64,000 bases of DNA. It comes from an uncultured Acidobacteriota bacterium (lineage in GTDB: Bacteria; Acidobacteriota; Thermoanaerobaculia; UBA5066). Shown one piece after another: positions 1-64,000 of the stretch (position 1 is the first letter of the stretch; each line of letters opens with the position of its first letter). The stretch is taken from NCBI GenBank assembly GCA_963779415.1, contig CAVZYA010000001.1:1408001-1472000 (forward strand), read 5' to 3'. Under the pieces are notes generated by a model. The model was not told where the DNA came from. It saw only the letters and a program-made list of their open reading frames with translations, and made no database searches. A program made the translations under genes and the position numbers.

Positions 1-2
1 AG

Positions 3-1385
3 GCTCCGCCCGGCACGCCCCCTCCGCCGCGGGCGTTCGTCGGCGCCACGCTGATCGACGGAACGGGGGCGCCTCCGGTTGCGGACTCCGTCGTCCTCGT
101 CCGGGGCGGGAAGATCGACTGCGCCGGGAGCCGCAAGGCCTGCCCGGTCCCCGACGGCGTCGCCGTCACCGACCTTCGCGGCGCCTTTCTCACTCCCGGG
201 CTCATCGACTCCCACGTTCACTTCGCGCAGACGGGATGGGCCGACGGACGCCCCGACGCCTTCGACGTCCGCGCGACCCACCCGTACGACGAGGTGGAGA
301 GCGGCCTCCGCGCCCACCCGGAGCGATTCTTCCGGTCGTATCTCTGCTCGGGGGTGACGGCGGTCTTCGACGTCGGCGGCTATCCGTGGTCGCTGGAGCT
401 TCCGGCGCGCGCCGAGAACGACACGCTCGCGCCGCACGTCGCCGCCGCCGGGCCGCTCCTCTCGACGATCGACTTCTGGCTCAACGTCCCCGGCGAGCGG
501 CAGTTTCTCTTTCTCAAAGACGAAGAATCGGCCCGGACCGGCGTGGCGTACCTCGCCTCGCGCGGCGCGCAGGCGGTGAAGGTCTGGTACATCGTGACGA
601 AGGAGCGCCCCGTCGAGGCCTCCGCTCCGGCCGTCCTCGCGGCCGGCGCCGAGGCGAAGAAGCGGGGCCTCCCCCTGATCGTCCACGCGACGGGCCTCGC
701 CGAGGCGAAGGTCGCCCTCCGCGCGGGAGCCTCGCTCCTCGTCCACGGCGTCTTCAGCGAGCCCGTCGACGACGAGTTCCTCGATCTCCTGAAGAAGAGC
801 GGAGCCGTCTATTGCCCGACGATCACCGTCTCCGAGGGGTACGTGAACCTCGCGCGCGCGGCGGCCGCCGGGAAGCCCTTCGTGGCCGACGACCCGAACG
901 GCTGCGTCGACCCGGCGACGCGCGCGCTCCTCGCCGAGACTCCCGCGATCGGCGCCGGCCTCGTCGCGGAGAAGGTGAAGGCGCGCGAGGCGCGCGTCGC
1001 CGAGTCGAAGACGGTCATGGCCGCGAACCTGAAGCGGGTCCGCGACGCGGGACTTCCGATCGCGATGGGAACCGACGCCGGAAACCCGGGGACTCTCCAC
1101 GGCATCTCCGTCTACGCCGAGATGGAGGCGATGCAGGCCGCGGGGATGGCGCCGATGGACGTGCTCGTCAGCGCGACGCGCGTCGGCGCGCGGGCGATGG
1201 GGCGCGAGAAGGAGATCGGGACGATCGAGAAGGGGAAGCTCGCCGATCTCCTCGTCCTCGGCGCCGATCCTTCGGCCGACATCGCGAACGCCCGGAAGGT
1301 GAAGGGAGTCGTCCGCGGCGGCGTCTATCGGACGAGCGACGAGCTGCGCGCGCTCGTTCGGGGCGCGTCGCACCCCGCGCCGTAA
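3..1385 (+). CDS. Amidohydrolase family protein (5' partial)
   Basis: Frame open from window edge; GATLIDGTG, PGLIDSHVH metal motif, GTDAG, GTIEKGKLADLLVL. Confidence 0.9.
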   Translation, partial: APPGTPPPPRAFVGATLIDGTGAPPVADSVVLVRGGKIDCAGSRKACPVPDGVAVTDLRGAFLTPGLIDSHVHFAQTGWADGRPDAFDVRATHPYDEVESGLRAHPERFFRSYLCSGVTAVFDVGGYPWSLELPARAENDTLAPHVAAAGPLLSTIDFWLNVPGERQFLFLKDEESARTGVAYLASRGAQAVKVWYIVTKERPVEASAPAVLAAGAEAKKRGLPLIVHATGLAEAKVALRAGASLLVHGVFSEPVDDEFLDLLKKSGAVYCPTITVSEGYVNLARAAAAGKPFVADDPNGCVDPATRALLAETPAIGAGLVAEKVKAREARVAESKTVMAANLKRVRDAGLPIAMGTDAGNPGTLHGISVYAEMEAMQAAGMAPMDVLVSATRVGARAMGREKEIGTIEKGKLADLLVLGADPSADIANARKVKGVVRGGVYRTSDELRALVRGASHPAP

Positions 1386-1421
1386 CATGACGACACGACG
1401 TCATCTTCACGAGACGGAATC

Positions 1422-1610
1422 ATGAAGAACATCACGGAGCTCGTGTCGTTCGCACTCGCCGCGCTCCTGCTTCTCTACGCAGGCCTGTCGCCGGCCCTTG
1501 AAGGCCGCCCACCCAATGTCGTCTTCCTCAGCCTCGCCGTCCTGTCCGTCGTCCTTTTCATCGCCATGTTGAAGAAGGCCAACCGTGATTCGCGGCCTCG
1601 GAGTCAGTGA
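1422..1610 (+). CDS. Small membrane protein (2 TM)
   Basis: 62-aa ORF, two hydrophobic segments and basic tail. Confidence 0.6.
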   Translation: MKNITELVSFALAALLLLYAGLSPALEGRPPNVVFLSLAVLSVVLFIAMLKKANRDSRPRSQ

Positions 1611-1711
1611 TTCGTTCCGTGGAAGTCCGACCGCTGCGTGTCTTCCCGCAGCGGTGAACGAGCGCACCGAAGAGCCAACCGACTTCTAAACCGACCTCGT
1701 CCGGCCCCGAC

Positions 1712-1740
1712 TTGAAGCGGCGGGCGCGAATGCGTAGGAT
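1712..1740 (+). promoter_or_regulatory. Candidate sigma70 promoter of gltBD
   Basis: TTGAAG-17 bp-TAGGAT, about 110 nt before gltB ATG. Confidence 0.45.
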
Positions 1741-1849
1741 TCGTCGATGGAGACGATCTTCCCTTGCAGGGACCGATGCGCGGCGCGAAAGCGGTTCGCA
1801 TCGAAGGCGTGCCCTCGTCGGAAGATTCCGACCTGCTGACGGGGGTGAG

Positions 1850-4800
1850 ATGACCGCCCCCGGCCTTCCCCCCCGACAGGGTCTCTATGATCCGTCTTTC
1901 GAGCACGACGCCTGCGGGTTCGGCTTCGTCGTCGACCTTTCGGCCCGGCCGTCACACGACATCATCCGCAAGGCGCTCCAGGTCCTCTCGAACCTCGAGC
2001 ACCGGGGCGCCTCGGGGAGCGAGAAGAACAGCGGCGACGGCGCCGGCCTCCTGACGCAGATCCCCCACGCGTTCCTCTCCGCGAAATGCCGCGGCCTCGG
2101 ATTCGCCCTCCCGGAGCCCGGATGCTACGGCGTCGGGACGGTCTTCCTCCCGACCGAGGCTTCGAGCCGCCAGCTCTGCGAGAGGCGCTTCGAAGAGGTC
2201 GCGCGGGAGGAAGGGCTCTCCGTCCTCGGCTGGCGCGACGTCCCGATCGACGACGCGACGCTCGGGCCGACGGCGCGCGGGAGCCGGCCCGTCATCCGGC
2301 AGCTCTTCGTCGCGCGCGGAGAGTCGGCTATGGGCGGCGACGACTTCGAACGGAAGCTCTATGTCGTCCGCCGCCTCGTCGAGAAGGCCGTCAGCCGTTC
2401 GGCGATTCCCGGGCGCGCGGACTTCTACGTCGCGAGCCTGTCGCACCGGACGGTCGTCTACAAGGGAATGCTGAACGCCGACCAGCTCGCGGCGTTCTTT
2501 CCGGACCTCCGGGACGACGGGCTCGCCGCCTCGCTCGCGATGGTCCACTCGCGCTTCTCGACGAACACCTTCCCGAGCTGGTCGCGCGCCCACCCCTACC
2601 GCTACATCTCGCACAACGGCGAGATCAACACGCTGCGCGGAAACGTCAACTGGATGCAGGCCCGGCAGCGGATGTTCTCCTCCCGCCTCTTCGGGGACGA
2701 CCTGATGAAGGTCCTCCCCGTCATCGACGTCGAGGGGTCGGACTCCGCGATGTTCGACAACGTCCTCGAGCTTCTCGTCCTCGCCGGCCGGTCGCTGCCG
2801 CACGCCCTCGCGATGATGATTCCCGAGCCATGGAGCAAGCACGAGTCGATGAGCCCGGAGCTGAAGGCGTTCTACGAGTTCCACTCCTGCTTCATGGAGC
2901 CGTGGGACGGGCCCGCCTCGATCGCCTTCACGGACGGCCGGCGGATCGGCGCCGTCCTCGACCGGAACGGGCTCCGTCCCTCGCGCTGGCTCGAGACGAA
3001 GGACGGGTTCGTCGTCATGGCCTCGGAGGCGGGCGTCCTCGACATCCCCCCCGAGAAGGTGCTCCGGAAGGGGCGCCTCCAGCCGGGCCGGATGTTCCTC
3101 GTCGACCTCGCGGAAGGGCGGATCGTCCCCGACGAAGAGATCAAGAGCGGCCTCGCGAACGCGGCCCCTTACGCCCTCTGGCTGGAGGAGCACCTCGTCC
3201 GGCTGCACGACCTCCCCGAGCCTCCCGACGTCATCGAGCCCGACCACGAGACGGTCCTCCGGCGGCAGGAGACGTTCGGCTACACGCTGGAGGACGTCCG
3301 GCTCGTCATCGACCCGATGGCCGCGAGCGGGACCGAGCCGATCGGCTCGATGGGGACCGACATTCCGCTCGCCGTCCTCTCCGAGCGGCCGCAGCTCCTC
3401 TACGACTACTTCAAGCAGCTCTTCGCGCAGGTGACGAACCCGCCGGTCGACGCGGACCGCGAGACGATCGTCATGGACGTCGATACCGCGATCGGCCCGG
3501 AGGAGAACCTCCTCGAGCCGAGCCCGGCCGCGGCGCTCCACTTCGAGCTGCCGACGCCGGTCCTCCTGAACGTCGAGCTGGAGAAGATCCGCTCCCTCGA
3601 CGGGAAGGAGGGGTCGAAGGGGTTCCGGTCGATCACCCTCCCGATGCTCTTCAAGGTCCACGACGGCGGCAAGGGGCTGCGCAAGGCGATCGAGGATCTC
3701 CGGCGCCGGGCGAGCGAGGCGATCGCCGAGGGGCACAACATCCTGATCCTCTCGGACCGGGGACACGACGAGACCGACGCGCCGATCCCGGCGCTCCTCG
3801 CGCTGGCCGCCGTGCAGCACCACCTGCTGCGCGAAGGGTCGCGGACGCGGGTGGGGCTCGTCCTCGAGAGCGGCGAGCCGCGAGAGGTCCACCACTTCTG
3901 CCTCCTGATCGGCTACGGCGCGAGCGCGATCAACCCGTACCTCGCCTTCGAGACGATCCACGACCAGGTCCGGCAGGGAATCCTCGAGGGGTCCGCCGAG
4001 GAGGCCGAGAAGAGCTTCGTCAAGGCGGTGAACAAGGGGCTCGTGAAGGTCATCTCCAAGATGGGGATCTCCACGGTCCAGAGCTACCACGGGGCGCAGG
4101 TCTTCGAGGCGCTCGGCCTCTCGCAGGACTTCGTCGACGAGTACTTCACCGGGACGCCGACACGGATCGGCGGCATCGGTATTGATGCGATAGCCCGCGA
4201 GGTGCGGCTCCGCCACGAGTGGGCGTATCCGAATCGTCCCGTCTTCCACACGACGCTCGGGACCGGGGGGCCGCTACCAGTACCGGCGCGACGGCGAGGA
4301 CCATCTCAACACTCCCGAAGCCATCCATTTCCTCCAGTCCGCCTGCCGGACCGGGGACTACAAGCTCTTCAAGAAGTACAGCGATCTCGTGAACCGGCAG
4401 GGGAAGCACCCGGTCACCCTCCGGGGGCTGATGGACTTCCGCCCTCTCGCGAAGTCCGTCCCGCTCGAGGAGGTGGATTCCGTCCCGTCGATCCTCGCGC
4501 GCTTCAAGACGGGCGCCATGTCGTACGGCTCCATCAGCCAGGAGGCCCACGAGGCGCTCGCCGTCGCCATGAACCGGATCGGCGGCCGGAGCAACACGGG
4601 CGAAGGGGGCGAGGACCCGGCCCGGTACGAGCCGCTTCTCGGCGGCGACTCGAAGAACAGCGCGATCAAGCAGGTCGCGTCCGGGCGGTTCGGGGTGACG
4701 AGTCAGTACCTCGTCAAGGCCCGCGAGATCCAGATCAAGATGGCGCAGGGGGCCAAGCCCGGCGAAGGGGGACAGCTCCCGGGCCACAAGGTCTATCCGT

Positions 4801-6458
4801 GGATCGCGAAGGTGCGGCACGCGACGCCCGGCGTCGGCCTCATCTCGCCCCCGCCTCACCACGACATCTACTCCATCGAGGATCTCGCCCAGTTGATCCA
4901 CGACCTGAAGAACGCGAACGAGGGGGCGCGGATCAGCGTGAAGCTCGTCGCCGAAGCCGGGGTCGGGACGATCGCGGCCGGCGTGGCGAAGGCGCACGCG
5001 GACGTGATCCTCATCAGCGGCCACGACGGCGGAACGGGGGCCTCGTCCCTCACGAGCATCCAGCACGCCGGAATCCCGTGGGAGCTGGGGCTCGCCGAGG
5101 CGCACCAGGTCCTCGTCCTGAACAACCTCCGGAGCCGTGTCGCGCTGGAGGCCGACGGCCAGCTCAAGACGGGGCGGGACGTCGTCATCGCGGCCCTCCT
5201 CGGCGCCGAGGAGTTCGGCTTCGCGACGGCTCCGCTCATCGCCCTCGGCTGCATCATGATGAGGGCCTGCCACCTGAACACCTGTCCCGTCGGCGTGGCG
5301 ACGCAGGACCCGTACCTCCGGAAGCGCTTCCCCGGCGACCCGCAGCACGTCGTCAACTTCATGACCTTCGTCGCCATGGAGGTCCGGGAGCTGATGGCGC
5401 ACCTCGGCTACACCTCCTTCGACAAGATGGTCGGGCGGAGCGAGCGGATCGAGATGCGCCGCGCCGTCGACCACTGGAAGGCGAGGAACCTCGACTTCTC
5501 CCGGATCCTCTTCAAGCCGAGCGTTCCGAAGGACGTGAAGCGGACCTTCCGGTTCCCGCAGGAGCACGGCCTCGAGGAGGCGCTCGACCGGACGACCCTG
5601 ATCCCTCTCTGCCGCCCCGCCCTCGAGAACCGGACCCCGGTCTCGGCGACCCTCCCGATCCAGAACGGAAACCGGGTCGTCGGGACGATGCTCGGGAGCG
5701 AGCTGACGAGACGGTGGGGGGCGGAGGGGCTTCCGGACGACACGATCCGCCTCAGGTTCCAGGGGTCGGCCGGACAGAGCTTCGGCGCGTTCATCCCGCG
5801 CGGAATCACGCTCCTTCTGGAAGGGGACGCGAACGACTACATCGGCAAGGGGATCTCGGGGGGGAAGATCGTCGTCGTCCCTCCCGCCGGCAGTACCTTC
5901 GTTCCCGAAGACAACGTCATCATCGGGAACGTCGCGTTCTACGGCGGCACGGCGGGGGAGGCGTTCGTCCGGGGGGTCGCGGGAGAGCGTTTCTGCGTCC
6001 GCAACAGCGGCGTCACCGCCGTCGTCGAGGCGATCGGCGACCACGGCTGCGAGTACATGACCGGCGGGCAGGTCGTCGTCCTAGGGGCCACCGGCCGGAA
6101 CTTCGGGGCCGGGATGTCGGGGGGCGTGGCGTGGGTGCTGGATGAGAAGGGCGACTTCGCGATGCGCTGCAACACGGAGCTCGTCAGTCTCTCCGCGGTG
6201 TCGGACTCCACGGCGGAGGGGATTCTCAAAGAGCTGGTCCGCCGGCACGCCGCGGCGACGCAGAGCGCGCGGGCGAAGAGGATGCTCGAGGAGTGGGACG
6301 CCTGGCTCGGGAAGTTCGTCCAGGTCCTCCCGAACGACTACCGGCGCGTCCTCGAGGCGCAGGCCCGGATGCGCGAGCGCGGGCTCCCGGAGGACGAAGC
6401 CGTCCTCGCGGCGTTCGAGGAGAACGCGCGAAGCCCCGTCCGGGTGAGCGGGAGCTGA
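1850..6458 (+). CDS. gltB: Glutamate synthase large subunit, one frameshift in G6 run at 4265-4270
   Basis: EHDACG N-terminus, [36 protein letters not shown]; deleting one G restores [11 protein letters not shown] and joins ORFs 1712..6145 and 4389..6458. Confidence 0.95.
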
Positions 6459-6460
6459 AG

Positions 6461-7948
6461 ATGGGCAAGCTGACCGGATTTCTCGAGTACCGGCGCGAGT
6501 CCCCCGCCTCCCGCAAGCCCGAGGAGCGGGTGAACGACTGGGAAGAGACGCACCTCCACGTCCCCGAGGAGACCCTCCGCCGGCAGGGGGCGCGCTGCAT
6601 GGACTGCGGGACGCCCTTTTGCCACACCGGAAAGCTCATCGGCGGGATGGCCTCCGGCTGCCCCGTCCACAACCTGATCCCGGACTGGAACGACCTGATC
6701 TGGCGCGGCCAGTGGAAGGAGGCGGCCATCCGCCTCCACCAGACGAACAACTTCCCCGAGTTCACGGGGCGCGTCTGTCCCGCTCCGTGCGAAGGCTCCT
6801 GCACGGTCGGCCTCGACGGCGACCCCGTAACGATCAAGTCGATCGAGATGGAGATCGCCGACCGCGCCTTCGAGGAGGGATGGGTCGACGCGGGGGTCCC
6901 CGCGACGCGGACCGGGAAGAAGGTCGCGATCGTCGGCTCCGGCCCGGCGGGGCTCGCGGCCGCCTCGCAGCTGAACCGGGCCGGGCACACCGTCACCGTC
7001 TTCGAGCGGGCCGACAGGGTCGGCGGCCTCCTGATGTACGGCATTCCGAACATGAAGCTCGAAAAGAAGCTCGTCGAGCGGCGCGTCCGGCTGATGGCCG
7101 ACGCGGGGATCCGCTTCGTCACGGGGGTCGAGATCGGGCGCGACGTCCCGTCGCAGAGCCTCCTTTCCGACTGGGACGCCGCCGTCCTCTGCTGCGGCGC
7201 CGCCCAGGCGCGGGAGCTTCCGATCGAGGGAAGGAGCCTCTCCGGCATCCACCTCGCGATGGAGTTCCTCCACGCGAACACGAAGAGCTTCCTCGACTCC
7301 GGCCACGCCGACGGCGAGTTCATCAGCGCGAAAGGCAAGCAAGTCGTCGTGATCGGCGGCGGCGACACCGGGACCGACTGCGTCGGGACGGTCCTGCGCC
7401 ACGGCGCGGAGAGCATCGTCCAGCTCGAGATCCTCCCCCGCCCGCCCGAGAGGCGCGCCCCCGACAACCCGTGGCCGCAGTGGCCGAAGACCTACAGGCT
7501 CGACTACGGGCAGGAGGAGGCGGCCGCGCTGCAGGGCTCGGACCCGCGCCTCTACTCCATCCAGACGAGGCGCTTCGTCGGCGACGCGGAAGGACGCGTC
7601 CAGGAGGTTCACACCGTCGACATCGACTGGCGGCGCGACGCCGAGGGGCGGATCCACCTCGTCGAGATCCCGGGGAGCGAGCGCGTCTTCCCGGCCGAGC
7701 TGGTCCTCCTCGCCCTCGGCTTCCTCGGCCCCGAGAGGAAGGGGCCCATCCTCGACCTCGGCGTCAAGCTCGACGAGCGCGGCAACGTCGTCGTCGACGG
7801 CGAGCGGATGACCAGCGTCCCCGGCCTCTTCGCCGCCGGCGACATGGTCCGCGGCCAGTCCCTCGTCGTCTGGGCCATCGAGGAAGGCCGCAAGGCCGCC
7901 CGCGGCGTCGACAAGTACCTGATGTACGGGGAGACCTACCTCCCCTGA
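6461..7948 (+). CDS. gltD: Glutamate synthase small subunit
   Basis: [52 protein letters not shown]. Confidence 0.96.
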
Positions 7949-7998
7949 CCGACCCGTTCTCATCTCTCCGAGGCAAGAGCCGTAAGATAAGGGCTGCC

Positions 7999-8256
7999 AT
8001 GAGTCGAGCCGCTGCGAGAAAGCCTCGAGCCTCCGTGAGCGAAACCGCACTAGATCGAGCTCTCCACGGCGAGCGGGTCGTCCTGCGTCAGGGGAACAGG
8101 GCTGTTGCCGCCGTCGTCCCCATCGCGGACCTCCGGCGGCTGCAGAAGCTCGAAGACGAACAGGACCTCAAGGACATCCGCTCCGCGCGCCTCGAGATGA
8201 AGCGGAAGGGGACGGTCCCCTGGGAAAAGGTCAAGACGGACCTCGGGCTGAAGTAG
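7999..8256 (+). CDS. Type II antitoxin (Phd/YefM-like)
   Basis: 85 aa, GERVVLRQGNRAVAAVVP, C-terminal VPWEKVKTDLGL; directly upstream of RelE-like gene. Confidence 0.8.
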   Translation: MSRAAARKPRASVSETALDRALHGERVVLRQGNRAVAAVVPIADLRRLQKLEDEQDLKDIRSARLEMKRKGTVPWEKVKTDLGLK

Positions 8257-8259
8257 TTC

Positions 8260-8520
8260 GTGGCGGCCTACCGGCTGGAACTCTCACCCCGGGCCATCCG
8301 TGACCTGAAGAAGCTCCCTCCCCAGGTCCAAGTCCGCCTGAAAGGGCACATCGACGCTCTCGCAGCGAACCCGCGTCCGCGCGGCATCTCGAAGCTCAAA
8401 AACGACGTTAACGCCTACCGCATCCGCGTCGGCGACTACCGCGTCCTCTTCGAGATTCACGACCCGGTGCTTCTGGTGATCGTCCTGAAGATCGCCGATC
8501 GAAAGGAGGCCTATCGGTGA
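8260..8520 (+). CDS. Type II toxin, RelE/ParE family
   Basis: 86 aa, NPRPRGISKL, YRIRVGDYRVLFEI, DRKEAYR. Confidence 0.9.
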   Translation: MAAYRLELSPRAIRDLKKLPPQVQVRLKGHIDALAANPRPRGISKLKNDVNAYRIRVGDYRVLFEIHDPVLLVIVLKIADRKEAYR

Positions 8521-8556
8521 GCACCCGACAGCGCCTCGCGGTCGTCAATGTCCAGC

Positions 8557-8608
8557 AGCAGAGTACCGATCATGGACCTGACCCAATCGTCCGTGACCCT
8601 ATCGTCCG
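8557..8608 (+). repeat. 28-bp dispersed motif, copy 1, with 15-bp tandem duplication
   Basis: AGCAGAGTACCGATCATGGACCTGACCC (8557-8584); TGACCCWATCGTCCG at 8579-8593 and 8594-8608. Confidence 0.75.
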
Positions 8609-8693
8609 CGTCGTCTGGGCCATCGAGGAAGGCCGCAAAGCCGCCCAAGGCGTCGACAAGAACCTCATGTACGGGGAGACATATCTGGCGTGA
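8609..8693 (+). repeat. Diverged direct-repeat copy of gltD 3' end
   Basis: Aligns with 7864-7948; encodes [27 protein letters not shown] versus [27 protein letters not shown]. Confidence 0.92.
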
Positions 8694-8735
8694 GGAGCTG
8701 ACTTGTTGAGGACTCGGCCACTGAATCGCAACTTA

Positions 8736-8805
8736 GCAGACCTGACCCTACAAGCTACAAGTTTGCAGACCTGACCCTACAAGCTCTCTGACCCTACAAG
8801 CTCTC
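8736..8805 (+). repeat. Tandem array of motif core
   Basis: GCAGACCTGACCCTACAAGCT at 8736 and 8765; TGACCCTACAAGCTCTC at 8772-8788 and 8789-8805. Confidence 0.9.
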
Positions 8806-8822
8806 TCCGGCGGCCGCTGGCC

Positions 8823-9848
8823 CTAGTTGCAGTCGCACGCGGGGAGAGGGCGCCTCAGGGTGCCGCCAGTCCAGCTCGTCCGGCTGACCCCTTTGCCTCG
8901 CCTCATCTCCCGTCCCATCAACTTGACGGCGCAGCCGGATGCGTCCCTCCCGAACCAGAGCGTGTACATGGCCCCCTCCGGGCACCCGACGTAGAGCGTC
9001 GTCCACGCCTCCTCGCCCGCCAGAAGGTCCGCCAGGCTCTCTTTCACGGCAGACCGGGCTTGCTCCGGTTCTTCGCCTTTCGCGGCCAGAATCGCCACCG
9101 TCTGCTCCTCGAGCTCCGCGGCGCAGTCCGGCTTCCGCAGGTCGACTCCCTGGTCGTACCACGCCTCCGGAGGCCGGCCCGGCCCGGCTGAACAGTCCTC
9201 GGCCGCGGGATCGAGGAGCAGCGCCACCGAATCCTGCCGTTCCCAGGAACCGGAGGCCATGTCCCCCCGCTTCAGATCGCCACTCGCCCTGAAGCTGTCC
9301 GTCATGACGAGCCGCCCGTCGGCGAGCCGGAAGAGGCGGCTCTCGCGGTGCCGGCCGCCAAGATAGAGACTAGGCGAGTAGGAATCCGAATGGAGGATCC
9401 CGGCGAGGACGAGGCCCAGGACATTGCCCACAACATTGATACCGATCATCGCGCCGACGTTCGGGCGGACCTCCTTCCACGGGACGACGAGGGCACCTTC
9501 CTTCCAGCCTGCCTTGAACCTCGCCGGCAGGAAGGCCTCCTGGACCTCGACGCCGTCGCGGTTCGTGTATGTGAAGGAGACCCGCTCGGCCGTCGCCTCG
9601 ACGGAGACCTTCGTCGGCTCCCCGAGGGCCTCGACGTCGAGGAAGGGGATCAGCTTCGGATCTCGCCGGAAGGTCCGGAGATTGAAGTCGGGGCCGAAGT
9701 AGCAGAAGTCGCCGGAGAGCTGCTCGACGGTGGCCGCCTCTTTCGGCGAGGGAGGGATGAGATTCGGGGGCGGAGCGTCGGATGCACAGCCCGCCAGGGA
9801 AAGGGCCAGCAAGCAGCCGGCCGAAACGAGGCGGCGAGAGGTCATCAT
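8823..9848 (-). CDS. Hypothetical lipoprotein
   Basis: Signal peptide with LAGC lipobox; no family recognised. Confidence 0.75.
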   Translation of the reverse strand: MMTSRRLVSAGCLLALSLAGCASDAPPPNLIPPSPKEAATVEQLSGDFCYFGPDFNLRTFRRDPKLIPFLDVEALGEPTKVSVEATAERVSFTYTNRDGVEVQEAFLPARFKAGWKEGALVVPWKEVRPNVGAMIGINVVGNVLGLVLAGILHSDSYSPSLYLGGRHRESRLFRLADGRLVMTDSFRASGDLKRGDMASGSWERQDSVALLLDPAAEDCSAGPGRPPEAWYDQGVDLRKPDCAAELEEQTVAILAAKGEEPEQARSAVKESLADLLAGEEAWTTLYVGCPEGAMYTLWFGRDASGCAVKLMGREMRRGKGVSRTSWTGGTLRRPLPACDCN

Positions 9849-10137
9849 TCACCTCCCCTCTCCCGATCGTCTCGGGGAAGGATTCGCCCGGCCCGCCGGA
9901 CGGAACCCCGGGCCTCTTGGGCGCCGCCGGCTCGCCGGACACTTCCAACGTAGCCTCCCGACGGCGCTGAATCCTCAGGATTTCGCAGGGTTTTTCCGGG
10001 ACCCGGGCCGTACCGCCGCCAGACGAAAAGTGGATCAGGCCTCGTTCCTGCATTCCGTTGACGTGACTTGCTCGACCCCCGGGATCGACGATCTTCACGA
10101 CCAGAGCGGCCGGGGGCAGCAACTATCATGGAACCCG

Positions 10138-10518
10138 ATGGCGGCCAAGCCGGAAAGTTCGTACCGGAAGATCTGGGCGGTCGTTTCGAAGATCCCGCGC
10201 GGCCGCGTCGCGACCTACGGACAGATCGCCCGGATGGCGGGCCTGCCGAACCATGCGCGCCTCGCGGGGTACGCGCTCCACGGCCTTCCCGCGGCGAGCC
10301 CCGTCCCGTGGCACCGCGTCGTGAACGCGAAGGGCGAGGTGAGTCCGCGCCGTGACGGCTCCGGCCACGACCGACTTCAGCGCGTGATGCTCGAGAGGGA
10401 GAAGGTCCGCTTCGACCCGAAGGGCCGAATCGACCTTGCCGCGCATCGCTGGCGGCCGGCCGACGGGCATTCGTTCCGCCTGGGGTCGGCATCTGTCTTG
10501 AAGGTCAAGGATCGGTGA
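10138..10518 (+). CDS. Alkyltransferase-like protein (ATL, MGMT family)
   Basis: IPRGRVATYGQIA and PWHRVV (Trp replaces catalytic Cys). Confidence 0.9.
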   Translation: MAAKPESSYRKIWAVVSKIPRGRVATYGQIARMAGLPNHARLAGYALHGLPAASPVPWHRVVNAKGEVSPRRDGSGHDRLQRVMLEREKVRFDPKGRIDLAAHRWRPADGHSFRLGSASVLKVKDR

Positions 10519-10617
10519 CAGGCAAGGTTATCGGGGCCAAGCCGGCGCCTCGAATCACACCTTGGCAGACATGACCTCGATGGCTCAGGGATCGCCTCAA
10601 GCCATAATTGCTGGGAC

Positions 10618-11175
10618 ATGGACAGAGACACCGTGCGCCAGCTGGTCTTCATTGCGATCTTTTCCTCTTTCGCATCGAGAGCCGCGGGACAGGCCCAGCC
10701 GTCACCCGCGCCGACGCCGGACCCGACCGCGCCCCTTCGAGAGGAGGTGCAGCGGCTTCAGAAGGAAGTCGATTCCCTCGAGGCCAGGCTGCGCGAATGT
10801 TCTTCGAGCGCGCCTGCCCCGGCCGCCCTCCCGACCGCGCTCGAGATCGCCGAGTTCCGGTATCAGGAAGCGCTCGCCGCCGTGAAGGCCATCGAACAGG
10901 TCATCGGCGACCCGTACTCGAAATTCCACCGCCGTTACATCGAGGCCAAGGTGAAGATGGATGGGCTTTCGGGCTCGGGACCTCGCGAAGAGGGTCTCCG
11001 GAAGGTCATGCAGATCTTCGAAAAAGCCGATTACAAGATGAGCCTGGGGAGTGGAAACCCAAGCTCCTATGGCATGCAAGCCGGAATTGAACTCTGCGTT
11101 CGAGCACAGGCCGCGCTCGCCTCTCTGGTCGCCGCGCAGCCGAAGACAGCGGCACCCACGCAGACGACGCATTAG
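10618..11175 (+). CDS. Hypothetical secreted protein with coiled coil
   Basis: Signal-like N-terminus, Pro linker, LREEVQRLQKEVDSLEARL. Confidence 0.65.
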   Translation: MDRDTVRQLVFIAIFSSFASRAAGQAQPSPAPTPDPTAPLREEVQRLQKEVDSLEARLRECSSSAPAPAALPTALEIAEFRYQEALAAVKAIEQVIGDPYSKFHRRYIEAKVKMDGLSGSGPREEGLRKVMQIFEKADYKMSLGSGNPSSYGMQAGIELCVRAQAALASLVAAQPKTAAPTQTTH

Positions 11176-11235
11176 GAGTCGGGGCCGGCAGGTCTGACTC
11201 TCTCCGGCACAAGACCAGGTTCCTTCAGAAGCGAT

Positions 11236-11754
11236 TCAGGGACCGCTCTTGCCGCCGCTCCAGTCTTCTCGCGCGCCGGGGGGGAGTGAATCCATATGCT
11301 TCAGGAAGAGCGTCAGCTGCCAGATCTCCCCGTCGGAGAGGGAGTGGCCGTACGCCGGCATGCCGGTGAAGCGGATGCCGTGCGTGATCTTCCAGTGCGT
11401 CGTCGCCTCCGGATCGTCCTCGACGCCGTGCTTCGCCAGTTGCGGCGGGTCGGGCGTCAGGCCCTTCGCGATCGAAGAGGCCACGCCGTCGGGGCCGCCG
11501 TGACAGGTCCGACAATGCATGTTGTAGAGCATGATGCCCGCCGAGAAGTTCTCGGCGGTCGGCGGCAGCGGGTCGGTCACTCCTTTCGTCTGCCGGCCGA
11601 TCGCCGCCCGAAGCGACGCCTTTGCAACCCACCTCTCGAGCCTTCCCGGTTTCACGTCCTGTCCCATCGGCATGGCGCCGCCGGTGACGAAGAAGTAGGC
11701 GCCGGCGAGAGCCGCAACGATCGTGAGGAAGATCCCGAGAACAAATCCCTTCAT
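11236..11754 (-). CDS. Membrane-anchored c-type cytochrome
   Basis: N-terminal TM, CRTCHG heme motif, HGIRFTGMPAY. Confidence 0.9.
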   Translation of the reverse strand: MKGFVLGIFLTIVAALAGAYFFVTGGAMPMGQDVKPGRLERWVAKASLRAAIGRQTKGVTDPLPPTAENFSAGIMLYNMHCRTCHGGPDGVASSIAKGLTPDPPQLAKHGVEDDPEATTHWKITHGIRFTGMPAYGHSLSDGEIWQLTLFLKHMDSLPPGAREDWSGGKSGP

Positions 11755-11814
11755 CCCGGACCCCCTTTCAAAACCTCTCGTCGGGCATCATATCGTTCAG
11801 CCTCGAAGGTCTCG

Positions 11815-11885
11815 GAGTCAGGTCTTGCACCTCTAGTCTGCGCGGTCACGGGCTTTCGCTGCTTCACACGAAAGCAGACCTGAGC
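11815..11885 (-). repeat. 28-bp motif, copy 2, with inverted partial core
   Basis: GAGTCAGGTCTTGCACCTCTAGTCTGCG (11815-11842); GCAGACCTGA at 11874-11883. Confidence 0.8.
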
Positions 11886-11999
11886 GCTGGTCCTTCGCCG
11901 GCGGGCGATGAGAACGAGTCGCAGGCGCCTCTTCGATATGATCCGGCCGGTCCGTCTCCAGCCAGGGATTGAAGCCGTGAACGAACGACCGAGGTCACG

Positions 12000-13016
12000 A
12001 TGAAAACACCGAAGACGAGCTTCCCTCCGGCGACTCTCCTTCTCCTGCTGCCTCTCCTCTTGCCGCTCCGGGCGCTCTCCGACGACGCCCTTGGGACGCT
12101 GACGGTCCTCGGGAAGACGACGATCCTCAAGGAGGTCGCCGCCGCGGAGCAGTCCGACCCGGAGAGCGAGTCCGTCCGGTGGCTCGTCATCCTGGCGTCC
12201 GACCGGAAGGTCGAGGAAGGAGATCGCTCCCCCGCGCGGCTCCTCGACCTCGCGCGAGCCGGCAGGCTGCACGCCGTGAGGATTCTCTGGAAGGTGGGGA
12301 CGGACACCGTGCGCGCCGTGCCGTACGACGCGGCCTTTCCGCAGAGCGGCCGGATGGCGCTCGAGCGTCCGACGATCGACCTGCGCCGATTCGGCAGCGG
12401 GCGGGTCGACGCCGAGTTCCAGTCGAAGATGACCGGTCAGAGCTGGTTCTTCCACGCGAACGTGAAGGCAGCCGTCGCCTCTGGCGGCGTCGCGGAGCTG
12501 GAGCCGGAGGCCGACGAGACCGCCGAGGCTTCCGCGCCCGCCGGAGGCGCGGGCGGAAGCGGCGACACGCCGAAGAAGCTGGCCCTCGGGAAGCTCGGCT
12601 ACGAGTACACCGAGTCGATGTTCGGGCACGCCGTTGCCGACGGAAACCTCGACGCCGTCCGCCTCTTCCTCGAGATCGGGATGTCCCCGAACGCCCGCGA
12701 AAAGGGCGACGCGCACCCGATGCTTCTCGCCGCGCAGCTCTGCACGGACGAGTCCTCTCTCAAGCCCCGATCCGGAGTGCTCGAGGCGCTCGTCGCCGCC
12801 GGCGGAGACGTGAAGGCGAAGGACGACAACGCCTCGACGCCGCTTCTCTGGGCGGTGCAGACCGGCTGCTCGCCAGCCGCGATCCGGGCGCTCCTGAAAG
12901 CCGGCGCCGACCCGAACGCCCGGGCGAAGGCCGGCGCCACGCCCCTGATGTTCGCCGAGATCTTCCAGCGCACGGAGATCGCCGAGATCCTGCGGAGCGC
13001 CGGGGCGAAGAAGTGA
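12000..13016 (+). CDS. Secreted ankyrin-repeat protein
   Basis: Signal peptide; TPLLWAV, LLKAGADPNARAKAGATPLMFA. Confidence 0.85.
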   Translation: MKTPKTSFPPATLLLLLPLLLPLRALSDDALGTLTVLGKTTILKEVAAAEQSDPESESVRWLVILASDRKVEEGDRSPARLLDLARAGRLHAVRILWKVGTDTVRAVPYDAAFPQSGRMALERPTIDLRRFGSGRVDAEFQSKMTGQSWFFHANVKAAVASGGVAELEPEADETAEASAPAGGAGGSGDTPKKLALGKLGYEYTESMFGHAVADGNLDAVRLFLEIGMSPNAREKGDAHPMLLAAQLCTDESSLKPRSGVLEALVAAGGDVKAKDDNASTPLLWAVQTGCSPAAIRALLKAGADPNARAKAGATPLMFAEIFQRTEIAEILRSAGAKK

Positions 13017-13125
13017 GTCGGGGAAGGGCGCGGCCGCGCCAACTTCCAATGAGACTGGGTCTCGTCTTCCTATAAGATTCGCCTCCGGGGCCCGACGTTC
13101 CCGGAAGGAAGGCGATGGGTCTTTC

Positions 13126-14292
13126 GTGACGAGCGCCGCGAGGTTCGACGGGGCGGTCCTCTCCCGCGAGGAGGTGATGCGCTACTCGAGGCACCTCCTT
13201 CTCCCCGAGGTCGGGATGCGGGGGCAGGAACGGCTCAGGAAGGGAAGCGTCCTCCTCGTGGGGGCGGGCGGGCTCGGCTCGCCGGCGGCCCTCTACCTCG
13301 CGGCGGCGGGCGTCGGGCGGATCGGGCTCGTCGACTTCGACGTCGTCGAAGAGTCGAACCTCCAGCGGCAGATCCTCCACGACTCGCGCTGGCTCGGGAA
13401 GCCCAAGCTCGAGAGCGCGGCAGACCGGCTTCGTGCTCTGAACCCGCACGTCGAGGTCGTCCTCTTCCCCGAGCGGCTCACCGCCGGGAACGCCTTCCCG
13501 ATCCTGGACGGCTTCGACGTCGTCCTCGACGGAACCGACAACTTCGCGACCCGTTACCTGACGAACGACGCCTGCTTCCTCGCCGGAAAGCCGAACGTCT
13601 ACGGGTCGATCTTCCGCTTCGAAGGACAGGTCAGCGTCTTCTGGCCGGGGAAGGGGCCGTGCTACCGGTGCCTCTACCCGGAGCCCCCCCCGCCGGGACT
13701 CGTCCCGAGCTGCGCGGAGGGGGGAGTCCTCGGCGTCCTCCCGGGGGTCATCGGCTCGCTGCAGGCCACCGAGGCGATCAAGATCCTCCTCGGCGTCGGG
13801 CGGTCGCTCGCGGGGCGTCTCGTCCTCTATGACGCCCTCGACCTCTCGTTCCGGGAACTGAAGCTGAAGCCCGACCCCGCGTGCCCGCTCTGCGGAGAGA
13901 ACCCGACGATCACGGGGCTCGTCGACTACGACGAGCTCTGCGGCCTCGTCCGCGGGGAGGACGCCGCCCACGAAGGCTCGGAGATCTCCGTCGCCGTCCT
14001 GAAGGAGTGGCTCGACCGCGGAGAGAACGTCCGGATTCTCGACGTCCGCGAGCCCCCCGAGACGGAGATCTGCTCGATCGCGGGGGCGCGCCTGATCCCG
14101 CTGGCGAGCCTCCCGGAGCGGCTCGGCGAGATCGAGCCGGAGGTCCCGCTCGTCGTCTACTGCCACGTGGGCGTCCGGTCGGCCCACGCCGTCCGGTTCC
14201 TGAGATCGGCGGGGCTCGCGAGAACCTACAACCTGAAGGGAGGGATCCTCGCCTGGGCGCGGGAGATCGATCCGTCCCTCGCGACGTACTGA
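13126..14292 (+). CDS. moeB: MoeB/MoeZ-type E1-like adenylyltransferase with rhodanese domain
   Basis: RYSRHLLL, GAGGLG, SNLQRQ, CYRC/CPLC zinc sites, PSCAEGG, YCHVGVRS. Confidence 0.92.
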   Translation: MTSAARFDGAVLSREEVMRYSRHLLLPEVGMRGQERLRKGSVLLVGAGGLGSPAALYLAAAGVGRIGLVDFDVVEESNLQRQILHDSRWLGKPKLESAADRLRALNPHVEVVLFPERLTAGNAFPILDGFDVVLDGTDNFATRYLTNDACFLAGKPNVYGSIFRFEGQVSVFWPGKGPCYRCLYPEPPPPGLVPSCAEGGVLGVLPGVIGSLQATEAIKILLGVGRSLAGRLVLYDALDLSFRELKLKPDPACPLCGENPTITGLVDYDELCGLVRGEDAAHEGSEISVAVLKEWLDRGENVRILDVREPPETEICSIAGARLIPLASLPERLGEIEPEVPLVVYCHVGVRSAHAVRFLRSAGLARTYNLKGGILAWAREIDPSLATY

Positions 14293-14337
14293 CCTGGGCG
14301 GCCACGACAGACGAGTCGCCAGCGGAAGGGAGGAAAC

Positions 14338-15516
14338 ATGAGCGGAGTCAGGGTGCTCGTCGGGACACGCAAGGGCGCGTTCGTCCTGACGTCGGACGGG
14401 AAGCGCAAGCGATGGAAGGTCAGCGGCCCCCACTTCGCCGGCTGGGAGGTCTACCACCTCAAGGGATCGCCGGCCGACCCGGACCGCCTCTACGCGTCGC
14501 AGTCCAGCGGCTGGTTCGGGCAGGTGATCCAGCGCTCCGACGACGGCGGAAAGACGTGGGAGGCGCCCGGAGGCGGCGTTACGAAGTCGCCGGAAGGCTT
14601 CCCCCAAGGCGAGAGCAACAAGTTCGTCTACGACGTCTCGCCAGGCACCGGACGGCCCCTGACGACCCACCAGTTTTACGACGGTACGCAGCACCCCTGG
14701 GAGTTCAAGCGCGTCTGGCACCTCGAGCCCTCGCCCACCGATCCGGAGACGGTCTTTGCCGGAGTCGAGGACGCCGCCCTCTTCCGCTCGGTCAACGGCG
14801 GTCAGACGTGGCAGGAGCTTCCCGGACTCCGCGGCCACGAAACGGGGCCGCGCTGGCAGCCGGGTGCCGGAGGGATGTGCCTGCACACCATCCTTCTCGA
14901 CCCGAGCAACCCCGGGAGGATCTACATTGCCATCTCGGCGGCCGGCGCTTTCCGGACCGACGACGGCGGCATCACCTGGCGGCCGATCAACCGCGGCCTG
15001 AGGTCCGAGCAGATTCCCGATCCGAACGCCGAGGTCGGCCACTGCGTCCACCGGATCGCGATGCACCCCTCGCGCCCGAACGTCCTCTTCATGCAGAAGC
15101 ACTGGGACGTCATGCGGAGTGACGATGCCGGGGAGTCGTGGCGCGAGATCAGCGGAAACCTCCCGACCGACTTCGGCTTCCCGATCGACGTCCACGCGCA
15201 CGAGCCGGAGACGATCTACGTCGTCCCGATCAAGAGCGACTCGGAGCACTATCCGCCCAACGGCAGGCTGCGCGTCTACCGGAGCCGGACGGGGGGAAAC
15301 GAGTGGGAGGCGCTCACGAAAGGGCTGCCGCAGCGGAACTGCTACGTCAACGTGCTGCGTGACGCGATGGCCGTCGACGCGATCGATCCATGCGGCGTCT
15401 ACTTCGGCACGACCGGCGGGCAGGTCTACGCCTCGGCGGACGCCGGCGACAGGTGGAGCCCCATCGTCCGGAATCTTCCGGCGGTCCTCTCGGTCGAGGT
15501 CCAGACGCTGCCATGA
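14338..15516 (+). CDS. BNR/Asp-box beta-propeller protein (sialidase-like fold), cytoplasmic
   Basis: Repeated [32 protein letters not shown]; no signal peptide. Confidence 0.88.
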
Positions 15517-15809
15517 TCCGGGTCGTCCTCCCGCCACACCTCCGGACGCTCGCGCGCGTCGGCCGCGAGGTGACGCTCGACGTCGAGGGTCCGGCCACGC
15601 CGCGCTCCGTCCTCGACGCCCTCGAGGCCCGCTACCCGATGCTGCGCGGGACGATCCGCGACCACGTCACGCGGGAGCGCCGGGCGTTCGTCCGGTTCTT
15701 CGCCTGCGCCGAGGACCTGTCCCACGAACCGGCGGACGCCCCGCTCCCCGAGGCGGTCACGACCGGCAAGGAGCCCTTCCTCATCGTCGGGGCCATGGCG
15801 GGAGGCTAG
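15513..15809 (+). CDS. MoaD/ThiS ubiquitin-like protein
   Basis: 98 aa ending AMAGG; ATGA overlap with propeller gene. Confidence 0.9.
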
Positions 15810-15859
15810 GAAGTCTCGCCCGGACGGGAGACGAAAATCTGCGCCGCTAGAATCCGGGC

Positions 15860-16624
15860 GTGAGCGTCCGCTACGAGATCGAGGGGGCGGTCGCGGTCGT
15901 CACGATCGACCGGCCGGAATCGAAGAACGCCGTCGACGGCCCGACGGCCGCCGAGCTGGCCGAGGCGTTCCGGCGGTTCGAGGGGGAGGAGGCGGCCGCC
16001 GTGGCGGTCCTGACGGGGGCCGGCGGAACGTTCTGCGCGGGGGCCGACCTGAAAGCCCTCGGGACGGCCCGGGGGAACCGGCTCGAGACCGACGGTGACG
16101 GCCCGATGGGCCCGACGCGCCTTTCGCTCACGAAGCCCGTCATCGCGGCAATCGAAGGCTTCGCGGTGGCGGGAGGGCTGGAGCTGGCGCTCTGGTGCGA
16201 CCTCCGCGTGGCCGCGCGCGACGCCGTCCTCGGGGTCTTCTGCCGGCGCTTCGGCGTCCCTCTCGTCGACGGCGGGACCGTGCGGCTTCCGCGCCTCGTC
16301 GGCATGAGCCACGCCCTCGACCTGATCCTGACCGGGCGCCCGGTCTCGGGAGACGAAGCCCTCCGCATGGGACTCGTCAACCGGCTCGTCGAGCCCGGCC
16401 GGGCGCTTGCGGCGGCCGTCGCCGAAGCACAGGCGCTCGCGCGCCTGCCGCAGCGCTGCCTTCGGTCGGACCGGCTGTCGGCCTACGAGCAGTGGAATCT
16501 GGCGCTCCCCGCCGCCCTCGAGAACGAGCTGCGGAGGGGAGAAGAGGTCCTTTCTTCGGGCGAATCTGCCGCGGGGGCGGCCCGATTCGCCTCCGGCGCC
16601 GGTCGTCACGGCGAGCCCGAGTAG
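15860..16624 (+). CDS. Enoyl-CoA hydratase/crotonase family
   Basis: FCAGADL, KPVIAAIEGFAVAGGLELALWCDLR. Confidence 0.93.
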   Translation: MSVRYEIEGAVAVVTIDRPESKNAVDGPTAAELAEAFRRFEGEEAAAVAVLTGAGGTFCAGADLKALGTARGNRLETDGDGPMGPTRLSLTKPVIAAIEGFAVAGGLELALWCDLRVAARDAVLGVFCRRFGVPLVDGGTVRLPRLVGMSHALDLILTGRPVSGDEALRMGLVNRLVEPGRALAAAVAEAQALARLPQRCLRSDRLSAYEQWNLALPAALENELRRGEEVLSSGESAAGAARFASGAGRHGEPE

Positions 16625-16655
16625 CCCGCGAGCCGAGATCGGGCTCTCGTGCCGC

Positions 16656-17666
16656 TTACTGCATCAAGCGCCTGACTCCGGCGCAGATCCGCTCTCTGTT
16701 GGGGAGGCACTCGGTCTCCAGACGACGCGCGTACGGGATGGTCGTCTGCGTGCAGACCCGGGCATACCGGAAGGAGACCCCGGCCTCGAGGACCGCGGCG
16801 GCCACCTCCCCGGAGAGACCGAAGCCTTCGTAATCCTCGTCGACCACCAGCAGACGCCCGGTCCGCGCCACCGCTTCGCAGACGGTCCCCTTGTCGAGTG
16901 GAGCCACCGTCCGCAGGTCGATCACGCCGGCCGCAATTCCCTCCGCCTCGACCACCCGCGCCGCCTCCACGGCGCGGTGCACGCCGACCCCGACGCTGAC
17001 GATGGTCACGTCACTCCCCGACCGGCGAAACGCGGCCTTTCCGATCGGGAGAGGCTCCCATTCGTCCGGCACGTCGCTTCGGGTTCCCCCGGAGGGGACG
17101 TCGAACTCGACCGTGCGCCGCCCTCCCGAGCCGAGAAACTCGAGCCACATCTCGGACAGCAGCTTGTGCTCGAGAAAGACGGTCGGCCCGTCGTGCCGGA
17201 GCGCGGCCAGCATCAGCCCGCCCGCGTCGGCCGGCGTCGACGGCACCAGGACCGTCAGCCCCGGGATGTGCGCCAGCCAGCCCCACAGCGACTGTCCGTG
17301 CTGCCCTCCGTCGCCGTAGCCGCCGCCGCACCCAGCGCGCACCACGACCGGAGCGTTCCACCGGCCCCCGGTGAACGCCTCCACCTTGGCCGCGTGGTTG
17401 AGAAGCGCGTCCATGCACACTCCCAGAAAATCCACCATGTAGATCTCGACGACCGGGCGCAGTCCGGACATCGCCGCCGCCACGCCGGCCCCCAGAAGAG
17501 CGCTCTCGCTGATGGGAGCACCCCGGACGCGCCCGGGACCGAACCGCACGAGGAGGTTTCGGCGCAGAAGGGGGATGTCCTCGCCCAGGAGGACGACGCG
17601 AGGGTCCTCGGCCATCGCATGGGCCAGCGCGTCGTCGATCGCTTCCGTGAATGACATCTCCCTCAT
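16656..17666 (-). CDS. 2-oxoacid/acetoin dehydrogenase E1 beta subunit
   Basis: VVLLGEDI, APISE, GLRPVVEI, IDLRTVAPLD. Confidence 0.9.
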   Translation of the reverse strand: MREMSFTEAIDDALAHAMAEDPRVVLLGEDIPLLRRNLLVRFGPGRVRGAPISESALLGAGVAAAMSGLRPVVEIYMVDFLGVCMDALLNHAAKVEAFTGGRWNAPVVVRAGCGGGYGDGGQHGQSLWGWLAHIPGLTVLVPSTPADAGGLMLAALRHDGPTVFLEHKLLSEMWLEFLGSGGRRTVEFDVPSGGTRSDVPDEWEPLPIGKAAFRRSGSDVTIVSVGVGVHRAVEAARVVEAEGIAAGVIDLRTVAPLDKGTVCEAVARTGRLLVVDEDYEGFGLSGEVAAAVLEAGVSFRYARVCTQTTIPYARRLETECLPNRERICAGVRRLMQ

Positions 17667-18691
17667 GACGCCACCGGCTCCAAGGCCGCCTCGAGCGCGT
17701 CTCCCGCCTCCCTCTCGATCCTGCGTTCCAGCTCCTGCAGGCGGAGCGGGGCCGACTCCAGGTGCGCCCGCGCCCGCCGAAGCGGGTCGCTCGCCGGCTC
17801 GCGGCGCGGATCGCGCAGCGTCGAGATCACGGCCGCGAGAACCGTCCTGAGCCCCGCAAGGCGCTCTCGCACGGCCGCCCCGCCCGGACGCAGGATCGAG
17901 CGCGTGAGCGCGCCCGCGACGGCCGGCATCTCCCGGACCGGATCGCGCACCATTCGGATCAGCTGATAACCAAGGAAGTGGCCTTCGAAATGAATGCACC
18001 GCGCGTGAAGGAACGCCGGGCCCTGACCGGAGCGCGCGCGCTCGAGCGCCGCGTACGCCGCTTCCCACACCTCGGAGACGTCGCCCCCGTCGATCTCCGA
18101 GAAGGCGAGGCCAAGTCCGCGCGCCCGTTCGCCGAAAGACCCGCCGGTGACGCTCTCGGATCGTGTCGTGATGGCCCATCCGTCGTCCTTGCAGACGAAC
18201 AGCACGGGCAGGCGCCAGGCGGACGCGAGGTTCATCGACTCCATCAACATCCCCTGGTTCATGGCGCCATCTCCAAAGAAGGCGATGGCGACCGCGCCGG
18301 GGCGAAGGGACTCGGCGGACAGCGCGAAGCCGACGGCAGTCGGCCCCGCGGCGCCGACGATTCCCGAAGAGGCCGCGAGGTGCTGCCGCGAAAAGAGGTG
18401 CATGTGTCCGCCCCGGCCGCCGCAGAGACCTCGCGGGTAGCCGAGCAGCTCCCGAAGGATCAGGACGGGATCGACGCCGCGCATGAGCAGGGCCGCGGTG
18501 CCGCGGTGATCCAGCGCCATGGCGTCGCCGTCGCGTAACTGGCTCACGACCCCCGCGATGGTCGCCTCTTCGCCCGTTCCGAGATGCATCTCGCCGGAGA
18601 TCAATCCGTCATGCCAGAGCCGGGCAACGGCCTCCTCGACCACGCGGCTCCTGAGCATCAGGGGATAGAGGGACCAGAGGTCCGCCGGCAT
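17663..18691 (-). CDS. 2-oxoacid/acetoin dehydrogenase E1 alpha subunit
   Basis: HLGTGEEA, GRGGHMH, TPP motif FFGDGA; GAGGAG RBS before ATG 18691. Confidence 0.9.
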   Translation of the reverse strand: MPADLWSLYPLMLRSRVVEEAVARLWHDGLISGEMHLGTGEEATIAGVVSQLRDGDAMALDHRGTAALLMRGVDPVLILRELLGYPRGLCGGRGGHMHLFSRQHLAASSGIVGAAGPTAVGFALSAESLRPGAVAIAFFGDGAMNQGMLMESMNLASAWRLPVLFVCKDDGWAITTRSESVTGGSFGERARGLGLAFSEIDGGDVSEVWEAAYAALERARSGQGPAFLHARCIHFEGHFLGYQLIRMVRDPVREMPAVAGALTRSILRPGGAAVRERLAGLRTVLAAVISTLRDPRREPASDPLRRARAHLESAPLRLQELERRIEREAGDALEAALEPVAS

Positions 18692-18735
18692 GATCTCCTC
18701 CCCGAGTCGTCCCCGGAAGAGGATATCGCCTTCTG

Positions 18736-18990
18736 GCAAGGCCGCCCGAGGCGTGGACAAGTATCTGATGTACGGGGAGACGTATCTGCCATGACCGACC
18801 CGTCCTGGTCTCGCGGAAGGAAGAGCCATAAGAGATGGGCCGCACCGCGGACCGCCGGCGCCTGCAGAACCTCGAAGGCGAAGAAGACCTCAAGGACACC
18901 CGTTCCGCGCGCGTCGAGATGAAACGGAAGGGAACGGTCTCCTGGGAGAAGGTCAAGGCGGACCTGGGACTGAAGTAGCCCGTGGCGGCC
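18736..18990 (+). pseudogene. Relic: gltD 3' end, intergenic spacer, internally deleted antitoxin and first codons of toxin
   Basis: 18736-18842 aligns with 7890-7997; 18844-18990 aligns with 8122-8268. Confidence 0.9.
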
Positions 18991-19000
18991 GGAGTCAGCG

Positions 19001-19028
19001 AGCAGACTACAGGTACAAGACCTGACCC
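19001..19028 (+). repeat. 28-bp motif, copy 3
   Basis: AGCAGACTACAGGTACAAGACCTGACCC. Confidence 0.85.
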
Positions 19029-19475
19029 TCTTACCCCGTGAGGTCACGGCGCCCACAACGCACATCCAAGACGTGGACCCTCCACGAAAGTCGCGGTCGG
19101 CCGGGAATCGAGCAGGGGCCGCCCTCCTCCTGATGCATATGCATTCTTAAGAGCCGCCTGATCTGGCCAAGGAATTGCACTTGCCGGTCGGAGCAGAGAG
19201 GAAAAGCACGAGAAGTGTCGTGTTGTGGCCCGGGCACGTCTGAGGAGGCGACAGTTTTTGCCGGTGAAAGAAATCTTTCGTGCCTGCAGGCTACTCGCGG
19301 AGTGTTCAGTGAGGATGGCCTCTCCGCGCATTTCCCGACTGCGACCTGTGTGGTAAATGGCGGGCATCGGATTGAAAGCGTTTCGAAGGATCACATTGCT
19401 CGAATTCATGCTTCCGTTACTGCGACCGCAAACCATCGCATGGCGATCGTCCGATAGGAATCTTCTGGAGGCACG

Positions 19476-21713
19476 ATGAAAATCTTATGCAGAAACGCCC
19501 TTCTCGCTGCATGCATCGTCCCGGTGGCCTCTATGATGCTCTCCCACGAAGGTGACGCCGCATGTCCCTCCTTTCTGAGCGGGAAGTACTTCTCGGCCGG
19601 CACAAACCCGAACGGGGGGGTCTATCCCCAAGCGGTGGCCGTCGGAGATTTCAACGAAGACGGGAAACTGGACGTTATCGTCGCAAACGACTATACGAAC
19701 GAGTTCGCGCTCCTGCTGGGTGATGGTACCGGCGGGTTCGCCCCGCCTGTCCTCTTCTCCACGACTTTGCATCCGCAATCGATCCTCGTCGCGGATTTTA
19801 ATCGTGATGGACACCTGGATGTTGCAATTGCGAGCAATTTCATCAGTGTCGTCTCTATTCACCTTGGTACTGGACAGGGAGGCTTCGGCTCAGCAGCGAA
19901 CTTCGCGGTGTCCGGACCCTCGAAGTCATTGGTCGCAGCAGACCTGAACGGCGACGGACTTTCAGACCTCGCCGTCGTGGGTTCCAGCAGTTTCGTATCG
20001 ATTCTTCTGGGGAATGGTCTCGGAGGTTTCGCACCCCAAGTGAACATTCCGGTGGCAGGTTCCTCCCGGATTCTCGCCGCCGATTTCAACGGCGATCAGA
20101 AGGTCGATCTCGCCCTCCTCTCGGGTGTGGGTGGTTCTCCAGGGTGGATCTACATCCTGACGGGGAATGGCTCAGGGGGCTTTTCGGTGACCGGATCGTT
20201 CTCAGTACTCTATGCCCCCACTGATATGACCATCGCAGACTTCGATGGGAATGGGACGCTGGACATCGTCGTTACATATCGGAGCGAGCCGTATTCCATC
20301 GGACTCTGGCTCGGAGACGGTGCGGGAACGTTCTCGTACGGCGGACAGTATCTCCTTGAGAGCGGAACCGGCATGCCTTTTTCCGTGACAGTCGCCAACC
20401 TGAACGGAGACACGCTTCCGGACGTGCTTGTCGGCTCATTCACGTATACATCGACGACTGACGGTATCACTTCCGCCACGTATCTGACGTCGTTTCTCGG
20501 TAACGCAGCCGGCAGATTCAGTATGAACTCGATCGGAACCGAAGGCGGACCTGCCCCGTGGACGTCTGGCTACCCATACGGAATCGCGGCCGGGGACTTT
20601 AATCAGGACGGCAAGACGGATGCGGTCCTCACCGATCTTGGTAGGGGTATCTGGGTGTTCCTGAACGACACGACACCTTACCCCTGCCAGGCCTTCCCGG
20701 TTCCGGCGGGCATTGCCGAGGATGCGTATGCGAGCGAGGACACGTCGTCTGACATGAACTCCGTCCTGGAACCGGGTGAAACCGTACTGCTCACGACGCG
20801 ATGGAAAAATGTCTTCGCGGGCCCAGTCTCACTGACGGGCACCGCCTCGAACTTCGGCGGCCCGGCCGGAGCTGTGTACACGCTACTGGATGCGACGGCT
20901 GGGTATGGCACGATTCCCCCCGGCGGCTACGGCGATAGTCACCGTTTCGGCCCCTCATACCGGGTGTCCGTCTCGAATCCACCGATCCGCCCAGCCCATC
21001 ACTGGGATGTAACACTCGACGAGACGATCTCCGCAGGTCTCTTGAAGACCTGGACGCTTCACGTCGGCAAGAGCTTCACCGACGTGCCCGTCTCCGACGG
21101 CAGCTATTGCTTCGTCGAGATCCTCCTCCACAACCTGATCACTGCCGGCTGCGGCGGCGGCAACTACTGCCCTGCCAGTGCCGTCACCCGCTGGCAGATG
21201 GCCGTCTTCCTCGCCACCGCCATGGTCGGTCCAACCGGAACCGTTCCCACAACCGGAACCGTTCCCAATGTCGGCGGCTACAACTGCACGCCGGGCGGTG
21301 TCTCCCTCTTCTACGACGTCCCGCCGACGGACGGCGGCTGTAAGTTCATCCATTACATTTATGCCCAGGGGATCACGGGCGGCTGTGGCGACGGGAACTA
21401 CTGCCCTGCCTCAAACATCACCCGCTGGCAAATGGCCGTCTTCCTCACCATGGCCATGGTCGGTCCGGCTGGTTTCGTGCCGACGAGTGGGACTGTCCCG
21501 AACGTTGGCTCCTACAACTGCGACTCGGGCGGCATCTCCCTCTTCGGCGACATCCCACCGACGGACTGGGGTTGCAAGTACATCCACTACATCTACGCGG
21601 GTGGCGTGACCGCCGGCTGCGGCGGCGGCAACTACTGCCCCGCAAGCAACGTCACCCGCTGGCAGATGGCGCCGTTCCTCGTCACCGCCTTCCAGATCCC
21701 TCTTCTTTACTGA
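19476..21713 (+). CDS. Secreted FG-GAP/VCBS repeat protein with C-terminal SLH-like repeats
   Basis: GDFNEDGKLD-type repeats; three copies of CGxGNYCPASxxTRWQMA; GGAGG RBS. Confidence 0.9.
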   Translation: MKILCRNALLAACIVPVASMMLSHEGDAACPSFLSGKYFSAGTNPNGGVYPQAVAVGDFNEDGKLDVIVANDYTNEFALLLGDGTGGFAPPVLFSTTLHPQSILVADFNRDGHLDVAIASNFISVVSIHLGTGQGGFGSAANFAVSGPSKSLVAADLNGDGLSDLAVVGSSSFVSILLGNGLGGFAPQVNIPVAGSSRILAADFNGDQKVDLALLSGVGGSPGWIYILTGNGSGGFSVTGSFSVLYAPTDMTIADFDGNGTLDIVVTYRSEPYSIGLWLGDGAGTFSYGGQYLLESGTGMPFSVTVANLNGDTLPDVLVGSFTYTSTTDGITSATYLTSFLGNAAGRFSMNSIGTEGGPAPWTSGYPYGIAAGDFNQDGKTDAVLTDLGRGIWVFLNDTTPYPCQAFPVPAGIAEDAYASEDTSSDMNSVLEPGETVLLTTRWKNVFAGPVSLTGTASNFGGPAGAVYTLLDATAGYGTIPPGGYGDSHRFGPSYRVSVSNPPIRPAHHWDVTLDETISAGLLKTWTLHVGKSFTDVPVSDGSYCFVEILLHNLITAGCGGGNYCPASAVTRWQMAVFLATAMVGPTGTVPTTGTVPNVGGYNCTPGGVSLFYDVPPTDGGCKFIHYIYAQGITGGCGDGNYCPASNITRWQMAVFLTMAMVGPAGFVPTSGTVPNVGSYNCDSGGISLFGDIPPTDWGCKYIHYIYAGGVTAGCGGGNYCPASNVTRWQMAPFLVTAFQIPLLY

Positions 21714-21740
21714 AAGGTGTACTGGAGGAGAGGAGAGGTC

Positions 21741-21771
21741 CGTATAATTGGGGTCCGACCCCTATTGTACG
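21741..21771. repeat. REP-like palindrome containing GGGGTC/GACCCC
   Basis: CGTATAATTGGGGTC-C-GACCCCTATTGTACG, 13/15 arm match, between convergent genes. Confidence 0.7.
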
Positions 21772-21802
21772 AGTAGCCGGCCCGTCCGATCGGCGGCCGG
21801 GA

Positions 21803-22366
21803 TCAGAACTGGATGCCGAACGTGACGGGAATGCTGACGAGGCCCTTCCCCTGCACCCTGAAATAGACCCCGTTGGCCTCCACGAAGAACCACTTCGTCG
21901 AAAAGCCGGCTCCGGCGTTGTACGAGATGTTCGATTCCGTCCCGGTCACGGTCCCGCAGCCGGGGCACCGCGTTTCCCCGCGAAGGCTCCGGGAGCCGAG
22001 CCCCAGGTCGACGTAGAGGCCGTCGGCTTCCTTCCCCAGCAGCCGGATCGCCACGTTCGCGTCGAAGCCGAAGAGCGTGCTGCTGCCGATCGCGGTGCTG
22101 GACGGATCCGACGTCTTGGGAGGGTTCTGGCCGTAGTAGCCCGCTCCCCTCACTCCGATGAAGAAGGACGACGGAAACCAGAGAGCCCGGACGGCCGTGC
22201 TCCAGCCCGACTTGTAGGAGTCAAAGAAAGTCCCCGTCACGATCGTCGTCCCACCCCCGATGCCGAGCTTGAAATCGTCGGCCGACGCCGGGTGCGCGAG
22301 CGTCAGGGCGAGCAGGACGACGGATGCCGGGACGAGAGGATTCCGAAGGCACGATCTTCGTCTCAC
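21803..22366 (-). CDS. Outer membrane beta-barrel protein
   Basis: Signal peptide, alternating beta strands, C-terminal Phe (GIQF); GTGA overlap with upstream gene. Confidence 0.75.
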   Translation of the reverse strand: MRRRSCLRNPLVPASVVLLALTLAHPASADDFKLGIGGGTTIVTGTFFDSYKSGWSTAVRALWFPSSFFIGVRGAGYYGQNPPKTSDPSSTAIGSSTLFGFDANVAIRLLGKEADGLYVDLGLGSRSLRGETRCPGCGTVTGTESNISYNAGAGFSTKWFFVEANGVYFRVQGKGLVSIPVTFGIQF

Positions 22367-22938
22367 GGAATGGAGATCCTTCCTCCGACGAGCAGGATGG
22401 AGAAGTTCACACCCGGATTGTTCTCGCCGAAGTTCGCGTTGGAGATGTGGACCCAGCGCCAGCCGACGACGGTCGACCACGTCTTGCCTGTCTTCACCGC
22501 GATCCCGACGCCGGCCTGAACGAGGAAATTGAGCGCGGTTCCGGAAGGGGGTACGCGATCCGTCGAGCCGCAGAGGCCGAGGGCGAGTTCCGTGTAAGGC
22601 GCGATCCGGTCTCCCGTCTCCACCGGGAACCACCGCAGGATGCCGTCGCCGGCGAAGGCGACCGTCGTCTGGCGGTCCGTCCCGCCCTTCGTTCGCGGCT
22701 GTTCGATCCATAAGACGGGGTGCAGCTCGCCCCCCAGCTCCACCCGGGGGCCGAGCCTCCAGACCGCCTCGAGGTTCGGGACGAGCGTCTCCGAGAAGCC
22801 GTCGGGCGACGGGGAGAAGCTCTGCCCCGCCATCAGGGAAAACGAAACGCTCCTCGTCGCGACGGGCCACGCCCCTTCGTCGGCCGCTCCGGCAATGCCC
22901 GGCAGGAGCAGGAACGCGAGGAGCGGTCGAACTCCCAC
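22363..22938 (-). CDS. PagL-like lipid A 3-O-deacylase / acyloxyacyl hydrolase
   Basis: NFLVQAGVG and HISNA...NPGVN motif. Confidence 0.8.
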   Translation of the reverse strand: MGVRPLLAFLLLPGIAGAADEGAWPVATRSVSFSLMAGQSFSPSPDGFSETLVPNLEAVWRLGPRVELGGELHPVLWIEQPRTKGGTDRQTTVAFAGDGILRWFPVETGDRIAPYTELALGLCGSTDRVPPSGTALNFLVQAGVGIAVKTGKTWSTVVGWRWVHISNANFGENNPGVNFSILLVGGRISIP

Positions 22939-22963
22939 GTCCCCATTATTTTCCGCTCGGGCC

Positions 22964-23794
22964 TCACTTCGCGAATTCGGCGAGCTTTCGGAGGCGGAAG
23001 CCGGGGTCGCTCTCGAAGTCGCGACGCAGCCAGCCGAGGTGGCCGGCGCCGAAGATCGCGAGGATTCGCTCGCCGGGTGAGTCGACGAGCGCGGTGATGT
23101 TGGCGTAGATCCGCATGTTCCGCCGGAACCAGTCGGCAACGAGGTCGGCGCCGGCCCAGTTTCCCGGCTCGCTGAAGTGCGCCTGCCGATAGTAGAAGCC
23201 GACGTCCGCGGCCACCTTGTCGTCGGCGTTCATGTAGAGCAGCGTTTCGAGCACGGTGTGGGACGCGAGGTACTGGTTCTGCGCCTTCACCGTCTCGCCG
23301 ATCTCGGCGAGGAGTGTGTCGAGTTCCTTCTCGCGGCCGTGGGCTTTCGCGTAGTCCAGGAGGCGCGGGAACGGGAACTCGGCGGGCTCGTCGACCGCGT
23401 AGACGGCCTTCTGGTCCAGCTCTTTGGCCAGCCGGAACCCGATCTGCTCGGTCTCGTCGCGCGTGAGCCCGTGCGTGCCCGCGAGATAGTCCGCGTAGCG
23501 CTTCGCGACGCGGTCGTCGCCCGCCTCGGCCTCCACCGCGATCTTCGTCGGACGGAACCTCTTCAGGGCCGCGACGAGCGCCGCGATCTCGGCCTGCCGT
23601 CCGGGGGCGAGGACGTCGTCGGCTTTCATGTTGAAGACGTCGCGCCCGGGATTCGCCATGTGGTAGACGCCGAGCACCAGCACCTCCGCGCGCACGGCTG
23701 GGGTCCCGGGCCTTTCCGTCGCGGCCGCCTGCGCCCACGCGCCGTTTGCGGTCCCCATTGCCAGCGCGGCGAGAACGACGAGTCGATTCACCAT
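22964..23794 (-). CDS. Secreted DUF5694-like protein
   Basis: VLVLGVYHM, FRPTKIAVE, EQIGFRLA, WFRRN, IFGAGH. Confidence 0.75.
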   Translation of the reverse strand: MVNRLVVLAALAMGTANGAWAQAAATERPGTPAVRAEVLVLGVYHMANPGRDVFNMKADDVLAPGRQAEIAALVAALKRFRPTKIAVEAEAGDDRVAKRYADYLAGTHGLTRDETEQIGFRLAKELDQKAVYAVDEPAEFPFPRLLDYAKAHGREKELDTLLAEIGETVKAQNQYLASHTVLETLLYMNADDKVAADVGFYYRQAHFSEPGNWAGADLVADWFRRNMRIYANITALVDSPGERILAIFGAGHLGWLRRDFESDPGFRLRKLAEFAK

Positions 23795-23910
23795 TCGCAA
23801 GCTCCTTTCGCTCCGGTCTTCCGACAGGAACGGATTCTGCGCGGGAAAGGTTCCCGGGAGCCCCGCCGGGCGGGAACCGCCGCGTTATCCTTCCGACCTT
23901 CGGAGGATTC

Positions 23911-26193
23911 ATGCGCACATTTCGGTGGAGTCCCTGTGCTCTTCTCGCCCTTCTCTTCGCCCTCGGTCCGGCGCGCCTGGCGGACGCCGCGGAGACGGCG
24001 CCTCCGGCCCCGCTCCTCGGCTTCGACGCGGCGGGCTCCGCCGCCGAGCGTGCTCTCGAGAAGACCTTCGATGCGAGCCTCGACCCTTCGGAGCAGCGAG
24101 CCTGGATGAAACGCCTCACGGCACGTCCGCACCACGTGGGATCGGCGTACGACAGGGAGAACGCCGGGTTCCTCGCGTCCCTTTTCGGGTCCTTCGGCTT
24201 CGAGACGCGGATCGAGGAGTTCACGATCCTCTTCCCGGTGCCGAAGACCCGCGTCCTGGAGATGGTCGCGCCGTCGCCGTTCACGGCGTCTCTCGACGAG
24301 CCCGCGCTTCCCGAGGACGCGACGTCAGGGCAGAAGGACGAGCAGCTTCCGGTCTACAACGCGTACTCCATCGACGGGGAGGTGACCGCCGAGGTCGTCT
24401 ACGTGAACTACGGCATGCCGAAGGACTACGAAGAGCTCGAGGCGCGCGGCGTGGACGTCCGGGGCCGGATCGTCCTCGCGCGCTACGGGGGCTCGTGGCG
24501 CGGCATCAAGCCGAAGGTGGCCTTCGAGCACGGGGCCGTGGGCTGCCTCATCTACTCCGATCCGCGGGACGACGGCTACTTCCAGGGCGACGAGTACCCG
24601 AAGGGCGCGTTCCGCAACGAGTCCGGCGCGCAGCGCGGATCGGTCGCGGACATGCCGGTCTTCCCGGGCGACCCGCTCACGCCCGGCGTGGGTGCGACGA
24701 AGGACCAGAAGCGCCTCGACCGCAAGGAGGCGCCGACGATCACGAAGATCCCCGTTCTGCCGATCTCGTGGGCCGACGCGCTTCCCTTCCTGAAAGCTCT
24801 CTCGGGTCCCGTCGCGCCCGAGGCGTGGCGCGGCGCGCTGCCCGTCACGTATCACCTCGGGCCCGGCCCCGCGAAGGCTCACCTGAAGCTCGCGTTCGAC
24901 TGGCGGATGGAGACGGTGCGCGACGTCCTCGCGGTGATGAAGGGCTCGGAGCTTCCGGACGAGTGGATCCTGCGGGGGAACCACTACGACGCGTGGGTGA
25001 ACGGCGCGCAGGACCCGATCAGCGGCCTCGTGGCCGAGCTGTCCGAGGCGAAGGCGCTCGGCGCGCTCGCGAAGGCCGGCTGGAAGCCGAGGCGCACGAT
25101 CGTGTACGCGGCGTGGGACGGCGAGGAGCCGGGTCTCCTCGGCTCCACGGAGTGGGTCGAGACGCACGCCGCCGAGCTTTCGAAAAAGGCGGTCGTGTAT
25201 CTGAACACGGACAGCAACGGCCGCGGGTTCCTCGGCGCGGGAGGCTCTCACACTCTCGAACGGCTCGTGGACGAAGTCGCGCGCGACGTCGTCGACCCCG
25301 AGACGAAGGTGAGCATCGCCGAACGGCAGCGTGCGCGCCGGCTCGTGCGGGGCTCCCCCGAGTCGAGGAAAGAGGCGAAGGAGCATCCGGGGCTGAGGCT
25401 CGAGGCGCTGGGCTCCGGATCGGACTACTCGCCCTTCCTCCAGCATCTCGGCATCGCGTCCCTCGACCTCGGTTTCGGCGGGGAGTCGGCCGGCGGCTCG
25501 TACCATTCCATCTACGATTCCTTCGACCACTTCATCCGCTTCGGCGATCCGGAGTTCTCGTATGGCGTGACGCTCTCGAAGACGGCGGGCCGCGTCGTCC
25601 TGCGCCTCGCGAACGCCGGAGCGCTCCCGTTCGCGTTCGATCCCCTCGCCGAGACCGTGGCGCGGTACGCGAAGGAGGTCGCAACGCTCGCGGACGAGCT
25701 GCGCGAGAGGACCGAGGACGTCAACCGCAACATCGCCGCGAAGAGCTTCGAGCTCGCCGCGGACCCGACAAAGACGTTCGTGGCGCCGAAGCCGAAGGCC
25801 AGCGTGCCGTTCCTGAACTTCGCGCCCCTCCAGAACGCCGTCACCGCGCTGAAGAAGAGCGCGGCCCGATACGACCAGGCCGGGAAAGGGCGCCGGCCGC
25901 CCTCCACGGCCAAGGCGAACAAGGCGCTGGACGAAGCGCTCTACACGACCGAGCGCGCACTGGTGCGGAAAGAGGGCCTTCCACTCCGGCCCTGGTACGT
26001 CCACCAGCTCTACGCGCCGGGCTTCTACACGGGCTACGGCGTCAAGACCCTTCCGGGCATCCGCGAAGCCATCGAAGAGCGCCGCTTCGAGGAGGCGCAG
26101 AGGCAGATCGCCGCCGCCTCCGAGGCGATCGAGGCCTGTGCGGCGCGGATCGACTCGGCCGCAGCGCTGCTCGCAGGCGCGCCGGCCGACTGA
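23911..26193 (+). CDS. M28 peptidase, glutamate carboxypeptidase II-like
   Basis: PA domain (VYVNYG, YSDPRDDG), GNHYDAW, WDGEEPGLLGS, GSGSDY, YHSIYD, TfR-like dimerisation tail. Confidence 0.93.
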   Translation: MRTFRWSPCALLALLFALGPARLADAAETAPPAPLLGFDAAGSAAERALEKTFDASLDPSEQRAWMKRLTARPHHVGSAYDRENAGFLASLFGSFGFETRIEEFTILFPVPKTRVLEMVAPSPFTASLDEPALPEDATSGQKDEQLPVYNAYSIDGEVTAEVVYVNYGMPKDYEELEARGVDVRGRIVLARYGGSWRGIKPKVAFEHGAVGCLIYSDPRDDGYFQGDEYPKGAFRNESGAQRGSVADMPVFPGDPLTPGVGATKDQKRLDRKEAPTITKIPVLPISWADALPFLKALSGPVAPEAWRGALPVTYHLGPGPAKAHLKLAFDWRMETVRDVLAVMKGSELPDEWILRGNHYDAWVNGAQDPISGLVAELSEAKALGALAKAGWKPRRTIVYAAWDGEEPGLLGSTEWVETHAAELSKKAVVYLNTDSNGRGFLGAGGSHTLERLVDEVARDVVDPETKVSIAERQRARRLVRGSPESRKEAKEHPGLRLEALGSGSDYSPFLQHLGIASLDLGFGGESAGGSYHSIYDSFDHFIRFGDPEFSYGVTLSKTAGRVVLRLANAGALPFAFDPLAETVARYAKEVATLADELRERTEDVNRNIAAKSFELAADPTKTFVAPKPKASVPFLNFAPLQNAVTALKKSAARYDQAGKGRRPPSTAKANKALDEALYTTERALVRKEGLPLRPWYVHQLYAPGFYTGYGVKTLPGIREAIEERRFEEAQRQIAAASEAIEACAARIDSAAALLAGAPAD

Positions 26194-26312
26194 AGACGAG
26201 AGACGGCGGTCAGGGCCCGCCCTCCGTCCCTTCAGCCGTGTAGCATGCTCCGCTCCGTGGAACGGATCCTCCGCACGTGGACCATCACGTTTCCGGTGGT
26301 AGGTGCCCGCCC

Positions 26313-27197
26313 ATGTTGACCATCTCCGGAGTGTCGAAGAGGTTCTCGAACGGCGTTTACGGCATCCAGGACCTTTCCCTGGACGTCGAAGGCGGAGTCC
26401 TGGGCCTCCTCGGCCCGAACGGCGCCGGCAAGACGACCCTGATGCAGATGATCGCCACGCTCACGAAGCCCACGGCGGGGCGCATTTCGTTCCAGGGGAT
26501 CGACGCCGCCCGCGACCCCGAGGCGATCCGGGCGCGCCTGGGATACCTCCCGCAGGACTTCGGCGTCTACGAGAACCTCACGGCGTTCGAGATCCTCGAC
26601 TACCTCGCTCGGCTGAAGGGCGTGAGAAGCAAGAGCCGCATCCTTTCCATGCTCGAGGTCGTGAACCTCCATGCCGTCGCGCACCGCGCGGTCGGGACGT
26701 TTTCGGGCGGCATGCGGCAGCGCCTCGGCATCGCGCAGGCCCTCATCGGCGAGCCCGAGCTTCTCATTGTGGATGAGCCGACCGCGGGACTCGACCCCGA
26801 GGAGCGGGTCCGCTTCCGGAACGTCCTTTCGGAGCTGGGCTTCGGGAAGCTCGTGCTGCTCTCCACTCACATCGTCTCGGACATCGAGTCGATCGCGAGC
26901 ACCATCGCCGTCGTGAAGGCGGGCCGCCTCGTGGCGCACGACACGCCCGAGGGCCTCCTCGGCAAGGCCGCCGGCTCGGCCTGGGAGGCGGTCATGCCTT
27001 CGGAGGAGTTCGAGCGGGTGCGCCCGACGCTGACCGTGTCGAACGCCGTGCGGAAGCCGGACGGCGTCCACCTCCGCCTCGTCGCGGCCAGCGCGCCGGT
27101 GGCGGGTGCCGTGGCGGTCGAGCCCAACCTCGAGGACGCCTATCTTTTCCTGATGAGGACAGCGGGCGGCCCGGCCGCGGACGTGCGCGCGGCATGA
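26313..27197 (+). CDS. ABC transporter ATP-binding protein
   Basis: GPNGAGKTT, FSGGMRQR, LLIVDEPT, H-loop. Confidence 0.95.
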   Translation: MLTISGVSKRFSNGVYGIQDLSLDVEGGVLGLLGPNGAGKTTLMQMIATLTKPTAGRISFQGIDAARDPEAIRARLGYLPQDFGVYENLTAFEILDYLARLKGVRSKSRILSMLEVVNLHAVAHRAVGTFSGGMRQRLGIAQALIGEPELLIVDEPTAGLDPEERVRFRNVLSELGFGKLVLLSTHIVSDIESIASTIAVVKAGRLVAHDTPEGLLGKAAGSAWEAVMPSEEFERVRPTLTVSNAVRKPDGVHLRLVAASAPVAGAVAVEPNLEDAYLFLMRTAGGPAADVRAA

Positions 27198-28795
27198 GCC
27201 CGGTTCGCGTCCTGGCGGTCGCGCGGAGCGATGCCCGGGCACGCATGCGGCGTCCCGTTTTGGCGTTCCTCCTCGTCGCCGTCCCACTTCTCGTCTACGT
27301 CGCCATACCGGACCCGCGCACGGGACGGGGGATCCTCGAGATCGAGAAGGCGCGCGCCCTCTACACGTCGCCGGCTCTCGCCTTCGCGACGGCCGGGCTC
27401 CTCCCCTTCCTCCTCGCCCTCTTCGGCTTCTACCTCGTGAACGGAGCCCTCGAGAACGACCGCCTCACGGGGATGGGGCTCGTCGCCGGCTCCACTCCGG
27501 TCTCCGATGCCGAGTACCTTCTCGGCAAGCTTCTCGGGAACATCACCCTGCTCGCCGCCGTGACCTTCGGCTTCATGACGAGCGCCATGGCCATGCACCT
27601 CGTCCGCGGAGAAGGGCCGCTCCAGCCCCTGGTCTACCTAGCGCACTACGCGGTCCTGGTCGGCCCCTCCCTCGTCAGCGTGGCCGCCCTGGCTCTCTTC
27701 TTCGAGTGCGTCCCCGCCCTTTCCGGCCGCGGGGGCGACGTTCTCTACTTCTTCGTCCTCACCGGGGCGATCCCGCTGTCGGTCGAGCCCTGGCGAGCGC
27801 CCGGCACCACCGGGATCTCGCCGGGCGCCTTCTTCGATTTCTCGGGGCTCGCCTTCGTCATGCGGGAGGTGGCGCGGTCGGCCGGCACGACCCACTTCTC
27901 GCTGCACCTCGGCTCGTCCGAGGTCACCCGGGCGACGACGACGTTTCCGGGCCTGAGCTTCACGCTCGATTCCCTGGCCGTGAGGGCGGCGTCCCTGGCC
28001 CTTCCCGCGCTTCTCTTCGGGGCGTCCGTCGTCGCATTCCGGCGCTTCGACCCGTCGCGCGAGAGGGCGAAGCGCTCCTCACCCAAGCAGGGCCCGATTG
28101 CCTTTCTCAACTCCCTGGCACGCCCGGTGACCTCGCGCCTCCTCGCGCTCGCGGGACGGCCGGGCCGCGAGCATCCCGAACGCGCGCCTGGCTTCGGCCG
28201 TTTCCTCACCGCGGACGCCACCTTGACGCTGCGTCTCCAACCGGTCCTCGTCCCCACGGCCCTCGCCGGGGCCGTCCTCTCGTTCAGTCTGAAAACAGAC
28301 GGCGTCATGCGCGTCCTCCTGCCGGTCCTCTTCGCGCTCCTCGCCGCCACCCTCTCCGAGGTGTCGACCCGCGACGAAGCCGCCGGAGTCTCGAACGTCG
28401 TCTTCGCGGCGCCGCGCGTGCGCGCCCGCTTCGCCCTCTGGAAGCTCGCCTCCGCCACGGTCGTGGCGCTCGTCCTGACGGGCCCGCCGGCCCTCCGGCT
28501 CGCTTTCTCGCGGCCGGCCGCGGCCCTCTCGGTCCTCCTCGGGACGCTCGTGGCCGCGTCGCTCGCGGTTCTCCTCGGCCTCGCGACGGGAACGCCGAAG
28601 ACCTTCCTCGTCCTCTACCTCGCCTTCTGGTACGTCGTCCTGAACGACGGCGGGCACGCGCCCGCCCTCGATTTCGCCGGCTGGTACGGGCTCGCCACCC
28701 CGGGCGTCCAGGCCGCGTACTTCGCGGCCCTGATCCTGATGGCGGCTGCGGCCTCGGCCGTTCAGGCGGCGAAGAACCGGCGGCACTCCGGCTGA
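27194..28795 (+). CDS. ABC transporter permease
   Basis: Multi-TM protein, EYLLGKLLG, ATGA-coupled to ATPase. Confidence 0.8.
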   Translation: MSPVRVLAVARSDARARMRRPVLAFLLVAVPLLVYVAIPDPRTGRGILEIEKARALYTSPALAFATAGLLPFLLALFGFYLVNGALENDRLTGMGLVAGSTPVSDAEYLLGKLLGNITLLAAVTFGFMTSAMAMHLVRGEGPLQPLVYLAHYAVLVGPSLVSVAALALFFECVPALSGRGGDVLYFFVLTGAIPLSVEPWRAPGTTGISPGAFFDFSGLAFVMREVARSAGTTHFSLHLGSSEVTRATTTFPGLSFTLDSLAVRAASLALPALLFGASVVAFRRFDPSRERAKRSSPKQGPIAFLNSLARPVTSRLLALAGRPGREHPERAPGFGRFLTADATLTLRLQPVLVPTALAGAVLSFSLKTDGVMRVLLPVLFALLAATLSEVSTRDEAAGVSNVVFAAPRVRARFALWKLASATVVALVLTGPPALRLAFSRPAAALSVLLGTLVAASLAVLLGLATGTPKTFLVLYLAFWYVVLNDGGHAPALDFAGWYGLATPGVQAAYFAALILMAAAASAVQAAKNRRHSG

Positions 28796-28799
28796 GTCG

Positions 28800-28851
28800 A
28801 GTGCTCCGGGGTCAAGTGCTCCGGGGTCAGGTCTTGCAGCTCTAGTCTGCT
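28800..28851 (-). repeat. 28-bp motif, copy 4, with perfect 15-bp tandem duplication
   Basis: GGGTCAGGTCTTGCAGCTCTAGTCTGCT (28824-28851); AGTGCTCCGGGGTCA at 28800-28814 and 28815-28829. Confidence 0.88.
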
Positions 28852-29025
28852 CGGCCGAGCACCCGTTCTCCACGGCAGCTGAGCCTCTTTCTCGAACCAA
28901 CACGGCTTCCGAAAGCAATGCAAGCCCGGATGGTCTTCATTCGAGGCATCTTCAGGAGTCCTTATGGGTTCTTAACAAGCTGGCGGCGCCGAGGGGTGTA
29001 CGATTTCCGTCTCGGGAGACCCGGA

Positions 29026-29274
29026 ATGAATAAATGTCCCGTCTGCGGAAATGAAGCGGCGACGTTCGTCAGCCACGGGGGCAAAGCCAGCGGCGTGCGC
29101 CGGCGCTCCTGGTTCGTCCACTGTCCCTCGTGCCCGACGTCATTCAACATCTCGCCCGAGCTGGTCAACGAGCTCGACGGTCGTCCCGCTCAAGCCTCAG
29201 AGATGCGAGCCCGCTGGCTGCAGCGAATGACGGAGGCAGCCAGGCGGGGAGAGAAGATGACCATCCTCTATTGA
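29026..29274 (+). CDS. Small zinc-ribbon protein
   Basis: 82 aa, CPVC and CPSC; GGGAG upstream; longer start at 28918 possible. Confidence 0.65.
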   Translation: MNKCPVCGNEAATFVSHGGKASGVRRRSWFVHCPSCPTSFNISPELVNELDGRPAQASEMRARWLQRMTEAARRGEKMTILY

Positions 29275-29316
29275 GGCTCTCAGGACCAGGCCCCATTTCT
29301 ACGGCCCACTCGGGAT

Positions 29317-30195
29317 TCAGCTCGTGATGATGGAATTGCGGATGTAGTCGCTCCACTGGGCGGCCGGGAACTTCGGCTCGGACGGGGCCGTATTGGCCTT
29401 CACGTTCATGTTCCAGGCGAAGTCGGAGAAGAGCCCCATCCTCTGGCGGAGCGCGGTCGGCGTGACGTTAAGGACCATCGCGTCCACGGCCCAGGCCAGA
29501 TCTCCCTTGGGATACGCCGCCCGGACCTCGTCGAGGGCGTGGATGAAGGTGTCCTCGTTGAACTGGCAGTGGGTGATCACCCCCAGCCTGGGCGAGGTCA
29601 GGGAGAGGATCTTGCCGAACAAGGATGCAGGCGTGTGGGAGTTGTCGATAATCGTCTGTGCGACCTGGACGGACTCGTTATAGGTGGAATCTCCCTGGTT
29701 CACGGCTCCGTTCTTCTGCGCCCAGACGTCCGCATCGAGAGCCATCTCGTGGATCAGGACGTCCGCCCCGGCCGCCTGCTGCGTCAGGAAGGTGTTCGGC
29801 CTCGTGTCACCCGAGAAGACGATGTTCATGCCGCCGTAGTTCAACTTGAAGCTGATCGCGCCGTCCCTGTCGTGCGCCGCCGGGAAGTGCGTGATGGTCA
29901 CCGGCGAGTTGACGCCCGGAGGCGGGTACGCCGGACCGCCCACCAGCATGTAGGGAAGCTCGTGAGGCACCAGGTCGTAGCCGTCCTGCGGGGTAGGGTC
30001 GGTGGTTCCCGTGGGGAGGAAGCTGAAGCTCTGGCGGTGCCATTTGGTCATCTTCATCACGAATTTGCAAAACTCCTCGGTCCCCTCCTCGGGGTGCGCG
30101 GTCAACGGGCCGTTGGGATACGGCTTCGGGAGGATCGGCCCGCTGGGTCCGTAGACGTGCAACGCGGTAAAGCGGTCGCCCGAGGGCCCGAAGCG
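29317..30195 (-). pseudogene. 5'-truncated RNase Z-like MBL-fold hydrolase
   Basis: LHVYGP, AAHDRDGA, FSGDT, ADVLIHE, SHT and ITH present; N-terminal HxHxDH absent. Confidence 0.7.
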
Positions 30196-30270
30196 CGCGA
30201 TTAGTGTTCATTTCTTGTTACCCGATTGTCGCGCTCCCGATATCGTCACGGCACAAGGAGCGGAGAACGG

Positions 30271-30705
30271 ATGTCGACCGAAATCCCCGTGGAAGTGAGG
30301 CGGATCTTCGAGAGCGCGTCGTTCGGCGCGGATCTCGGACTCGAGTTGGAGTCCGTCGGCCCGGGCACGTGCTCGTCGGCGCTCTCCCTGAAGCCCCGGC
30401 ATCTTCAGCAGGACGGGTTCGTCCACGCCGGCGTCCAGGCGACGGTCGCGGACCACACGGCGGGCGGCGCCGCCGCCTCGCTCCTCCGGAAGGGACAGTA
30501 CGTCCTCTCCACCGGGATCGAGATCCACCTGCTTCGCGCGGCGAAGGGGGAGAGGCTGATCTGCCGGGCCCGGGTGCTCAAGTCCGGAAGGCAGATCACG
30601 GTCGCCGAGTCGGAGGTCTTCTGCGTGGCCTCCGGCGAGGAGCGCCTCGTCTCGAAGGCGACCGTCACCCTCGCGGTTCTCAACCGGCGCGAGACGGGTT
30701 CATAG
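30271..30705 (+). CDS. PaaI family thioesterase
   Basis: HLQQDGFVHAGVQATVADHTAG. Confidence 0.9.
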   Translation: MSTEIPVEVRRIFESASFGADLGLELESVGPGTCSSALSLKPRHLQQDGFVHAGVQATVADHTAGGAAASLLRKGQYVLSTGIEIHLLRAAKGERLICRARVLKSGRQITVAESEVFCVASGEERLVSKATVTLAVLNRRETGS

Positions 30706-30802
30706 GGGTCGGGTCCCCCCCGCGCCGGGCGCACTCCCCTCTTCCGGAACCTCGCCGGTCGATAATCGGTCGCGATGCCCCACGGCTATATGGATAGGAC
30801 CC

Positions 30803-32761
30803 GTGCGCGAATTGGATGAAGTAGAGCCAGTCACGGCGTCGAGGCTGAGCCCGCTTCTCGCGGCTCTGCTTCTGGCCGCGGCCGCCCTCCTCGCCGTGAC
30901 CTCCCTTCTCGGGGACAGCGCGACCATCGACGAGCCCGTTCACCTGACGGCGGGTTATGTCCAGCTGAAGACGGGTGACCTGCGAATGGAGACGGGTCAC
31001 CCGAGTCTCGCGCGCCTCTGGGCGGCTCTCCCCCTCCTCGCCTTTTCGCCGGCGCTCCCCGACCCTTCCTCGAAGGACTTCATCGAATCCGCGGTTCTCG
31101 AGGTCGGCCGCGCCTTTCTCGCGCAGCCGGGAGGTGCCCGGCTCCTGACGGCGGGCCGCTGCATGATCGTCCTTCTTCTCCTCGCCACGGACGCGGCGGT
31201 CTACTTCACGTCGAAAAGGCTTTTCGGAGAAGGCGCCGCCCTGGTCTCGCTCGGCGTCGCGGCGCTCTGCCCGACTCTCCTTTCGCACGGTCACCTCGTG
31301 ACGACAGACCTGCCGGCTGCCTTCGCCTCGGTTCTCGTCCTCGTCGCCTTTGCCGCGATCTACCGCCGGCTTACGTTCCTCCGCCTGGCGGGTGCCGCGG
31401 CGTCCATGGGCCTCTTCAGCGTGACGAAGTTCTCCTGGCCGGTCATCCTCCCTTCGATCGTCCTGATGGGACTCTTCGTCGTCTTGCGTCGTCCTCCCTG
31501 GATGATCGGGCTCCCGCATCGTGCCGAACCGGTCCGGCTGGAGGGGCGGCTCCCGCGGCTCGCCGTCCTGTTCGCCGCCGGCGCCGTCGTCGCCGTGTCG
31601 ATCTGGGGCGCCATCTGGCTCTCCTCCGGCCTCTCGTTCTCCCCTTTTCGCTGGCACGTTTCCCCATCAGTGCACATGTTCGTGCCGCTCGACCCGCACC
31701 GGCCCGCGCCGACGAACCAGGCGGAGGCGTGGGAAGTGGTGCTGCTGGATGACCATGGAGAGCCGGCCCGCGGCCTCATCCCCGGGTTCGTCCGATGGGC
31801 CCGAGCCCGGCGCTTTCTTCCCGAGGCCTATCTCTACGGCCTCGCGCTCTTCAACAAGCTGGCGTCCCCGCGCGTCACCTACTTCCACGGGGAGATCCGG
31901 ATGACCGGTCAGCCCGCCTATTTTCCGGTGGCGTTCGCCATCAAGACACCCGTTCCCACCCTCCTTCTCATTGCGGCCGGTCTGGCGGCGCTTCTGACGG
32001 CAAGTGCCTCGACGGGCCGGGATCCGACGCTTCTTCTCGGGCTCCTTTCGTTCGTGGCGATCTACGCGGTCTTCGCGATCACCGCACCGCTGAACATCGG
32101 CCATCGGCACCTCCTGCCGCTCTACCCCCCTCTGGCCGTGCTCGCCGGAGCCTCCGTCTTCCTGTTCCGGGGCCGGTGGCGCCTGGTTCCGGCAGGCCTC
32201 GTTCTCTGGCTCTCGGTGGTGACGCTTCGGACCCATCCCTTCTACCTCGGCTACTTCAACGAGTTCGTCGGAGGACCCCGGAACGGCTGGCGATGGCTGG
32301 CGGACAGCAATCTGGACTGGGGCCAGGACCTGGGGCGCCTGGCCCGGTGGCTGAACGCCCGCGGGAATCCCGAGATCAAGCTTGCGTGGTTCGGCGTCGC
32401 CGATCCGGTGGCGCTGGGAATCCGGTGCGAGGAGCTTCCCAGCTACGAGCACTTCTCCAGGCCGGCCGTGCTCGACGCCGGTCTCTACGTCGTCAGCGTC
32501 AACCAGATGCTCGGCCTCTATCTCCCTCTCGTGCGCGACGTCTTCTGGGACAGCCCTGCCACTCGCGATTACTACGGAAGCCTCTGGAGGAAGGACCAGG
32601 CCTCCGCCCTGCCGGACGAGGAGCGGCACCGCTTCGAGGATCTCCGGAAGGCGCGGCTTCTTCATGCCCTCAAGGGCCGGCCGCCCGACGACCGGATCGG
32701 TTCGTCTCTCCTCGTCTTCCGCCTCTCGAAGGACGACGTCGACGGAATGCTGCGGCCCTGA
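30803..32761 (+). CDS. GT-C membrane glycosyltransferase (PMT/ArnT-like)
   Basis: SATIDEPVH, multi-TM, NIGHRHLLP, DSNLDWGQDL. Confidence 0.85.
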   Translation: MRELDEVEPVTASRLSPLLAALLLAAAALLAVTSLLGDSATIDEPVHLTAGYVQLKTGDLRMETGHPSLARLWAALPLLAFSPALPDPSSKDFIESAVLEVGRAFLAQPGGARLLTAGRCMIVLLLLATDAAVYFTSKRLFGEGAALVSLGVAALCPTLLSHGHLVTTDLPAAFASVLVLVAFAAIYRRLTFLRLAGAAASMGLFSVTKFSWPVILPSIVLMGLFVVLRRPPWMIGLPHRAEPVRLEGRLPRLAVLFAAGAVVAVSIWGAIWLSSGLSFSPFRWHVSPSVHMFVPLDPHRPAPTNQAEAWEVVLLDDHGEPARGLIPGFVRWARARRFLPEAYLYGLALFNKLASPRVTYFHGEIRMTGQPAYFPVAFAIKTPVPTLLLIAAGLAALLTASASTGRDPTLLLGLLSFVAIYAVFAITAPLNIGHRHLLPLYPPLAVLAGASVFLFRGRWRLVPAGLVLWLSVVTLRTHPFYLGYFNEFVGGPRNGWRWLADSNLDWGQDLGRLARWLNARGNPEIKLAWFGVADPVALGIRCEELPSYEHFSRPAVLDAGLYVVSVNQMLGLYLPLVRDVFWDSPATRDYYGSLWRKDQASALPDEERHRFEDLRKARLLHALKGRPPDDRIGSSLLVFRLSKDDVDGMLRP

Positions 32762-32782
32762 GGCTGCAGCGATGCGGCCGGA

Positions 32783-33526
32783 TCACCGCACCCCCAGCGC
32801 CTCCTCGACGATCTCCTTCAGCCGGCGGGAGTGCGGCCCCCACCAGAAGACCCGGCGGCAGGAGGCACAGGCGAGGAAGGTGTCGTAGTGAAGCCGTGTC
32901 TCGGCCGGGATCCGGTCGAGAACGTCCTCCTTTCGGGTAGTGGCGAGGAGGCCGTTGCAGGCGAGACAGCGCGTGAACGGGGCGGCCGAGCGGACGAGGT
33001 CGAACCGCTCGACGACCTCGCGGAGCTGCCGGCGCGGATCGGTCGCGCGAACGGCGGCCGCGTGGGTCAGCTCGCGCCGCTTCAGGAGGCCGCGGTCCCG
33101 CGTCAGGAGGATTCTCGTTTCGGAGAGCGAGAGCGCGACGAGCCCCTCGTCGTCGGCCTCCCGGTCCCAGACGGCGTCGAAGCCGAGAAGGCGGAGCCGC
33201 CGTGCCAGCTTCCCGAGGTGGACGTCGAGGACGAAGCGGGGGTCCCGAAGGGGGCGCGGGCGAAGGCGGATGAGCGGCGAGACGTCCAGAGCCTCGAAGA
33301 GCGGAAAGACGCTCACGCGGTCACCATCCTCGAGGTGATGGTCGAATCCGACGGAGCGGCCATTGACGAGGATCATCTCGACCTCGGTGTGCGGCACGCC
33401 GCAGGCCTCGATCTGGTCCTTCACGGTCGGCGTGTCGAGAAAGCTCCGGACGAATTCCCGCTGCCTCACGCCGGCCGGGAGGAAGTCGTTCAGTTCGGCG
33501 TAGAAGCGAAAAGTGGCGTGGCGCAT
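32783..33526 (-). CDS. Mut7-C RNase domain protein with N-terminal ubiquitin-like domain
   Basis: FRFYAELNDFL, GVPHTEV, DVHLGKLARRLRLLGFD, LLTRDRGL, RCLACN, CASCRRVFWWG. Confidence 0.92.
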   Translation of the reverse strand: MRHATFRFYAELNDFLPAGVRQREFVRSFLDTPTVKDQIEACGVPHTEVEMILVNGRSVGFDHHLEDGDRVSVFPLFEALDVSPLIRLRPRPLRDPRFVLDVHLGKLARRLRLLGFDAVWDREADDEGLVALSLSETRILLTRDRGLLKRRELTHAAAVRATDPRRQLREVVERFDLVRSAAPFTRCLACNGLLATTRKEDVLDRIPAETRLHYDTFLACASCRRVFWWGPHSRRLKEIVEEALGVR

Positions 33527-33527
33527 C

Positions 33528-34372
33528 TCAGGCCGCCCTCACCCCCTGAACGTAGGTCCTCCGGGGCGGCTTGGCAACGGGCCAGCGCGGATCGCTCCGG
33601 AGGCGGCGGGCGGGGAGCGAGCGGCGACGTAGACGAGGAGAACGAGCGCGAAGATAGGCGATGTAGCGTGCGAGCTGCGACTGAGGCGGACCGTCAGGCG
33701 GGCAAGCGTCAAGTGTTCGGGGGGTCCCGAGCGCTGAGAGATGGCCTTTTGGCGAGGTAAAAGCGGTTGAGCCTCGAAGTAGGGAACGAATAGCCGGCGC
33801 GGTCAGGAGCCGTCATTGAGGTGCGGCGTGGCTATCGGGGGTCGCCTCGACCACGACGAAGGGGAGGAGTCGCACCGCGAGCACTCGCGCTCGGCTTCGA
33901 CGTCGATCTCAGGAAGTGGATGACCGGCGGCGCATGGGCCGCGCGAGTCGGCCAGCGTACGACTCCACGTCCGCTCGAAAACCGCGAAGCCGCGGGCCGA
34001 TGCGCGTCGCCGTCGCGACGTCGAGCGTGGAAAGTCCGGTGCCGGGACGTCGAAGAAGCGCCGCCGTCCGGGCCTCTCCCCGGCCGCCGCGCAGAGATTG
34101 ACGTCGCCCGGCCGGGCCGCTGCGAGCCGCGCAAGGCATGGACGTCGGGCTCGAGATTGATTCCTCGCCATCCGGCCACGTAGAAGGACCGCGCACGGAG
34201 TCGACGTCCGGCTCCTGGGCGCCGACGTCGACGTAGAAGCCGGACGAGACATCGCGAAGAACCCGGTGGAGGATGACGTCCTCGAGGTTCTGGGCGTGGC
34301 TGATGAATCGCGGACCGGCGTCCAGATCTCCGAGACCCGCCCCCGGTTGAGGTCGGCGGCCGACGCGTTCAC
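33528..34372 (-). pseudogene. FkbM family methyltransferase, multiple frameshifts
   Basis: FISHAQNLEDVILHRVL, GFYVDVGA, GWRGINLEP, IHFLxxDVE and LNRFYL fall in different frames; ends approximate. Confidence 0.7.
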
Positions 34373-35658
34373 ACGACCCCCTCGCGCGGCGTCCACCGTC
34401 CGCTCCACTCCCGGTCCTCGAGCAGCCGACGCAGACGGGCGGCGCTCTCGGCCCAGGTGAGGCGAAGGGCCGTGGAGGGGGAGAGCGACTCGCGCGCGCC
34501 TGCCCTGCCATCTCGAGGCCGACGGTGAGACTCGGCGCGTTCGCCGGAGAAATAGAGGGCGTCGGACCCGACGGTCTCGCGGTGGATCGGGATGTCGCGG
34601 AGGATCAGAGGGAGGCCCTCGCGCGCCGCCTCGAGCGCCGGAAGGCCGAAGCCCTCGGCGAGCGACGCATTGAGCAGAGCCGAGCTTTCGCGGTAGAGGC
34701 GCAGAAGCGCCCCGCCGGAGAGCTGCGGAAACCAGAAGAGACGGCGGTCCCGCTCGGCGTGGTTCTCAATCCGCGTTCTCAGAGCGGAGTCCGGATCCCC
34801 CGCATCCCCGACGGCCACGAGCGCAGGTCGGCGCCCCCGCTCCAGAGCCGCTCGAAGGCGTCCAGGACCTGCCCGTGTCCCTTGAAAGGATAGATCTGCG
34901 CGACCATGAGGATCGAGGGGCCGAGCGCGGCGAGCCGGTCCAGCGCGGCGGTCTCCGGGCCGAGCAGGGCTCGGGCGCGGTCCGCGCGCCATCCGTTCCG
35001 AGATGGAAGTGGCCGACCGGAAGGGGGCGCCGCCGCTGGGCCGGGTGCGCCTCGAGCCATTCCGCCAACCGGTTCCTCGTCGTCCGGGAGTTACAGACGA
35101 TCCCGTCGCACTCCCGGCAGATCGCGGCGAGCCATCCGGCGAAGTAGCCCGGCGTACCCGGCGGGAAGCGGTAGCTCCCGGGATGGTCGATCGGATGCAG
35201 ATCGTGGACGAGAGCGAAGACCTCGCTACCGCGTGCGCGCGCGCCGCGGATGCGGGCCACGAGGTCGTCCACGGCAGGTGAAAGGCGCTCCGGTCGAGGC
35301 CGAGCATCAGGACCCGGTCTCCGCGCCCCGCCCGGATCCGCTCCGGCGCCCCCAAGGGAGGCGCGCCGCCGAAGAGCGCCGCCGAGAAGTCCTCGGCCGA
35401 GCGGAAGCCGGCGCCCGCAGTCCGGACGGGCCGTACGAGGAGATCGGCGCCCGCCGAGAGGGTCAGGTGGCGTGTCAGCTCCCGGACCGCGCGGCCGATC
35501 CCGCCGCTCACGCCCTCGGCCGGCACGTCGGCGACGTCGAGGAGTAGGCGCCGCCTCCGGTCGAAGAGCGCCCGGACCCGCCGCCGGAGTCGGTCGCCCA
35601 GCGGCGCGCGGCGAACCGCGCCGGTCTCTCCGGCGGTGGAGGCGACATGGGATCTCAT
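34369..35658 (-). pseudogene. GT4 glycosyltransferase, multiple frameshifts
   Basis: GGIGRAVREL, ALVHDLHP, FKGHGQVLDAF and SLAEGFGLPALEA in different frames. Confidence 0.75.
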
Positions 35659-35845
35659 TCGTCTGACTCGAGCCGCGTCCGAACGGTCCGATCATGCCGC
35701 GTTCCGCCGGATCCCGCTCGGGTCGAGCCTGGAAATCCATGGGGAAGGGCGGGAGGAGGGCCTCGAAGGGGCCCGTTCTGAGAATTGATCGCATTCTCTG
35801 GCGCCGGACCCCCGGGCTTCTCCTTCCAATGAAAGGGGGGGACCG

Positions 35846-36331
35846 ATGAGCTCCCGCGAACATTTCGTCACGTGCCTCAAGAACGAGATCCCCATCTTCG
35901 TCCGCGTCTTCAAGGCGGTGCCGGCGGATCAGCTGGCCTACCGCCCGCATCCGCGATCGACCTCGGCGGGGGACCTCGTCTGGCTCCTGGCCGGGGAGCT
36001 GCACGACGCGTGCGTCCTCGCCGAGAAGCACGAGGTGAGCTTCGCCCTCGGCCCGGCGCCGAAGTCGGTCGGCGAGATGGTGGCCGCCTACGAGAAGAAC
36101 GCCGCCGACCTGGAGAAGAAGCTCGCGAAGCTGGACGACGCGGCATGGGCGAAGAAGGCGAAGTTCCTCGTGGAGGGAAACGTCGCGTGGGAGGCCCCGC
36201 TCGGCGACATGCTCTGGGGCTTCCTCTTCGACGCGATCCACCACCGGGGCCAGCTCTCGGCGTACCTACGGCCCATGGGTGGAAAGGTCCCGTCGATCTA
36301 CGGGCCCTCGGCGGACGACCCGGGTCACTGA
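35846..36331 (+). CDS. DinB family protein
   Basis: YRPHPRS, HHRGQLSAYLRPMGGKVPSIYGPSAD. Confidence 0.92.
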   Translation: MSSREHFVTCLKNEIPIFVRVFKAVPADQLAYRPHPRSTSAGDLVWLLAGELHDACVLAEKHEVSFALGPAPKSVGEMVAAYEKNAADLEKKLAKLDDAAWAKKAKFLVEGNVAWEAPLGDMLWGFLFDAIHHRGQLSAYLRPMGGKVPSIYGPSADDPGH

Positions 36332-36360
36332 GAAGCCGGGCTTCGCACTAGACTCGGGGC

Positions 36361-38823
36361 GTGAACAGCTTCAGCGGCCTTCTCCTCGCCGCCGTCGTCT
36401 CGGTCCGGGCTGCCGCTCTCGCTCCCCTTCCCGCCGCTTCCCCCGCAGCCGCGGGGATGTCCGCGGAGCGCCTCGCGCGGATCGACGCCGTCATGGAGGA
36501 GTCGATCGCGAGGAAGGAGTGTCCGGGCGCCGTCGTCCTCGTGGGGCGGCGGGGAAAGGTCGTCTTCCGCAAGGCGTACGGGAACCGGGCGATCGTCCCC
36601 GCCGTCGAGGCGATGACGGCCGACACCGTCTTCGACATGGCCTCGCTCACGAAGCCGCTCGCGACGGCGACGAGCGTCATGATCCTGATCGAAGAGGGGA
36701 AGCTCCGCCTCGCCGACCGGGTCGCGAAGCTCCTCCCCGCGTTCGCTTCGGGCGGCGGCGCTCGCGACCAGGTCACGGTGGAGGAACTCCTGACGCATCG
36801 GGCAGGGCTCGCCCCCGACGACCCGATGGCGCTCTACGTCGGGACCCCTGCGGAGATCTTCGAAAGGAAATACAGACAGCCTCTCGCCCAGGCGCCGGGC
36901 GCGCGCTTCGTCTATTCGGACGCGGGATTCGAGGTGCTCGGCGAGATCGTCCGGAAGCTCTCCGGCCTCCCCCTCGACGAATTCGCGCGTCAGCGGATCT
37001 ACGTTCCCCTCGGGATGACAGAGACGGAGTTCCGTCCCGGCGGCAAGAGGCCGCATCCCTCTCGCGCGGATCGCCCCGACCGAGCGGATCAACGGCGAGG
37101 TCCGCCGCGGCGCCGTTCACGACCCGCGTGCGTACGCCCTCGGCGGAGTCGCCGGCCACGCGGGGCTCTTCTCGACGGCCGACGACGTGGCCCGCTTCGC
37201 CGCCGCGATGCTGAAGGGAGGAGCGCCCGTCCTCTCGCCGGCGGGCGTCGCCGCGATGACCCGTCCCCGCTCGTACGGCGACGGCGATCTCCGCGCTCTC
37301 GGCTGGGACGTCGAGACGCACTACGCGTCGAACCGCGGCGACCTCTTCCCGCCGGGCTCGTACGGCCATACGGGCTGGACCGGGACGTCGCTCTGGATCG
37401 ACCCGGCGACACGGACGTTCGTGATCATCCTCTCGAACCGGAACCATCCGGACGAGTCGGGCAACGTCGTGGCCCTCCGCGGAAGGATCGCCTCCATCGT
37501 CGCCTCGGCGATCACGGACGTGAAAGTGGAAGTCCTGCGGGAGGCTTCGGAAGAGACGACGCTGCTGGCGGCGGTCGGCGCCGCGCGGGCGGCTCCGGGG
37601 AGCACGAACGCGCCTTCGGCGCGTGCCTCGAATGAGAAAGAGGGGGCGGCCGCGCCGGCCCGCGTCGTGGGGCAGGTCCGGCCGGCGATCGACGTCCTCG
37701 AAGAGAACGTCCTTCGAGGCTCTCAAAGGCCGGAAGCGTCGCCCTGCTGACGAATCAGACCGGGCTCGACCCGCGACGGCCGGTCCACCATCGACGTCCT
37801 CAACTCGCCCGAAGGCCCGAGCCGCGGGGGTGACGCTCGTCCGCCTCTTCGCCCCGGAGCACGGGATCCGTGGCGCGCTGGACGAGAAGGTCTCCGACTC
37901 CGTCGACGAGAAGACGGGGCTCCCCGTCCGCTCCCTCTACGGCGACACGAGAGAGTCGCAGCGTCCGAAGCCGGAGGATCTCGCCGGCCTCGACGCCGTC
38001 GTCGTCGACCTTCAGGACGCCGGGACGCCGCTTCTACACCTACCTGACGACGATGGGCTACGTGATGGAGGAGGCGGCAAAGGCGAAGGTGAAGGTCGTC
38101 GTCCTCGACCGGCCGGATCCGATCACGGCCGGGAAGCCCGAAGGCCCGCTCGCCGACCTGGACAAGCTCTCGTTCACCGCCTTCCACGCGATTCCGGTCC
38201 GGACCGGGATGACGATCGGCGAGCTGGCGCGCCTCTTCAACGCGGAGCGGAAGATCGGCGCCGACCTCGCCGTCGTGAAGATGGAGAACTACTCGCGCGA
38301 CCTCTGGTACGACGAGACCGGTCTTCCGTGGGTGAACCCCTCGCCGAACCTCCGCTCGGTCACCGGGGCCGCCCTCTACCCCGGCGTGGGGCTTCTCGAG
38401 GCGACGAACGTCTCCGTCGGGCGCGGGACCGACTCGCCCTTCGAGCTGGTCGGCGCCCCCTGGATGGACGGCCTCCGGATGGCCGCCACGCTGAACGCCC
38501 GCGGAATCGCCGGCGTCCGCTTCACGCCGGTCCGCTTCACCCCGGCGTCCTCGGTCCACAAGGGAGTCGATTGCAGCGGCGTCCGGATCACCCTCGTCGA
38601 CCGGAAGGCCCTCGACGCCGTGGCGCTCGGGATTCACCTGATGACCGCCCTCCGCGACCTTCACCCGAAGGAGTGGGACGCCACGAACGCGAACCGCCTC
38701 CTCGCCTCCACGGCCGCCATGACGCGGCTCGGCCGGGGAGATACCGCGGCCGAGATCGTGGGCGGATGGACCGCGTCGGTGATGGAGTTCGAGCAGCGCC
38801 GGGCGGCGTACCTCATCTACTGA
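36361..38823 (+). CDS. Beta-lactamase-family serine hydrolase fused to NamZ/DUF1343 domain, several frameshifts
   Basis: SLTK, YSD, GHAGLFS, GHTGWTG; then [32 protein letters not shown]; shifts near 37055, 37710-37820 and 38025. Confidence 0.8.
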
Positions 38824-38969
38824 GCCGCCGTCCCGTCCCTCTCCGTAGTGGGCGGGAATCCGGCGTCCGGCCTACCGAGGGCGGGACATCTGCATCCTTG
38901 CGCCGGCGGAACTCGCGGCCTAGCTTCTCCGTAGAACGAAGGGGCGCTGCCCCGCCGAACGTGGGAACG

Positions 38970-41135
38970 ATGAGCGTCGAGACCGCCGCACCCTCCCGGG
39001 TCGGGACGAGGATCTCCCACTACGAGATCGAGGAGCTGATCGGCTCGGGCGGGATGGGCGTCGTCTACCGTGCGACGGACCTCCGTCTCGAACGCCGCGT
39101 CGCCCTGAAGTTCCTCCGCCCGGTCTCGGACCTCGGCGTCCGCCAGCGGTTCCTTCGCGAGGCGCGCGCCGCCTCCTCCCTGGACCATCCGAACGTCTGC
39201 ACGATCTTCGAGGTGGACGAGACCCCGGAGGGTGAGGTCTTTCTCGCGATGGCGTACTACGAAGGCGAGACGCTGGACCGCGTCATCGCCCGCGGGCCGC
39301 TCGAGATCCCGCGTGCCGTCGCGATCGCCGTCCAGGCGGGACGCGGCCTCGCGGCGGCCCACGAGGAGCTGATCCTCCATCGCGACGTGAAGCCCGGGAA
39401 CCTGATGCTGACGAAGGGCGACACCGTGAAGATCCTCGATTTCGGCGTCGCCAAGCTCCTCGCCGATCCACGGACGACGGCCCGCGGGCAGGTCGTCGGG
39501 ACGCCCGTCTACATGTCCCCCGAGCAGCTCTGCGACCAGCCGGTCGATCAGCGATGCGACGTCTGGTCCCTCGGCGTCGTCCTCTACGAGATGCTCTCCG
39601 GCGTCCCGCCCTTCCGGGGCGAGACGGCCGCGAGCGTCATCCAGGCCGTCCTGAACGACAGGCCGATCCGCCTCCCGGCGATCCGGGACGGGATTCCCGA
39701 TCGGCTCGACCGGATCGTCCAGACCGCCCTCGCGAAAAACCCTCGCGCCCGCTTCGAGCGGATGGACGCGATGGTGCGCGAGCTCCTCGAGTTCCGGTCC
39801 CTCCTCGACACCGGCGCCATCACCGCCACCCTGCCGGCCCGGCCCTACCGGACCTCCGTCGCCGTCCTCCCCTTCGAGGACATGAGCCCCGGACGGGACC
39901 AGGGCTACCTCTGCGACGGGATCGCGGAGGAGATCCTCCGCGCCCTCGGCCGCGTCCCCGAGCTCTACGTCGCCTCGCGGACGTCGGCATTCCAGTTCAA
40001 GAACCGGGCCGCCGACATCCGCGAGGTCGGCGCGCGCCTGAACGTCGACCACATTCTCGAAGGGAGCGTCCGCCGTGCGGGGGACCGCGTCCGGATCTCG
40101 GCTCAGCTCGTCAGCGTCGGGAGCGGTTACCGCCTCTGGGACGAGCGCTTCGAGCGCGACATGAAGGACATCTTCGCCGTAGAGGACGAGATCGCCGAGC
40201 AGATCGCTCACGCCCTGAAGGTGACGCTCGGCGCCGTGGACGGCCGGCCCGGCGCCGCGGCCGCGACCACGGCCGCCGAAGCGTACGAGCTCTTCCTCCA
40301 GGGGCGCCAGTTCTTCCACCAGCACCGCCGAAAGGCCTTCGAGATCGCGCTCCAGTCGTTCTCGCGGGCGATCGAGCTCGACCCGAGCTACGCCCGCGCC
40401 TACGCGGGGATCGCCGACTGCCTCTCGTTCCTCCACCTCTACTTCCGCAAGGGGCCCGAGGCGGTGAAGGCCGCGGACGCGGCGAGCGCGAAGGCGCTGG
40501 AGCTGGACCCGGAGCTGCCGGACGCGCACGCGGCGCGGGGGCTCGCGCTCTTCGTCCGCGGCGATCTTCCCGAAGCGGAGCGGCACCTGGCCCGGGCGAT
40601 CGAGCTCGACCCGCGTCTCTACCACCCGCACTACATCTCCGGGCGCGTCGCGTTCTCCCAGGGGCGTGTGGCCGAGGCCGCCGAACACTTCCGGAAGGCC
40701 TGCTCGATCGTCTCCGAGGCCTACGACTCGTGGTACCTGCTCGGAATGTGCTGGCGGCGGCTCGGCGAGGCCGAGAAGGCGCGCAGCGCGAACCTCGAGT
40801 GCATCGAGGCCGTCAAGCAGCGGGTACGGATCCACCCCGACGACACGCGCGCCTGGACGATGGGCGCCGCGGTCCTCGCCGAGCTGGGCGAGCCGGACCG
40901 CGCGGCCGACTGGGTGGCCCGTGCACTCGCGGTCGACGCGGACGAGCCGATCATCGAGTACAACGCCGCCTGCGTTTACGTCGGGCTCGGGCGGCACGAG
41001 GAGGCGATCTCCTGCCTCGAAGCCTCCCTCGGCCAGGGCGGGCTCTCGGCCGACTGGGCCACGAACGATCCGGATCTCGACCCGCTCCGGAGCCATCCGC
41101 GGTTCCAGGCTCTCCTCGCGAAGGTCGGCGGCTGA
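38970..41135 (+). CDS. Ser/Thr kinase - TolB-like - TPR protein (no TM)
   Basis: [33 protein letters not shown] repeats. Confidence 0.93.
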
Positions 41136-41166
41136 CCGGGGGCGTCTCCGTTACTTCGCGGTCCGG

Positions 41167-43545
41167 TCACCCCTTCGGGAAGTTCATCCGGCTCCGGAAC
41201 TCCTGCCACCGCGGGTCGGTCCGCCAGGGAAAGTCCGCATCCATCAGCTGCATGTTCCAGGGGAGGAATATGTGGTGATACTCGAACGCAGCCGCGAGGT
41301 CGCGGAACGTTTCTTCCCTGTCTCCGAGAATCATGTGGATCTGGAAAAGCCAGAAGGCGTATCTGGGGTAGTCCTCGCGCTCCATCTCGGCCACGAGCTT
41401 CAGCGCCTCGTCCCTCCGTCCGGCCACGGCGTACGACCCGGCGAGGTTGAACTTCCAGTCGGGGCTCACGGCCATCAGCCTCTTCCCGGTCTCGATGGCC
41501 TCGTCGAACATCTTCTTCCCTTCGTAGGCGCCCTCGAGGACGTTGAGCGCGCTCACGGAGGTCGGCTCGAGCTCGAGCGCCTTGCGGGCCCACACGATGG
41601 CCTCGTCGAGCTGCCCGAAATTCAGGTAGAGCCAGCCGACGTTCGCGGTGTATTCGGCCGTGAGGGGATCCAGCTCCACCGCCTTCTTCAGTTCGGTCAT
41701 GGCCTCTTCGTTCCGGCCGAAGAGGTGGTGGACCCAGCCGTAGTGAAAGTGAGCCTCGACAAAGTTCGGATTCAGCTCCAGGGCGCGCTTGAACTCCCGG
41801 TCCCCGCCGGCCCAGTCCCAGTCGAAATACGTCTTGACGGCCGCGAGAGCCAAGTGGGCATGGGCCGACCTTTCGTCCAATTCGAGGGCCTTGAGGGCGG
41901 CCGCCCGCGCGCGCGGGAAGCCTTCCTTCGGAGGGACGAATCCGGTCACGGCTGCGCCGTGGTAGACGATCGGGTAAGCGAGCGCGAGGCCGGCGTACGG
42001 AAGCGGATCGGTCGGGTCGAGGTAGGCCGCCCTCTGGAGGATCGCCATCCCCTTTTCGAACCCTTCGGGCGTCTTCTTCCAGAGCTGGGCCATCCCCTTC
42101 AGGTATGCGTCGTAGCTCTCGGGGTTGACTGTCCGCGCCCGGGAGAGGCGGGTCTTCTCCTCGGGCGTCAGGTGCAGCTTCACCTCGCGCGTGATGGCGG
42201 TGACGATCTCGTTCTCGAGCGAGAGGATGTCCTTGAGAGGGCGCTCGTAGCTCGAGGCCCAGACCTGCGCCTCGGTCTTCGGATTGATGAGCTGGGCGGT
42301 GACCCTCACCCGGTCCCCCGACCGGAGTACCGCTCCGGTGATCAGCCCGGCCACCTTCAGCTCCTCTGCGACGGTCCGCAAGGCCGCGGTCGTCCCCTTG
42401 AAGCGGAGGACGGAGCCCCGCGCCACCACCCGTTTCAGCCCCGTGAGCCGGGAGAGATCGGTGATCAACGCGTCGTGAATTCCGTCCGCCAGGTACCCCT
42501 GCTCAGCGTCCCCCGAGAGGTTCTCCAGCGGCAGGACGGCCAGCGAGTCGATGCCGGACATCGCCCCGCCGCCGAAGAGCCGGTTCTTGAGGCCGAAGGC
42601 GTTCAGCCCCACGAGCAAGGCGACGGCCGCCACCAGCGCCGCCGCAAAGAGAAGCCACGGACGGCGCAGCAGCGATTGCCCGAGCGTGGGCCACGGCGAG
42701 ATCGCCCGTCCCGATTGCACCGTCTCCAGCGCCGCCCGGACCTCACTCCCCCTCTGGTAGCGCGCGCCGGGCTCCTTGGCGAGGCACCGCTCGATCACGC
42801 CCTTGAGCTCGCCCGGCACCGAAGCCGGCAGCGGCCGGGGCGGCTGGCCGAGAATCTCCGAACTCAGCTCGAAGCCCGTGTTGCCCTGAAAGGGCCGCTT
42901 CCCGGCGGCCATCTCGTAGAGAACGACTCCGAGCGCCCAGACGTCGCTTCTCTCGTCGGCCGGAAGGCCCCGGAACTGCTCGGGTGCCATGTACGCCGGC
43001 GTCCCGGCGATCGTCCCCGCCTCGGTCAGGGTGGCACGAGAGAGCGTGGTGGCGTCCTCGGCCTGCTTCAGGCTGACCTTCTTCGCCAGCCCGAAGTCGA
43101 GCACCTTGATCCGCCCCTCCGGAGTCACGATCACGTTGGCGCTCTTGAAGTCCCGGTGGACCACCCCGTGCTCGTGAGCGTGCGCCAGCGCGTCGGCCAG
43201 CTGCTGGCCGAATCGAAGGACCTCCTCGGCCGACATGGCGTGGCCCGAGAGCCGCTCGGCCAGCGTCTCCCCGCTCACGAGCTCCATGGCGACGAAGATC
43301 TGCCCGCCTGCCTCGCCCACCTCGTGGATCGTGCAGACGTTCGGATGGTTCAGCTTGGAGGCGAGCCGCGCCTCGCGCAGCAGCCGCGCCCTCGCCGTCT
43401 CGTCGGCCATGGCATCGGCCGGGAGAACCTTGAGAGCCACGTCCCGCTCGAGCCGCGTGTCTCGCGCCCGCCAGACCTCACCCATCCCCCCGGCCCCGAT
43501 CCGGGCCACGATCTCGTAAGGACCAAGACGATCGCCCGGCTCCAT
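41167..43545 (-). CDS. Ser/Thr kinase - TM - TolB-like - TPR protein
   Basis: GAGGMG, HRDFKSAN, DFG, YMAPE, TM, LAVLPLENL, TPRs. Confidence 0.93.
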   Translation of the reverse strand: MEPGDRLGPYEIVARIGAGGMGEVWRARDTRLERDVALKVLPADAMADETARARLLREARLASKLNHPNVCTIHEVGEAGGQIFVAMELVSGETLAERLSGHAMSAEEVLRFGQQLADALAHAHEHGVVHRDFKSANVIVTPEGRIKVLDFGLAKKVSLKQAEDATTLSRATLTEAGTIAGTPAYMAPEQFRGLPADERSDVWALGVVLYEMAAGKRPFQGNTGFELSSEILGQPPRPLPASVPGELKGVIERCLAKEPGARYQRGSEVRAALETVQSGRAISPWPTLGQSLLRRPWLLFAAALVAAVALLVGLNAFGLKNRLFGGGAMSGIDSLAVLPLENLSGDAEQGYLADGIHDALITDLSRLTGLKRVVARGSVLRFKGTTAALRTVAEELKVAGLITGAVLRSGDRVRVTAQLINPKTEAQVWASSYERPLKDILSLENEIVTAITREVKLHLTPEEKTRLSRARTVNPESYDAYLKGMAQLWKKTPEGFEKGMAILQRAAYLDPTDPLPYAGLALAYPIVYHGAAVTGFVPPKEGFPRARAAALKALELDERSAHAHLALAAVKTYFDWDWAGGDREFKRALELNPNFVEAHFHYGWVHHLFGRNEEAMTELKKAVELDPLTAEYTANVGWLYLNFGQLDEAIVWARKALELEPTSVSALNVLEGAYEGKKMFDEAIETGKRLMAVSPDWKFNLAGSYAVAGRRDEALKLVAEMEREDYPRYAFWLFQIHMILGDREETFRDLAAAFEYHHIFLPWNMQLMDADFPWRTDPRWQEFRSRMNFPKG

Positions 43546-43641
43546 TATCCTCGTCTACCTTGAAGACACTATAGCGCGCACAGGGTTGATCAACCCCCGG
43601 CTGCCGTCTGTGGGGCTTGTCGCCGCCGACCGCGCGACGGC

Positions 43642-46014
43642 TCAAACCTCGGGCAGGCCCATCTTGCGCACCAGTGCCTGGAAGCGCGGCTCGGAGCGCA
43701 GGGTCTCGAACTCTGGGTAAAGATTGAGATAGGGCATGTTCGGATCGCGCGCCTCGAAACCTTTCTCCAGCCATTCGAGGGCTTGGACCTTTTCCCCGGC
43801 GATCGCATACAGCGACGCAACGTCATTGGGAAGCACATAGGTCGTGCGACCGCGCGCTGCCAGCAAGTCCGCCGCGCGGCTCATCGCGCCCCGGTAGCCC
43901 AATTGGGCGTACCCCTGCGTCAAGGCTTCTTCCATCTCACGGTCGGCGGCATAATACGCTTTCATCTCTGCCAAAGACTCTTCGTACTTGGCCTTACGGA
44001 AGAGGGAACATGAGAGCCCCCAGTGCGCCATGGGATTCTGTGGATCCGTTCTGAGCAGATTGCGCAACTGTACGATGGCCTCATCATACCGACCTGCAGA
44101 CTCCAAGAGAAAAGCATGGTGGATGTGGACCAACTCGTTGAGCGGGTCTAATTGCAAGGCTCGCTGGATCTCTGCCATCGCTCTTTCTGGGCGTTTCATG
44201 ATCATCAGGTAATGCGAGTAAAGTGAACGGACATCCGGAAAGTTAGGATTGAGCTCGATGGCTTTCTTAAACTCTGCTTCGGCGCCAGCCCAGTCCCATT
44301 CATGAAGATAGTTAAAGGCAGCCAACGCCGAATGCCCTTCCCCGAGTGTGCTATCCAACTCGATGGCCTTCAGAGCGGCGGCCTTTGCCTTGGGACCCGC
44401 CTCACGTGGCGCCGTGTATCCCGCCTGTTGGCGGTCGAGCCACACAAAGGAAACGCCCGCGTAAGCGGGAGCGTAATTCGGGTCTTTCTTCAGCGCCATC
44501 TCGAAGTAATCGAGTGCAGCCCCGAGGTCCTGTGGAGTAATTCTGTGCGAGCACTGCATGCCCTTGAGATAGGCCTCGTAGGTTTCGGGGTTGACTGTGT
44601 GGGTGGTGACAAGGCGGGTCTGCTCCGCCGGGAGCAGCTTGAGGGCCAGCGCGTCGGCAACCTTGCGGGCCACGTCGCTCTGCAGGGCAAGGATGCCCGA
44701 CATGTCCCGCTCGAAGCTGTCCGCCCAGAGCTGGGTCTGGTCCTTGACCTTGATGAGCTCCGCCGACACTCGGACCCGACCACCCTCCTTCTGCGCGCTC
44801 CCCTCGAGCACGTACTGGATGCCCAGCTCCCGCCCGATCTCGTCGATGGCGGTCTTGGTCTTCTTGTACCGCATGACCGAGGTGCGGGCGATGACCGAAA
44901 GGCTCCCCGGGTGCAGGCGCCCGAGCTGCGCGATCATCTCCTGTGTAAGCCCGTCCGACAGGTACTCCTGCTCCGGGTCGCCCGACAGGTTGGCGAACGG
45001 CAGCACGGCCATTCGGATCGCCCGTCCACCGCCGGCCTGCCCGAACAGCCGGCTCCGCACGCCGCCCACGTCGAGGCTTGCCAGGATGCCAAGCGTGGCG
45101 ACCGCGCAGGCCAGCGCCGCCTGCACGCGGTGGCGCACCACCCACGCGTGCAGCGCCGGCCAGGGCGGCAGCGTCTCGCCAGAGGCCACCGCTTCGAGCG
45201 CCGCCCGTACCTCGCTCCCCCTCTGGTAGCGCCGAGCCGGCTCCTTCGCCAGGCAGCGCTCGATGACGCTTTGAAGTGCGGCCGGCACCCCCGGCGGCAG
45301 CGGCGGCGGCGGCTGGCTGAAGATGGCCGAGCTGAGCTCGAAGCCGGTGTTGCCCTGAAAGGGCCGCCTCCCCGCGGCCATCTCGTAGAGCACCACCCCA
45401 AGAGCCCAGACGTCGCTCCGCGCGTCTGCCGCGATGCCTCTCAGCTGCTCCGGCGCCATATAGGCCGGCGTCCCGACTACCGTTCCGACTTCCGTCAGTG
45501 GCGCCCGTGAGAGCGTCGTGGCTTCGTCCAGCTCCTTTTCGCTCAGCCTCTTCGCCAGCCCGAAGTCGAGCACCTTGGCCCGCCCCTCCGGCGTCAGGAT
45601 CACGTTGGCGCTCTTGAAGTCCCTGTGGACGACGCCGTGCTCGTGGGCGTGCGCGAGCGCGTCGGCTAGTTGATGCCCTACCCGCAGGACCTCCTCGGCC
45701 GAAAGCGCCCCTCCCGCAAGACGCGCCCCGAGCGTCTCCCCCTCCACCAGCTCCTGGACCAGAAGGTATCGGCCCGAGATCTCTTCGAAGGAATGGATGA
45801 CGGCGATGTTCGGGTGATTGACCGCCGCGAGGAGTTTCGCCTCACGCGTGAAGCGCTCCCGCCGTTCCTTGTCCTCGAAGAACTCCTCCGGCAGGACCTT
45901 GATCGCGACCTCGCGATCGAGCCGCGTGTCGCGAGCCCGCCAGACCTCGCCCATCCCCCCGGCCCCGATCCGGGTACCGATCTCGTAGGGACCTAGGCGC
46001 GCGCCCGGCTCTAT
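43642..46014 (-). CDS. Ser/Thr kinase - TM - TolB-like - TPR protein (start uncertain)
   Basis: Same motifs; ATA at 46014 aligns with paralog ATG. Confidence 0.88.
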   Translation of the reverse strand: MEPGARLGPYEIGTRIGAGGMGEVWRARDTRLDREVAIKVLPEEFFEDKERRERFTREAKLLAAVNHPNIAVIHSFEEISGRYLLVQELVEGETLGARLAGGALSAEEVLRVGHQLADALAHAHEHGVVHRDFKSANVILTPEGRAKVLDFGLAKRLSEKELDEATTLSRAPLTEVGTVVGTPAYMAPEQLRGIAADARSDVWALGVVLYEMAAGRRPFQGNTGFELSSAIFSQPPPPLPPGVPAALQSVIERCLAKEPARRYQRGSEVRAALEAVASGETLPPWPALHAWVVRHRVQAALACAVATLGILASLDVGGVRSRLFGQAGGGRAIRMAVLPFANLSGDPEQEYLSDGLTQEMIAQLGRLHPGSLSVIARTSVMRYKKTKTAIDEIGRELGIQYVLEGSAQKEGGRVRVSAELIKVKDQTQLWADSFERDMSGILALQSDVARKVADALALKLLPAEQTRLVTTHTVNPETYEAYLKGMQCSHRITPQDLGAALDYFEMALKKDPNYAPAYAGVSFVWLDRQQAGYTAPREAGPKAKAAALKAIELDSTLGEGHSALAAFNYLHEWDWAGAEAEFKKAIELNPNFPDVRSLYSHYLMIMKRPERAMAEIQRALQLDPLNELVHIHHAFLLESAGRYDEAIVQLRNLLRTDPQNPMAHWGLSCSLFRKAKYEESLAEMKAYYAADREMEEALTQGYAQLGYRGAMSRAADLLAARGRTTYVLPNDVASLYAIAGEKVQALEWLEKGFEARDPNMPYLNLYPEFETLRSEPRFQALVRKMGLPEV

Positions 46015-46072
46015 CGGGATGATCCTTCTGACGAAGAATTCTAGTCCCGCACCCCGACGCGAGAGCCCCCGG

Positions 46073-47149
46073 TCAGAGGCGTGCCTCGAAGATCCGGTTG
46101 AAGGGGGTCTCCGTCGCCCGGCGGAACCGCCTGAAGCCGGCCTCCTTTGCGAGGGCGTGGAACTGTGCTTCCGTGGCAATCGTGCCGAGAACCGTATTTC
46201 CAGAGGCGACAGCGTTCGGCGTGCAGCAGAGGGCCGAGGCGCCGGAAAAGACGCGGCCGACCGGATTGAAGTTGTCAGCCTCGTTCTCTCCCGCCATCGG
46301 CTCGACGATCAGGAGGCTTCCGTCCTTCGCCAGCTTCTCGGCCGCCCTCCGGAGGGCGCCCGCAGGGTCGCCCAGGTCATGGAGGCAGTCGAAGAACGCA
46401 ATCAGGTCGTAGGGGCCGCCGGCATATGTCGTGGCGGCCGCCACCTCGAAGCTCACCCGGTCGGCGACCTGCGCCGTGATGGCGGCCTGCCGGGCCCGGA
46501 CGATAGAAGGGGCGTGGTTGTCGAAGCCCCAGAAGAGCGACTTGGGATAGGCCTCGGCCATGAGGACCGTCGAAGCCCCGTGTCCGCAGCCGACGTCGGC
46601 CACCCGCGCGCCCCTCTCGAGCTTCTCCTTCACCCCCGAGAGCGCCGGGATCCAGGCCGAGACGAGGTTCGCCGCGTAGCCCGGACGGAAGAAGCGTTCG
46701 GTCCCCTCGAACAGGTTGTGGTCGTGCTCGCCCCAGAGCATCCCCTCGCCGGTGCGGAAAGCCCGCTGGATCCGCTCCTCGGCCTTGATCATCGCCGTCA
46801 CGACCTGGTAGCCGCCGAGGACGAAATGGGGGCTCGTATCGTCGGCGAGCGCCATCGCGTGCTCCGGAGGGAGCGTGTACCGCTTCGTCTTGTCGTCGTA
46901 GGCAAGGACGCCGCTCGCCGCCTGGTTCACGAGCCACGGCCGCACGTACGTTTCGACCGTACCCGTCTGGCGGGCCAGCTCCTCGGACGTCAGCGGGCCG
47001 GCGGCCCAGAGCGCCTTGTAAAGCCCGAGCTTGTCCCCGATGACCGTCAGCGCCGCGCTCAGGGTGGATCCGAATTCGGCGACGGCCTTGTGGACGAAGG
47101 CGCTGAGCTTCTCGTCGTCGACCGGGACGACTTCCAGCGGACGGATCAT
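46073..47149 (-). CDS. SAM-dependent methyltransferase with N-terminal winged helix
   Basis: GDKLGLYKAL, VADVGCGHG, FFDCLHD. Confidence 0.92.
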   Translation of the reverse strand: MIRPLEVVPVDDEKLSAFVHKAVAEFGSTLSAALTVIGDKLGLYKALWAAGPLTSEELARQTGTVETYVRPWLVNQAASGVLAYDDKTKRYTLPPEHAMALADDTSPHFVLGGYQVVTAMIKAEERIQRAFRTGEGMLWGEHDHNLFEGTERFFRPGYAANLVSAWIPALSGVKEKLERGARVADVGCGHGASTVLMAEAYPKSLFWGFDNHAPSIVRARQAAITAQVADRVSFEVAAATTYAGGPYDLIAFFDCLHDLGDPAGALRRAAEKLAKDGSLLIVEPMAGENEADNFNPVGRVFSGASALCCTPNAVASGNTVLGTIATEAQFHALAKEAGFRRFRRATETPFNRIFEARL

Positions 47150-47276
47150 GGAATCTCCCCCCCTTTCTTTCCCTGGATGGACGAACGGGGGGAGAGCCGC
47201 GGGCGTCCTCCCCCCAAGAAAGACGCCTGTTGCGACGGAGTCTTATTCTATTCCGTTCGCCCGCCCGGGGGTCAAG

Positions 47277-48173
47277 TCAGACCTGTCCCGCCCATCCCTT
47301 CGGCGCGACGGCTGCCCAGCGCGCGCGGATCGCGTCGTACTCCGCTCCTGGGAGCGGGCCGGAAGCGAGAAGGGCGGCGTTTTCCTCGAAGCGCCCCGGA
47401 GTCTTCGTCCCGACGAGGGCCGTCGAGACGCCGGGGACCGCGAGCGTGAAGCGGAGGGCCGTCCCGAGCGATTCGGGAAGGGGCGCCTTCAGGAACGGAT
47501 AGTCCAGCTTCGAGAGGCGCTCCCAGTAGGGATGGTGGTAAGCGTCGGCGGGGCGCTTTCCCGTCCGCCACGCCGCGTTCGCCAGGGAGCGCTTCGCGAT
47601 GACGCCGAGACCGCGGGCGCGCGCCTCGGGGAGGACGAGATCGATCGCCTCCTGATCGGCCACCGAGACCGAGATCTGGAGCGTGTCGAACCGCCCGGTC
47701 CGGACGGCGGCGAGAGCGTCCGCCCCGTCGCCGCTGTAGCCGGTGAAGCGCGTCTTCCCCGCGGACCTCAGCCGCTCCATCGCGTCGATCACGTCCCCCT
47801 TCCGGAGGATCTTCTCGTCGCAGGAATGGAGCTGGAGGAGATCCACGCGGTCGGTCCGGAGGAGCCGCAGGCTCCTCTCCACGCTCGCCTCGAGGAGGCG
47901 CGGCGTCCACTCGGGAAGGCCGAGCCCCTGATCGTGCCCGCACTTCGTGAAGAGGTGGAACTCGCTCCGCCGGTGAGAGACGGCGCGGCCGATCAGCCGC
48001 TCGCTCTCGAAGTAGCACTCGGCCGTGTCGATGACGTCGAGCCCCGCATCGAGCGCCGAGCCGAGGAGCGCCTCGACCGCCTTGAGGCTCGCCCCCTCGT
48101 AGCCGATCTGCGACCCGCCGAATCCGAGGGCGGAAACCGAAAAGCCCGTCTTCCCGAGTGTCCGGTGCTCCAC
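47277..48173 (-). CDS. Aldo/keto reductase
   Basis: LGKTGFSVSALGFG, IDTAECY, SLRLLRTDRVDLLQLH. Confidence 0.92.
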   Translation of the reverse strand: MEHRTLGKTGFSVSALGFGGSQIGYEGASLKAVEALLGSALDAGLDVIDTAECYFESERLIGRAVSHRRSEFHLFTKCGHDQGLGLPEWTPRLLEASVERSLRLLRTDRVDLLQLHSCDEKILRKGDVIDAMERLRSAGKTRFTGYSGDGADALAAVRTGRFDTLQISVSVADQEAIDLVLPEARARGLGVIAKRSLANAAWRTGKRPADAYHHPYWERLSKLDYPFLKAPLPESLGTALRFTLAVPGVSTALVGTKTPGRFEENAALLASGPLPGAEYDAIRARWAAVAPKGWAGQV

Positions 48174-48236
48174 GGGGGCGAATCTACCTCGGGTCTACCC
48201 GGGTGTCCTCGAAGGACCGGTACACTTCCCCGTCTG

Positions 48237-50735
48237 ATGAGACAGCTCCTCAAGAAGACCGCCCCCCTCGCCGTCCTCGCCTTTCTTCTCGCCCTCCCGC
48301 TGCACCTCGTGGCGGGCGCGCCGGCCGAGGCGATGGACGCCGCCGGGATCCGGCTTGCCCTGAAGAAGCTGAACGTCGTCGGGGGCGTCCTCTACGTCGC
48401 GGCGCACCCGGACGACGAGAACACCGCTTTCCTCGCCTGGGGATCGAAGGGCGCTCTCGTCTCCACGGCGTACCTCGCCATCACGCGGGGCGATGGCGGG
48501 CAGAACCTGATCGGCACCGAGTCGGCCGGGCTTCTCGGCCTCCTCCGGACGCAGGAGCTTCTCGCGGCGCGGCGGATCGACGGGGCGCGGCAGTTCTTCA
48601 CGCGCGCCATCGACTTCGGCTACTCGAAGAGTCCTGACGAGACGCTCGCGATCTGGGATCGCGAAAAGGTCCTCTCCGACGTCGTCCGCGTGATTCGGAC
48701 TTTCCGCCCGGACGTCGTCGTCAACCGCTTCCCGACGACGGGCGAAGGAGGCCACGGGCACCATACCGCCTCGGCCATCCTCTCCGTCGAGGCCTTCGAG
48801 GCCGCGGGCGACCCCGGCCGCTTTCCCGATCAGATCGCCGAGGGGCTCCGGCCCTGGAAGCCGCGGCGGCTCTACTTCAACGCATTCCGCTTCCGGCCGG
48901 ATCAGCCTCGGGTCGCTCCCGAGGGGAGCGTCGCGATAGACCTCGGCGCCTACAACGCCCTCCTCGGCCTTTCCTACACGGAGATCGCCGCGCAGGCGCG
49001 GACGATGCACAAGAGCCAGGGTTTCGGCTCGGCCGAGAGGCGCGGATCCTTTCTGAACGACTTCGTCCTCCTGAAGGGAGAGAGGGCCGGAAACGATCTC
49101 TTCGACGGGATCGACCTGACCTGGAAGCGCGTCCCGGGGGGAGAGAGCGTCGCGTCGCTCCTCGCCGAGGCGGAGCGGACCTTCCGCGAGGACGACCCGG
49201 CGGCCAGCCTGCCGATTCTCCTCAAGACCTGGGAGAAGCTGAACGCTCTCCCGCCGGGTCCCGAGAAGGACGTGAAGCGCGACGAGCTTCTCGAGGTGAT
49301 CCGCTCCTGCGCCGGCATCTGGATCGAGGCCGTCGCCGCCGACCCGGCCGCGGTACCCGGCGGATCCGTGAAGGTCTCCACGATGATCCTGAATCGCTCC
49401 CGTTTCCCTATGACGCTCGCGTCGGTCGACGTGACGGGCGCGCCGCCCGGCTCCGGAGGCGAGATGAGGTTCAACGAGCCGCTTCGCACCGACGTGACGA
49501 TGGCGCTTCCGGCCGGCCAGCCCCTCACGAACCCCTACTGGCTGGTCTCGCCGCCGGGAAAGGGTCTCTACGCGGTCGGGAACGCCTCGCTCATCGGCAG
49601 GCCCGAGGCCCCGCCCCCGTTCGTCGGGCGTTTTCGCGTCCTCGCCGCCGGAGAGACTCTCGACTTTTCGACCCCGGTCGTCTTCCGCAGGACCGACCCC
49701 GTCCGGGGCGAGATCTATCTCCCCTTCGACGTCGTTCCGCCCGTGGCCGCGAACTTCGACGAAAAAGTCTACGCCTTCGCCGGCGCCGCCGTGAAGACGA
49801 TCACGATCTCTCTCCGGAGCTTCACGAAAGCCAGCGGAACGCTCCGACTCGCCGCGAACGGGGGCTGGAAGGTCTCCCCGGCCGAGGTCCCCTTCTCCTT
49901 CGCGGCGCGCGACGAGGAGAAGAGCTTCGGATTGACGGTCACGCCGCCGGCGAAACCGTCGGCCGGGACCTTCCGCGCGACCGCCGTCGTCGACGGAAAG
50001 GAGTGGTCGCGAAGCCTCGTCCGGATCGACTACCCGCACATTCCGCGGCAGACGCTCTTCCCGCCGGCCGAGGCGAAGGCGCTCCGCCTCGACCTCGTCG
50101 CTCCCTCCCGCGAGATCGGCTACATCATGGGGCCGGGCGACACGGTGCCCGAGGCTCTCCGGCAGATCGGGTACAACGTGACGCTCCTCTCGGACGAAGA
50201 TCTGGAGGCCGGCGACCTCTCCCGTTTCGGGACGATCGTCGCCGGGATCCGAGCCTTCAACACGAGGCCACGGCTCAGGACCCTCCATTCGAATCTCGTC
50301 TCGTACGTCGAAAAGGGGGGCACCTTCGTCGTCCAGTACGACACGACCGGCGAGCTGGTGACGGCCGACATCGGACCCTGGCCCTTCAAGATCTCGCATG
50401 ACCGCGTCACGGTCGAGGAGGCGCCGGTGACGTTCACGGACCCGGGCTCCCCGCTCCTGAATACCCCGAACAGGATCGGCCCCGCCGACTTCGACGGGTG
50501 GGTCCAGGAGCGCGGCCTCTACTTCGCGGGGACGTGGGACCCGAGGTACGAGACGCCCCTTTCGATGAGCGATCCGGGCGAGCCGCCGAAGCTCGGCTCG
50601 CTCCTCTTCGCGCGCTACGGCAAGGGGGCGTTCGTCTACACCGGCCTCGCCTTCTTCCGCCAGCTCCCGGCCGGCGTCCCCGGCGCCTACCGGCTCTTCG
50701 TCAACCTGATCGAGGGAGGGCGCGGGGCGAAGTAG
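48237..50735 (+). CDS. PIG-L/LmbE family deacetylase, secreted multidomain
   Basis: AAHPDDE, TRGDGGQN, GHGHH, HKSQGFG. Confidence 0.92.
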   Translation: MRQLLKKTAPLAVLAFLLALPLHLVAGAPAEAMDAAGIRLALKKLNVVGGVLYVAAHPDDENTAFLAWGSKGALVSTAYLAITRGDGGQNLIGTESAGLLGLLRTQELLAARRIDGARQFFTRAIDFGYSKSPDETLAIWDREKVLSDVVRVIRTFRPDVVVNRFPTTGEGGHGHHTASAILSVEAFEAAGDPGRFPDQIAEGLRPWKPRRLYFNAFRFRPDQPRVAPEGSVAIDLGAYNALLGLSYTEIAAQARTMHKSQGFGSAERRGSFLNDFVLLKGERAGNDLFDGIDLTWKRVPGGESVASLLAEAERTFREDDPAASLPILLKTWEKLNALPPGPEKDVKRDELLEVIRSCAGIWIEAVAADPAAVPGGSVKVSTMILNRSRFPMTLASVDVTGAPPGSGGEMRFNEPLRTDVTMALPAGQPLTNPYWLVSPPGKGLYAVGNASLIGRPEAPPPFVGRFRVLAAGETLDFSTPVVFRRTDPVRGEIYLPFDVVPPVAANFDEKVYAFAGAAVKTITISLRSFTKASGTLRLAANGGWKVSPAEVPFSFAARDEEKSFGLTVTPPAKPSAGTFRATAVVDGKEWSRSLVRIDYPHIPRQTLFPPAEAKALRLDLVAPSREIGYIMGPGDTVPEALRQIGYNVTLLSDEDLEAGDLSRFGTIVAGIRAFNTRPRLRTLHSNLVSYVEKGGTFVVQYDTTGELVTADIGPWPFKISHDRVTVEEAPVTFTDPGSPLLNTPNRIGPADFDGWVQERGLYFAGTWDPRYETPLSMSDPGEPPKLGSLLFARYGKGAFVYTGLAFFRQLPAGVPGAYRLFVNLIEGGRGAK

Positions 50736-50746
50736 GCCCTTCGCCG

Positions 50747-51595
50747 CTACTTCCACCCCGCGACGGTCGCCTTGAACTCGTCCACGACGTCGGCGGGAGG
50801 CTTGCGGGACATCGTCGCGACGGAGGCGAGGGCCTTCTCTCCCGCGCTCTTCGCGTCGGCCTTCTTCCCGAGCTCCGCCGCGATGAGGGCCTTCATCCGG
50901 AGGTTCCAGAAGTTCTCCTGCACGCGGACCGACTGATCCACCCAGCCGGCGGCGTCGGCGAGCGCATATTTGTTGTCCCAGGCCCAGACGGCGGCGTCGT
51001 ATGGGGTCCGCCAGTCGTCGGGCATCACCTTCCCGATCGCCTCCCTGATCGACGCGACGGCCTTCGCGTTCGCGTCGGTCTTCACGGTGAAGGAGACCTT
51101 CAGCTTCTCCCACCCCATCGTGACCGCGGCCGATTCCGAGGAGACGGGGGTGATGGCGTACGTCAGCCGCTCGTGCATCTCCGCGGGCTGCGGCCTGACC
51201 TTCACTCTCAGAGCGTCATCCTCGACCTTGTAGTCGAACGACCCCCAGAGCTTCGCGTTCCTGTTGAAGATGACCGTCCATTCCGTCTTCCCGGGGATCA
51301 TGTGGAGGCTGTAGATCCCGGCCGGAAGCTTCTGCCCGTCGATCTCCACGTCGGCCGAGACCTGGAACGTGGTCGACTCGTTGGCGCCCGCGCGCCAGAC
51401 CTTGTCGTACGGGACGAGGCCGCCCCAGATGACGCGCCCCTTCACGGCGGGACGGCTGTAGGTGATCGTCACCTCGGTCGTCCCGACGACCTGCATCACC
51501 GAGGCCTTGGGGCTCGGACGCGGAAGGTCGAGCTGGGCGAGGGCGGGGGTGGCGGCGAGGAGCGCCGCCGCGGCGAGAGGAATCCGGTTGCGCAT
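50747..51595 (-). CDS. DUF2911 domain protein
   Basis: Signal peptide, PRPSP, YSRPAVKGR, VWRAGANEST. Confidence 0.88.
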   Translation of the reverse strand: MRNRIPLAAAALLAATPALAQLDLPRPSPKASVMQVVGTTEVTITYSRPAVKGRVIWGGLVPYDKVWRAGANESTTFQVSADVEIDGQKLPAGIYSLHMIPGKTEWTVIFNRNAKLWGSFDYKVEDDALRVKVRPQPAEMHERLTYAITPVSSESAAVTMGWEKLKVSFTVKTDANAKAVASIREAIGKVMPDDWRTPYDAAVWAWDNKYALADAAGWVDQSVRVQENFWNLRMKALIAAELGKKADAKSAGEKALASVATMSRKPPADVVDEFKATVAGWK

Positions 51596-51680
51596 CGGTC
51601 GTCTCCTGTCGTTTCGGTCTCGGGCGGCGGGGCCGCCGAGAAGGATTCTAGTCACGTCGCTGCTAACATCCGGCAGCGCC

Positions 51681-52562
51681 GTGCCCATCTTCACCGGGAC
51701 GTCCTCCGTGTTCGACGCTTCCCGGTACTTGCCGGCGATTCCCGTCCTCGCCCTCGGGACGGCCTTCTTCCTCTGGATTCTTCACCGCTTCTGGCTCTCG
51801 CGGCTCTCCCCCCGGCCGCGCTCCCTCGCCGCCGGGGCGCATTGGAAGATCCTCCTCGGCGCGGCTGGAGCGCTCGGGCTCGCGGCCACCTGCATCCTCG
51901 TCTCCGCGGCAGCCGGGAGCTACCGTGCGACGTCACCCGACTGGTCGGCCTTCGGCTCTACCGGAGGCTCCACGGCGCCGGTGACCCCGCTCCGTCTCCC
52001 CGCGGTGTTCCTTCTCCAGAGCCTCTCGGAGGAGCTCTTCTTCCGCGGCGTCGTGATGGGAGGGCTCGGCGCTCTTTTTCTCTTCGGTCTCTCGTTCGTC
52101 ACCGTCCACCCCCTGCCGGGGGAGCCGGGCGGTTCGCCGCGCCTCGACGCCGCGCGGCACCGGACGTGGCTTCTCGCGGGTCTTCTGGCAAACGGCGTCC
52201 AGGCCGCGCTCTTTTCGACGGTCCACGGCGCGAACCCCGGAGTCACGCTCGTCGCCTCGATGAACATCGGCCTCGCCGGCTTCGTTCTCGGCTGGCTCTA
52301 CTGGTCCCAAGGCTCGATCTTCGGTTCGTGGGCGTGGCATTTCGTCTGGAACTTCTCGCTCGCGGCCTCGGGCCTTCCCGTCTCCGGCGTCCTGGCCGCG
52401 CCGGCGCTCCTTCCGCTCGGGATCTCCGGCGCCCGGCCGGGACTCGTCTCCGGAGGCCCCTTCGGGCCCGAAGCGTCGCTCGTTTGTACCGTGGGGCTGC
52501 TGGTCCTCCTGGGAATCCTGCTTCCGGTTTCGCGTCGACCCAGGGAAGAGGAGAGGAGATAA
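51681..52562 (+). CDS. CPBP/Abi family intramembrane metalloprotease
   Basis: EELFFRG, FSTVH, HFVWN; start uncertain. Confidence 0.8.
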   Translation: MPIFTGTSSVFDASRYLPAIPVLALGTAFFLWILHRFWLSRLSPRPRSLAAGAHWKILLGAAGALGLAATCILVSAAAGSYRATSPDWSAFGSTGGSTAPVTPLRLPAVFLLQSLSEELFFRGVVMGGLGALFLFGLSFVTVHPLPGEPGGSPRLDAARHRTWLLAGLLANGVQAALFSTVHGANPGVTLVASMNIGLAGFVLGWLYWSQGSIFGSWAWHFVWNFSLAASGLPVSGVLAAPALLPLGISGARPGLVSGGPFGPEASLVCTVGLLVLLGILLPVSRRPREEERR

Positions 52563-52573
52563 TCTCCCGCGTC

Positions 52574-52783
52574 ATGGTCAAAGGCGCACGCGAGTTCCTC
52601 ACCTGCCCCTCCTGCAAGAAGCGCTTCTCCTACTGGGTCCTCGAGTCGAATCCTCACCCGAAGGTGAAGTGCTACTACTGCGCGACGGAGTCGTTCCCGA
52701 AAGGGGAGCCCCCCGCCGCGCCGGCCCCCGCCCCCGCCCCTCCCCCGCCGGCGCCGGCCGCGCCCCCCGCCCCGTCGACCTGA
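52574..52783 (+). CDS. Small zinc-ribbon protein with Pro/Ala tail
   Basis: CPSC and CYYC, then PAAPAPAP. Confidence 0.65.
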   Translation: MVKGAREFLTCPSCKKRFSYWVLESNPHPKVKCYYCATESFPKGEPPAAPAPAPAPPPPAPAAPPAPST

Positions 52784-52831
52784 GCCCGAAGAGGTCCGCC
52801 GCCCTGTCCCGAATCGGCGCGGAATTAATAC

Positions 52832-52867
52832 TTGACATATCATCTAATGTTCAGTAGATTACTGTCA
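52832..52867 (+). promoter_or_regulatory. sigma70 promoter with overlapping inverted repeat (probable MarR operator)
   Basis: TTGACA-17-TAGATT-6-ATG; TGACA..ATCTA / TAGAT..TGTCA. Confidence 0.7.
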
Positions 52868-53427
52868 TGTCGCGCGTCTTCGGGCGGCTTGCCGCCGAGC
52901 TCAAGCAGACCCGCCCGTTCCGGTCGCGGCGGCAGGAGGGGGTGCTCGCCCTTCTCCGGACGGCCGACGTCGTCCGGCGCACCGTCTCCGCCGTCATCGA
53001 GCCGAGCGGGATCACCCTCCAGCAGTACAACGTCCTCCGAATCCTCCGCGGGGCCGGCCCCGAGGGCCTGCCGACGCTGGAGATCGCGTCGCGGATGATC
53101 GAATCTTCCCCCGGCATCACGCGGCTTCTCGACCGGCTCGAGGAAAAGAAGCTCGTCGCGCGGGTCCGCTGCCCGAAGGACCGCCGCCAGGTCCTCTGCA
53201 CGGCGACGCCCGAAGCGCTCCGTCTTCTCGCCACGCTCGACGCTCCCGTCCACGAAGCGGACGACGGGGCCCTCCGGATCCTGAGCGACCGGCAGACGGA
53301 CCTCCTGATCGCCCTCCTCGACGCCATCCGTACCGGCCCTGGCTCGCGAAGGGAGTCTGGAGCCTCATCGCCTCGCCGAAGCACGGGAGCCCGAAAGGCG
53401 TCCCGCAATTCCAAGGAGAAGAAATGA
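52867..53427 (+). CDS. MarR family regulator
   Basis: ITLQQYNVLRILRG, ITRLLDRLE, DRRQV. Confidence 0.92.
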   Translation: MSRVFGRLAAELKQTRPFRSRRQEGVLALLRTADVVRRTVSAVIEPSGITLQQYNVLRILRGAGPEGLPTLEIASRMIESSPGITRLLDRLEEKKLVARVRCPKDRRQVLCTATPEALRLLATLDAPVHEADDGALRILSDRQTDLLIALLDAIRTGPGSRRESGASSPRRSTGARKASRNSKEKK

Positions 53428-54044
53428 GAAAGAGCCTCGCCGCCGTCACCCTCGTCCTCCTCGCCGCCGCCCTTCCGGGCACGGCGGCCATTCCCGCCGA
53501 TGCCACCGGCACGTGGAACGTCGACAAGGTCCACTCCGAGATCGGCTTCCAGGTCCGCCACTTCGTCTCGAAGGTGCGCGGCGGTTTCACCGACTTCTCC
53601 GGCGTCCTCAAGATCGACGCCGCGAAGCCCGAAGCCTCGTCCGTCGAGTTCACGATCAAGACCGCGAGCATCAATACGAACGAGCCGAAGCGGGACGCGC
53701 ACCTGAAGTCCCCCGACTTCTTCGACGCCGCGAAGTTCCCCGAAATCAGGTTCGTCAGCAAGAAGGTCGTCCGGAAGTCCGATACGAGCTTCGACGTGGT
53801 CGGCGACCTGACGATGCGCGGCGTGACGAAGGAGGTCACGCTCCCCGCCACCTTCAACGGCATCGTGAAGGATCCCTGGGGCGGCGAGCGGGCCGGATTC
53901 GACACGTCGATCACGCTGAACCGGAAGGACTACGGCATCAACTGGAACAAGGTCCTGGACGAGGGAGGCTACATGCTCGGCGACGAGGTGGCCGTGACGA
54001 TCAGCCTCGAGACGGTCAAGGCGAAGCCCGAGGCCGCGAAGTAA
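53424..54044 (+). CDS. YceI family protein
   Basis: HSEIGFQVRH, RDAHLKSPDFFD, NRKDYGI. Confidence 0.95.
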   Translation: MRKSLAAVTLVLLAAALPGTAAIPADATGTWNVDKVHSEIGFQVRHFVSKVRGGFTDFSGVLKIDAAKPEASSVEFTIKTASINTNEPKRDAHLKSPDFFDAAKFPEIRFVSKKVVRKSDTSFDVVGDLTMRGVTKEVTLPATFNGIVKDPWGGERAGFDTSITLNRKDYGINWNKVLDEGGYMLGDEVAVTISLETVKAKPEAAK

Positions 54045-54065
54045 GGCTCCTCCTCTCTTCGTAAG

Positions 54066-54097
54066 AAAACGGGCGGCGGGCCCCCGGGCCCGCCGCC
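54066..54097. terminator. GC hairpin after yceI-like gene
   Basis: GGCGGCGGGCCC-CC-GGGCCCGCCGCC; U tract only on minus strand. Confidence 0.5.
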
Positions 54098-54211
54098 ATT
54101 CCCCTCCGCCCGGGCGGGGGCCGATCTGCGAAGATCCGCACCGGGGGAGGGCGCCATGGCGGCTGTCGACGGGCTGGTCGTTGCGATCCGGACGGCGGAC
54201 GCGGAAGCCTG

Positions 54212-55669
54212 ATGGTCTTCAGCTCCCAGCTCTTCCTCTTCTACTTTCTTCCCGCGGCCCTTCTGATCTACTTCGCCTCGCCGGGGCGCCGCAGGAACCT
54301 CGTCCTGACGCTCCTCTCCTACCTTTTCTACGGCTGGGCGAACCCGCTCTTCGTCCTCCTGATGCTCGGGACGACGGCCGTGGACTATGCGATCGGCCTC
54401 GTCATCTCCGGGCAGCTCGGAAAGCCCCGGAGCGCCCCCGTTCCGAAGCTGGAGATCGGGGGACCGCGGACGCGCCTCCAGCGCGGCGCGATCGTCGTCT
54501 CGGTCATCACCAACCTCTCGATGCTCGGGTTTTTCAAGTACTTCAACTTCGGCGTCGAGAGCTTCAACGGGCTCGTCCGCGCTCTCGGCCTCTCGGGCGC
54601 CGCCTGGGAGGCGACCTTCCGCGTCACGCTGCCGCTCGGCATCAGCTTCTATACCTTCCAGTCGCTCAGCTACACGATCGACGTCTACCGCGGGGAGGCC
54701 GCGGCGCGCCGGAACTTCACGGACTTCGCCTGCTACGTCTCGATGTTTCCGCATCTGGTGGCGGGCCCGATCGTCCGGTTCCGCGACCTCGCGGACCAGC
54801 TCGTCGGCCGCGTCCATACGCCGGAGCGGTTCGCTCGGGGAATCTCGCTCGTCTGCCTCGGCCTCGCGAAGAAGATCCTGATCGCCAACGCCTGCGGCAA
54901 GGTCGCCGACACCTGTTTCGGCGCCGGCTCGCTCGGGCCCGCCGACGCCTGGTACGGGCTCGTCAGCTACGCATTCCAGATCTACTTCGACTTCAGCGGC
55001 TACTCGGACATCGCCATCGGCCTCGCCCTCCTCTTCGGCTTCATCATCAAGAAGAACTTCGACTCCCCCTACCGTTCGCAGTCGATCACGGAGTTCTGGC
55101 GCCGCTGGCACATCTCGCTCTCCACGTGGCTCCGCGACTATCTCTACGTCCCCCTCGGCGGGAACCGGCGGGGCGTCGGCCGGACCTACGTCAACCTCGC
55201 CATCGTCATGCTTCTCGGGGGCCTCTGGCACGGGGCCTCGTGGACCTTCGTCATCTGGGGCGCGATACACGGCGCGCTCCTCTGCGCCGAGCGATGGCGG
55301 GGGGGGCGCGGGCTCGCCGAGCGGCTCCCCGCGGCCGCGAGGACCGCAGCGACCTTCTTCCTCGTCTCGCTCGCATGGGTCTTCTTCCGCGCGGCGGACC
55401 TTCCTTCGGCCGTCCGCTATCTCGGGAACCTGTTCGGCGTCGGAAGGGTCCAGGAAGGGAGCGGCCTCGTCGCGGGGCTCATCTACCGCCCCTACTACCT
55501 CCTGACCTTCGCGGCGGCCGCCCTGATCGTCTGGCGGTTTCCCCAGGCGTGGGACTTCACCCGGAACCTGACCCGGTGGAAGGCGCTCGCGTGCCTCGCG
55601 GCTCTCGCTCTGGCGGTTCTGGCTCTCATGACCCAGTCGTACAACCCGTTCATCTATTTCATCTTCTGA
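54212..55669 (+). CDS. MBOAT O-acyltransferase, AlgI-like
   Basis: LPLGISFYTFQ, FPHLVAGPI, DFSGYSD, FWRRWHISLS, GLWHGA. Confidence 0.95.
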   Translation: MVFSSQLFLFYFLPAALLIYFASPGRRRNLVLTLLSYLFYGWANPLFVLLMLGTTAVDYAIGLVISGQLGKPRSAPVPKLEIGGPRTRLQRGAIVVSVITNLSMLGFFKYFNFGVESFNGLVRALGLSGAAWEATFRVTLPLGISFYTFQSLSYTIDVYRGEAAARRNFTDFACYVSMFPHLVAGPIVRFRDLADQLVGRVHTPERFARGISLVCLGLAKKILIANACGKVADTCFGAGSLGPADAWYGLVSYAFQIYFDFSGYSDIAIGLALLFGFIIKKNFDSPYRSQSITEFWRRWHISLSTWLRDYLYVPLGGNRRGVGRTYVNLAIVMLLGGLWHGASWTFVIWGAIHGALLCAERWRGGRGLAERLPAAARTAATFFLVSLAWVFFRAADLPSAVRYLGNLFGVGRVQEGSGLVAGLIYRPYYLLTFAAAALIVWRFPQAWDFTRNLTRWKALACLAALALAVLALMTQSYNPFIYFIF

Positions 55670-55680
55670 AAGGACGCGGC

Positions 55681-58542
55681 GTGCCTTCCTCTTCATCCCG
55701 TCCGAATCCGTACGAGGCGGCCTTCCGCGAGATCGGCAGGACCTCTTTCGGACGCGGCGTGAAGACGTCTCTCATCGTCTTCTTCCTCGCGCTGATCTCG
55801 ACGGGCCTCGTCCTCGAGGAAGGAGCCGGAGCGTGGAGCCGGACAGGGGGCGACGCCGCTTCCCCGCCACGTTTCGCGGATTTCGTGAGGAGCCTGCCGG
55901 GACGGGCCGAGGTCCGCTACCTCTTCGGCGGGCCGCTTCCACCTTCGATGGCCGATCTCGCGCCGGCGCCGGTGGCCGGAGCATGGGGCCGCCTGACGCG
56001 CGTCAACGCGCGATTGCTCGAGGGGATGACCGATTTCGAGAACGCGCTCGGCAACCGCTCGGTTCTCGCCGTCTCCCTCCGCCCCTTCGTTCAGGAGATT
56101 CTGACGGGGGCGCTCGGCGTCGGAAACGAAAAAGCCTGGTGCGGACGCGAGGGGTGGCTCTTCTTCCCTGCAAGCGTGTCGTACCTGACGGGACGTCCCT
56201 TCCTCGATCCGGATCTCCTCGAAAGGCGCGCGCTCGGAGGACACGCCTGGGAGACGGCTCCGCGCCCGGATCCCGTCCCGGCGATCCTGGGGTTCGCGCG
56301 GGAGCTCTCCTCGCGCGGCATCGCTCTCGTCATCATGCCGACACCGGAGAAGCCGATGGTCCAGCCCGGCCGCTTCACGGCCCGGTACGAAGGGTGGAGC
56401 GGACCGCTGCAGAACCCTTCCTTTGCGGGGTTCCGGCGACTCCTCGAGGCGGAAGGCGTCCGCGTCTTCGACCCGGCGCCGGCCCTCTCCGCGGAGTCGC
56501 GAGCGACGGGACGCCCCGTCTTTCTCCGGACGGACACGCACTGGACTCCCGGAGGGATGGAGAGGGCCGCCCGGGAGCTGGCCGGTTTCCTCCGGGGCGA
56601 GCGTCTGCTGCCGAAGGAAGGCCCGCGGCGCGCCTTCGTCCGTAAGGAGACGATCGTCGAGAACCGGGGAGATCTCTCGGCGATGCTCGACCTCCCCGCC
56701 CGGATGGCCGCGGGAGAGAAGGAGCGAGTGGTCATCCGGCAGGTCACGCTCCGCGGCGGCGAGGCGTGGCGGAGCGAACCCGAAGCGGAGATCCTGCTGC
56801 TCGGCGACAGCTTCAGCAACATCTATCACCTCGCCGGAATGAGATGGGGGACGGGCGCGGGGTTCGCCGAGCATCTCGGGGCCGAGCTGGGCCGCCCGCT
56901 CGACGCGATTCTGCGAAACGACTCGGGCGCCTTCGCCACGCGCGAGGAGCTCGCGCTCGAAAGGGCGCGCGGCGTCGACCGCCTCGCGGGAAAGAAGCTC
57001 GTCATCTGGCAGTTCGCGGATCGCGAGCTGTCGCAGGGGGACTGGAAGACGGAATTCCCGCGGGTGGCGACGTCGGTCGCGTCCGCGCCGCCGGCCCCCG
57101 CCGGGACGATCCGGGTCCGTGGACGGATCGCGGCGATCGCGCCGGCGCCGGCAGCGGGCTCGGTTGCCTACGGCGACTGCTACATCCCGATCCAGCTCGA
57201 AGACGTCACCGCCGTCGAAGGGCCGAAACCGGCTCCTTCGATCGTCGTTTTCGTCTGGGGGATGCTCGACTTCCGTTCGACGAAAGAGAACCAGCTCCGG
57301 GTGGGAGAGACGATGGAGCTCTCGCTCCGCCCCTTCTCCGAGGTGGCCGGGCGGTATGGAAGCTATCGGCACCTCGAGTTCACCGACGCGGCGCGCCTCG
57401 CCCTTCCGGTCTACTGGGGCGACACCCGCGAGCCGGGAGGCGGTGAGGCCGCGGGCCCCGCCGCCACTCGCGGCGGCGCTGCGGGGGAAACGTCGCCGTT
57501 CCCCCGCCCGACCGGCGCCCCTGAAAAGCTCGCGGTCCCCGAGGGATTCCCCGTCGACGGAATTCTCGCCGCTCTCCGGCGGCGGGCCGAGGAGGCCGAG
57601 GCGAAGGACGAGGCCGTCGTCCGGGGCCATGACGGATGGCTCTTCCTCGCGGAGGAGCTGCACCACCTCGGCGCGGGGCCGTTCTGGGGCGAGGCGGCCC
57701 GTCGCGCGAGTCGGGCGAGCAATCCGGAGGTCGCGGACCCGCTCCCGGCCATCGTCGATTTCAAGAGGCAGCTCGACGCGCTCGGCATCGATCTCGTGGT
57801 CGTCCCCGTGCCGCCAAAGGCCGTGATCTACCCGGACGCCCTCCTCGATCTCCCGATCCCGCCGGGCGGAACCCTCCCCCGTCTCGACGTGAACCTGCAG
57901 GAGTTCTACCGGCGCCTCGCCGCGGAAGGGGTCAAGGTCCTCGATCTCGTTCCGCTCCTCCTCGAGCACCGTCTCGACGCCGCCGGGACGGTCTTCTGCA
58001 AGGAGGACTCGCACTGGTCGCCCCGGGCGACCGCTCTGTCGGCGCGGTGGATCGCGAGCGCCGTCCCGAAGCGTCCGTGGCTTCAGGAAATTCCGCGCGA
58101 GAGCTTCGCCATGAGGCCGGCAGTTCTCTCCCTCGAGGGAGACCTTCGCGGCTTCCTCGGCGGAGCCGGGCCGGCGGAGCGGCTTCCCTCCTTCCGCGTG
58201 GGGCGCCTCGGCCCCGGAGGTCTCGCGCCCGTCGAGCCTTCCCGGGCGAGCCCCGTTCTTCTCCTCGGCGACAGCAACGCCCTCGTCTTCCACGTCGGCG
58301 GCGACCCCCGGGACGCCGGCTCGGGACTTCCGGATCACCTCGCGCGGGAGTTCGGATTCCCCATGGATCTCGTCGCCGTGCGCGGGTCCGGAGCGACCGC
58401 GGCGCGTGTTAGCCTTCTCCGGCGAAACGATGGTCTCGAAGGGAAGCGGCTGGTGATCTGGTGCTTCGCGGCACGTCTCTTCACCGAAAGCCCCGAGGGA
58501 TGGGCACGGGTACCGTTGACAGGCGCCAAGCCGTCCCGATGA
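55681..58542 (+). CDS. Tandem AlgJ/AlgX-like SGNH O-acetyltransferase
   Basis: Two sets of GWLF / DTHW (DSHW) / LLGDS motifs with an intervening domain. Confidence 0.85.
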   Translation: MPSSSSRPNPYEAAFREIGRTSFGRGVKTSLIVFFLALISTGLVLEEGAGAWSRTGGDAASPPRFADFVRSLPGRAEVRYLFGGPLPPSMADLAPAPVAGAWGRLTRVNARLLEGMTDFENALGNRSVLAVSLRPFVQEILTGALGVGNEKAWCGREGWLFFPASVSYLTGRPFLDPDLLERRALGGHAWETAPRPDPVPAILGFARELSSRGIALVIMPTPEKPMVQPGRFTARYEGWSGPLQNPSFAGFRRLLEAEGVRVFDPAPALSAESRATGRPVFLRTDTHWTPGGMERAARELAGFLRGERLLPKEGPRRAFVRKETIVENRGDLSAMLDLPARMAAGEKERVVIRQVTLRGGEAWRSEPEAEILLLGDSFSNIYHLAGMRWGTGAGFAEHLGAELGRPLDAILRNDSGAFATREELALERARGVDRLAGKKLVIWQFADRELSQGDWKTEFPRVATSVASAPPAPAGTIRVRGRIAAIAPAPAAGSVAYGDCYIPIQLEDVTAVEGPKPAPSIVVFVWGMLDFRSTKENQLRVGETMELSLRPFSEVAGRYGSYRHLEFTDAARLALPVYWGDTREPGGGEAAGPAATRGGAAGETSPFPRPTGAPEKLAVPEGFPVDGILAALRRRAEEAEAKDEAVVRGHDGWLFLAEELHHLGAGPFWGEAARRASRASNPEVADPLPAIVDFKRQLDALGIDLVVVPVPPKAVIYPDALLDLPIPPGGTLPRLDVNLQEFYRRLAAEGVKVLDLVPLLLEHRLDAAGTVFCKEDSHWSPRATALSARWIASAVPKRPWLQEIPRESFAMRPAVLSLEGDLRGFLGGAGPAERLPSFRVGRLGPGGLAPVEPSRASPVLLLGDSNALVFHVGGDPRDAGSGLPDHLAREFGFPMDLVAVRGSGATAARVSLLRRNDGLEGKRLVIWCFAARLFTESPEGWARVPLTGAKPSR

Positions 58543-60011
58543 GACTCCCCCGGCTCCGGATTCTCGCGGCGCTCGCCGCCGCCGTGATCGCGGCGCTGGA
58601 CGTCTCGGCCTGCCGGAAGTCCGTGCCGCCCGCGCCTCCCTCGGCGTCTCCGGCTCCCGCCGCCGGCCGAGCCGTCCTGACGGCGGAGGTCCTGAAGAGC
58701 TCGCGGCTTCCCGATCCCTCGCGCGCGCCGTACCCGGACTGCCTGACCGTCCTGAAGGTCCGGGCCGTCGCGATCGAGTCGGGGGGACCCCTCCCGGACG
58801 AGTTCCTCGTCGCCGCATGGGGCTTCCGGGACCGGGTTCTCCAGGCACCCGCCGGCTTCGCAGCCGGAGACCGCCTTCGCCTCGAGCTGAAGCCGTTCCG
58901 GGATGTCCCGCCCGAGATCGAGCGGATCCAGCAGGTCGACGACGTCCGGGAGTTTCAGCTCCCTCTTTACTGGGCCGTGTCGGCGGAGAAGATCCCGCAG
59001 GGAGGCGCGGCGGCCTCCCGCGCGGCCTCGATGAAGTCCGACATCGATCGGATCGAGGCGGACTTGAAGCGCCACGGCGGCGACTGGGAGAGATGGCACC
59101 AGTCTCTCGAGCCCCTCCGAAGGGATCTGGCCGCGCGTGCCGGGTCGGGCCACGGCATCATCGTGCAGGGCTCCCGCTGCCTCGCCTCGCCGGAAAGCCT
59201 CGCCTACCGCCTGGGCCCGGCGGCCTTCACGCCCGAGCCCGCCGTCCGGATGCTCGTCCGTCTCCGCGACGATCTGAAGAAGCGCGGCGCGGATCTCATC
59301 GTCCTTCCGATGCCGTCCAAGGAGCTCGCTCTCGCTCCTTTCCTCTCGGCGAACGCGCCTTCAGACCGGATCGTCGCGCCGTACTACGAAGCCGTCACTC
59401 TCGACCTCCTCGAGCACGACATCGAAACGGTGGACGTTCTGCCGGAGTGGATCCGCGCCGTCGAGGAGGGGGAAACCGTCTTCCACGCCGCACCGGACGT
59501 TCACCCGGCCGACGCCGGCGTCCGGATTGCAGCGCGCGCCCTCGCACGACGGCTGGCCCGGTACGGCTTTCCGCCGGAGGCGCCCCCCGGGGGCTTCGCG
59601 ACCCGGAAGGTCTCCTTCACGGTTCCGACCGGAGCAACGGGCTTCCCTCCCGGATTCAGGGCCGAGGCGACGCAGGTCCTCGGCGCGGACGGCTCGCCGA
59701 TCGAGACTCCCCCCGACTCCCCGATCCTCATCATCGGCGACTGCTTCGTCCTGGTCCCCGACGAGCTCCGGGTCGCCGGAGCGAACCTTCCGTCGCAGCT
59801 CGCGAAGGAGATCGGAGTCCGGCCGACGATCCTCGCGGAATCCGGCGGCGCCGCACGGATCATGGTGAAGCTCTCCCGGAAGGGGGCGGGGTTCCTGAGC
59901 CACCGGCGCGTCGTCGTCTTCGTCTGCTACGCCGACTATTTCTTCGTGCCGTGGGAGGGGGACCCGGGCGGGGCGCGCGACTGGGTCGTGATCGACCTTC
60001 CCGAGAACTGA
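58539..60011 (+). CDS. AlgJ/AlgX-like protein, probable lipoprotein
   Basis: VSAC lipobox-like, PDVHPA, IIGDC; ATGA overlap. Confidence 0.75.
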   Translation: MRLPRLRILAALAAAVIAALDVSACRKSVPPAPPSASPAPAAGRAVLTAEVLKSSRLPDPSRAPYPDCLTVLKVRAVAIESGGPLPDEFLVAAWGFRDRVLQAPAGFAAGDRLRLELKPFRDVPPEIERIQQVDDVREFQLPLYWAVSAEKIPQGGAAASRAASMKSDIDRIEADLKRHGGDWERWHQSLEPLRRDLAARAGSGHGIIVQGSRCLASPESLAYRLGPAAFTPEPAVRMLVRLRDDLKKRGADLIVLPMPSKELALAPFLSANAPSDRIVAPYYEAVTLDLLEHDIETVDVLPEWIRAVEEGETVFHAAPDVHPADAGVRIAARALARRLARYGFPPEAPPGGFATRKVSFTVPTGATGFPPGFRAEATQVLGADGSPIETPPDSPILIIGDCFVLVPDELRVAGANLPSQLAKEIGVRPTILAESGGAARIMVKLSRKGAGFLSHRRVVVFVCYADYFFVPWEGDPGGARDWVVIDLPEN

Positions 60012-61670
60012 CTACCGGCCCCGGAAGACGACCTCCCCTCCGACGACCGTCGCGAGGATCTTCGCCTTCGGGATCTCCGCGGCCGAAAGGGCGTCCGAGA
60101 CGATGTCGCGGTCGAGAACGGTCAGGTCGGCGTCGAAGCCGGCCGCGATCCGCCCGCGGCGCGACTCGGCGAACTCCGCGTAGGCCGCGTCCTCGGTGAA
60201 GAGCCGGAGCGCCTCGCGGCGCGTCAGCCTCTGGTCCGGATACCAGCCGCCCGGCGGCTTCCCCTCGAGGTCCTGGCGTGTGACGGCCGCATAGATGCCG
60301 AGGAGCGGCGACTCGCGCTCGACCGGAAAATCGCTTCCCCCCGCGAGCCGCACCCCGGCCGCGAGAAATCGCCGCCAGGCATACGCGCCCCGGATCCGTT
60401 CCGGGCCGACCCGTGCCTCGGCCCAAACCATGTCGGACGTGGCGTGCGTCGGCTGCATCGACGCGATGACGCCGAGCTTCGCGAAACGCGGGATGTCGTC
60501 CAGGGCCACAACCTGCGCGTGCTCGATCCGGAAGCGCGGGTCCTTCGGCTTCGCGACGGCGAACGCCTTCTCGTAGGCGTCGAGGACGAGGCGGTTCCCG
60601 CGGTCGCCGATCGCGTGCGTCCAGAGCTGCCAGCCGGCCCTCGCGCAGGCGAGCGCGATCTCCTCCATCTTTCCGGGAGGCGTCACGAGAAGCCCCCGGT
60701 TTCCCGGGTCGTCGCTGTAGTCGGCGAGAAGCGCCGCCCCGCGCGACCCGAGGGCCCCGTCGGCGTACATCTTGACCGCGCGGACCGTGAGCCGCCCGTC
60801 GGCGACCGGCCCCTCCGAGAGAATCGACGCGAAGTCCTTCGTCTCGGCCCCGACCGTCGCGTAAATCCGGATCGGGAGCGCCTTCTCGCGGGCCATCGCA
60901 CGGAGGACTTCGAGCCCGCTGCGGCCGAAGCCGCTCGCGTCGCCGACGCCCGTGAGCCCCGACTCCGCCGCCGCTTTCATCCCCACGGCGAGGGTGTGGC
61001 GCCGGGCGGCCGGGCCCGGCTCGCCGATCGCCTTCACGACGAGCGCCTCCGCGTTGTCGATGAAGATCCCCGTCGGGGCTCCGGAGGGGGAGCGGACGAT
61101 CTTCCCGCCATCCGGGTCCTTCGTCGACGGGGTCACCCCGGCCCGCATCATCGCGAGGCTGTTCACCCAGAGGGCGTGGCCGTCGACGCGCGTGAGGAGG
61201 ACGGGGTGTCCCGGAGCGACGGCGTCGATCTCCGCGGCCGTCGGAAACGACTTTCCCTTCCAGAGGTTCTGGTCCCAGCTCCGCCCGCGAATCCACTCCC
61301 CTTCCGGCGTCCGCGCCGCGGCGGCCTTCACGAGTGAGAGGATCTCCTCCTTCGACCGGTCGCGAAGGTCGAGGCTCTCCTTCGACATCCCGAGCCCCGG
61401 GACATGCGCGTGGGCGTCGACGAAGCCGGGATAGACGACGGCTCCCGGAAGCTCCAGCACCTTCGCGCCGGGAGCCTTCCTCCGGGCCTCGGATTCATCG
61501 CCGACGAAGGCGATCTTCCCCTCCACGGCGAGAACGGCGGCGCGTCGGGGCGCGGCGTCCCACGACGTGTAAACGGTGGCACCGGTCAGAAGAAGCGGGG
61601 CGTCATTCGCGAGCGCGGAAGAGGGCACGAACGCACCTCCGAGCAGAAAGAGGACCGCGAGGGATCTCAT
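60012..61670 (-). CDS. YtcJ-like amidohydrolase (Amidohydro_3)
   Basis: PGFVDAHAH, DGALGSRGA, HAIGD, RIEHAQ, GSDFP. Confidence 0.93.
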   Translation of the reverse strand: MRSLAVLFLLGGAFVPSSALANDAPLLLTGATVYTSWDAAPRRAAVLAVEGKIAFVGDESEARRKAPGAKVLELPGAVVYPGFVDAHAHVPGLGMSKESLDLRDRSKEEILSLVKAAAARTPEGEWIRGRSWDQNLWKGKSFPTAAEIDAVAPGHPVLLTRVDGHALWVNSLAMMRAGVTPSTKDPDGGKIVRSPSGAPTGIFIDNAEALVVKAIGEPGPAARRHTLAVGMKAAAESGLTGVGDASGFGRSGLEVLRAMAREKALPIRIYATVGAETKDFASILSEGPVADGRLTVRAVKMYADGALGSRGAALLADYSDDPGNRGLLVTPPGKMEEIALACARAGWQLWTHAIGDRGNRLVLDAYEKAFAVAKPKDPRFRIEHAQVVALDDIPRFAKLGVIASMQPTHATSDMVWAEARVGPERIRGAYAWRRFLAAGVRLAGGSDFPVERESPLLGIYAAVTRQDLEGKPPGGWYPDQRLTRREALRLFTEDAAYAEFAESRRGRIAAGFDADLTVLDRDIVSDALSAAEIPKAKILATVVGGEVVFRGR

Positions 61671-61741
61671 GACGCGAGATTCTCACAGAGTCGGGCGCGC
61701 CCGTCTCCCGGCCTGTCGTACTCTCGAGGGTGAGGTCCCGC

Positions 61742-62779
61742 ATGCGCGCCCTCCGCCTACACCGTCCCGCCCCGGTCACCGAGCGCCCCCTTCGCCTCGA
61801 ACAGCTCCCCGTTCCCGAGCCCGGCCCCGGAGAAGTCCTTCTCCGCGTCTCCGCGTGCGGCATCTGCCGGACGGACCTTCACGTCGTCGAAGGAGAGCTG
61901 CCGGTCCGGAAGTCGCCCGTCACGCCGGGGCATCAGGTGGTCGGCACGGTCGAACGATGCGGGGCCGGGGCGGCCCTCCGTCCGGGCCTTCGCGCCGGGA
62001 TCGCATGGCTTCACCGGACCTGCGGCACCTGCCGTTTCTGCACGTCAGGGCGCGAGAACCTCTGCGAAACGCCGGAGTTCACCGGATGGACGACCGACGG
62101 CGGCTTCGCCGATTACGCGGTCGCCCCCGCGGAGTTCGTCTACGAGCTGCCGGAAGGCTTCGGGGACCTCGCCGCCGCACCGCTCCTCTGCGCCGGGATC
62201 ATCGGCTTCCGCGCGCTGAAGCTGACGGGCCTCTCAGATCCTCCGTTCTCGTGGGCCGGAGCGCGCCTCGGCCTTTACGGCTTCGGCGCCGCGGGGCACG
62301 TCGCTATCCAGATCGCACGCGCGCGCGGCGCCGAGGTCTACGTCATGACGCGCGACCGCGACCGCCATCAGGCCCTCGCCGCCGAGCTGGGGGCCGTCTG
62401 GGTCGGCGGCGCCGCCGACGCTCCCCCGGCGAAGCTGGACGCCGCCGTCATCTTCGCCCCGGCGGGCGAGCTGATCCCGGCGGCCCTCGCGGCTCTCGAC
62501 AAGGGAGGGACGCTCGTCCTCGGCGGCATCCACATGAGCGACACGCCACCGATCCCCTACGAGCTTCTCTACCGCGAGCGGGTCGTCCGGAGCGTCGCCA
62601 ACAACACGCGGGAGGACGGCCGCGAGTTCCTCCTGGAGGCCGCGCGCCTCCGGATCGAGACCCACGTGCAGACCTTCGCCCTCGAGGCGGCGAACGACGC
62701 CCTCATCGCCCTCAAGCACGACGCCATCAAGGGGGCGGGCGTGTTGACGACGGGGACTGCGGGAGAGAGCCGATCGTGA
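61742..62779 (+). CDS. Zinc-dependent alcohol dehydrogenase
   Basis: CGICRTD, GHQ, CGTCRFC..ENLC, GFGAAG. Confidence 0.93.
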
Positions 62780-62800
62780 GGAGCCGCGGGTCGCACGCCG

Positions 62801-63016
62801 TCAACCCGCTTTCGGAGCCTTCGAAGGACAGGTCGAGAAGCCGAAGATCGTGTAGAGCGGGCAGGTCCCGAAGAGCCCCGTCGCGAGCGGAATCACCCCG
62901 ATGTAGCCCCAGGCACCGATCGATCCGGTGAACGCACACCCGAGAAGAACGAGCCCGGCGACGACGCGAACGCCCCGCTCGACCGGATGAATGTTGATGG
63001 GAAACAGCCTGCTCAT
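62801..63016 (-). CDS. DUF2892 (YgaP-like) membrane protein
   Basis: ERGVRVVAG, CPLYTIFGFSTC; GAGG RBS. Confidence 0.88.
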   Translation of the reverse strand: MSRLFPINIHPVERGVRVVAGLVLLGCAFTGSIGAWGYIGVIPLATGLFGTCPLYTIFGFSTCPSKAPKAG

Positions 63017-63154
63017 GAAACCCTCCTCTGCCTGCCTTCTGATCATTTCATGCCGCAGATCGGCGCGCCACGCCACGTTTCCTCCCCGTCTCCGGACGGT
63101 GACAGGACAGGGGAATAGACTGACCTCAACTCCGTAAGGAAGAAAGAGACTCCG

Positions 63155-64000
63155 ATGCCAGCTCCGATTGCAGATTTCCTGCATTCCGACGCCCCCGAGC
63201 CGCACCGCGAGCGGGGCCGTGCGCTCTTCCGGAAACCACCCCGAGGCGAAGGCGCTGACGGGACCGAACTCCGCCTCATTCCTTCTGATCCTCCTCATCG
63301 TCGGCATCCAGACGGGGATCGCGTTCCTCGTCCGGGGAGAGCCGTGGTGGGCCGCCCTCATCGCGGCGTATGTCGTCGGTGCGTTCGCTAACCACGCCCT
63401 CTACGTCCTGATTCACGAGTGCTCCCACAACCTCGTCTTCCGATCGGCCCGGGCCAACATCGTCGCCGGGATCGTCGCGGACTTGCCAAACGTCGTCCCG
63501 GCCTCGGTCTCGTTCCGCCTTTACCACCTGAAGCACCACGTTTTTCAGGGCGATTACCGCCTCGACGCCGACATCCCGAGCCGCTGGGAAGCCCGGCTCG
63601 TGGGAAACGGGGTCCTCCGGAAGGCGGTCTGGCTCTTCTTTTTCCCCTTCTTCCAGGTTCTTCGCCCGATGCGCCTCTCCGAGATCCGCTTCGCGACCCC
63701 CTGGACCTTCGTCAACTGGGGCGCGTCCATCGCCTACGACGCCGTCATCCTCGTTCTCTTCGGGCCCGTCGCCCTCCTTTATCTCGCCGGCTCGTTTTTC
63801 TTCTCGGTCGGCTTCCATCCCCTCGGTGCGCGTTGGATCCAGGAGCACTACCTCGTCGCAGCCCCGCAGGAGACCTATAGCTACTACGGCCCGGCGAACG
63901 TCCTCGCTCTGAATGTCGGCTATCACAACGAGCACCACGACGCGCCGGCCGTCGCATGGAGCCGGCTTCCGGCTCTTCATCGGATGGCGCCGGAGCTGTA
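63155..64000 (+). CDS. Sphingolipid delta-4 desaturase (DES1)-like fatty acid desaturase, 3' partial, frameshift near 63235
   Basis: EPHRER..HPE, HECSHN, YHLKHH, ETYSYYGP..NVGYHNEHHD. Confidence 0.85.

Follow-up and report, generated by a model that had tools for sequence, protein, structure and literature searches.

Motif copies and neighbouring genes in the window

Within the window, i.e. the whole stretch of 64,000 nt that was analysed, copies of a short dispersed motif (termed TIR in the following) adjoin a Phd/ParE toxin-antitoxin pair, a gene for a cytochrome c that carries a signal peptide, a gene for an FG-GAP/SLH protein, a zinc-ribbon ORF, a truncated ParE and a 3' fragment of a gltD-like gene (Table 1), in agreement with the neighbours given in the initial annotation of this DNA. 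The toxin (8260-8520) matched Pfam ParE_toxin with 4.3e-11, and the antitoxin (7999-8256) matched PhdYeFM_antitox with 3.8e-5 and 23.8 bits, a score under the curated cut-off of 29.8. Both genes lie between two direct repeats of the gltD-like end (81 nt, 90% identical), the right one of which is 92% identical to the gltD end of genome G007 and 90% to that of genome G003. A TIR likewise follows gltD in both of these genomes, and G003 has a TIR 75 nt past the end of the ThiF-BNR synteny block. The decayed version of this unit, 10 kb from the intact one, consists of a 59-nt gltD end, an antitoxin with about 120 nt missing from the 5' part and a toxin cut off after three codons, and it ends at another TIR. 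The copy at 19001 marks the left border of a stretch of low GC content (57-63%, about 19.0-22.6 kb). The copy at 11814 is located 60 nt upstream of the cytochrome c gene (11236-11754, minus strand), and a soil-metagenome contig with 91% identity that covers this copy has the canonical GACCCC there.

Table 1. Motif copies and associated features, in window positions.
Feature	Position	Strand	Basis or remark
3' end of intact gltD-like gene (6293-7948)	7866..7948	+	left direct repeat around toxin-antitoxin insert
Toxin-antitoxin cassette: Phd/YefM-like antitoxin (7999-8256), ParE toxin (8260-8520)	7999..8520	+	Pfam
TIR copy, diverged sub-variant (…CAGAGTACCGATCATGGACCTGACCC)	8557..8584	+	37 nt past ParE stop
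Tail tandem duplication, 2 x 15 nt (TGACCCAATCGTCCG / TGACCCTATCGTCCG), start at GGACC|TGACCC	8579..8608	+	read directly from sequence
Orphan duplicate of gltD-like 3' end, adjoins TIR tail	8609..8693	+	right direct repeat
Type-B TIR copy (CTGAATCGCAACTTAGCAGACCTGACCCT)	8721..8749	+	about 30 nt past orphan gltD stop
Second type-B core, within 29-nt tandem repeat, then 2 x 17 nt tail tandem duplication (8772-8805)	8765..8805	+	sequence
Degenerate type-B copy (GAATCACACCTTGGCAGACATGACCTC), plausible	10552..10578	+	matched by eye only
TIR copy, sub-variant 1 (GCAGACTAGAGGTGCAAGACCTGACTCC), one core mismatch (GACTCC)	11814..11841	-	nhmmer
Partial core GCAGACCTGAGC, 12 nt only, head-to-head with 11814 copy	11874..11885	+	weak
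Decayed second copy of gltD 3' end + 48 nt + antitoxin + toxin	18736..18990	+	83-87% identical to 7890-8268
TIR copy, sub-variant 1	19001..19028	+	nhmmer; takes place of ParE from codon 4
Palindromic hairpin TATAATTGGGGTCCGACCCCTATTGTA	21741..21771		separate small family
Tail tandem duplication, 2 x 15 nt (TGACCCCGGAGCACT)	28800..28829	-	ends 4 nt from stop of gene 27194-28795
TIR copy, sub-variant 1 (GCAGACTAGAGCTGCAAGACCTGACCCC)	28823..28850	-	nhmmer
Degenerate copy, sub-variant 5 (GTAGAAATGGGGCCTGGTCC), plausible	29281..29304	-	matched by eye only

The motif itself proved to be real: GACCTGACCC with at most one mismatch occurs 23 times in the window compared to 7.69 ± 3.06 times in shuffled sequence, and none of 100 shuffles reached 23. 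Five matches are exact (8575+, 8739+, 8768+, 19019+ and 28824-), all within 8.5-28.9 kb. The four copies of equal length (28 nt; 8557, 11814, 19001 and 28823) that had been reported could be confirmed. A genome-trained nhmmer profile detected those at 11814, 19001 and 28823 with E values of 1e-4 to 5e-4 and missed the one at 8557, a diverged sub-variant (GATCATGGACC) also present at the flanks of the closest foreign TIRYT homologues (loci L001 and L002). Of the further cores in the initial annotation, 8736 and 8765 represent a second sub-variant, type B (ATCGCAAnTTAGCAGACCTGACCC), the former copy having a TIR at the equivalent position in two congeners; 10565 (+) and 29281 (-) are plausible as degenerate copies and 11874 is partial, while 11210 and 30705 were not convincing as copies. 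No copy was found by nhmmer between 31 and 64 kb, again in line with the earlier observation. The supposed palindromic form of the motif is a distinct hairpin (DNA fold -9.1 kcal/mol, z -3.48) with three similar copies elsewhere in the genome, having only the TATAAT and GACCCC boxes in common with the motif. Folding of five motif copies from the window as DNA gave none better than shuffles (z -1.56 to +1.58), so the expected REP-like structure was not seen; with no GTAG or CGTC tag either, the motif is not a classical REP, i.e. an imperfect palindrome of 20-40 bp with such a tag.

TIRYT genes with the motif at their ends

Outward-facing motif copies bracket TIRYT genes at C1 1390512-1391471, C2 1647097-1648056, C2 1690868-1691818 and C2 1273780-1274388. 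This genome has three intact TIRYT genes (one lies 16.5 kb to the left of the window) in addition to a frameshifted copy and fragments. All of these have TIRs at their ends, which in the intact genes and in the frameshifted copy are present on both sides and face outward. The search for a motif-flanked Y1 transposase gene, suggested initially as a check, was therefore positive, and the arrangement supports the proposal that a RAYT-type Y1/HUH enzyme encoded elsewhere recognises the motif. The TIRYT protein matched Pfam Y1_Tnp (6.2e-11) and passed the NCBIfam model REP_Tyr_transpos (NF047646) with 82.5 bits against a cut-off of 80, a match covering residues 6-139 only. H60-Y61-H62 and Y119-x3-N123-P124 are invariant among 26 aligned homologues. 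Foldseek analysis of an AlphaFold2 model (mean pLDDT 86.6) led to 4er8_A, the E. coli RAYT on a REP hairpin, as top match (E 5.5e-7, TM-target 0.74), followed by TnpA of ISDra2 and IS608. In addition, the C-terminus of the model resembled the DnaA DNA-binding domain 3pvp (TM-target 0.73), and the alignment profile searched against the PDB similarly matched DnaA domain IV (1l8q, E 1.5e-5). The paralogues of this genome are mutually 59-73% identical. At homologous genes in other genomes, AGACCTGACCCC (at most two mismatches allowed) was found outward at both ends of 50 of the 74 loci with enough flank to be counted, at one end of 14 and at neither end of 10, and the reversed control pattern occurred in 3 of 160 flank regions. 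In several phyla, homologous genes have these outer 12 nt conserved at their ends, and the inner part varies by lineage.

The motif, about 28 nt long, is thus very likely the terminal inverted repeat of TIRtrons, in which a single TIRYT gene (for a RAYT-like Y1/HUH tyrosine transposase with a C-terminal DnaA-domain-IV-like HTH) lies between two outward-facing TIRs. According to the accessible text of the paper describing the TIRYT/TIRtron class (Di Nocera, De Gregorio and Rocco, 2013; PMC3733652), the TIR consensus is GGGGWSAS and TIR families occur in some genomes, one of them an acidobacterium; a Bac_DnaA_C-like C-terminus is reported for TnpA-Y1 subclass 2.1 in the accessible part of Quentin et al. 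(2018; PMC6006769). The initial annotation put the motif forward as the best candidate for an undescribed system in the window, to be refuted if it were the end of a catalogued IS or MITE. By this standard it is the end of a described element class: the reverse complement of CTGACCCC, here GGGGTCAG, agrees with the consensus published in PMC3733652. The family is already named, and the element is of a known kind with a few new details. The class corresponds to TnpA-Y1 subclass 2.1 and to RAYT group 1 (Bertels et al., 2017).

Distribution of copies and tail duplications

Exact cores number 58 genome-wide, and iterated nhmmer yielded 48 A-type copies, which make 56 with the type-B copies; overall there are about 57 copies, mostly solo, dispersed over variable regions of the genome of this uncultured, soil-type bacterium. 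Four TIR sub-variants correspond to the own ends of the four paralogues, and a fifth (GAGACGCGACCCC, about nine copies) is without a resident TIRYT gene. AGACCTGACCCY occurs 30 times compared to once for the backwards control and is found in 32 of 41 related genomes, a tally that takes in the unpublished genome G025. In line with the earlier interpretation, the copies lie in lower-GC DNA (66.7% within 2 kb on either side vs 68.4% at random sites; per-cluster p 8e-5) and often at synteny breaks or gene truncation points. In addition, 25 of the 56 copies are at most 50 kb from a TIRYT gene or remnant, compared to 9.8% of random sites; this clustering and the lower-GC siting may be new details. 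A replication-strand bias was not detected (31 leading, 26 lagging, p 0.6), hence there is no support for an IS608-like lagging-strand single-strand mechanism. Since an empty site was sought for every window copy and none was found, we infer the mobility of solo copies from their distribution only.

A tandem duplication of the tail was present in 17 of 56 copies and absent from 39, whereas among 5000 random sites and 778 other TGACCCY sites 6 and 5, respectively, had one. These duplications of the flank begin exactly at AGACN|YGACCCC in this genome. In other genomes, 11 of 122 copies have such a duplication, compared to 19 among 5000 random sites, and the starts of the units cluster at the base that follows AGACC. 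Judging from these borders, AGACN|YGACCCC is a candidate nick site, and the fixed start may be a new detail. We propose that the HUH core would recognise and nick the conserved outer box, most likely at this position, and that the HTH domain might read the variable inner box, in which case each paralogue would own its set of ends. The resident enzymes could act in trans to spread the gene-less copies, which occur singly, as head-to-head MITE-like doublets and as tandem arrays. We would explain the tandem duplications from the proposed nick as nicking scars, which could form upon addition of 13-18 nt to the 3'-OH and rejoining of the 5' end linked to the tyrosine; replication slippage at a protein roadblock is an alternative origin. 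Deletions, truncations and occasional insertions of adjacent DNA at TIRs would be by-products, not the action of a dedicated cassette system.

Alternative explanations

Such a system had been the initial interpretation, with the motif as recognition site for gene-cassette capture and shuffling. In a sharpened form of this idea, a TIR would be one end of a unit that the Y1 enzyme excises along with adjacent genes, a pseudo-site serving as its second end, and the circle would re-enter a chromosome, leaving TIRs as cassette borders. Two independent inserts of identical build agree with this, namely the Phd/ParE pair at the gltD-like 3' end and a PIN-toxin pair (Pfam PIN 1.1e-22) at C1 1138634-1139541, which is enclosed by two copies of the 5' end of a gene (74 nt with 96% identity); in both, the toxin-antitoxin pair and then the TIR follow the target segment, which is repeated after the TIR. 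Further points in favour are the third, decayed unit, the TIRs after gltD in G007 and G003, and same-orientation GACCC-containing sequences that both inserts have at their left border or close to it, noted by eye and without a control. However, the bracketed build occurs in 2 of 57 copies and the other 55 are without it, and the TIRs beside the two ParDE-type copies differ in sub-variant and position, indicating that the TIR did not travel with the unit. Diverged direct repeats are equally expected from RecA-dependent single-crossover integration of any circle or from an old duplication; neither a circle junction nor an empty site was seen, and the one joint in metagenome data that crosses the repeat (7875 to 8628) is ambiguous. 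We therefore regard cassette capture as unlikely. The two toxin-antitoxin cassettes that end in a TIR and are bracketed by 74-81-nt direct repeats of the target may be a new detail.

Slightly less probable still is that the copies are portable promoters, with the inner box (TATAAT, TAGAAT, CAGACT) as -10 element, which persist by driving neighbouring genes. Nearly all A-type copies of this genome, in DNA of 68% GC, have an inner box of the form TAnAnT or CAnAnT, and for several copies a Shine-Dalgarno sequence and start codon follow 30-60 nt downstream, e.g. those of the cytochrome c gene at 11754. On the inward strand the box is found 6 nt before the TIRYT ATG at loci L004-L010 (TAGAAT-N6-ATG) and may thus be the transposase's own leaderless promoter. 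Against general promoter function, a scan of 8000-22000 gave no full sigma-70-type site, other lineages have an inner box unlike a -10 element (CCGAAAAATCG in genome G031, GATGTGGCAAGTGG in G035), and the copies at 8557 and 28823 face gene ends, not starts. Tyrosine recombinase sites at module borders, either integron attC-like or Xer/dif-like, would match the length of 28 bp, the alternating orientations in the window and the adjoining toxin-antitoxin pairs and orphan genes, which may resemble dif modules and integron cassettes. As the motif flanks Y1/HUH genes and not recombinase genes, has neither dyad-symmetric arms nor a conserved hairpin and showed no RYYYAAC/GTTRRRY boxes on inspection, we regard this assignment as extremely improbable.

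Comparison with known systems

Integron cassettes, in which a short conserved site borders small accessory genes that are commonly toxin-antitoxin pairs, are similar only by analogy with the cassette reading, as is one-ended rolling-circle capture of the IS91/ISCR/Helitron type, where an HUH enzyme could mobilise adjacent DNA from one end. Unlike these, the present elements are linked to Y1/HUH genes instead of an integrase and lack attC structure, their enzyme, with a single tyrosine, is not of the Rep/helicase type, and the cassette reading is based on two inserts. With IS200/IS605 elements (IS608, ISDra2) they share the Y1 HUH fold, the catalytic tyrosine and a proposed nick beside a short conserved sequence; membership was rejected because the ends are inverted instead of on one strand and without subterminal hairpins, the paralogues are diverged instead of near-identical, and the strand bias is lacking. 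REP/RAYT systems and REPINs (E. coli TnpA-REP, Pseudomonas REPINs) provide the closest solved fold and the NCBIfam model that was passed, and they likewise have inverted copies of a short dispersed repeat around a gene present in few, diverged paralogues. Here, in contrast, the motif is without hairpin or GTAG/CGTC tag at the ends, the enzyme has an extra DNA-binding domain, and the motif is found in tens of copies only, whereas classical REPs often number hundreds.

The TIRtron/TIRYT class agrees in the gene of about 320 aa for a Y1/HUH transposase with a C-terminal DnaA-C-like HTH, in inverted repeats at the gene flanks instead of hairpin REPs, in GGGGWSAS within the TIR, and in TIRs that additionally occur as singles, dimers and clusters, a family of moderate abundance. 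A full-text literature search on TIRYT/TIRtron gave no TIRYT biochemistry in the portions accessible, and in one of PMC3733652 and PMC6006769 the terms 'target site' and 'tandem' each had no occurrence in the available text. Fixed-start tail duplications, 115-nt tandem duplications of flank plus TIR and long-repeat-bracketed toxin-antitoxin inserts were observed here and are unmentioned in the accessible parts of both papers. Unlike the described TIRtrons, those of this genome comprise four paralogues, each with its own TIR sub-variant among the roughly 57 copies.

The repeat family and its enzyme

The dispersed 28-bp motif described in the initial annotation proved to be real, as its 10-nt core GACCTGACCC, when up to one mismatch is allowed, has 23 matches in the window, compared with 7.69 ± 3.06 in shuffled sequences (0 of 100 shuffles reached 23), and reading of the sites confirmed four copies of about 28 nt (Table). 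Exact cores numbered five in the window, all within 8.5–28.9 kb, and 58 in the whole source genome (4.36 Mb, 68% GC, three contigs, C1–C3), in which the window occupies C1 1408001–1472000; nhmmer gave zero matches in 31–64 kb, in agreement with the lack of copies noted there before. Among the weak cores listed initially, 10565 and 29281 can plausibly be taken as degenerate copies, but 11210 and 30705 were unconvincing. The supposed palindromic form is a genuine hairpin, but belongs to a separate family of four members (TATAAT-W-GGGGTC-N-GACCCC-N-ATTRT; Table); its window copy, with a DNA fold of −9.1 kcal/mol (z −3.48), is located where the FG-GAP/SLH and beta-barrel genes converge. Reading the 28-bp motif as coding sequence (ATG AGA CCT GAC CCC...) was rejected by eye, because start codon and frame vary among the sub-variants, and Rfam at gathering thresholds gave no match in the whole window.

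Sequence upstream of several copies was shared and turned out to be the start of a divergent gene, translation of which led to proteins of 316–320 aa with the motifs GNHYHLL and RYVVLNP. Pfam assigned Y1_Tnp (6.2e-11), and the NCBIfam model for REP-associated tyrosine transposases scored 82.5 bits at a cut-off of 80. H60-Y61-H62 and Y119-x3-N123-P124 were invariant in an alignment of 26 homologues. The closest structure to the AlphaFold2 model (mean pLDDT 86.6) was the E. coli RAYT on its REP hairpin (4er8_A; E 5.5e-7, TM-target 0.74), followed by the TnpA proteins of ISDra2 and IS608, and the C-terminal part of the model resembled 3pvp, the DNA-binding domain of DnaA (TM-target 0.73). DnaA domain IV (1l8q) was also found by the alignment profile (E 1.5e-5), which was needed for a PDB match by sequence, phmmer with the single protein giving none. 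Tblastn of the source genome detected six places, namely three intact genes, one frameshifted copy and two fragments, and an outward-pointing motif copy stands at both ends of the three intact genes and of the frameshifted copy. The earlier guess that a Y1/HUH enzyme is encoded elsewhere in the genome was right, the motif-flanked genes lying outside the window.

Coordinates of the repeats, transposase genes and neighbouring features (window positions unless a contig is named)
Feature	Position	Strand	Remarks
TIR copy, ~28 nt	8557-8584	+	Sequence read; variant as at the ends of L001 and L002, the closest foreign homologues; 2 x 15-nt tail; after the Phd/ParE pair
TIR copy, ~28 nt	11814-11841	-	Sequence read; first sub-variant
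TIR copy, ~28 nt	19001-19028	+	Sequence read; first sub-variant
TIR copy, ~28 nt	28823-28850	-	Sequence read; first sub-variant
Type-B TIR (ATCGCAAnTTAGCAGACCTGACCC)	8721-8749		Sequence read; ~30 nt beyond second gltD 3' end
Further type-B core	8765		Sequence read
gltD-like gene, intact	6293-7948
Phd/ParE pair	7999-8520		After the gltD-like gene
Second gltD 3' end, 85 nt	8609-8693		Directly abuts tail of 8557 TIR; 90% identical over 81 nt
Decayed unit: gltD end, 48 nt, antitoxin, initial 3 toxin codons	18736-18990		Runs into 19001 TIR
FG-GAP/SLH protein gene	19476-21713		In low-GC stretch
Outer-membrane beta-barrel-like gene	21803-22870	-	In low-GC stretch
Hairpin family	21741-21771; C1 249557; C1 1379467; C3 256568
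Transposase gene, intact	C1 1390512-1391471		tblastn; nearest intact gene, 16.5 kb left of window
Transposase gene, intact	C2 1647097-1648056		tblastn
Transposase gene, intact	C2 1690868-1691818		tblastn
Transposase gene, frameshifted	C2 1273780-1274388		tblastn; C-terminal domain continues in another frame
Tandem duplications, 115-nt period	C3 301480-301860; C1 1539500-1539900		Unit includes ~7 nt of tail
Short repeat, 63-148 nt	C2 131744-131806; C2 288044-288106; C3 301263-301410; C1 690361-690443; C1 691422-691524

RAYT-like genes with flanking inverted repeats have been described as 'TIRtrons' and their enzymes as 'TIRYT' (Di Nocera et al., 2013; PMC3733652). The authors report GGGGWSAS as a motif common to the terminal inverted repeats (TIRs), and describe some genomes, including that of the acidobacterium Koribacter versatilis, in which TIR families are moderately abundant; GGGGTCAG, which corresponds to this motif, is the reverse complement of CTGACCCC. 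In the classification of Quentin et al. (2018; PMC6006769), such proteins, which Bertels et al. placed in RAYT group 1, fall into TnpA-Y1 subclass 2.1, which is described as the second largest Y1 transposase subclass (14.9% of strains), with a C-terminal Bac_DnaA_C-like HTH and, by that account, no REP-like hairpins found beside the genes. Every testable defining feature of the TIRtron class was found in the source genome. The hairpin and GTAG of classical REPs were lacking, in contrast, with fold z-scores from −1.56 to +1.58 in five copies. The motif family consists of the ends of TIRtrons, a class that is known but experimentally untouched, and is not the undescribed system initially suspected. 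Among the matches listed for TIRYT or TIRtron, nothing was found on activity or function of TIRYTs, and full-text searches returned only primers and unrelated sequences for AGACCTGACCCC and, among the matches listed, for GACCTGACCC.

Iterated nhmmer (48 copies, E ≤ 1) and a type-B pattern together gave 56 copies in the source genome, or 57 with the 8557 copy. Types A and B differ in the inner part of the TIR, and each of the four TIRYT genes has an inner part of its own (...GGTGCAAGACC; ...ATATGGGACC; ...TATAAT-N10-GACC or GGTACC; type B, ATCGCAATTTAGCAGACC); four enzyme/end pairs occur within one cell. A further sub-variant, GAGACGCGACCCC, with about nine copies, is without a resident TIRYT gene. 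A target-site duplication of whole TIRtrons was rejected, since left and right tails, the DNA just outside the TIRs, differ at the C2 1647097–1648056 element. That the variable tail is complementary to the inner box was likewise rejected, as this applied to one copy only.

Homologues and their ends in other genomes

A search with one genome per species led to 376 loci encoding a relative. The best 80 of these 376, which were kept, belong by record titles to Acidobacteriota (Thermoanaerobaculia, Holophagales, Aminicenantes), Desulfobacterota, Nitrospirota, Verrucomicrobiota, a Dethiobacter and others; judged by the closest loci, the source genome is probably acidobacterial as well. Among 74 loci with enough flank, AGACCTGACCCC (up to two mismatches) pointed outward at both gene ends in 50, was present at one end only in 14 and was found at neither end within the flanks searched in 10; the reversed control pattern was detected in 3 of 160 flank regions. 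These outward copies at foreign loci indicate that the outer 12 nt of the TIR are deeply conserved, in several phyla, whereas the inner part varies by lineage. AGACCTGACCCY was present in 32 of 41 related genomes, one of them unpublished (G025), with 0–128 occurrences per genome compared with 0–3 for the backwards control. In one related genome (G031; loci L081–L085), the copies are MITE-like head-to-head doublets of about 90–100 nt right after stop codons, and in another (G035; L087, L088, L089) whole 27-nt TIRs form tandem arrays of 2–5 units, also at the ends of a TIRYT gene.

At least 14 Acidobacteriota assemblies have the TIRYT gene at one common chromosomal position, flanked by a gene with the end ...KIPKSRLPK* and another with the start M..WKK.LIG (loci L014, L015, L017, L021–L023, L025, L026, L028–L031, L033, L035, L050 and L079), which points to vertical inheritance. 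At L050, L026 and L028 the start codon of the downstream gene directly abuts the TIR. On the inward strand the AT-rich box of the TIR can be read as a −10 hexamer that precedes the ATG by 6 nt (TAGAAT-N6-ATG at L004–L010; C1 1391471–1391500 upstream of a resident TIRYT start), as a leaderless mRNA for the transposase would require.

Tail duplications and a candidate nick site

Many copies showed a tandem duplication of the DNA just outside the TIR, for example TGACCCCGGAGCACT, which is present twice at 28800–28829. By one scoring rule, such a duplication was detected at 17 of 56 copies in the source genome, the controls giving 6 of 5000 (random sites) and 5 of 778 (other TGACCCY sites), and by the same rule at 11 of 122 copies from foreign loci, compared with 19 of 5000 random sites. 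The duplicated unit of 13–18 nt starts nearly always at the base after AGACC (AGACG or AGACA in a variant family), and its other border is variable. A second GACCCY box followed 8–33 nt downstream at 18 of 56 and 18 of 126 copies (control sites 89 of 5796), and these duplications are young, as the variable part is still nearly identical in most. As only some lineages carry a tail duplication at the position common to the Acidobacteriota loci, it arises in place. From the fixed start we infer a candidate nick site at AGACN|YGACCCC, of which the duplications would be a scar, open to experimental test: the 3'-OH at the nick may be extended by a few nucleotides, and the tyrosine-linked 5' end would then be rejoined, leaving the duplicated tail. 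Apart from the bracketed inserts described below, two of the 57 copies, at unrelated loci, are part of 115-nt tandem duplications of about 72–80 nt of inner flank together with the TIR, and the equal period suggests a mechanistic ruler.

Genomic surroundings and the cassette reading

Copies lie in DNA of lower GC content (66.7% within ±2 kb, compared with 68.4% at random sites; per-cluster p 8e-5). A TIRYT gene or remnant is found no more than 50 kb away for 25 of 56 copies, compared with 9.8% of random sites, and in same-genus genomes the window stretches that surround copies show poor conservation or rearrangement. Copies are therefore truly associated with variable DNA, but this is no evidence of cause, since such DNA is where short repeats persist best. 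Window positions 5000–20000 and contig C10 of the congener G007 carry the gltD-like gene, a 341-aa ORF, an MGMT-domain gene, E1 alpha/beta and ThiF-BNR in different order, so that this 15-kb stretch has been reshuffled within the genus. For 27900–29400, each of five same-genus genomes gave at most three short matches, in some cases none; the best had E 7.8e-5, the site itself was never spanned, and the best match in the family was 70% over 417 nt. No empty site was recovered there, nor at ~8.5–13 kb, a region rearranged in all congeners. Sequencing runs with window sequence numbered six for DNA and zero for RNA, each DNA run with at most 0.13 of the sampled words, and contigs of four runs were compared with the window. 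A contig of 91% identity spans the 11814 copy and has the canonical GACCCC at that point, hence this copy is shared with a relative. No piece in the four runs spanned the toxin–antitoxin insert, and joints in them, with short sides of 23–30 nt at 90% likeness, were set aside as evidence.

The initial annotation had further proposed capture and shuffling of gene cassettes, which two toxin–antitoxin inserts with bracketing repeats support; 2 of 57 copies are so built, and capture is a minority possibility. One is the Phd/ParE pair with the 8557 TIR, framed by gltD 3' ends (Table). The other (C1 1138634–1139541) consists of a PIN-toxin pair with a type-B TIR at its end, and lies between two copies of the 5' end of the neighbouring gene (74 nt, 96% identical). 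In the congeners G007 and G003 a TIR stands within about 35–45 nt of the gltD stop, with differing sub-variants and unlike spacers. A survey of neighbours extracted 90 ORFs beside copies, most short ones looking spurious, and six proteins were domain-scanned. In a mechanism that would cover both inserts and tails, and that we consider rather improbable, TIRYT would nick at the candidate site, prime short outward synthesis and reseal, giving tandem flank duplications (13–18, 27 and 115 nt), and occasionally a GACCC-like pseudo-site would act as second end, whereby neighbouring genes such as toxin–antitoxin pairs would be excised with one TIR and re-inserted between target repeats of about 75–80 nt. 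If true, the largest and least understood RAYT group would mobilise genes from one end and act as a local mutator in several phyla; if the cassette reading held, small accessory modules would have a second route of movement besides integrons. Worth specialist attention are the tail duplications with their fixed start, the bracketed inserts and the presence of four enzyme/end pairs in this one genome, and for annotation the motif explains several gene truncations and orphan fragments of genes in the window.

Copies showed no replication-strand bias (31 vs 26), and a scan of 8000–22000 gave no full sigma-70-type promoter and six terminator-like sites (7.0 expected). A low-GC stretch (~18600–22600; 57–63% vs ~69% GC) starts at the 19001 TIR, and its right edge is without a TIR. 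Another short repeat, 83–95% identical among its members, accompanies several TIR copies at about 100–150 nt past their tails (Table).
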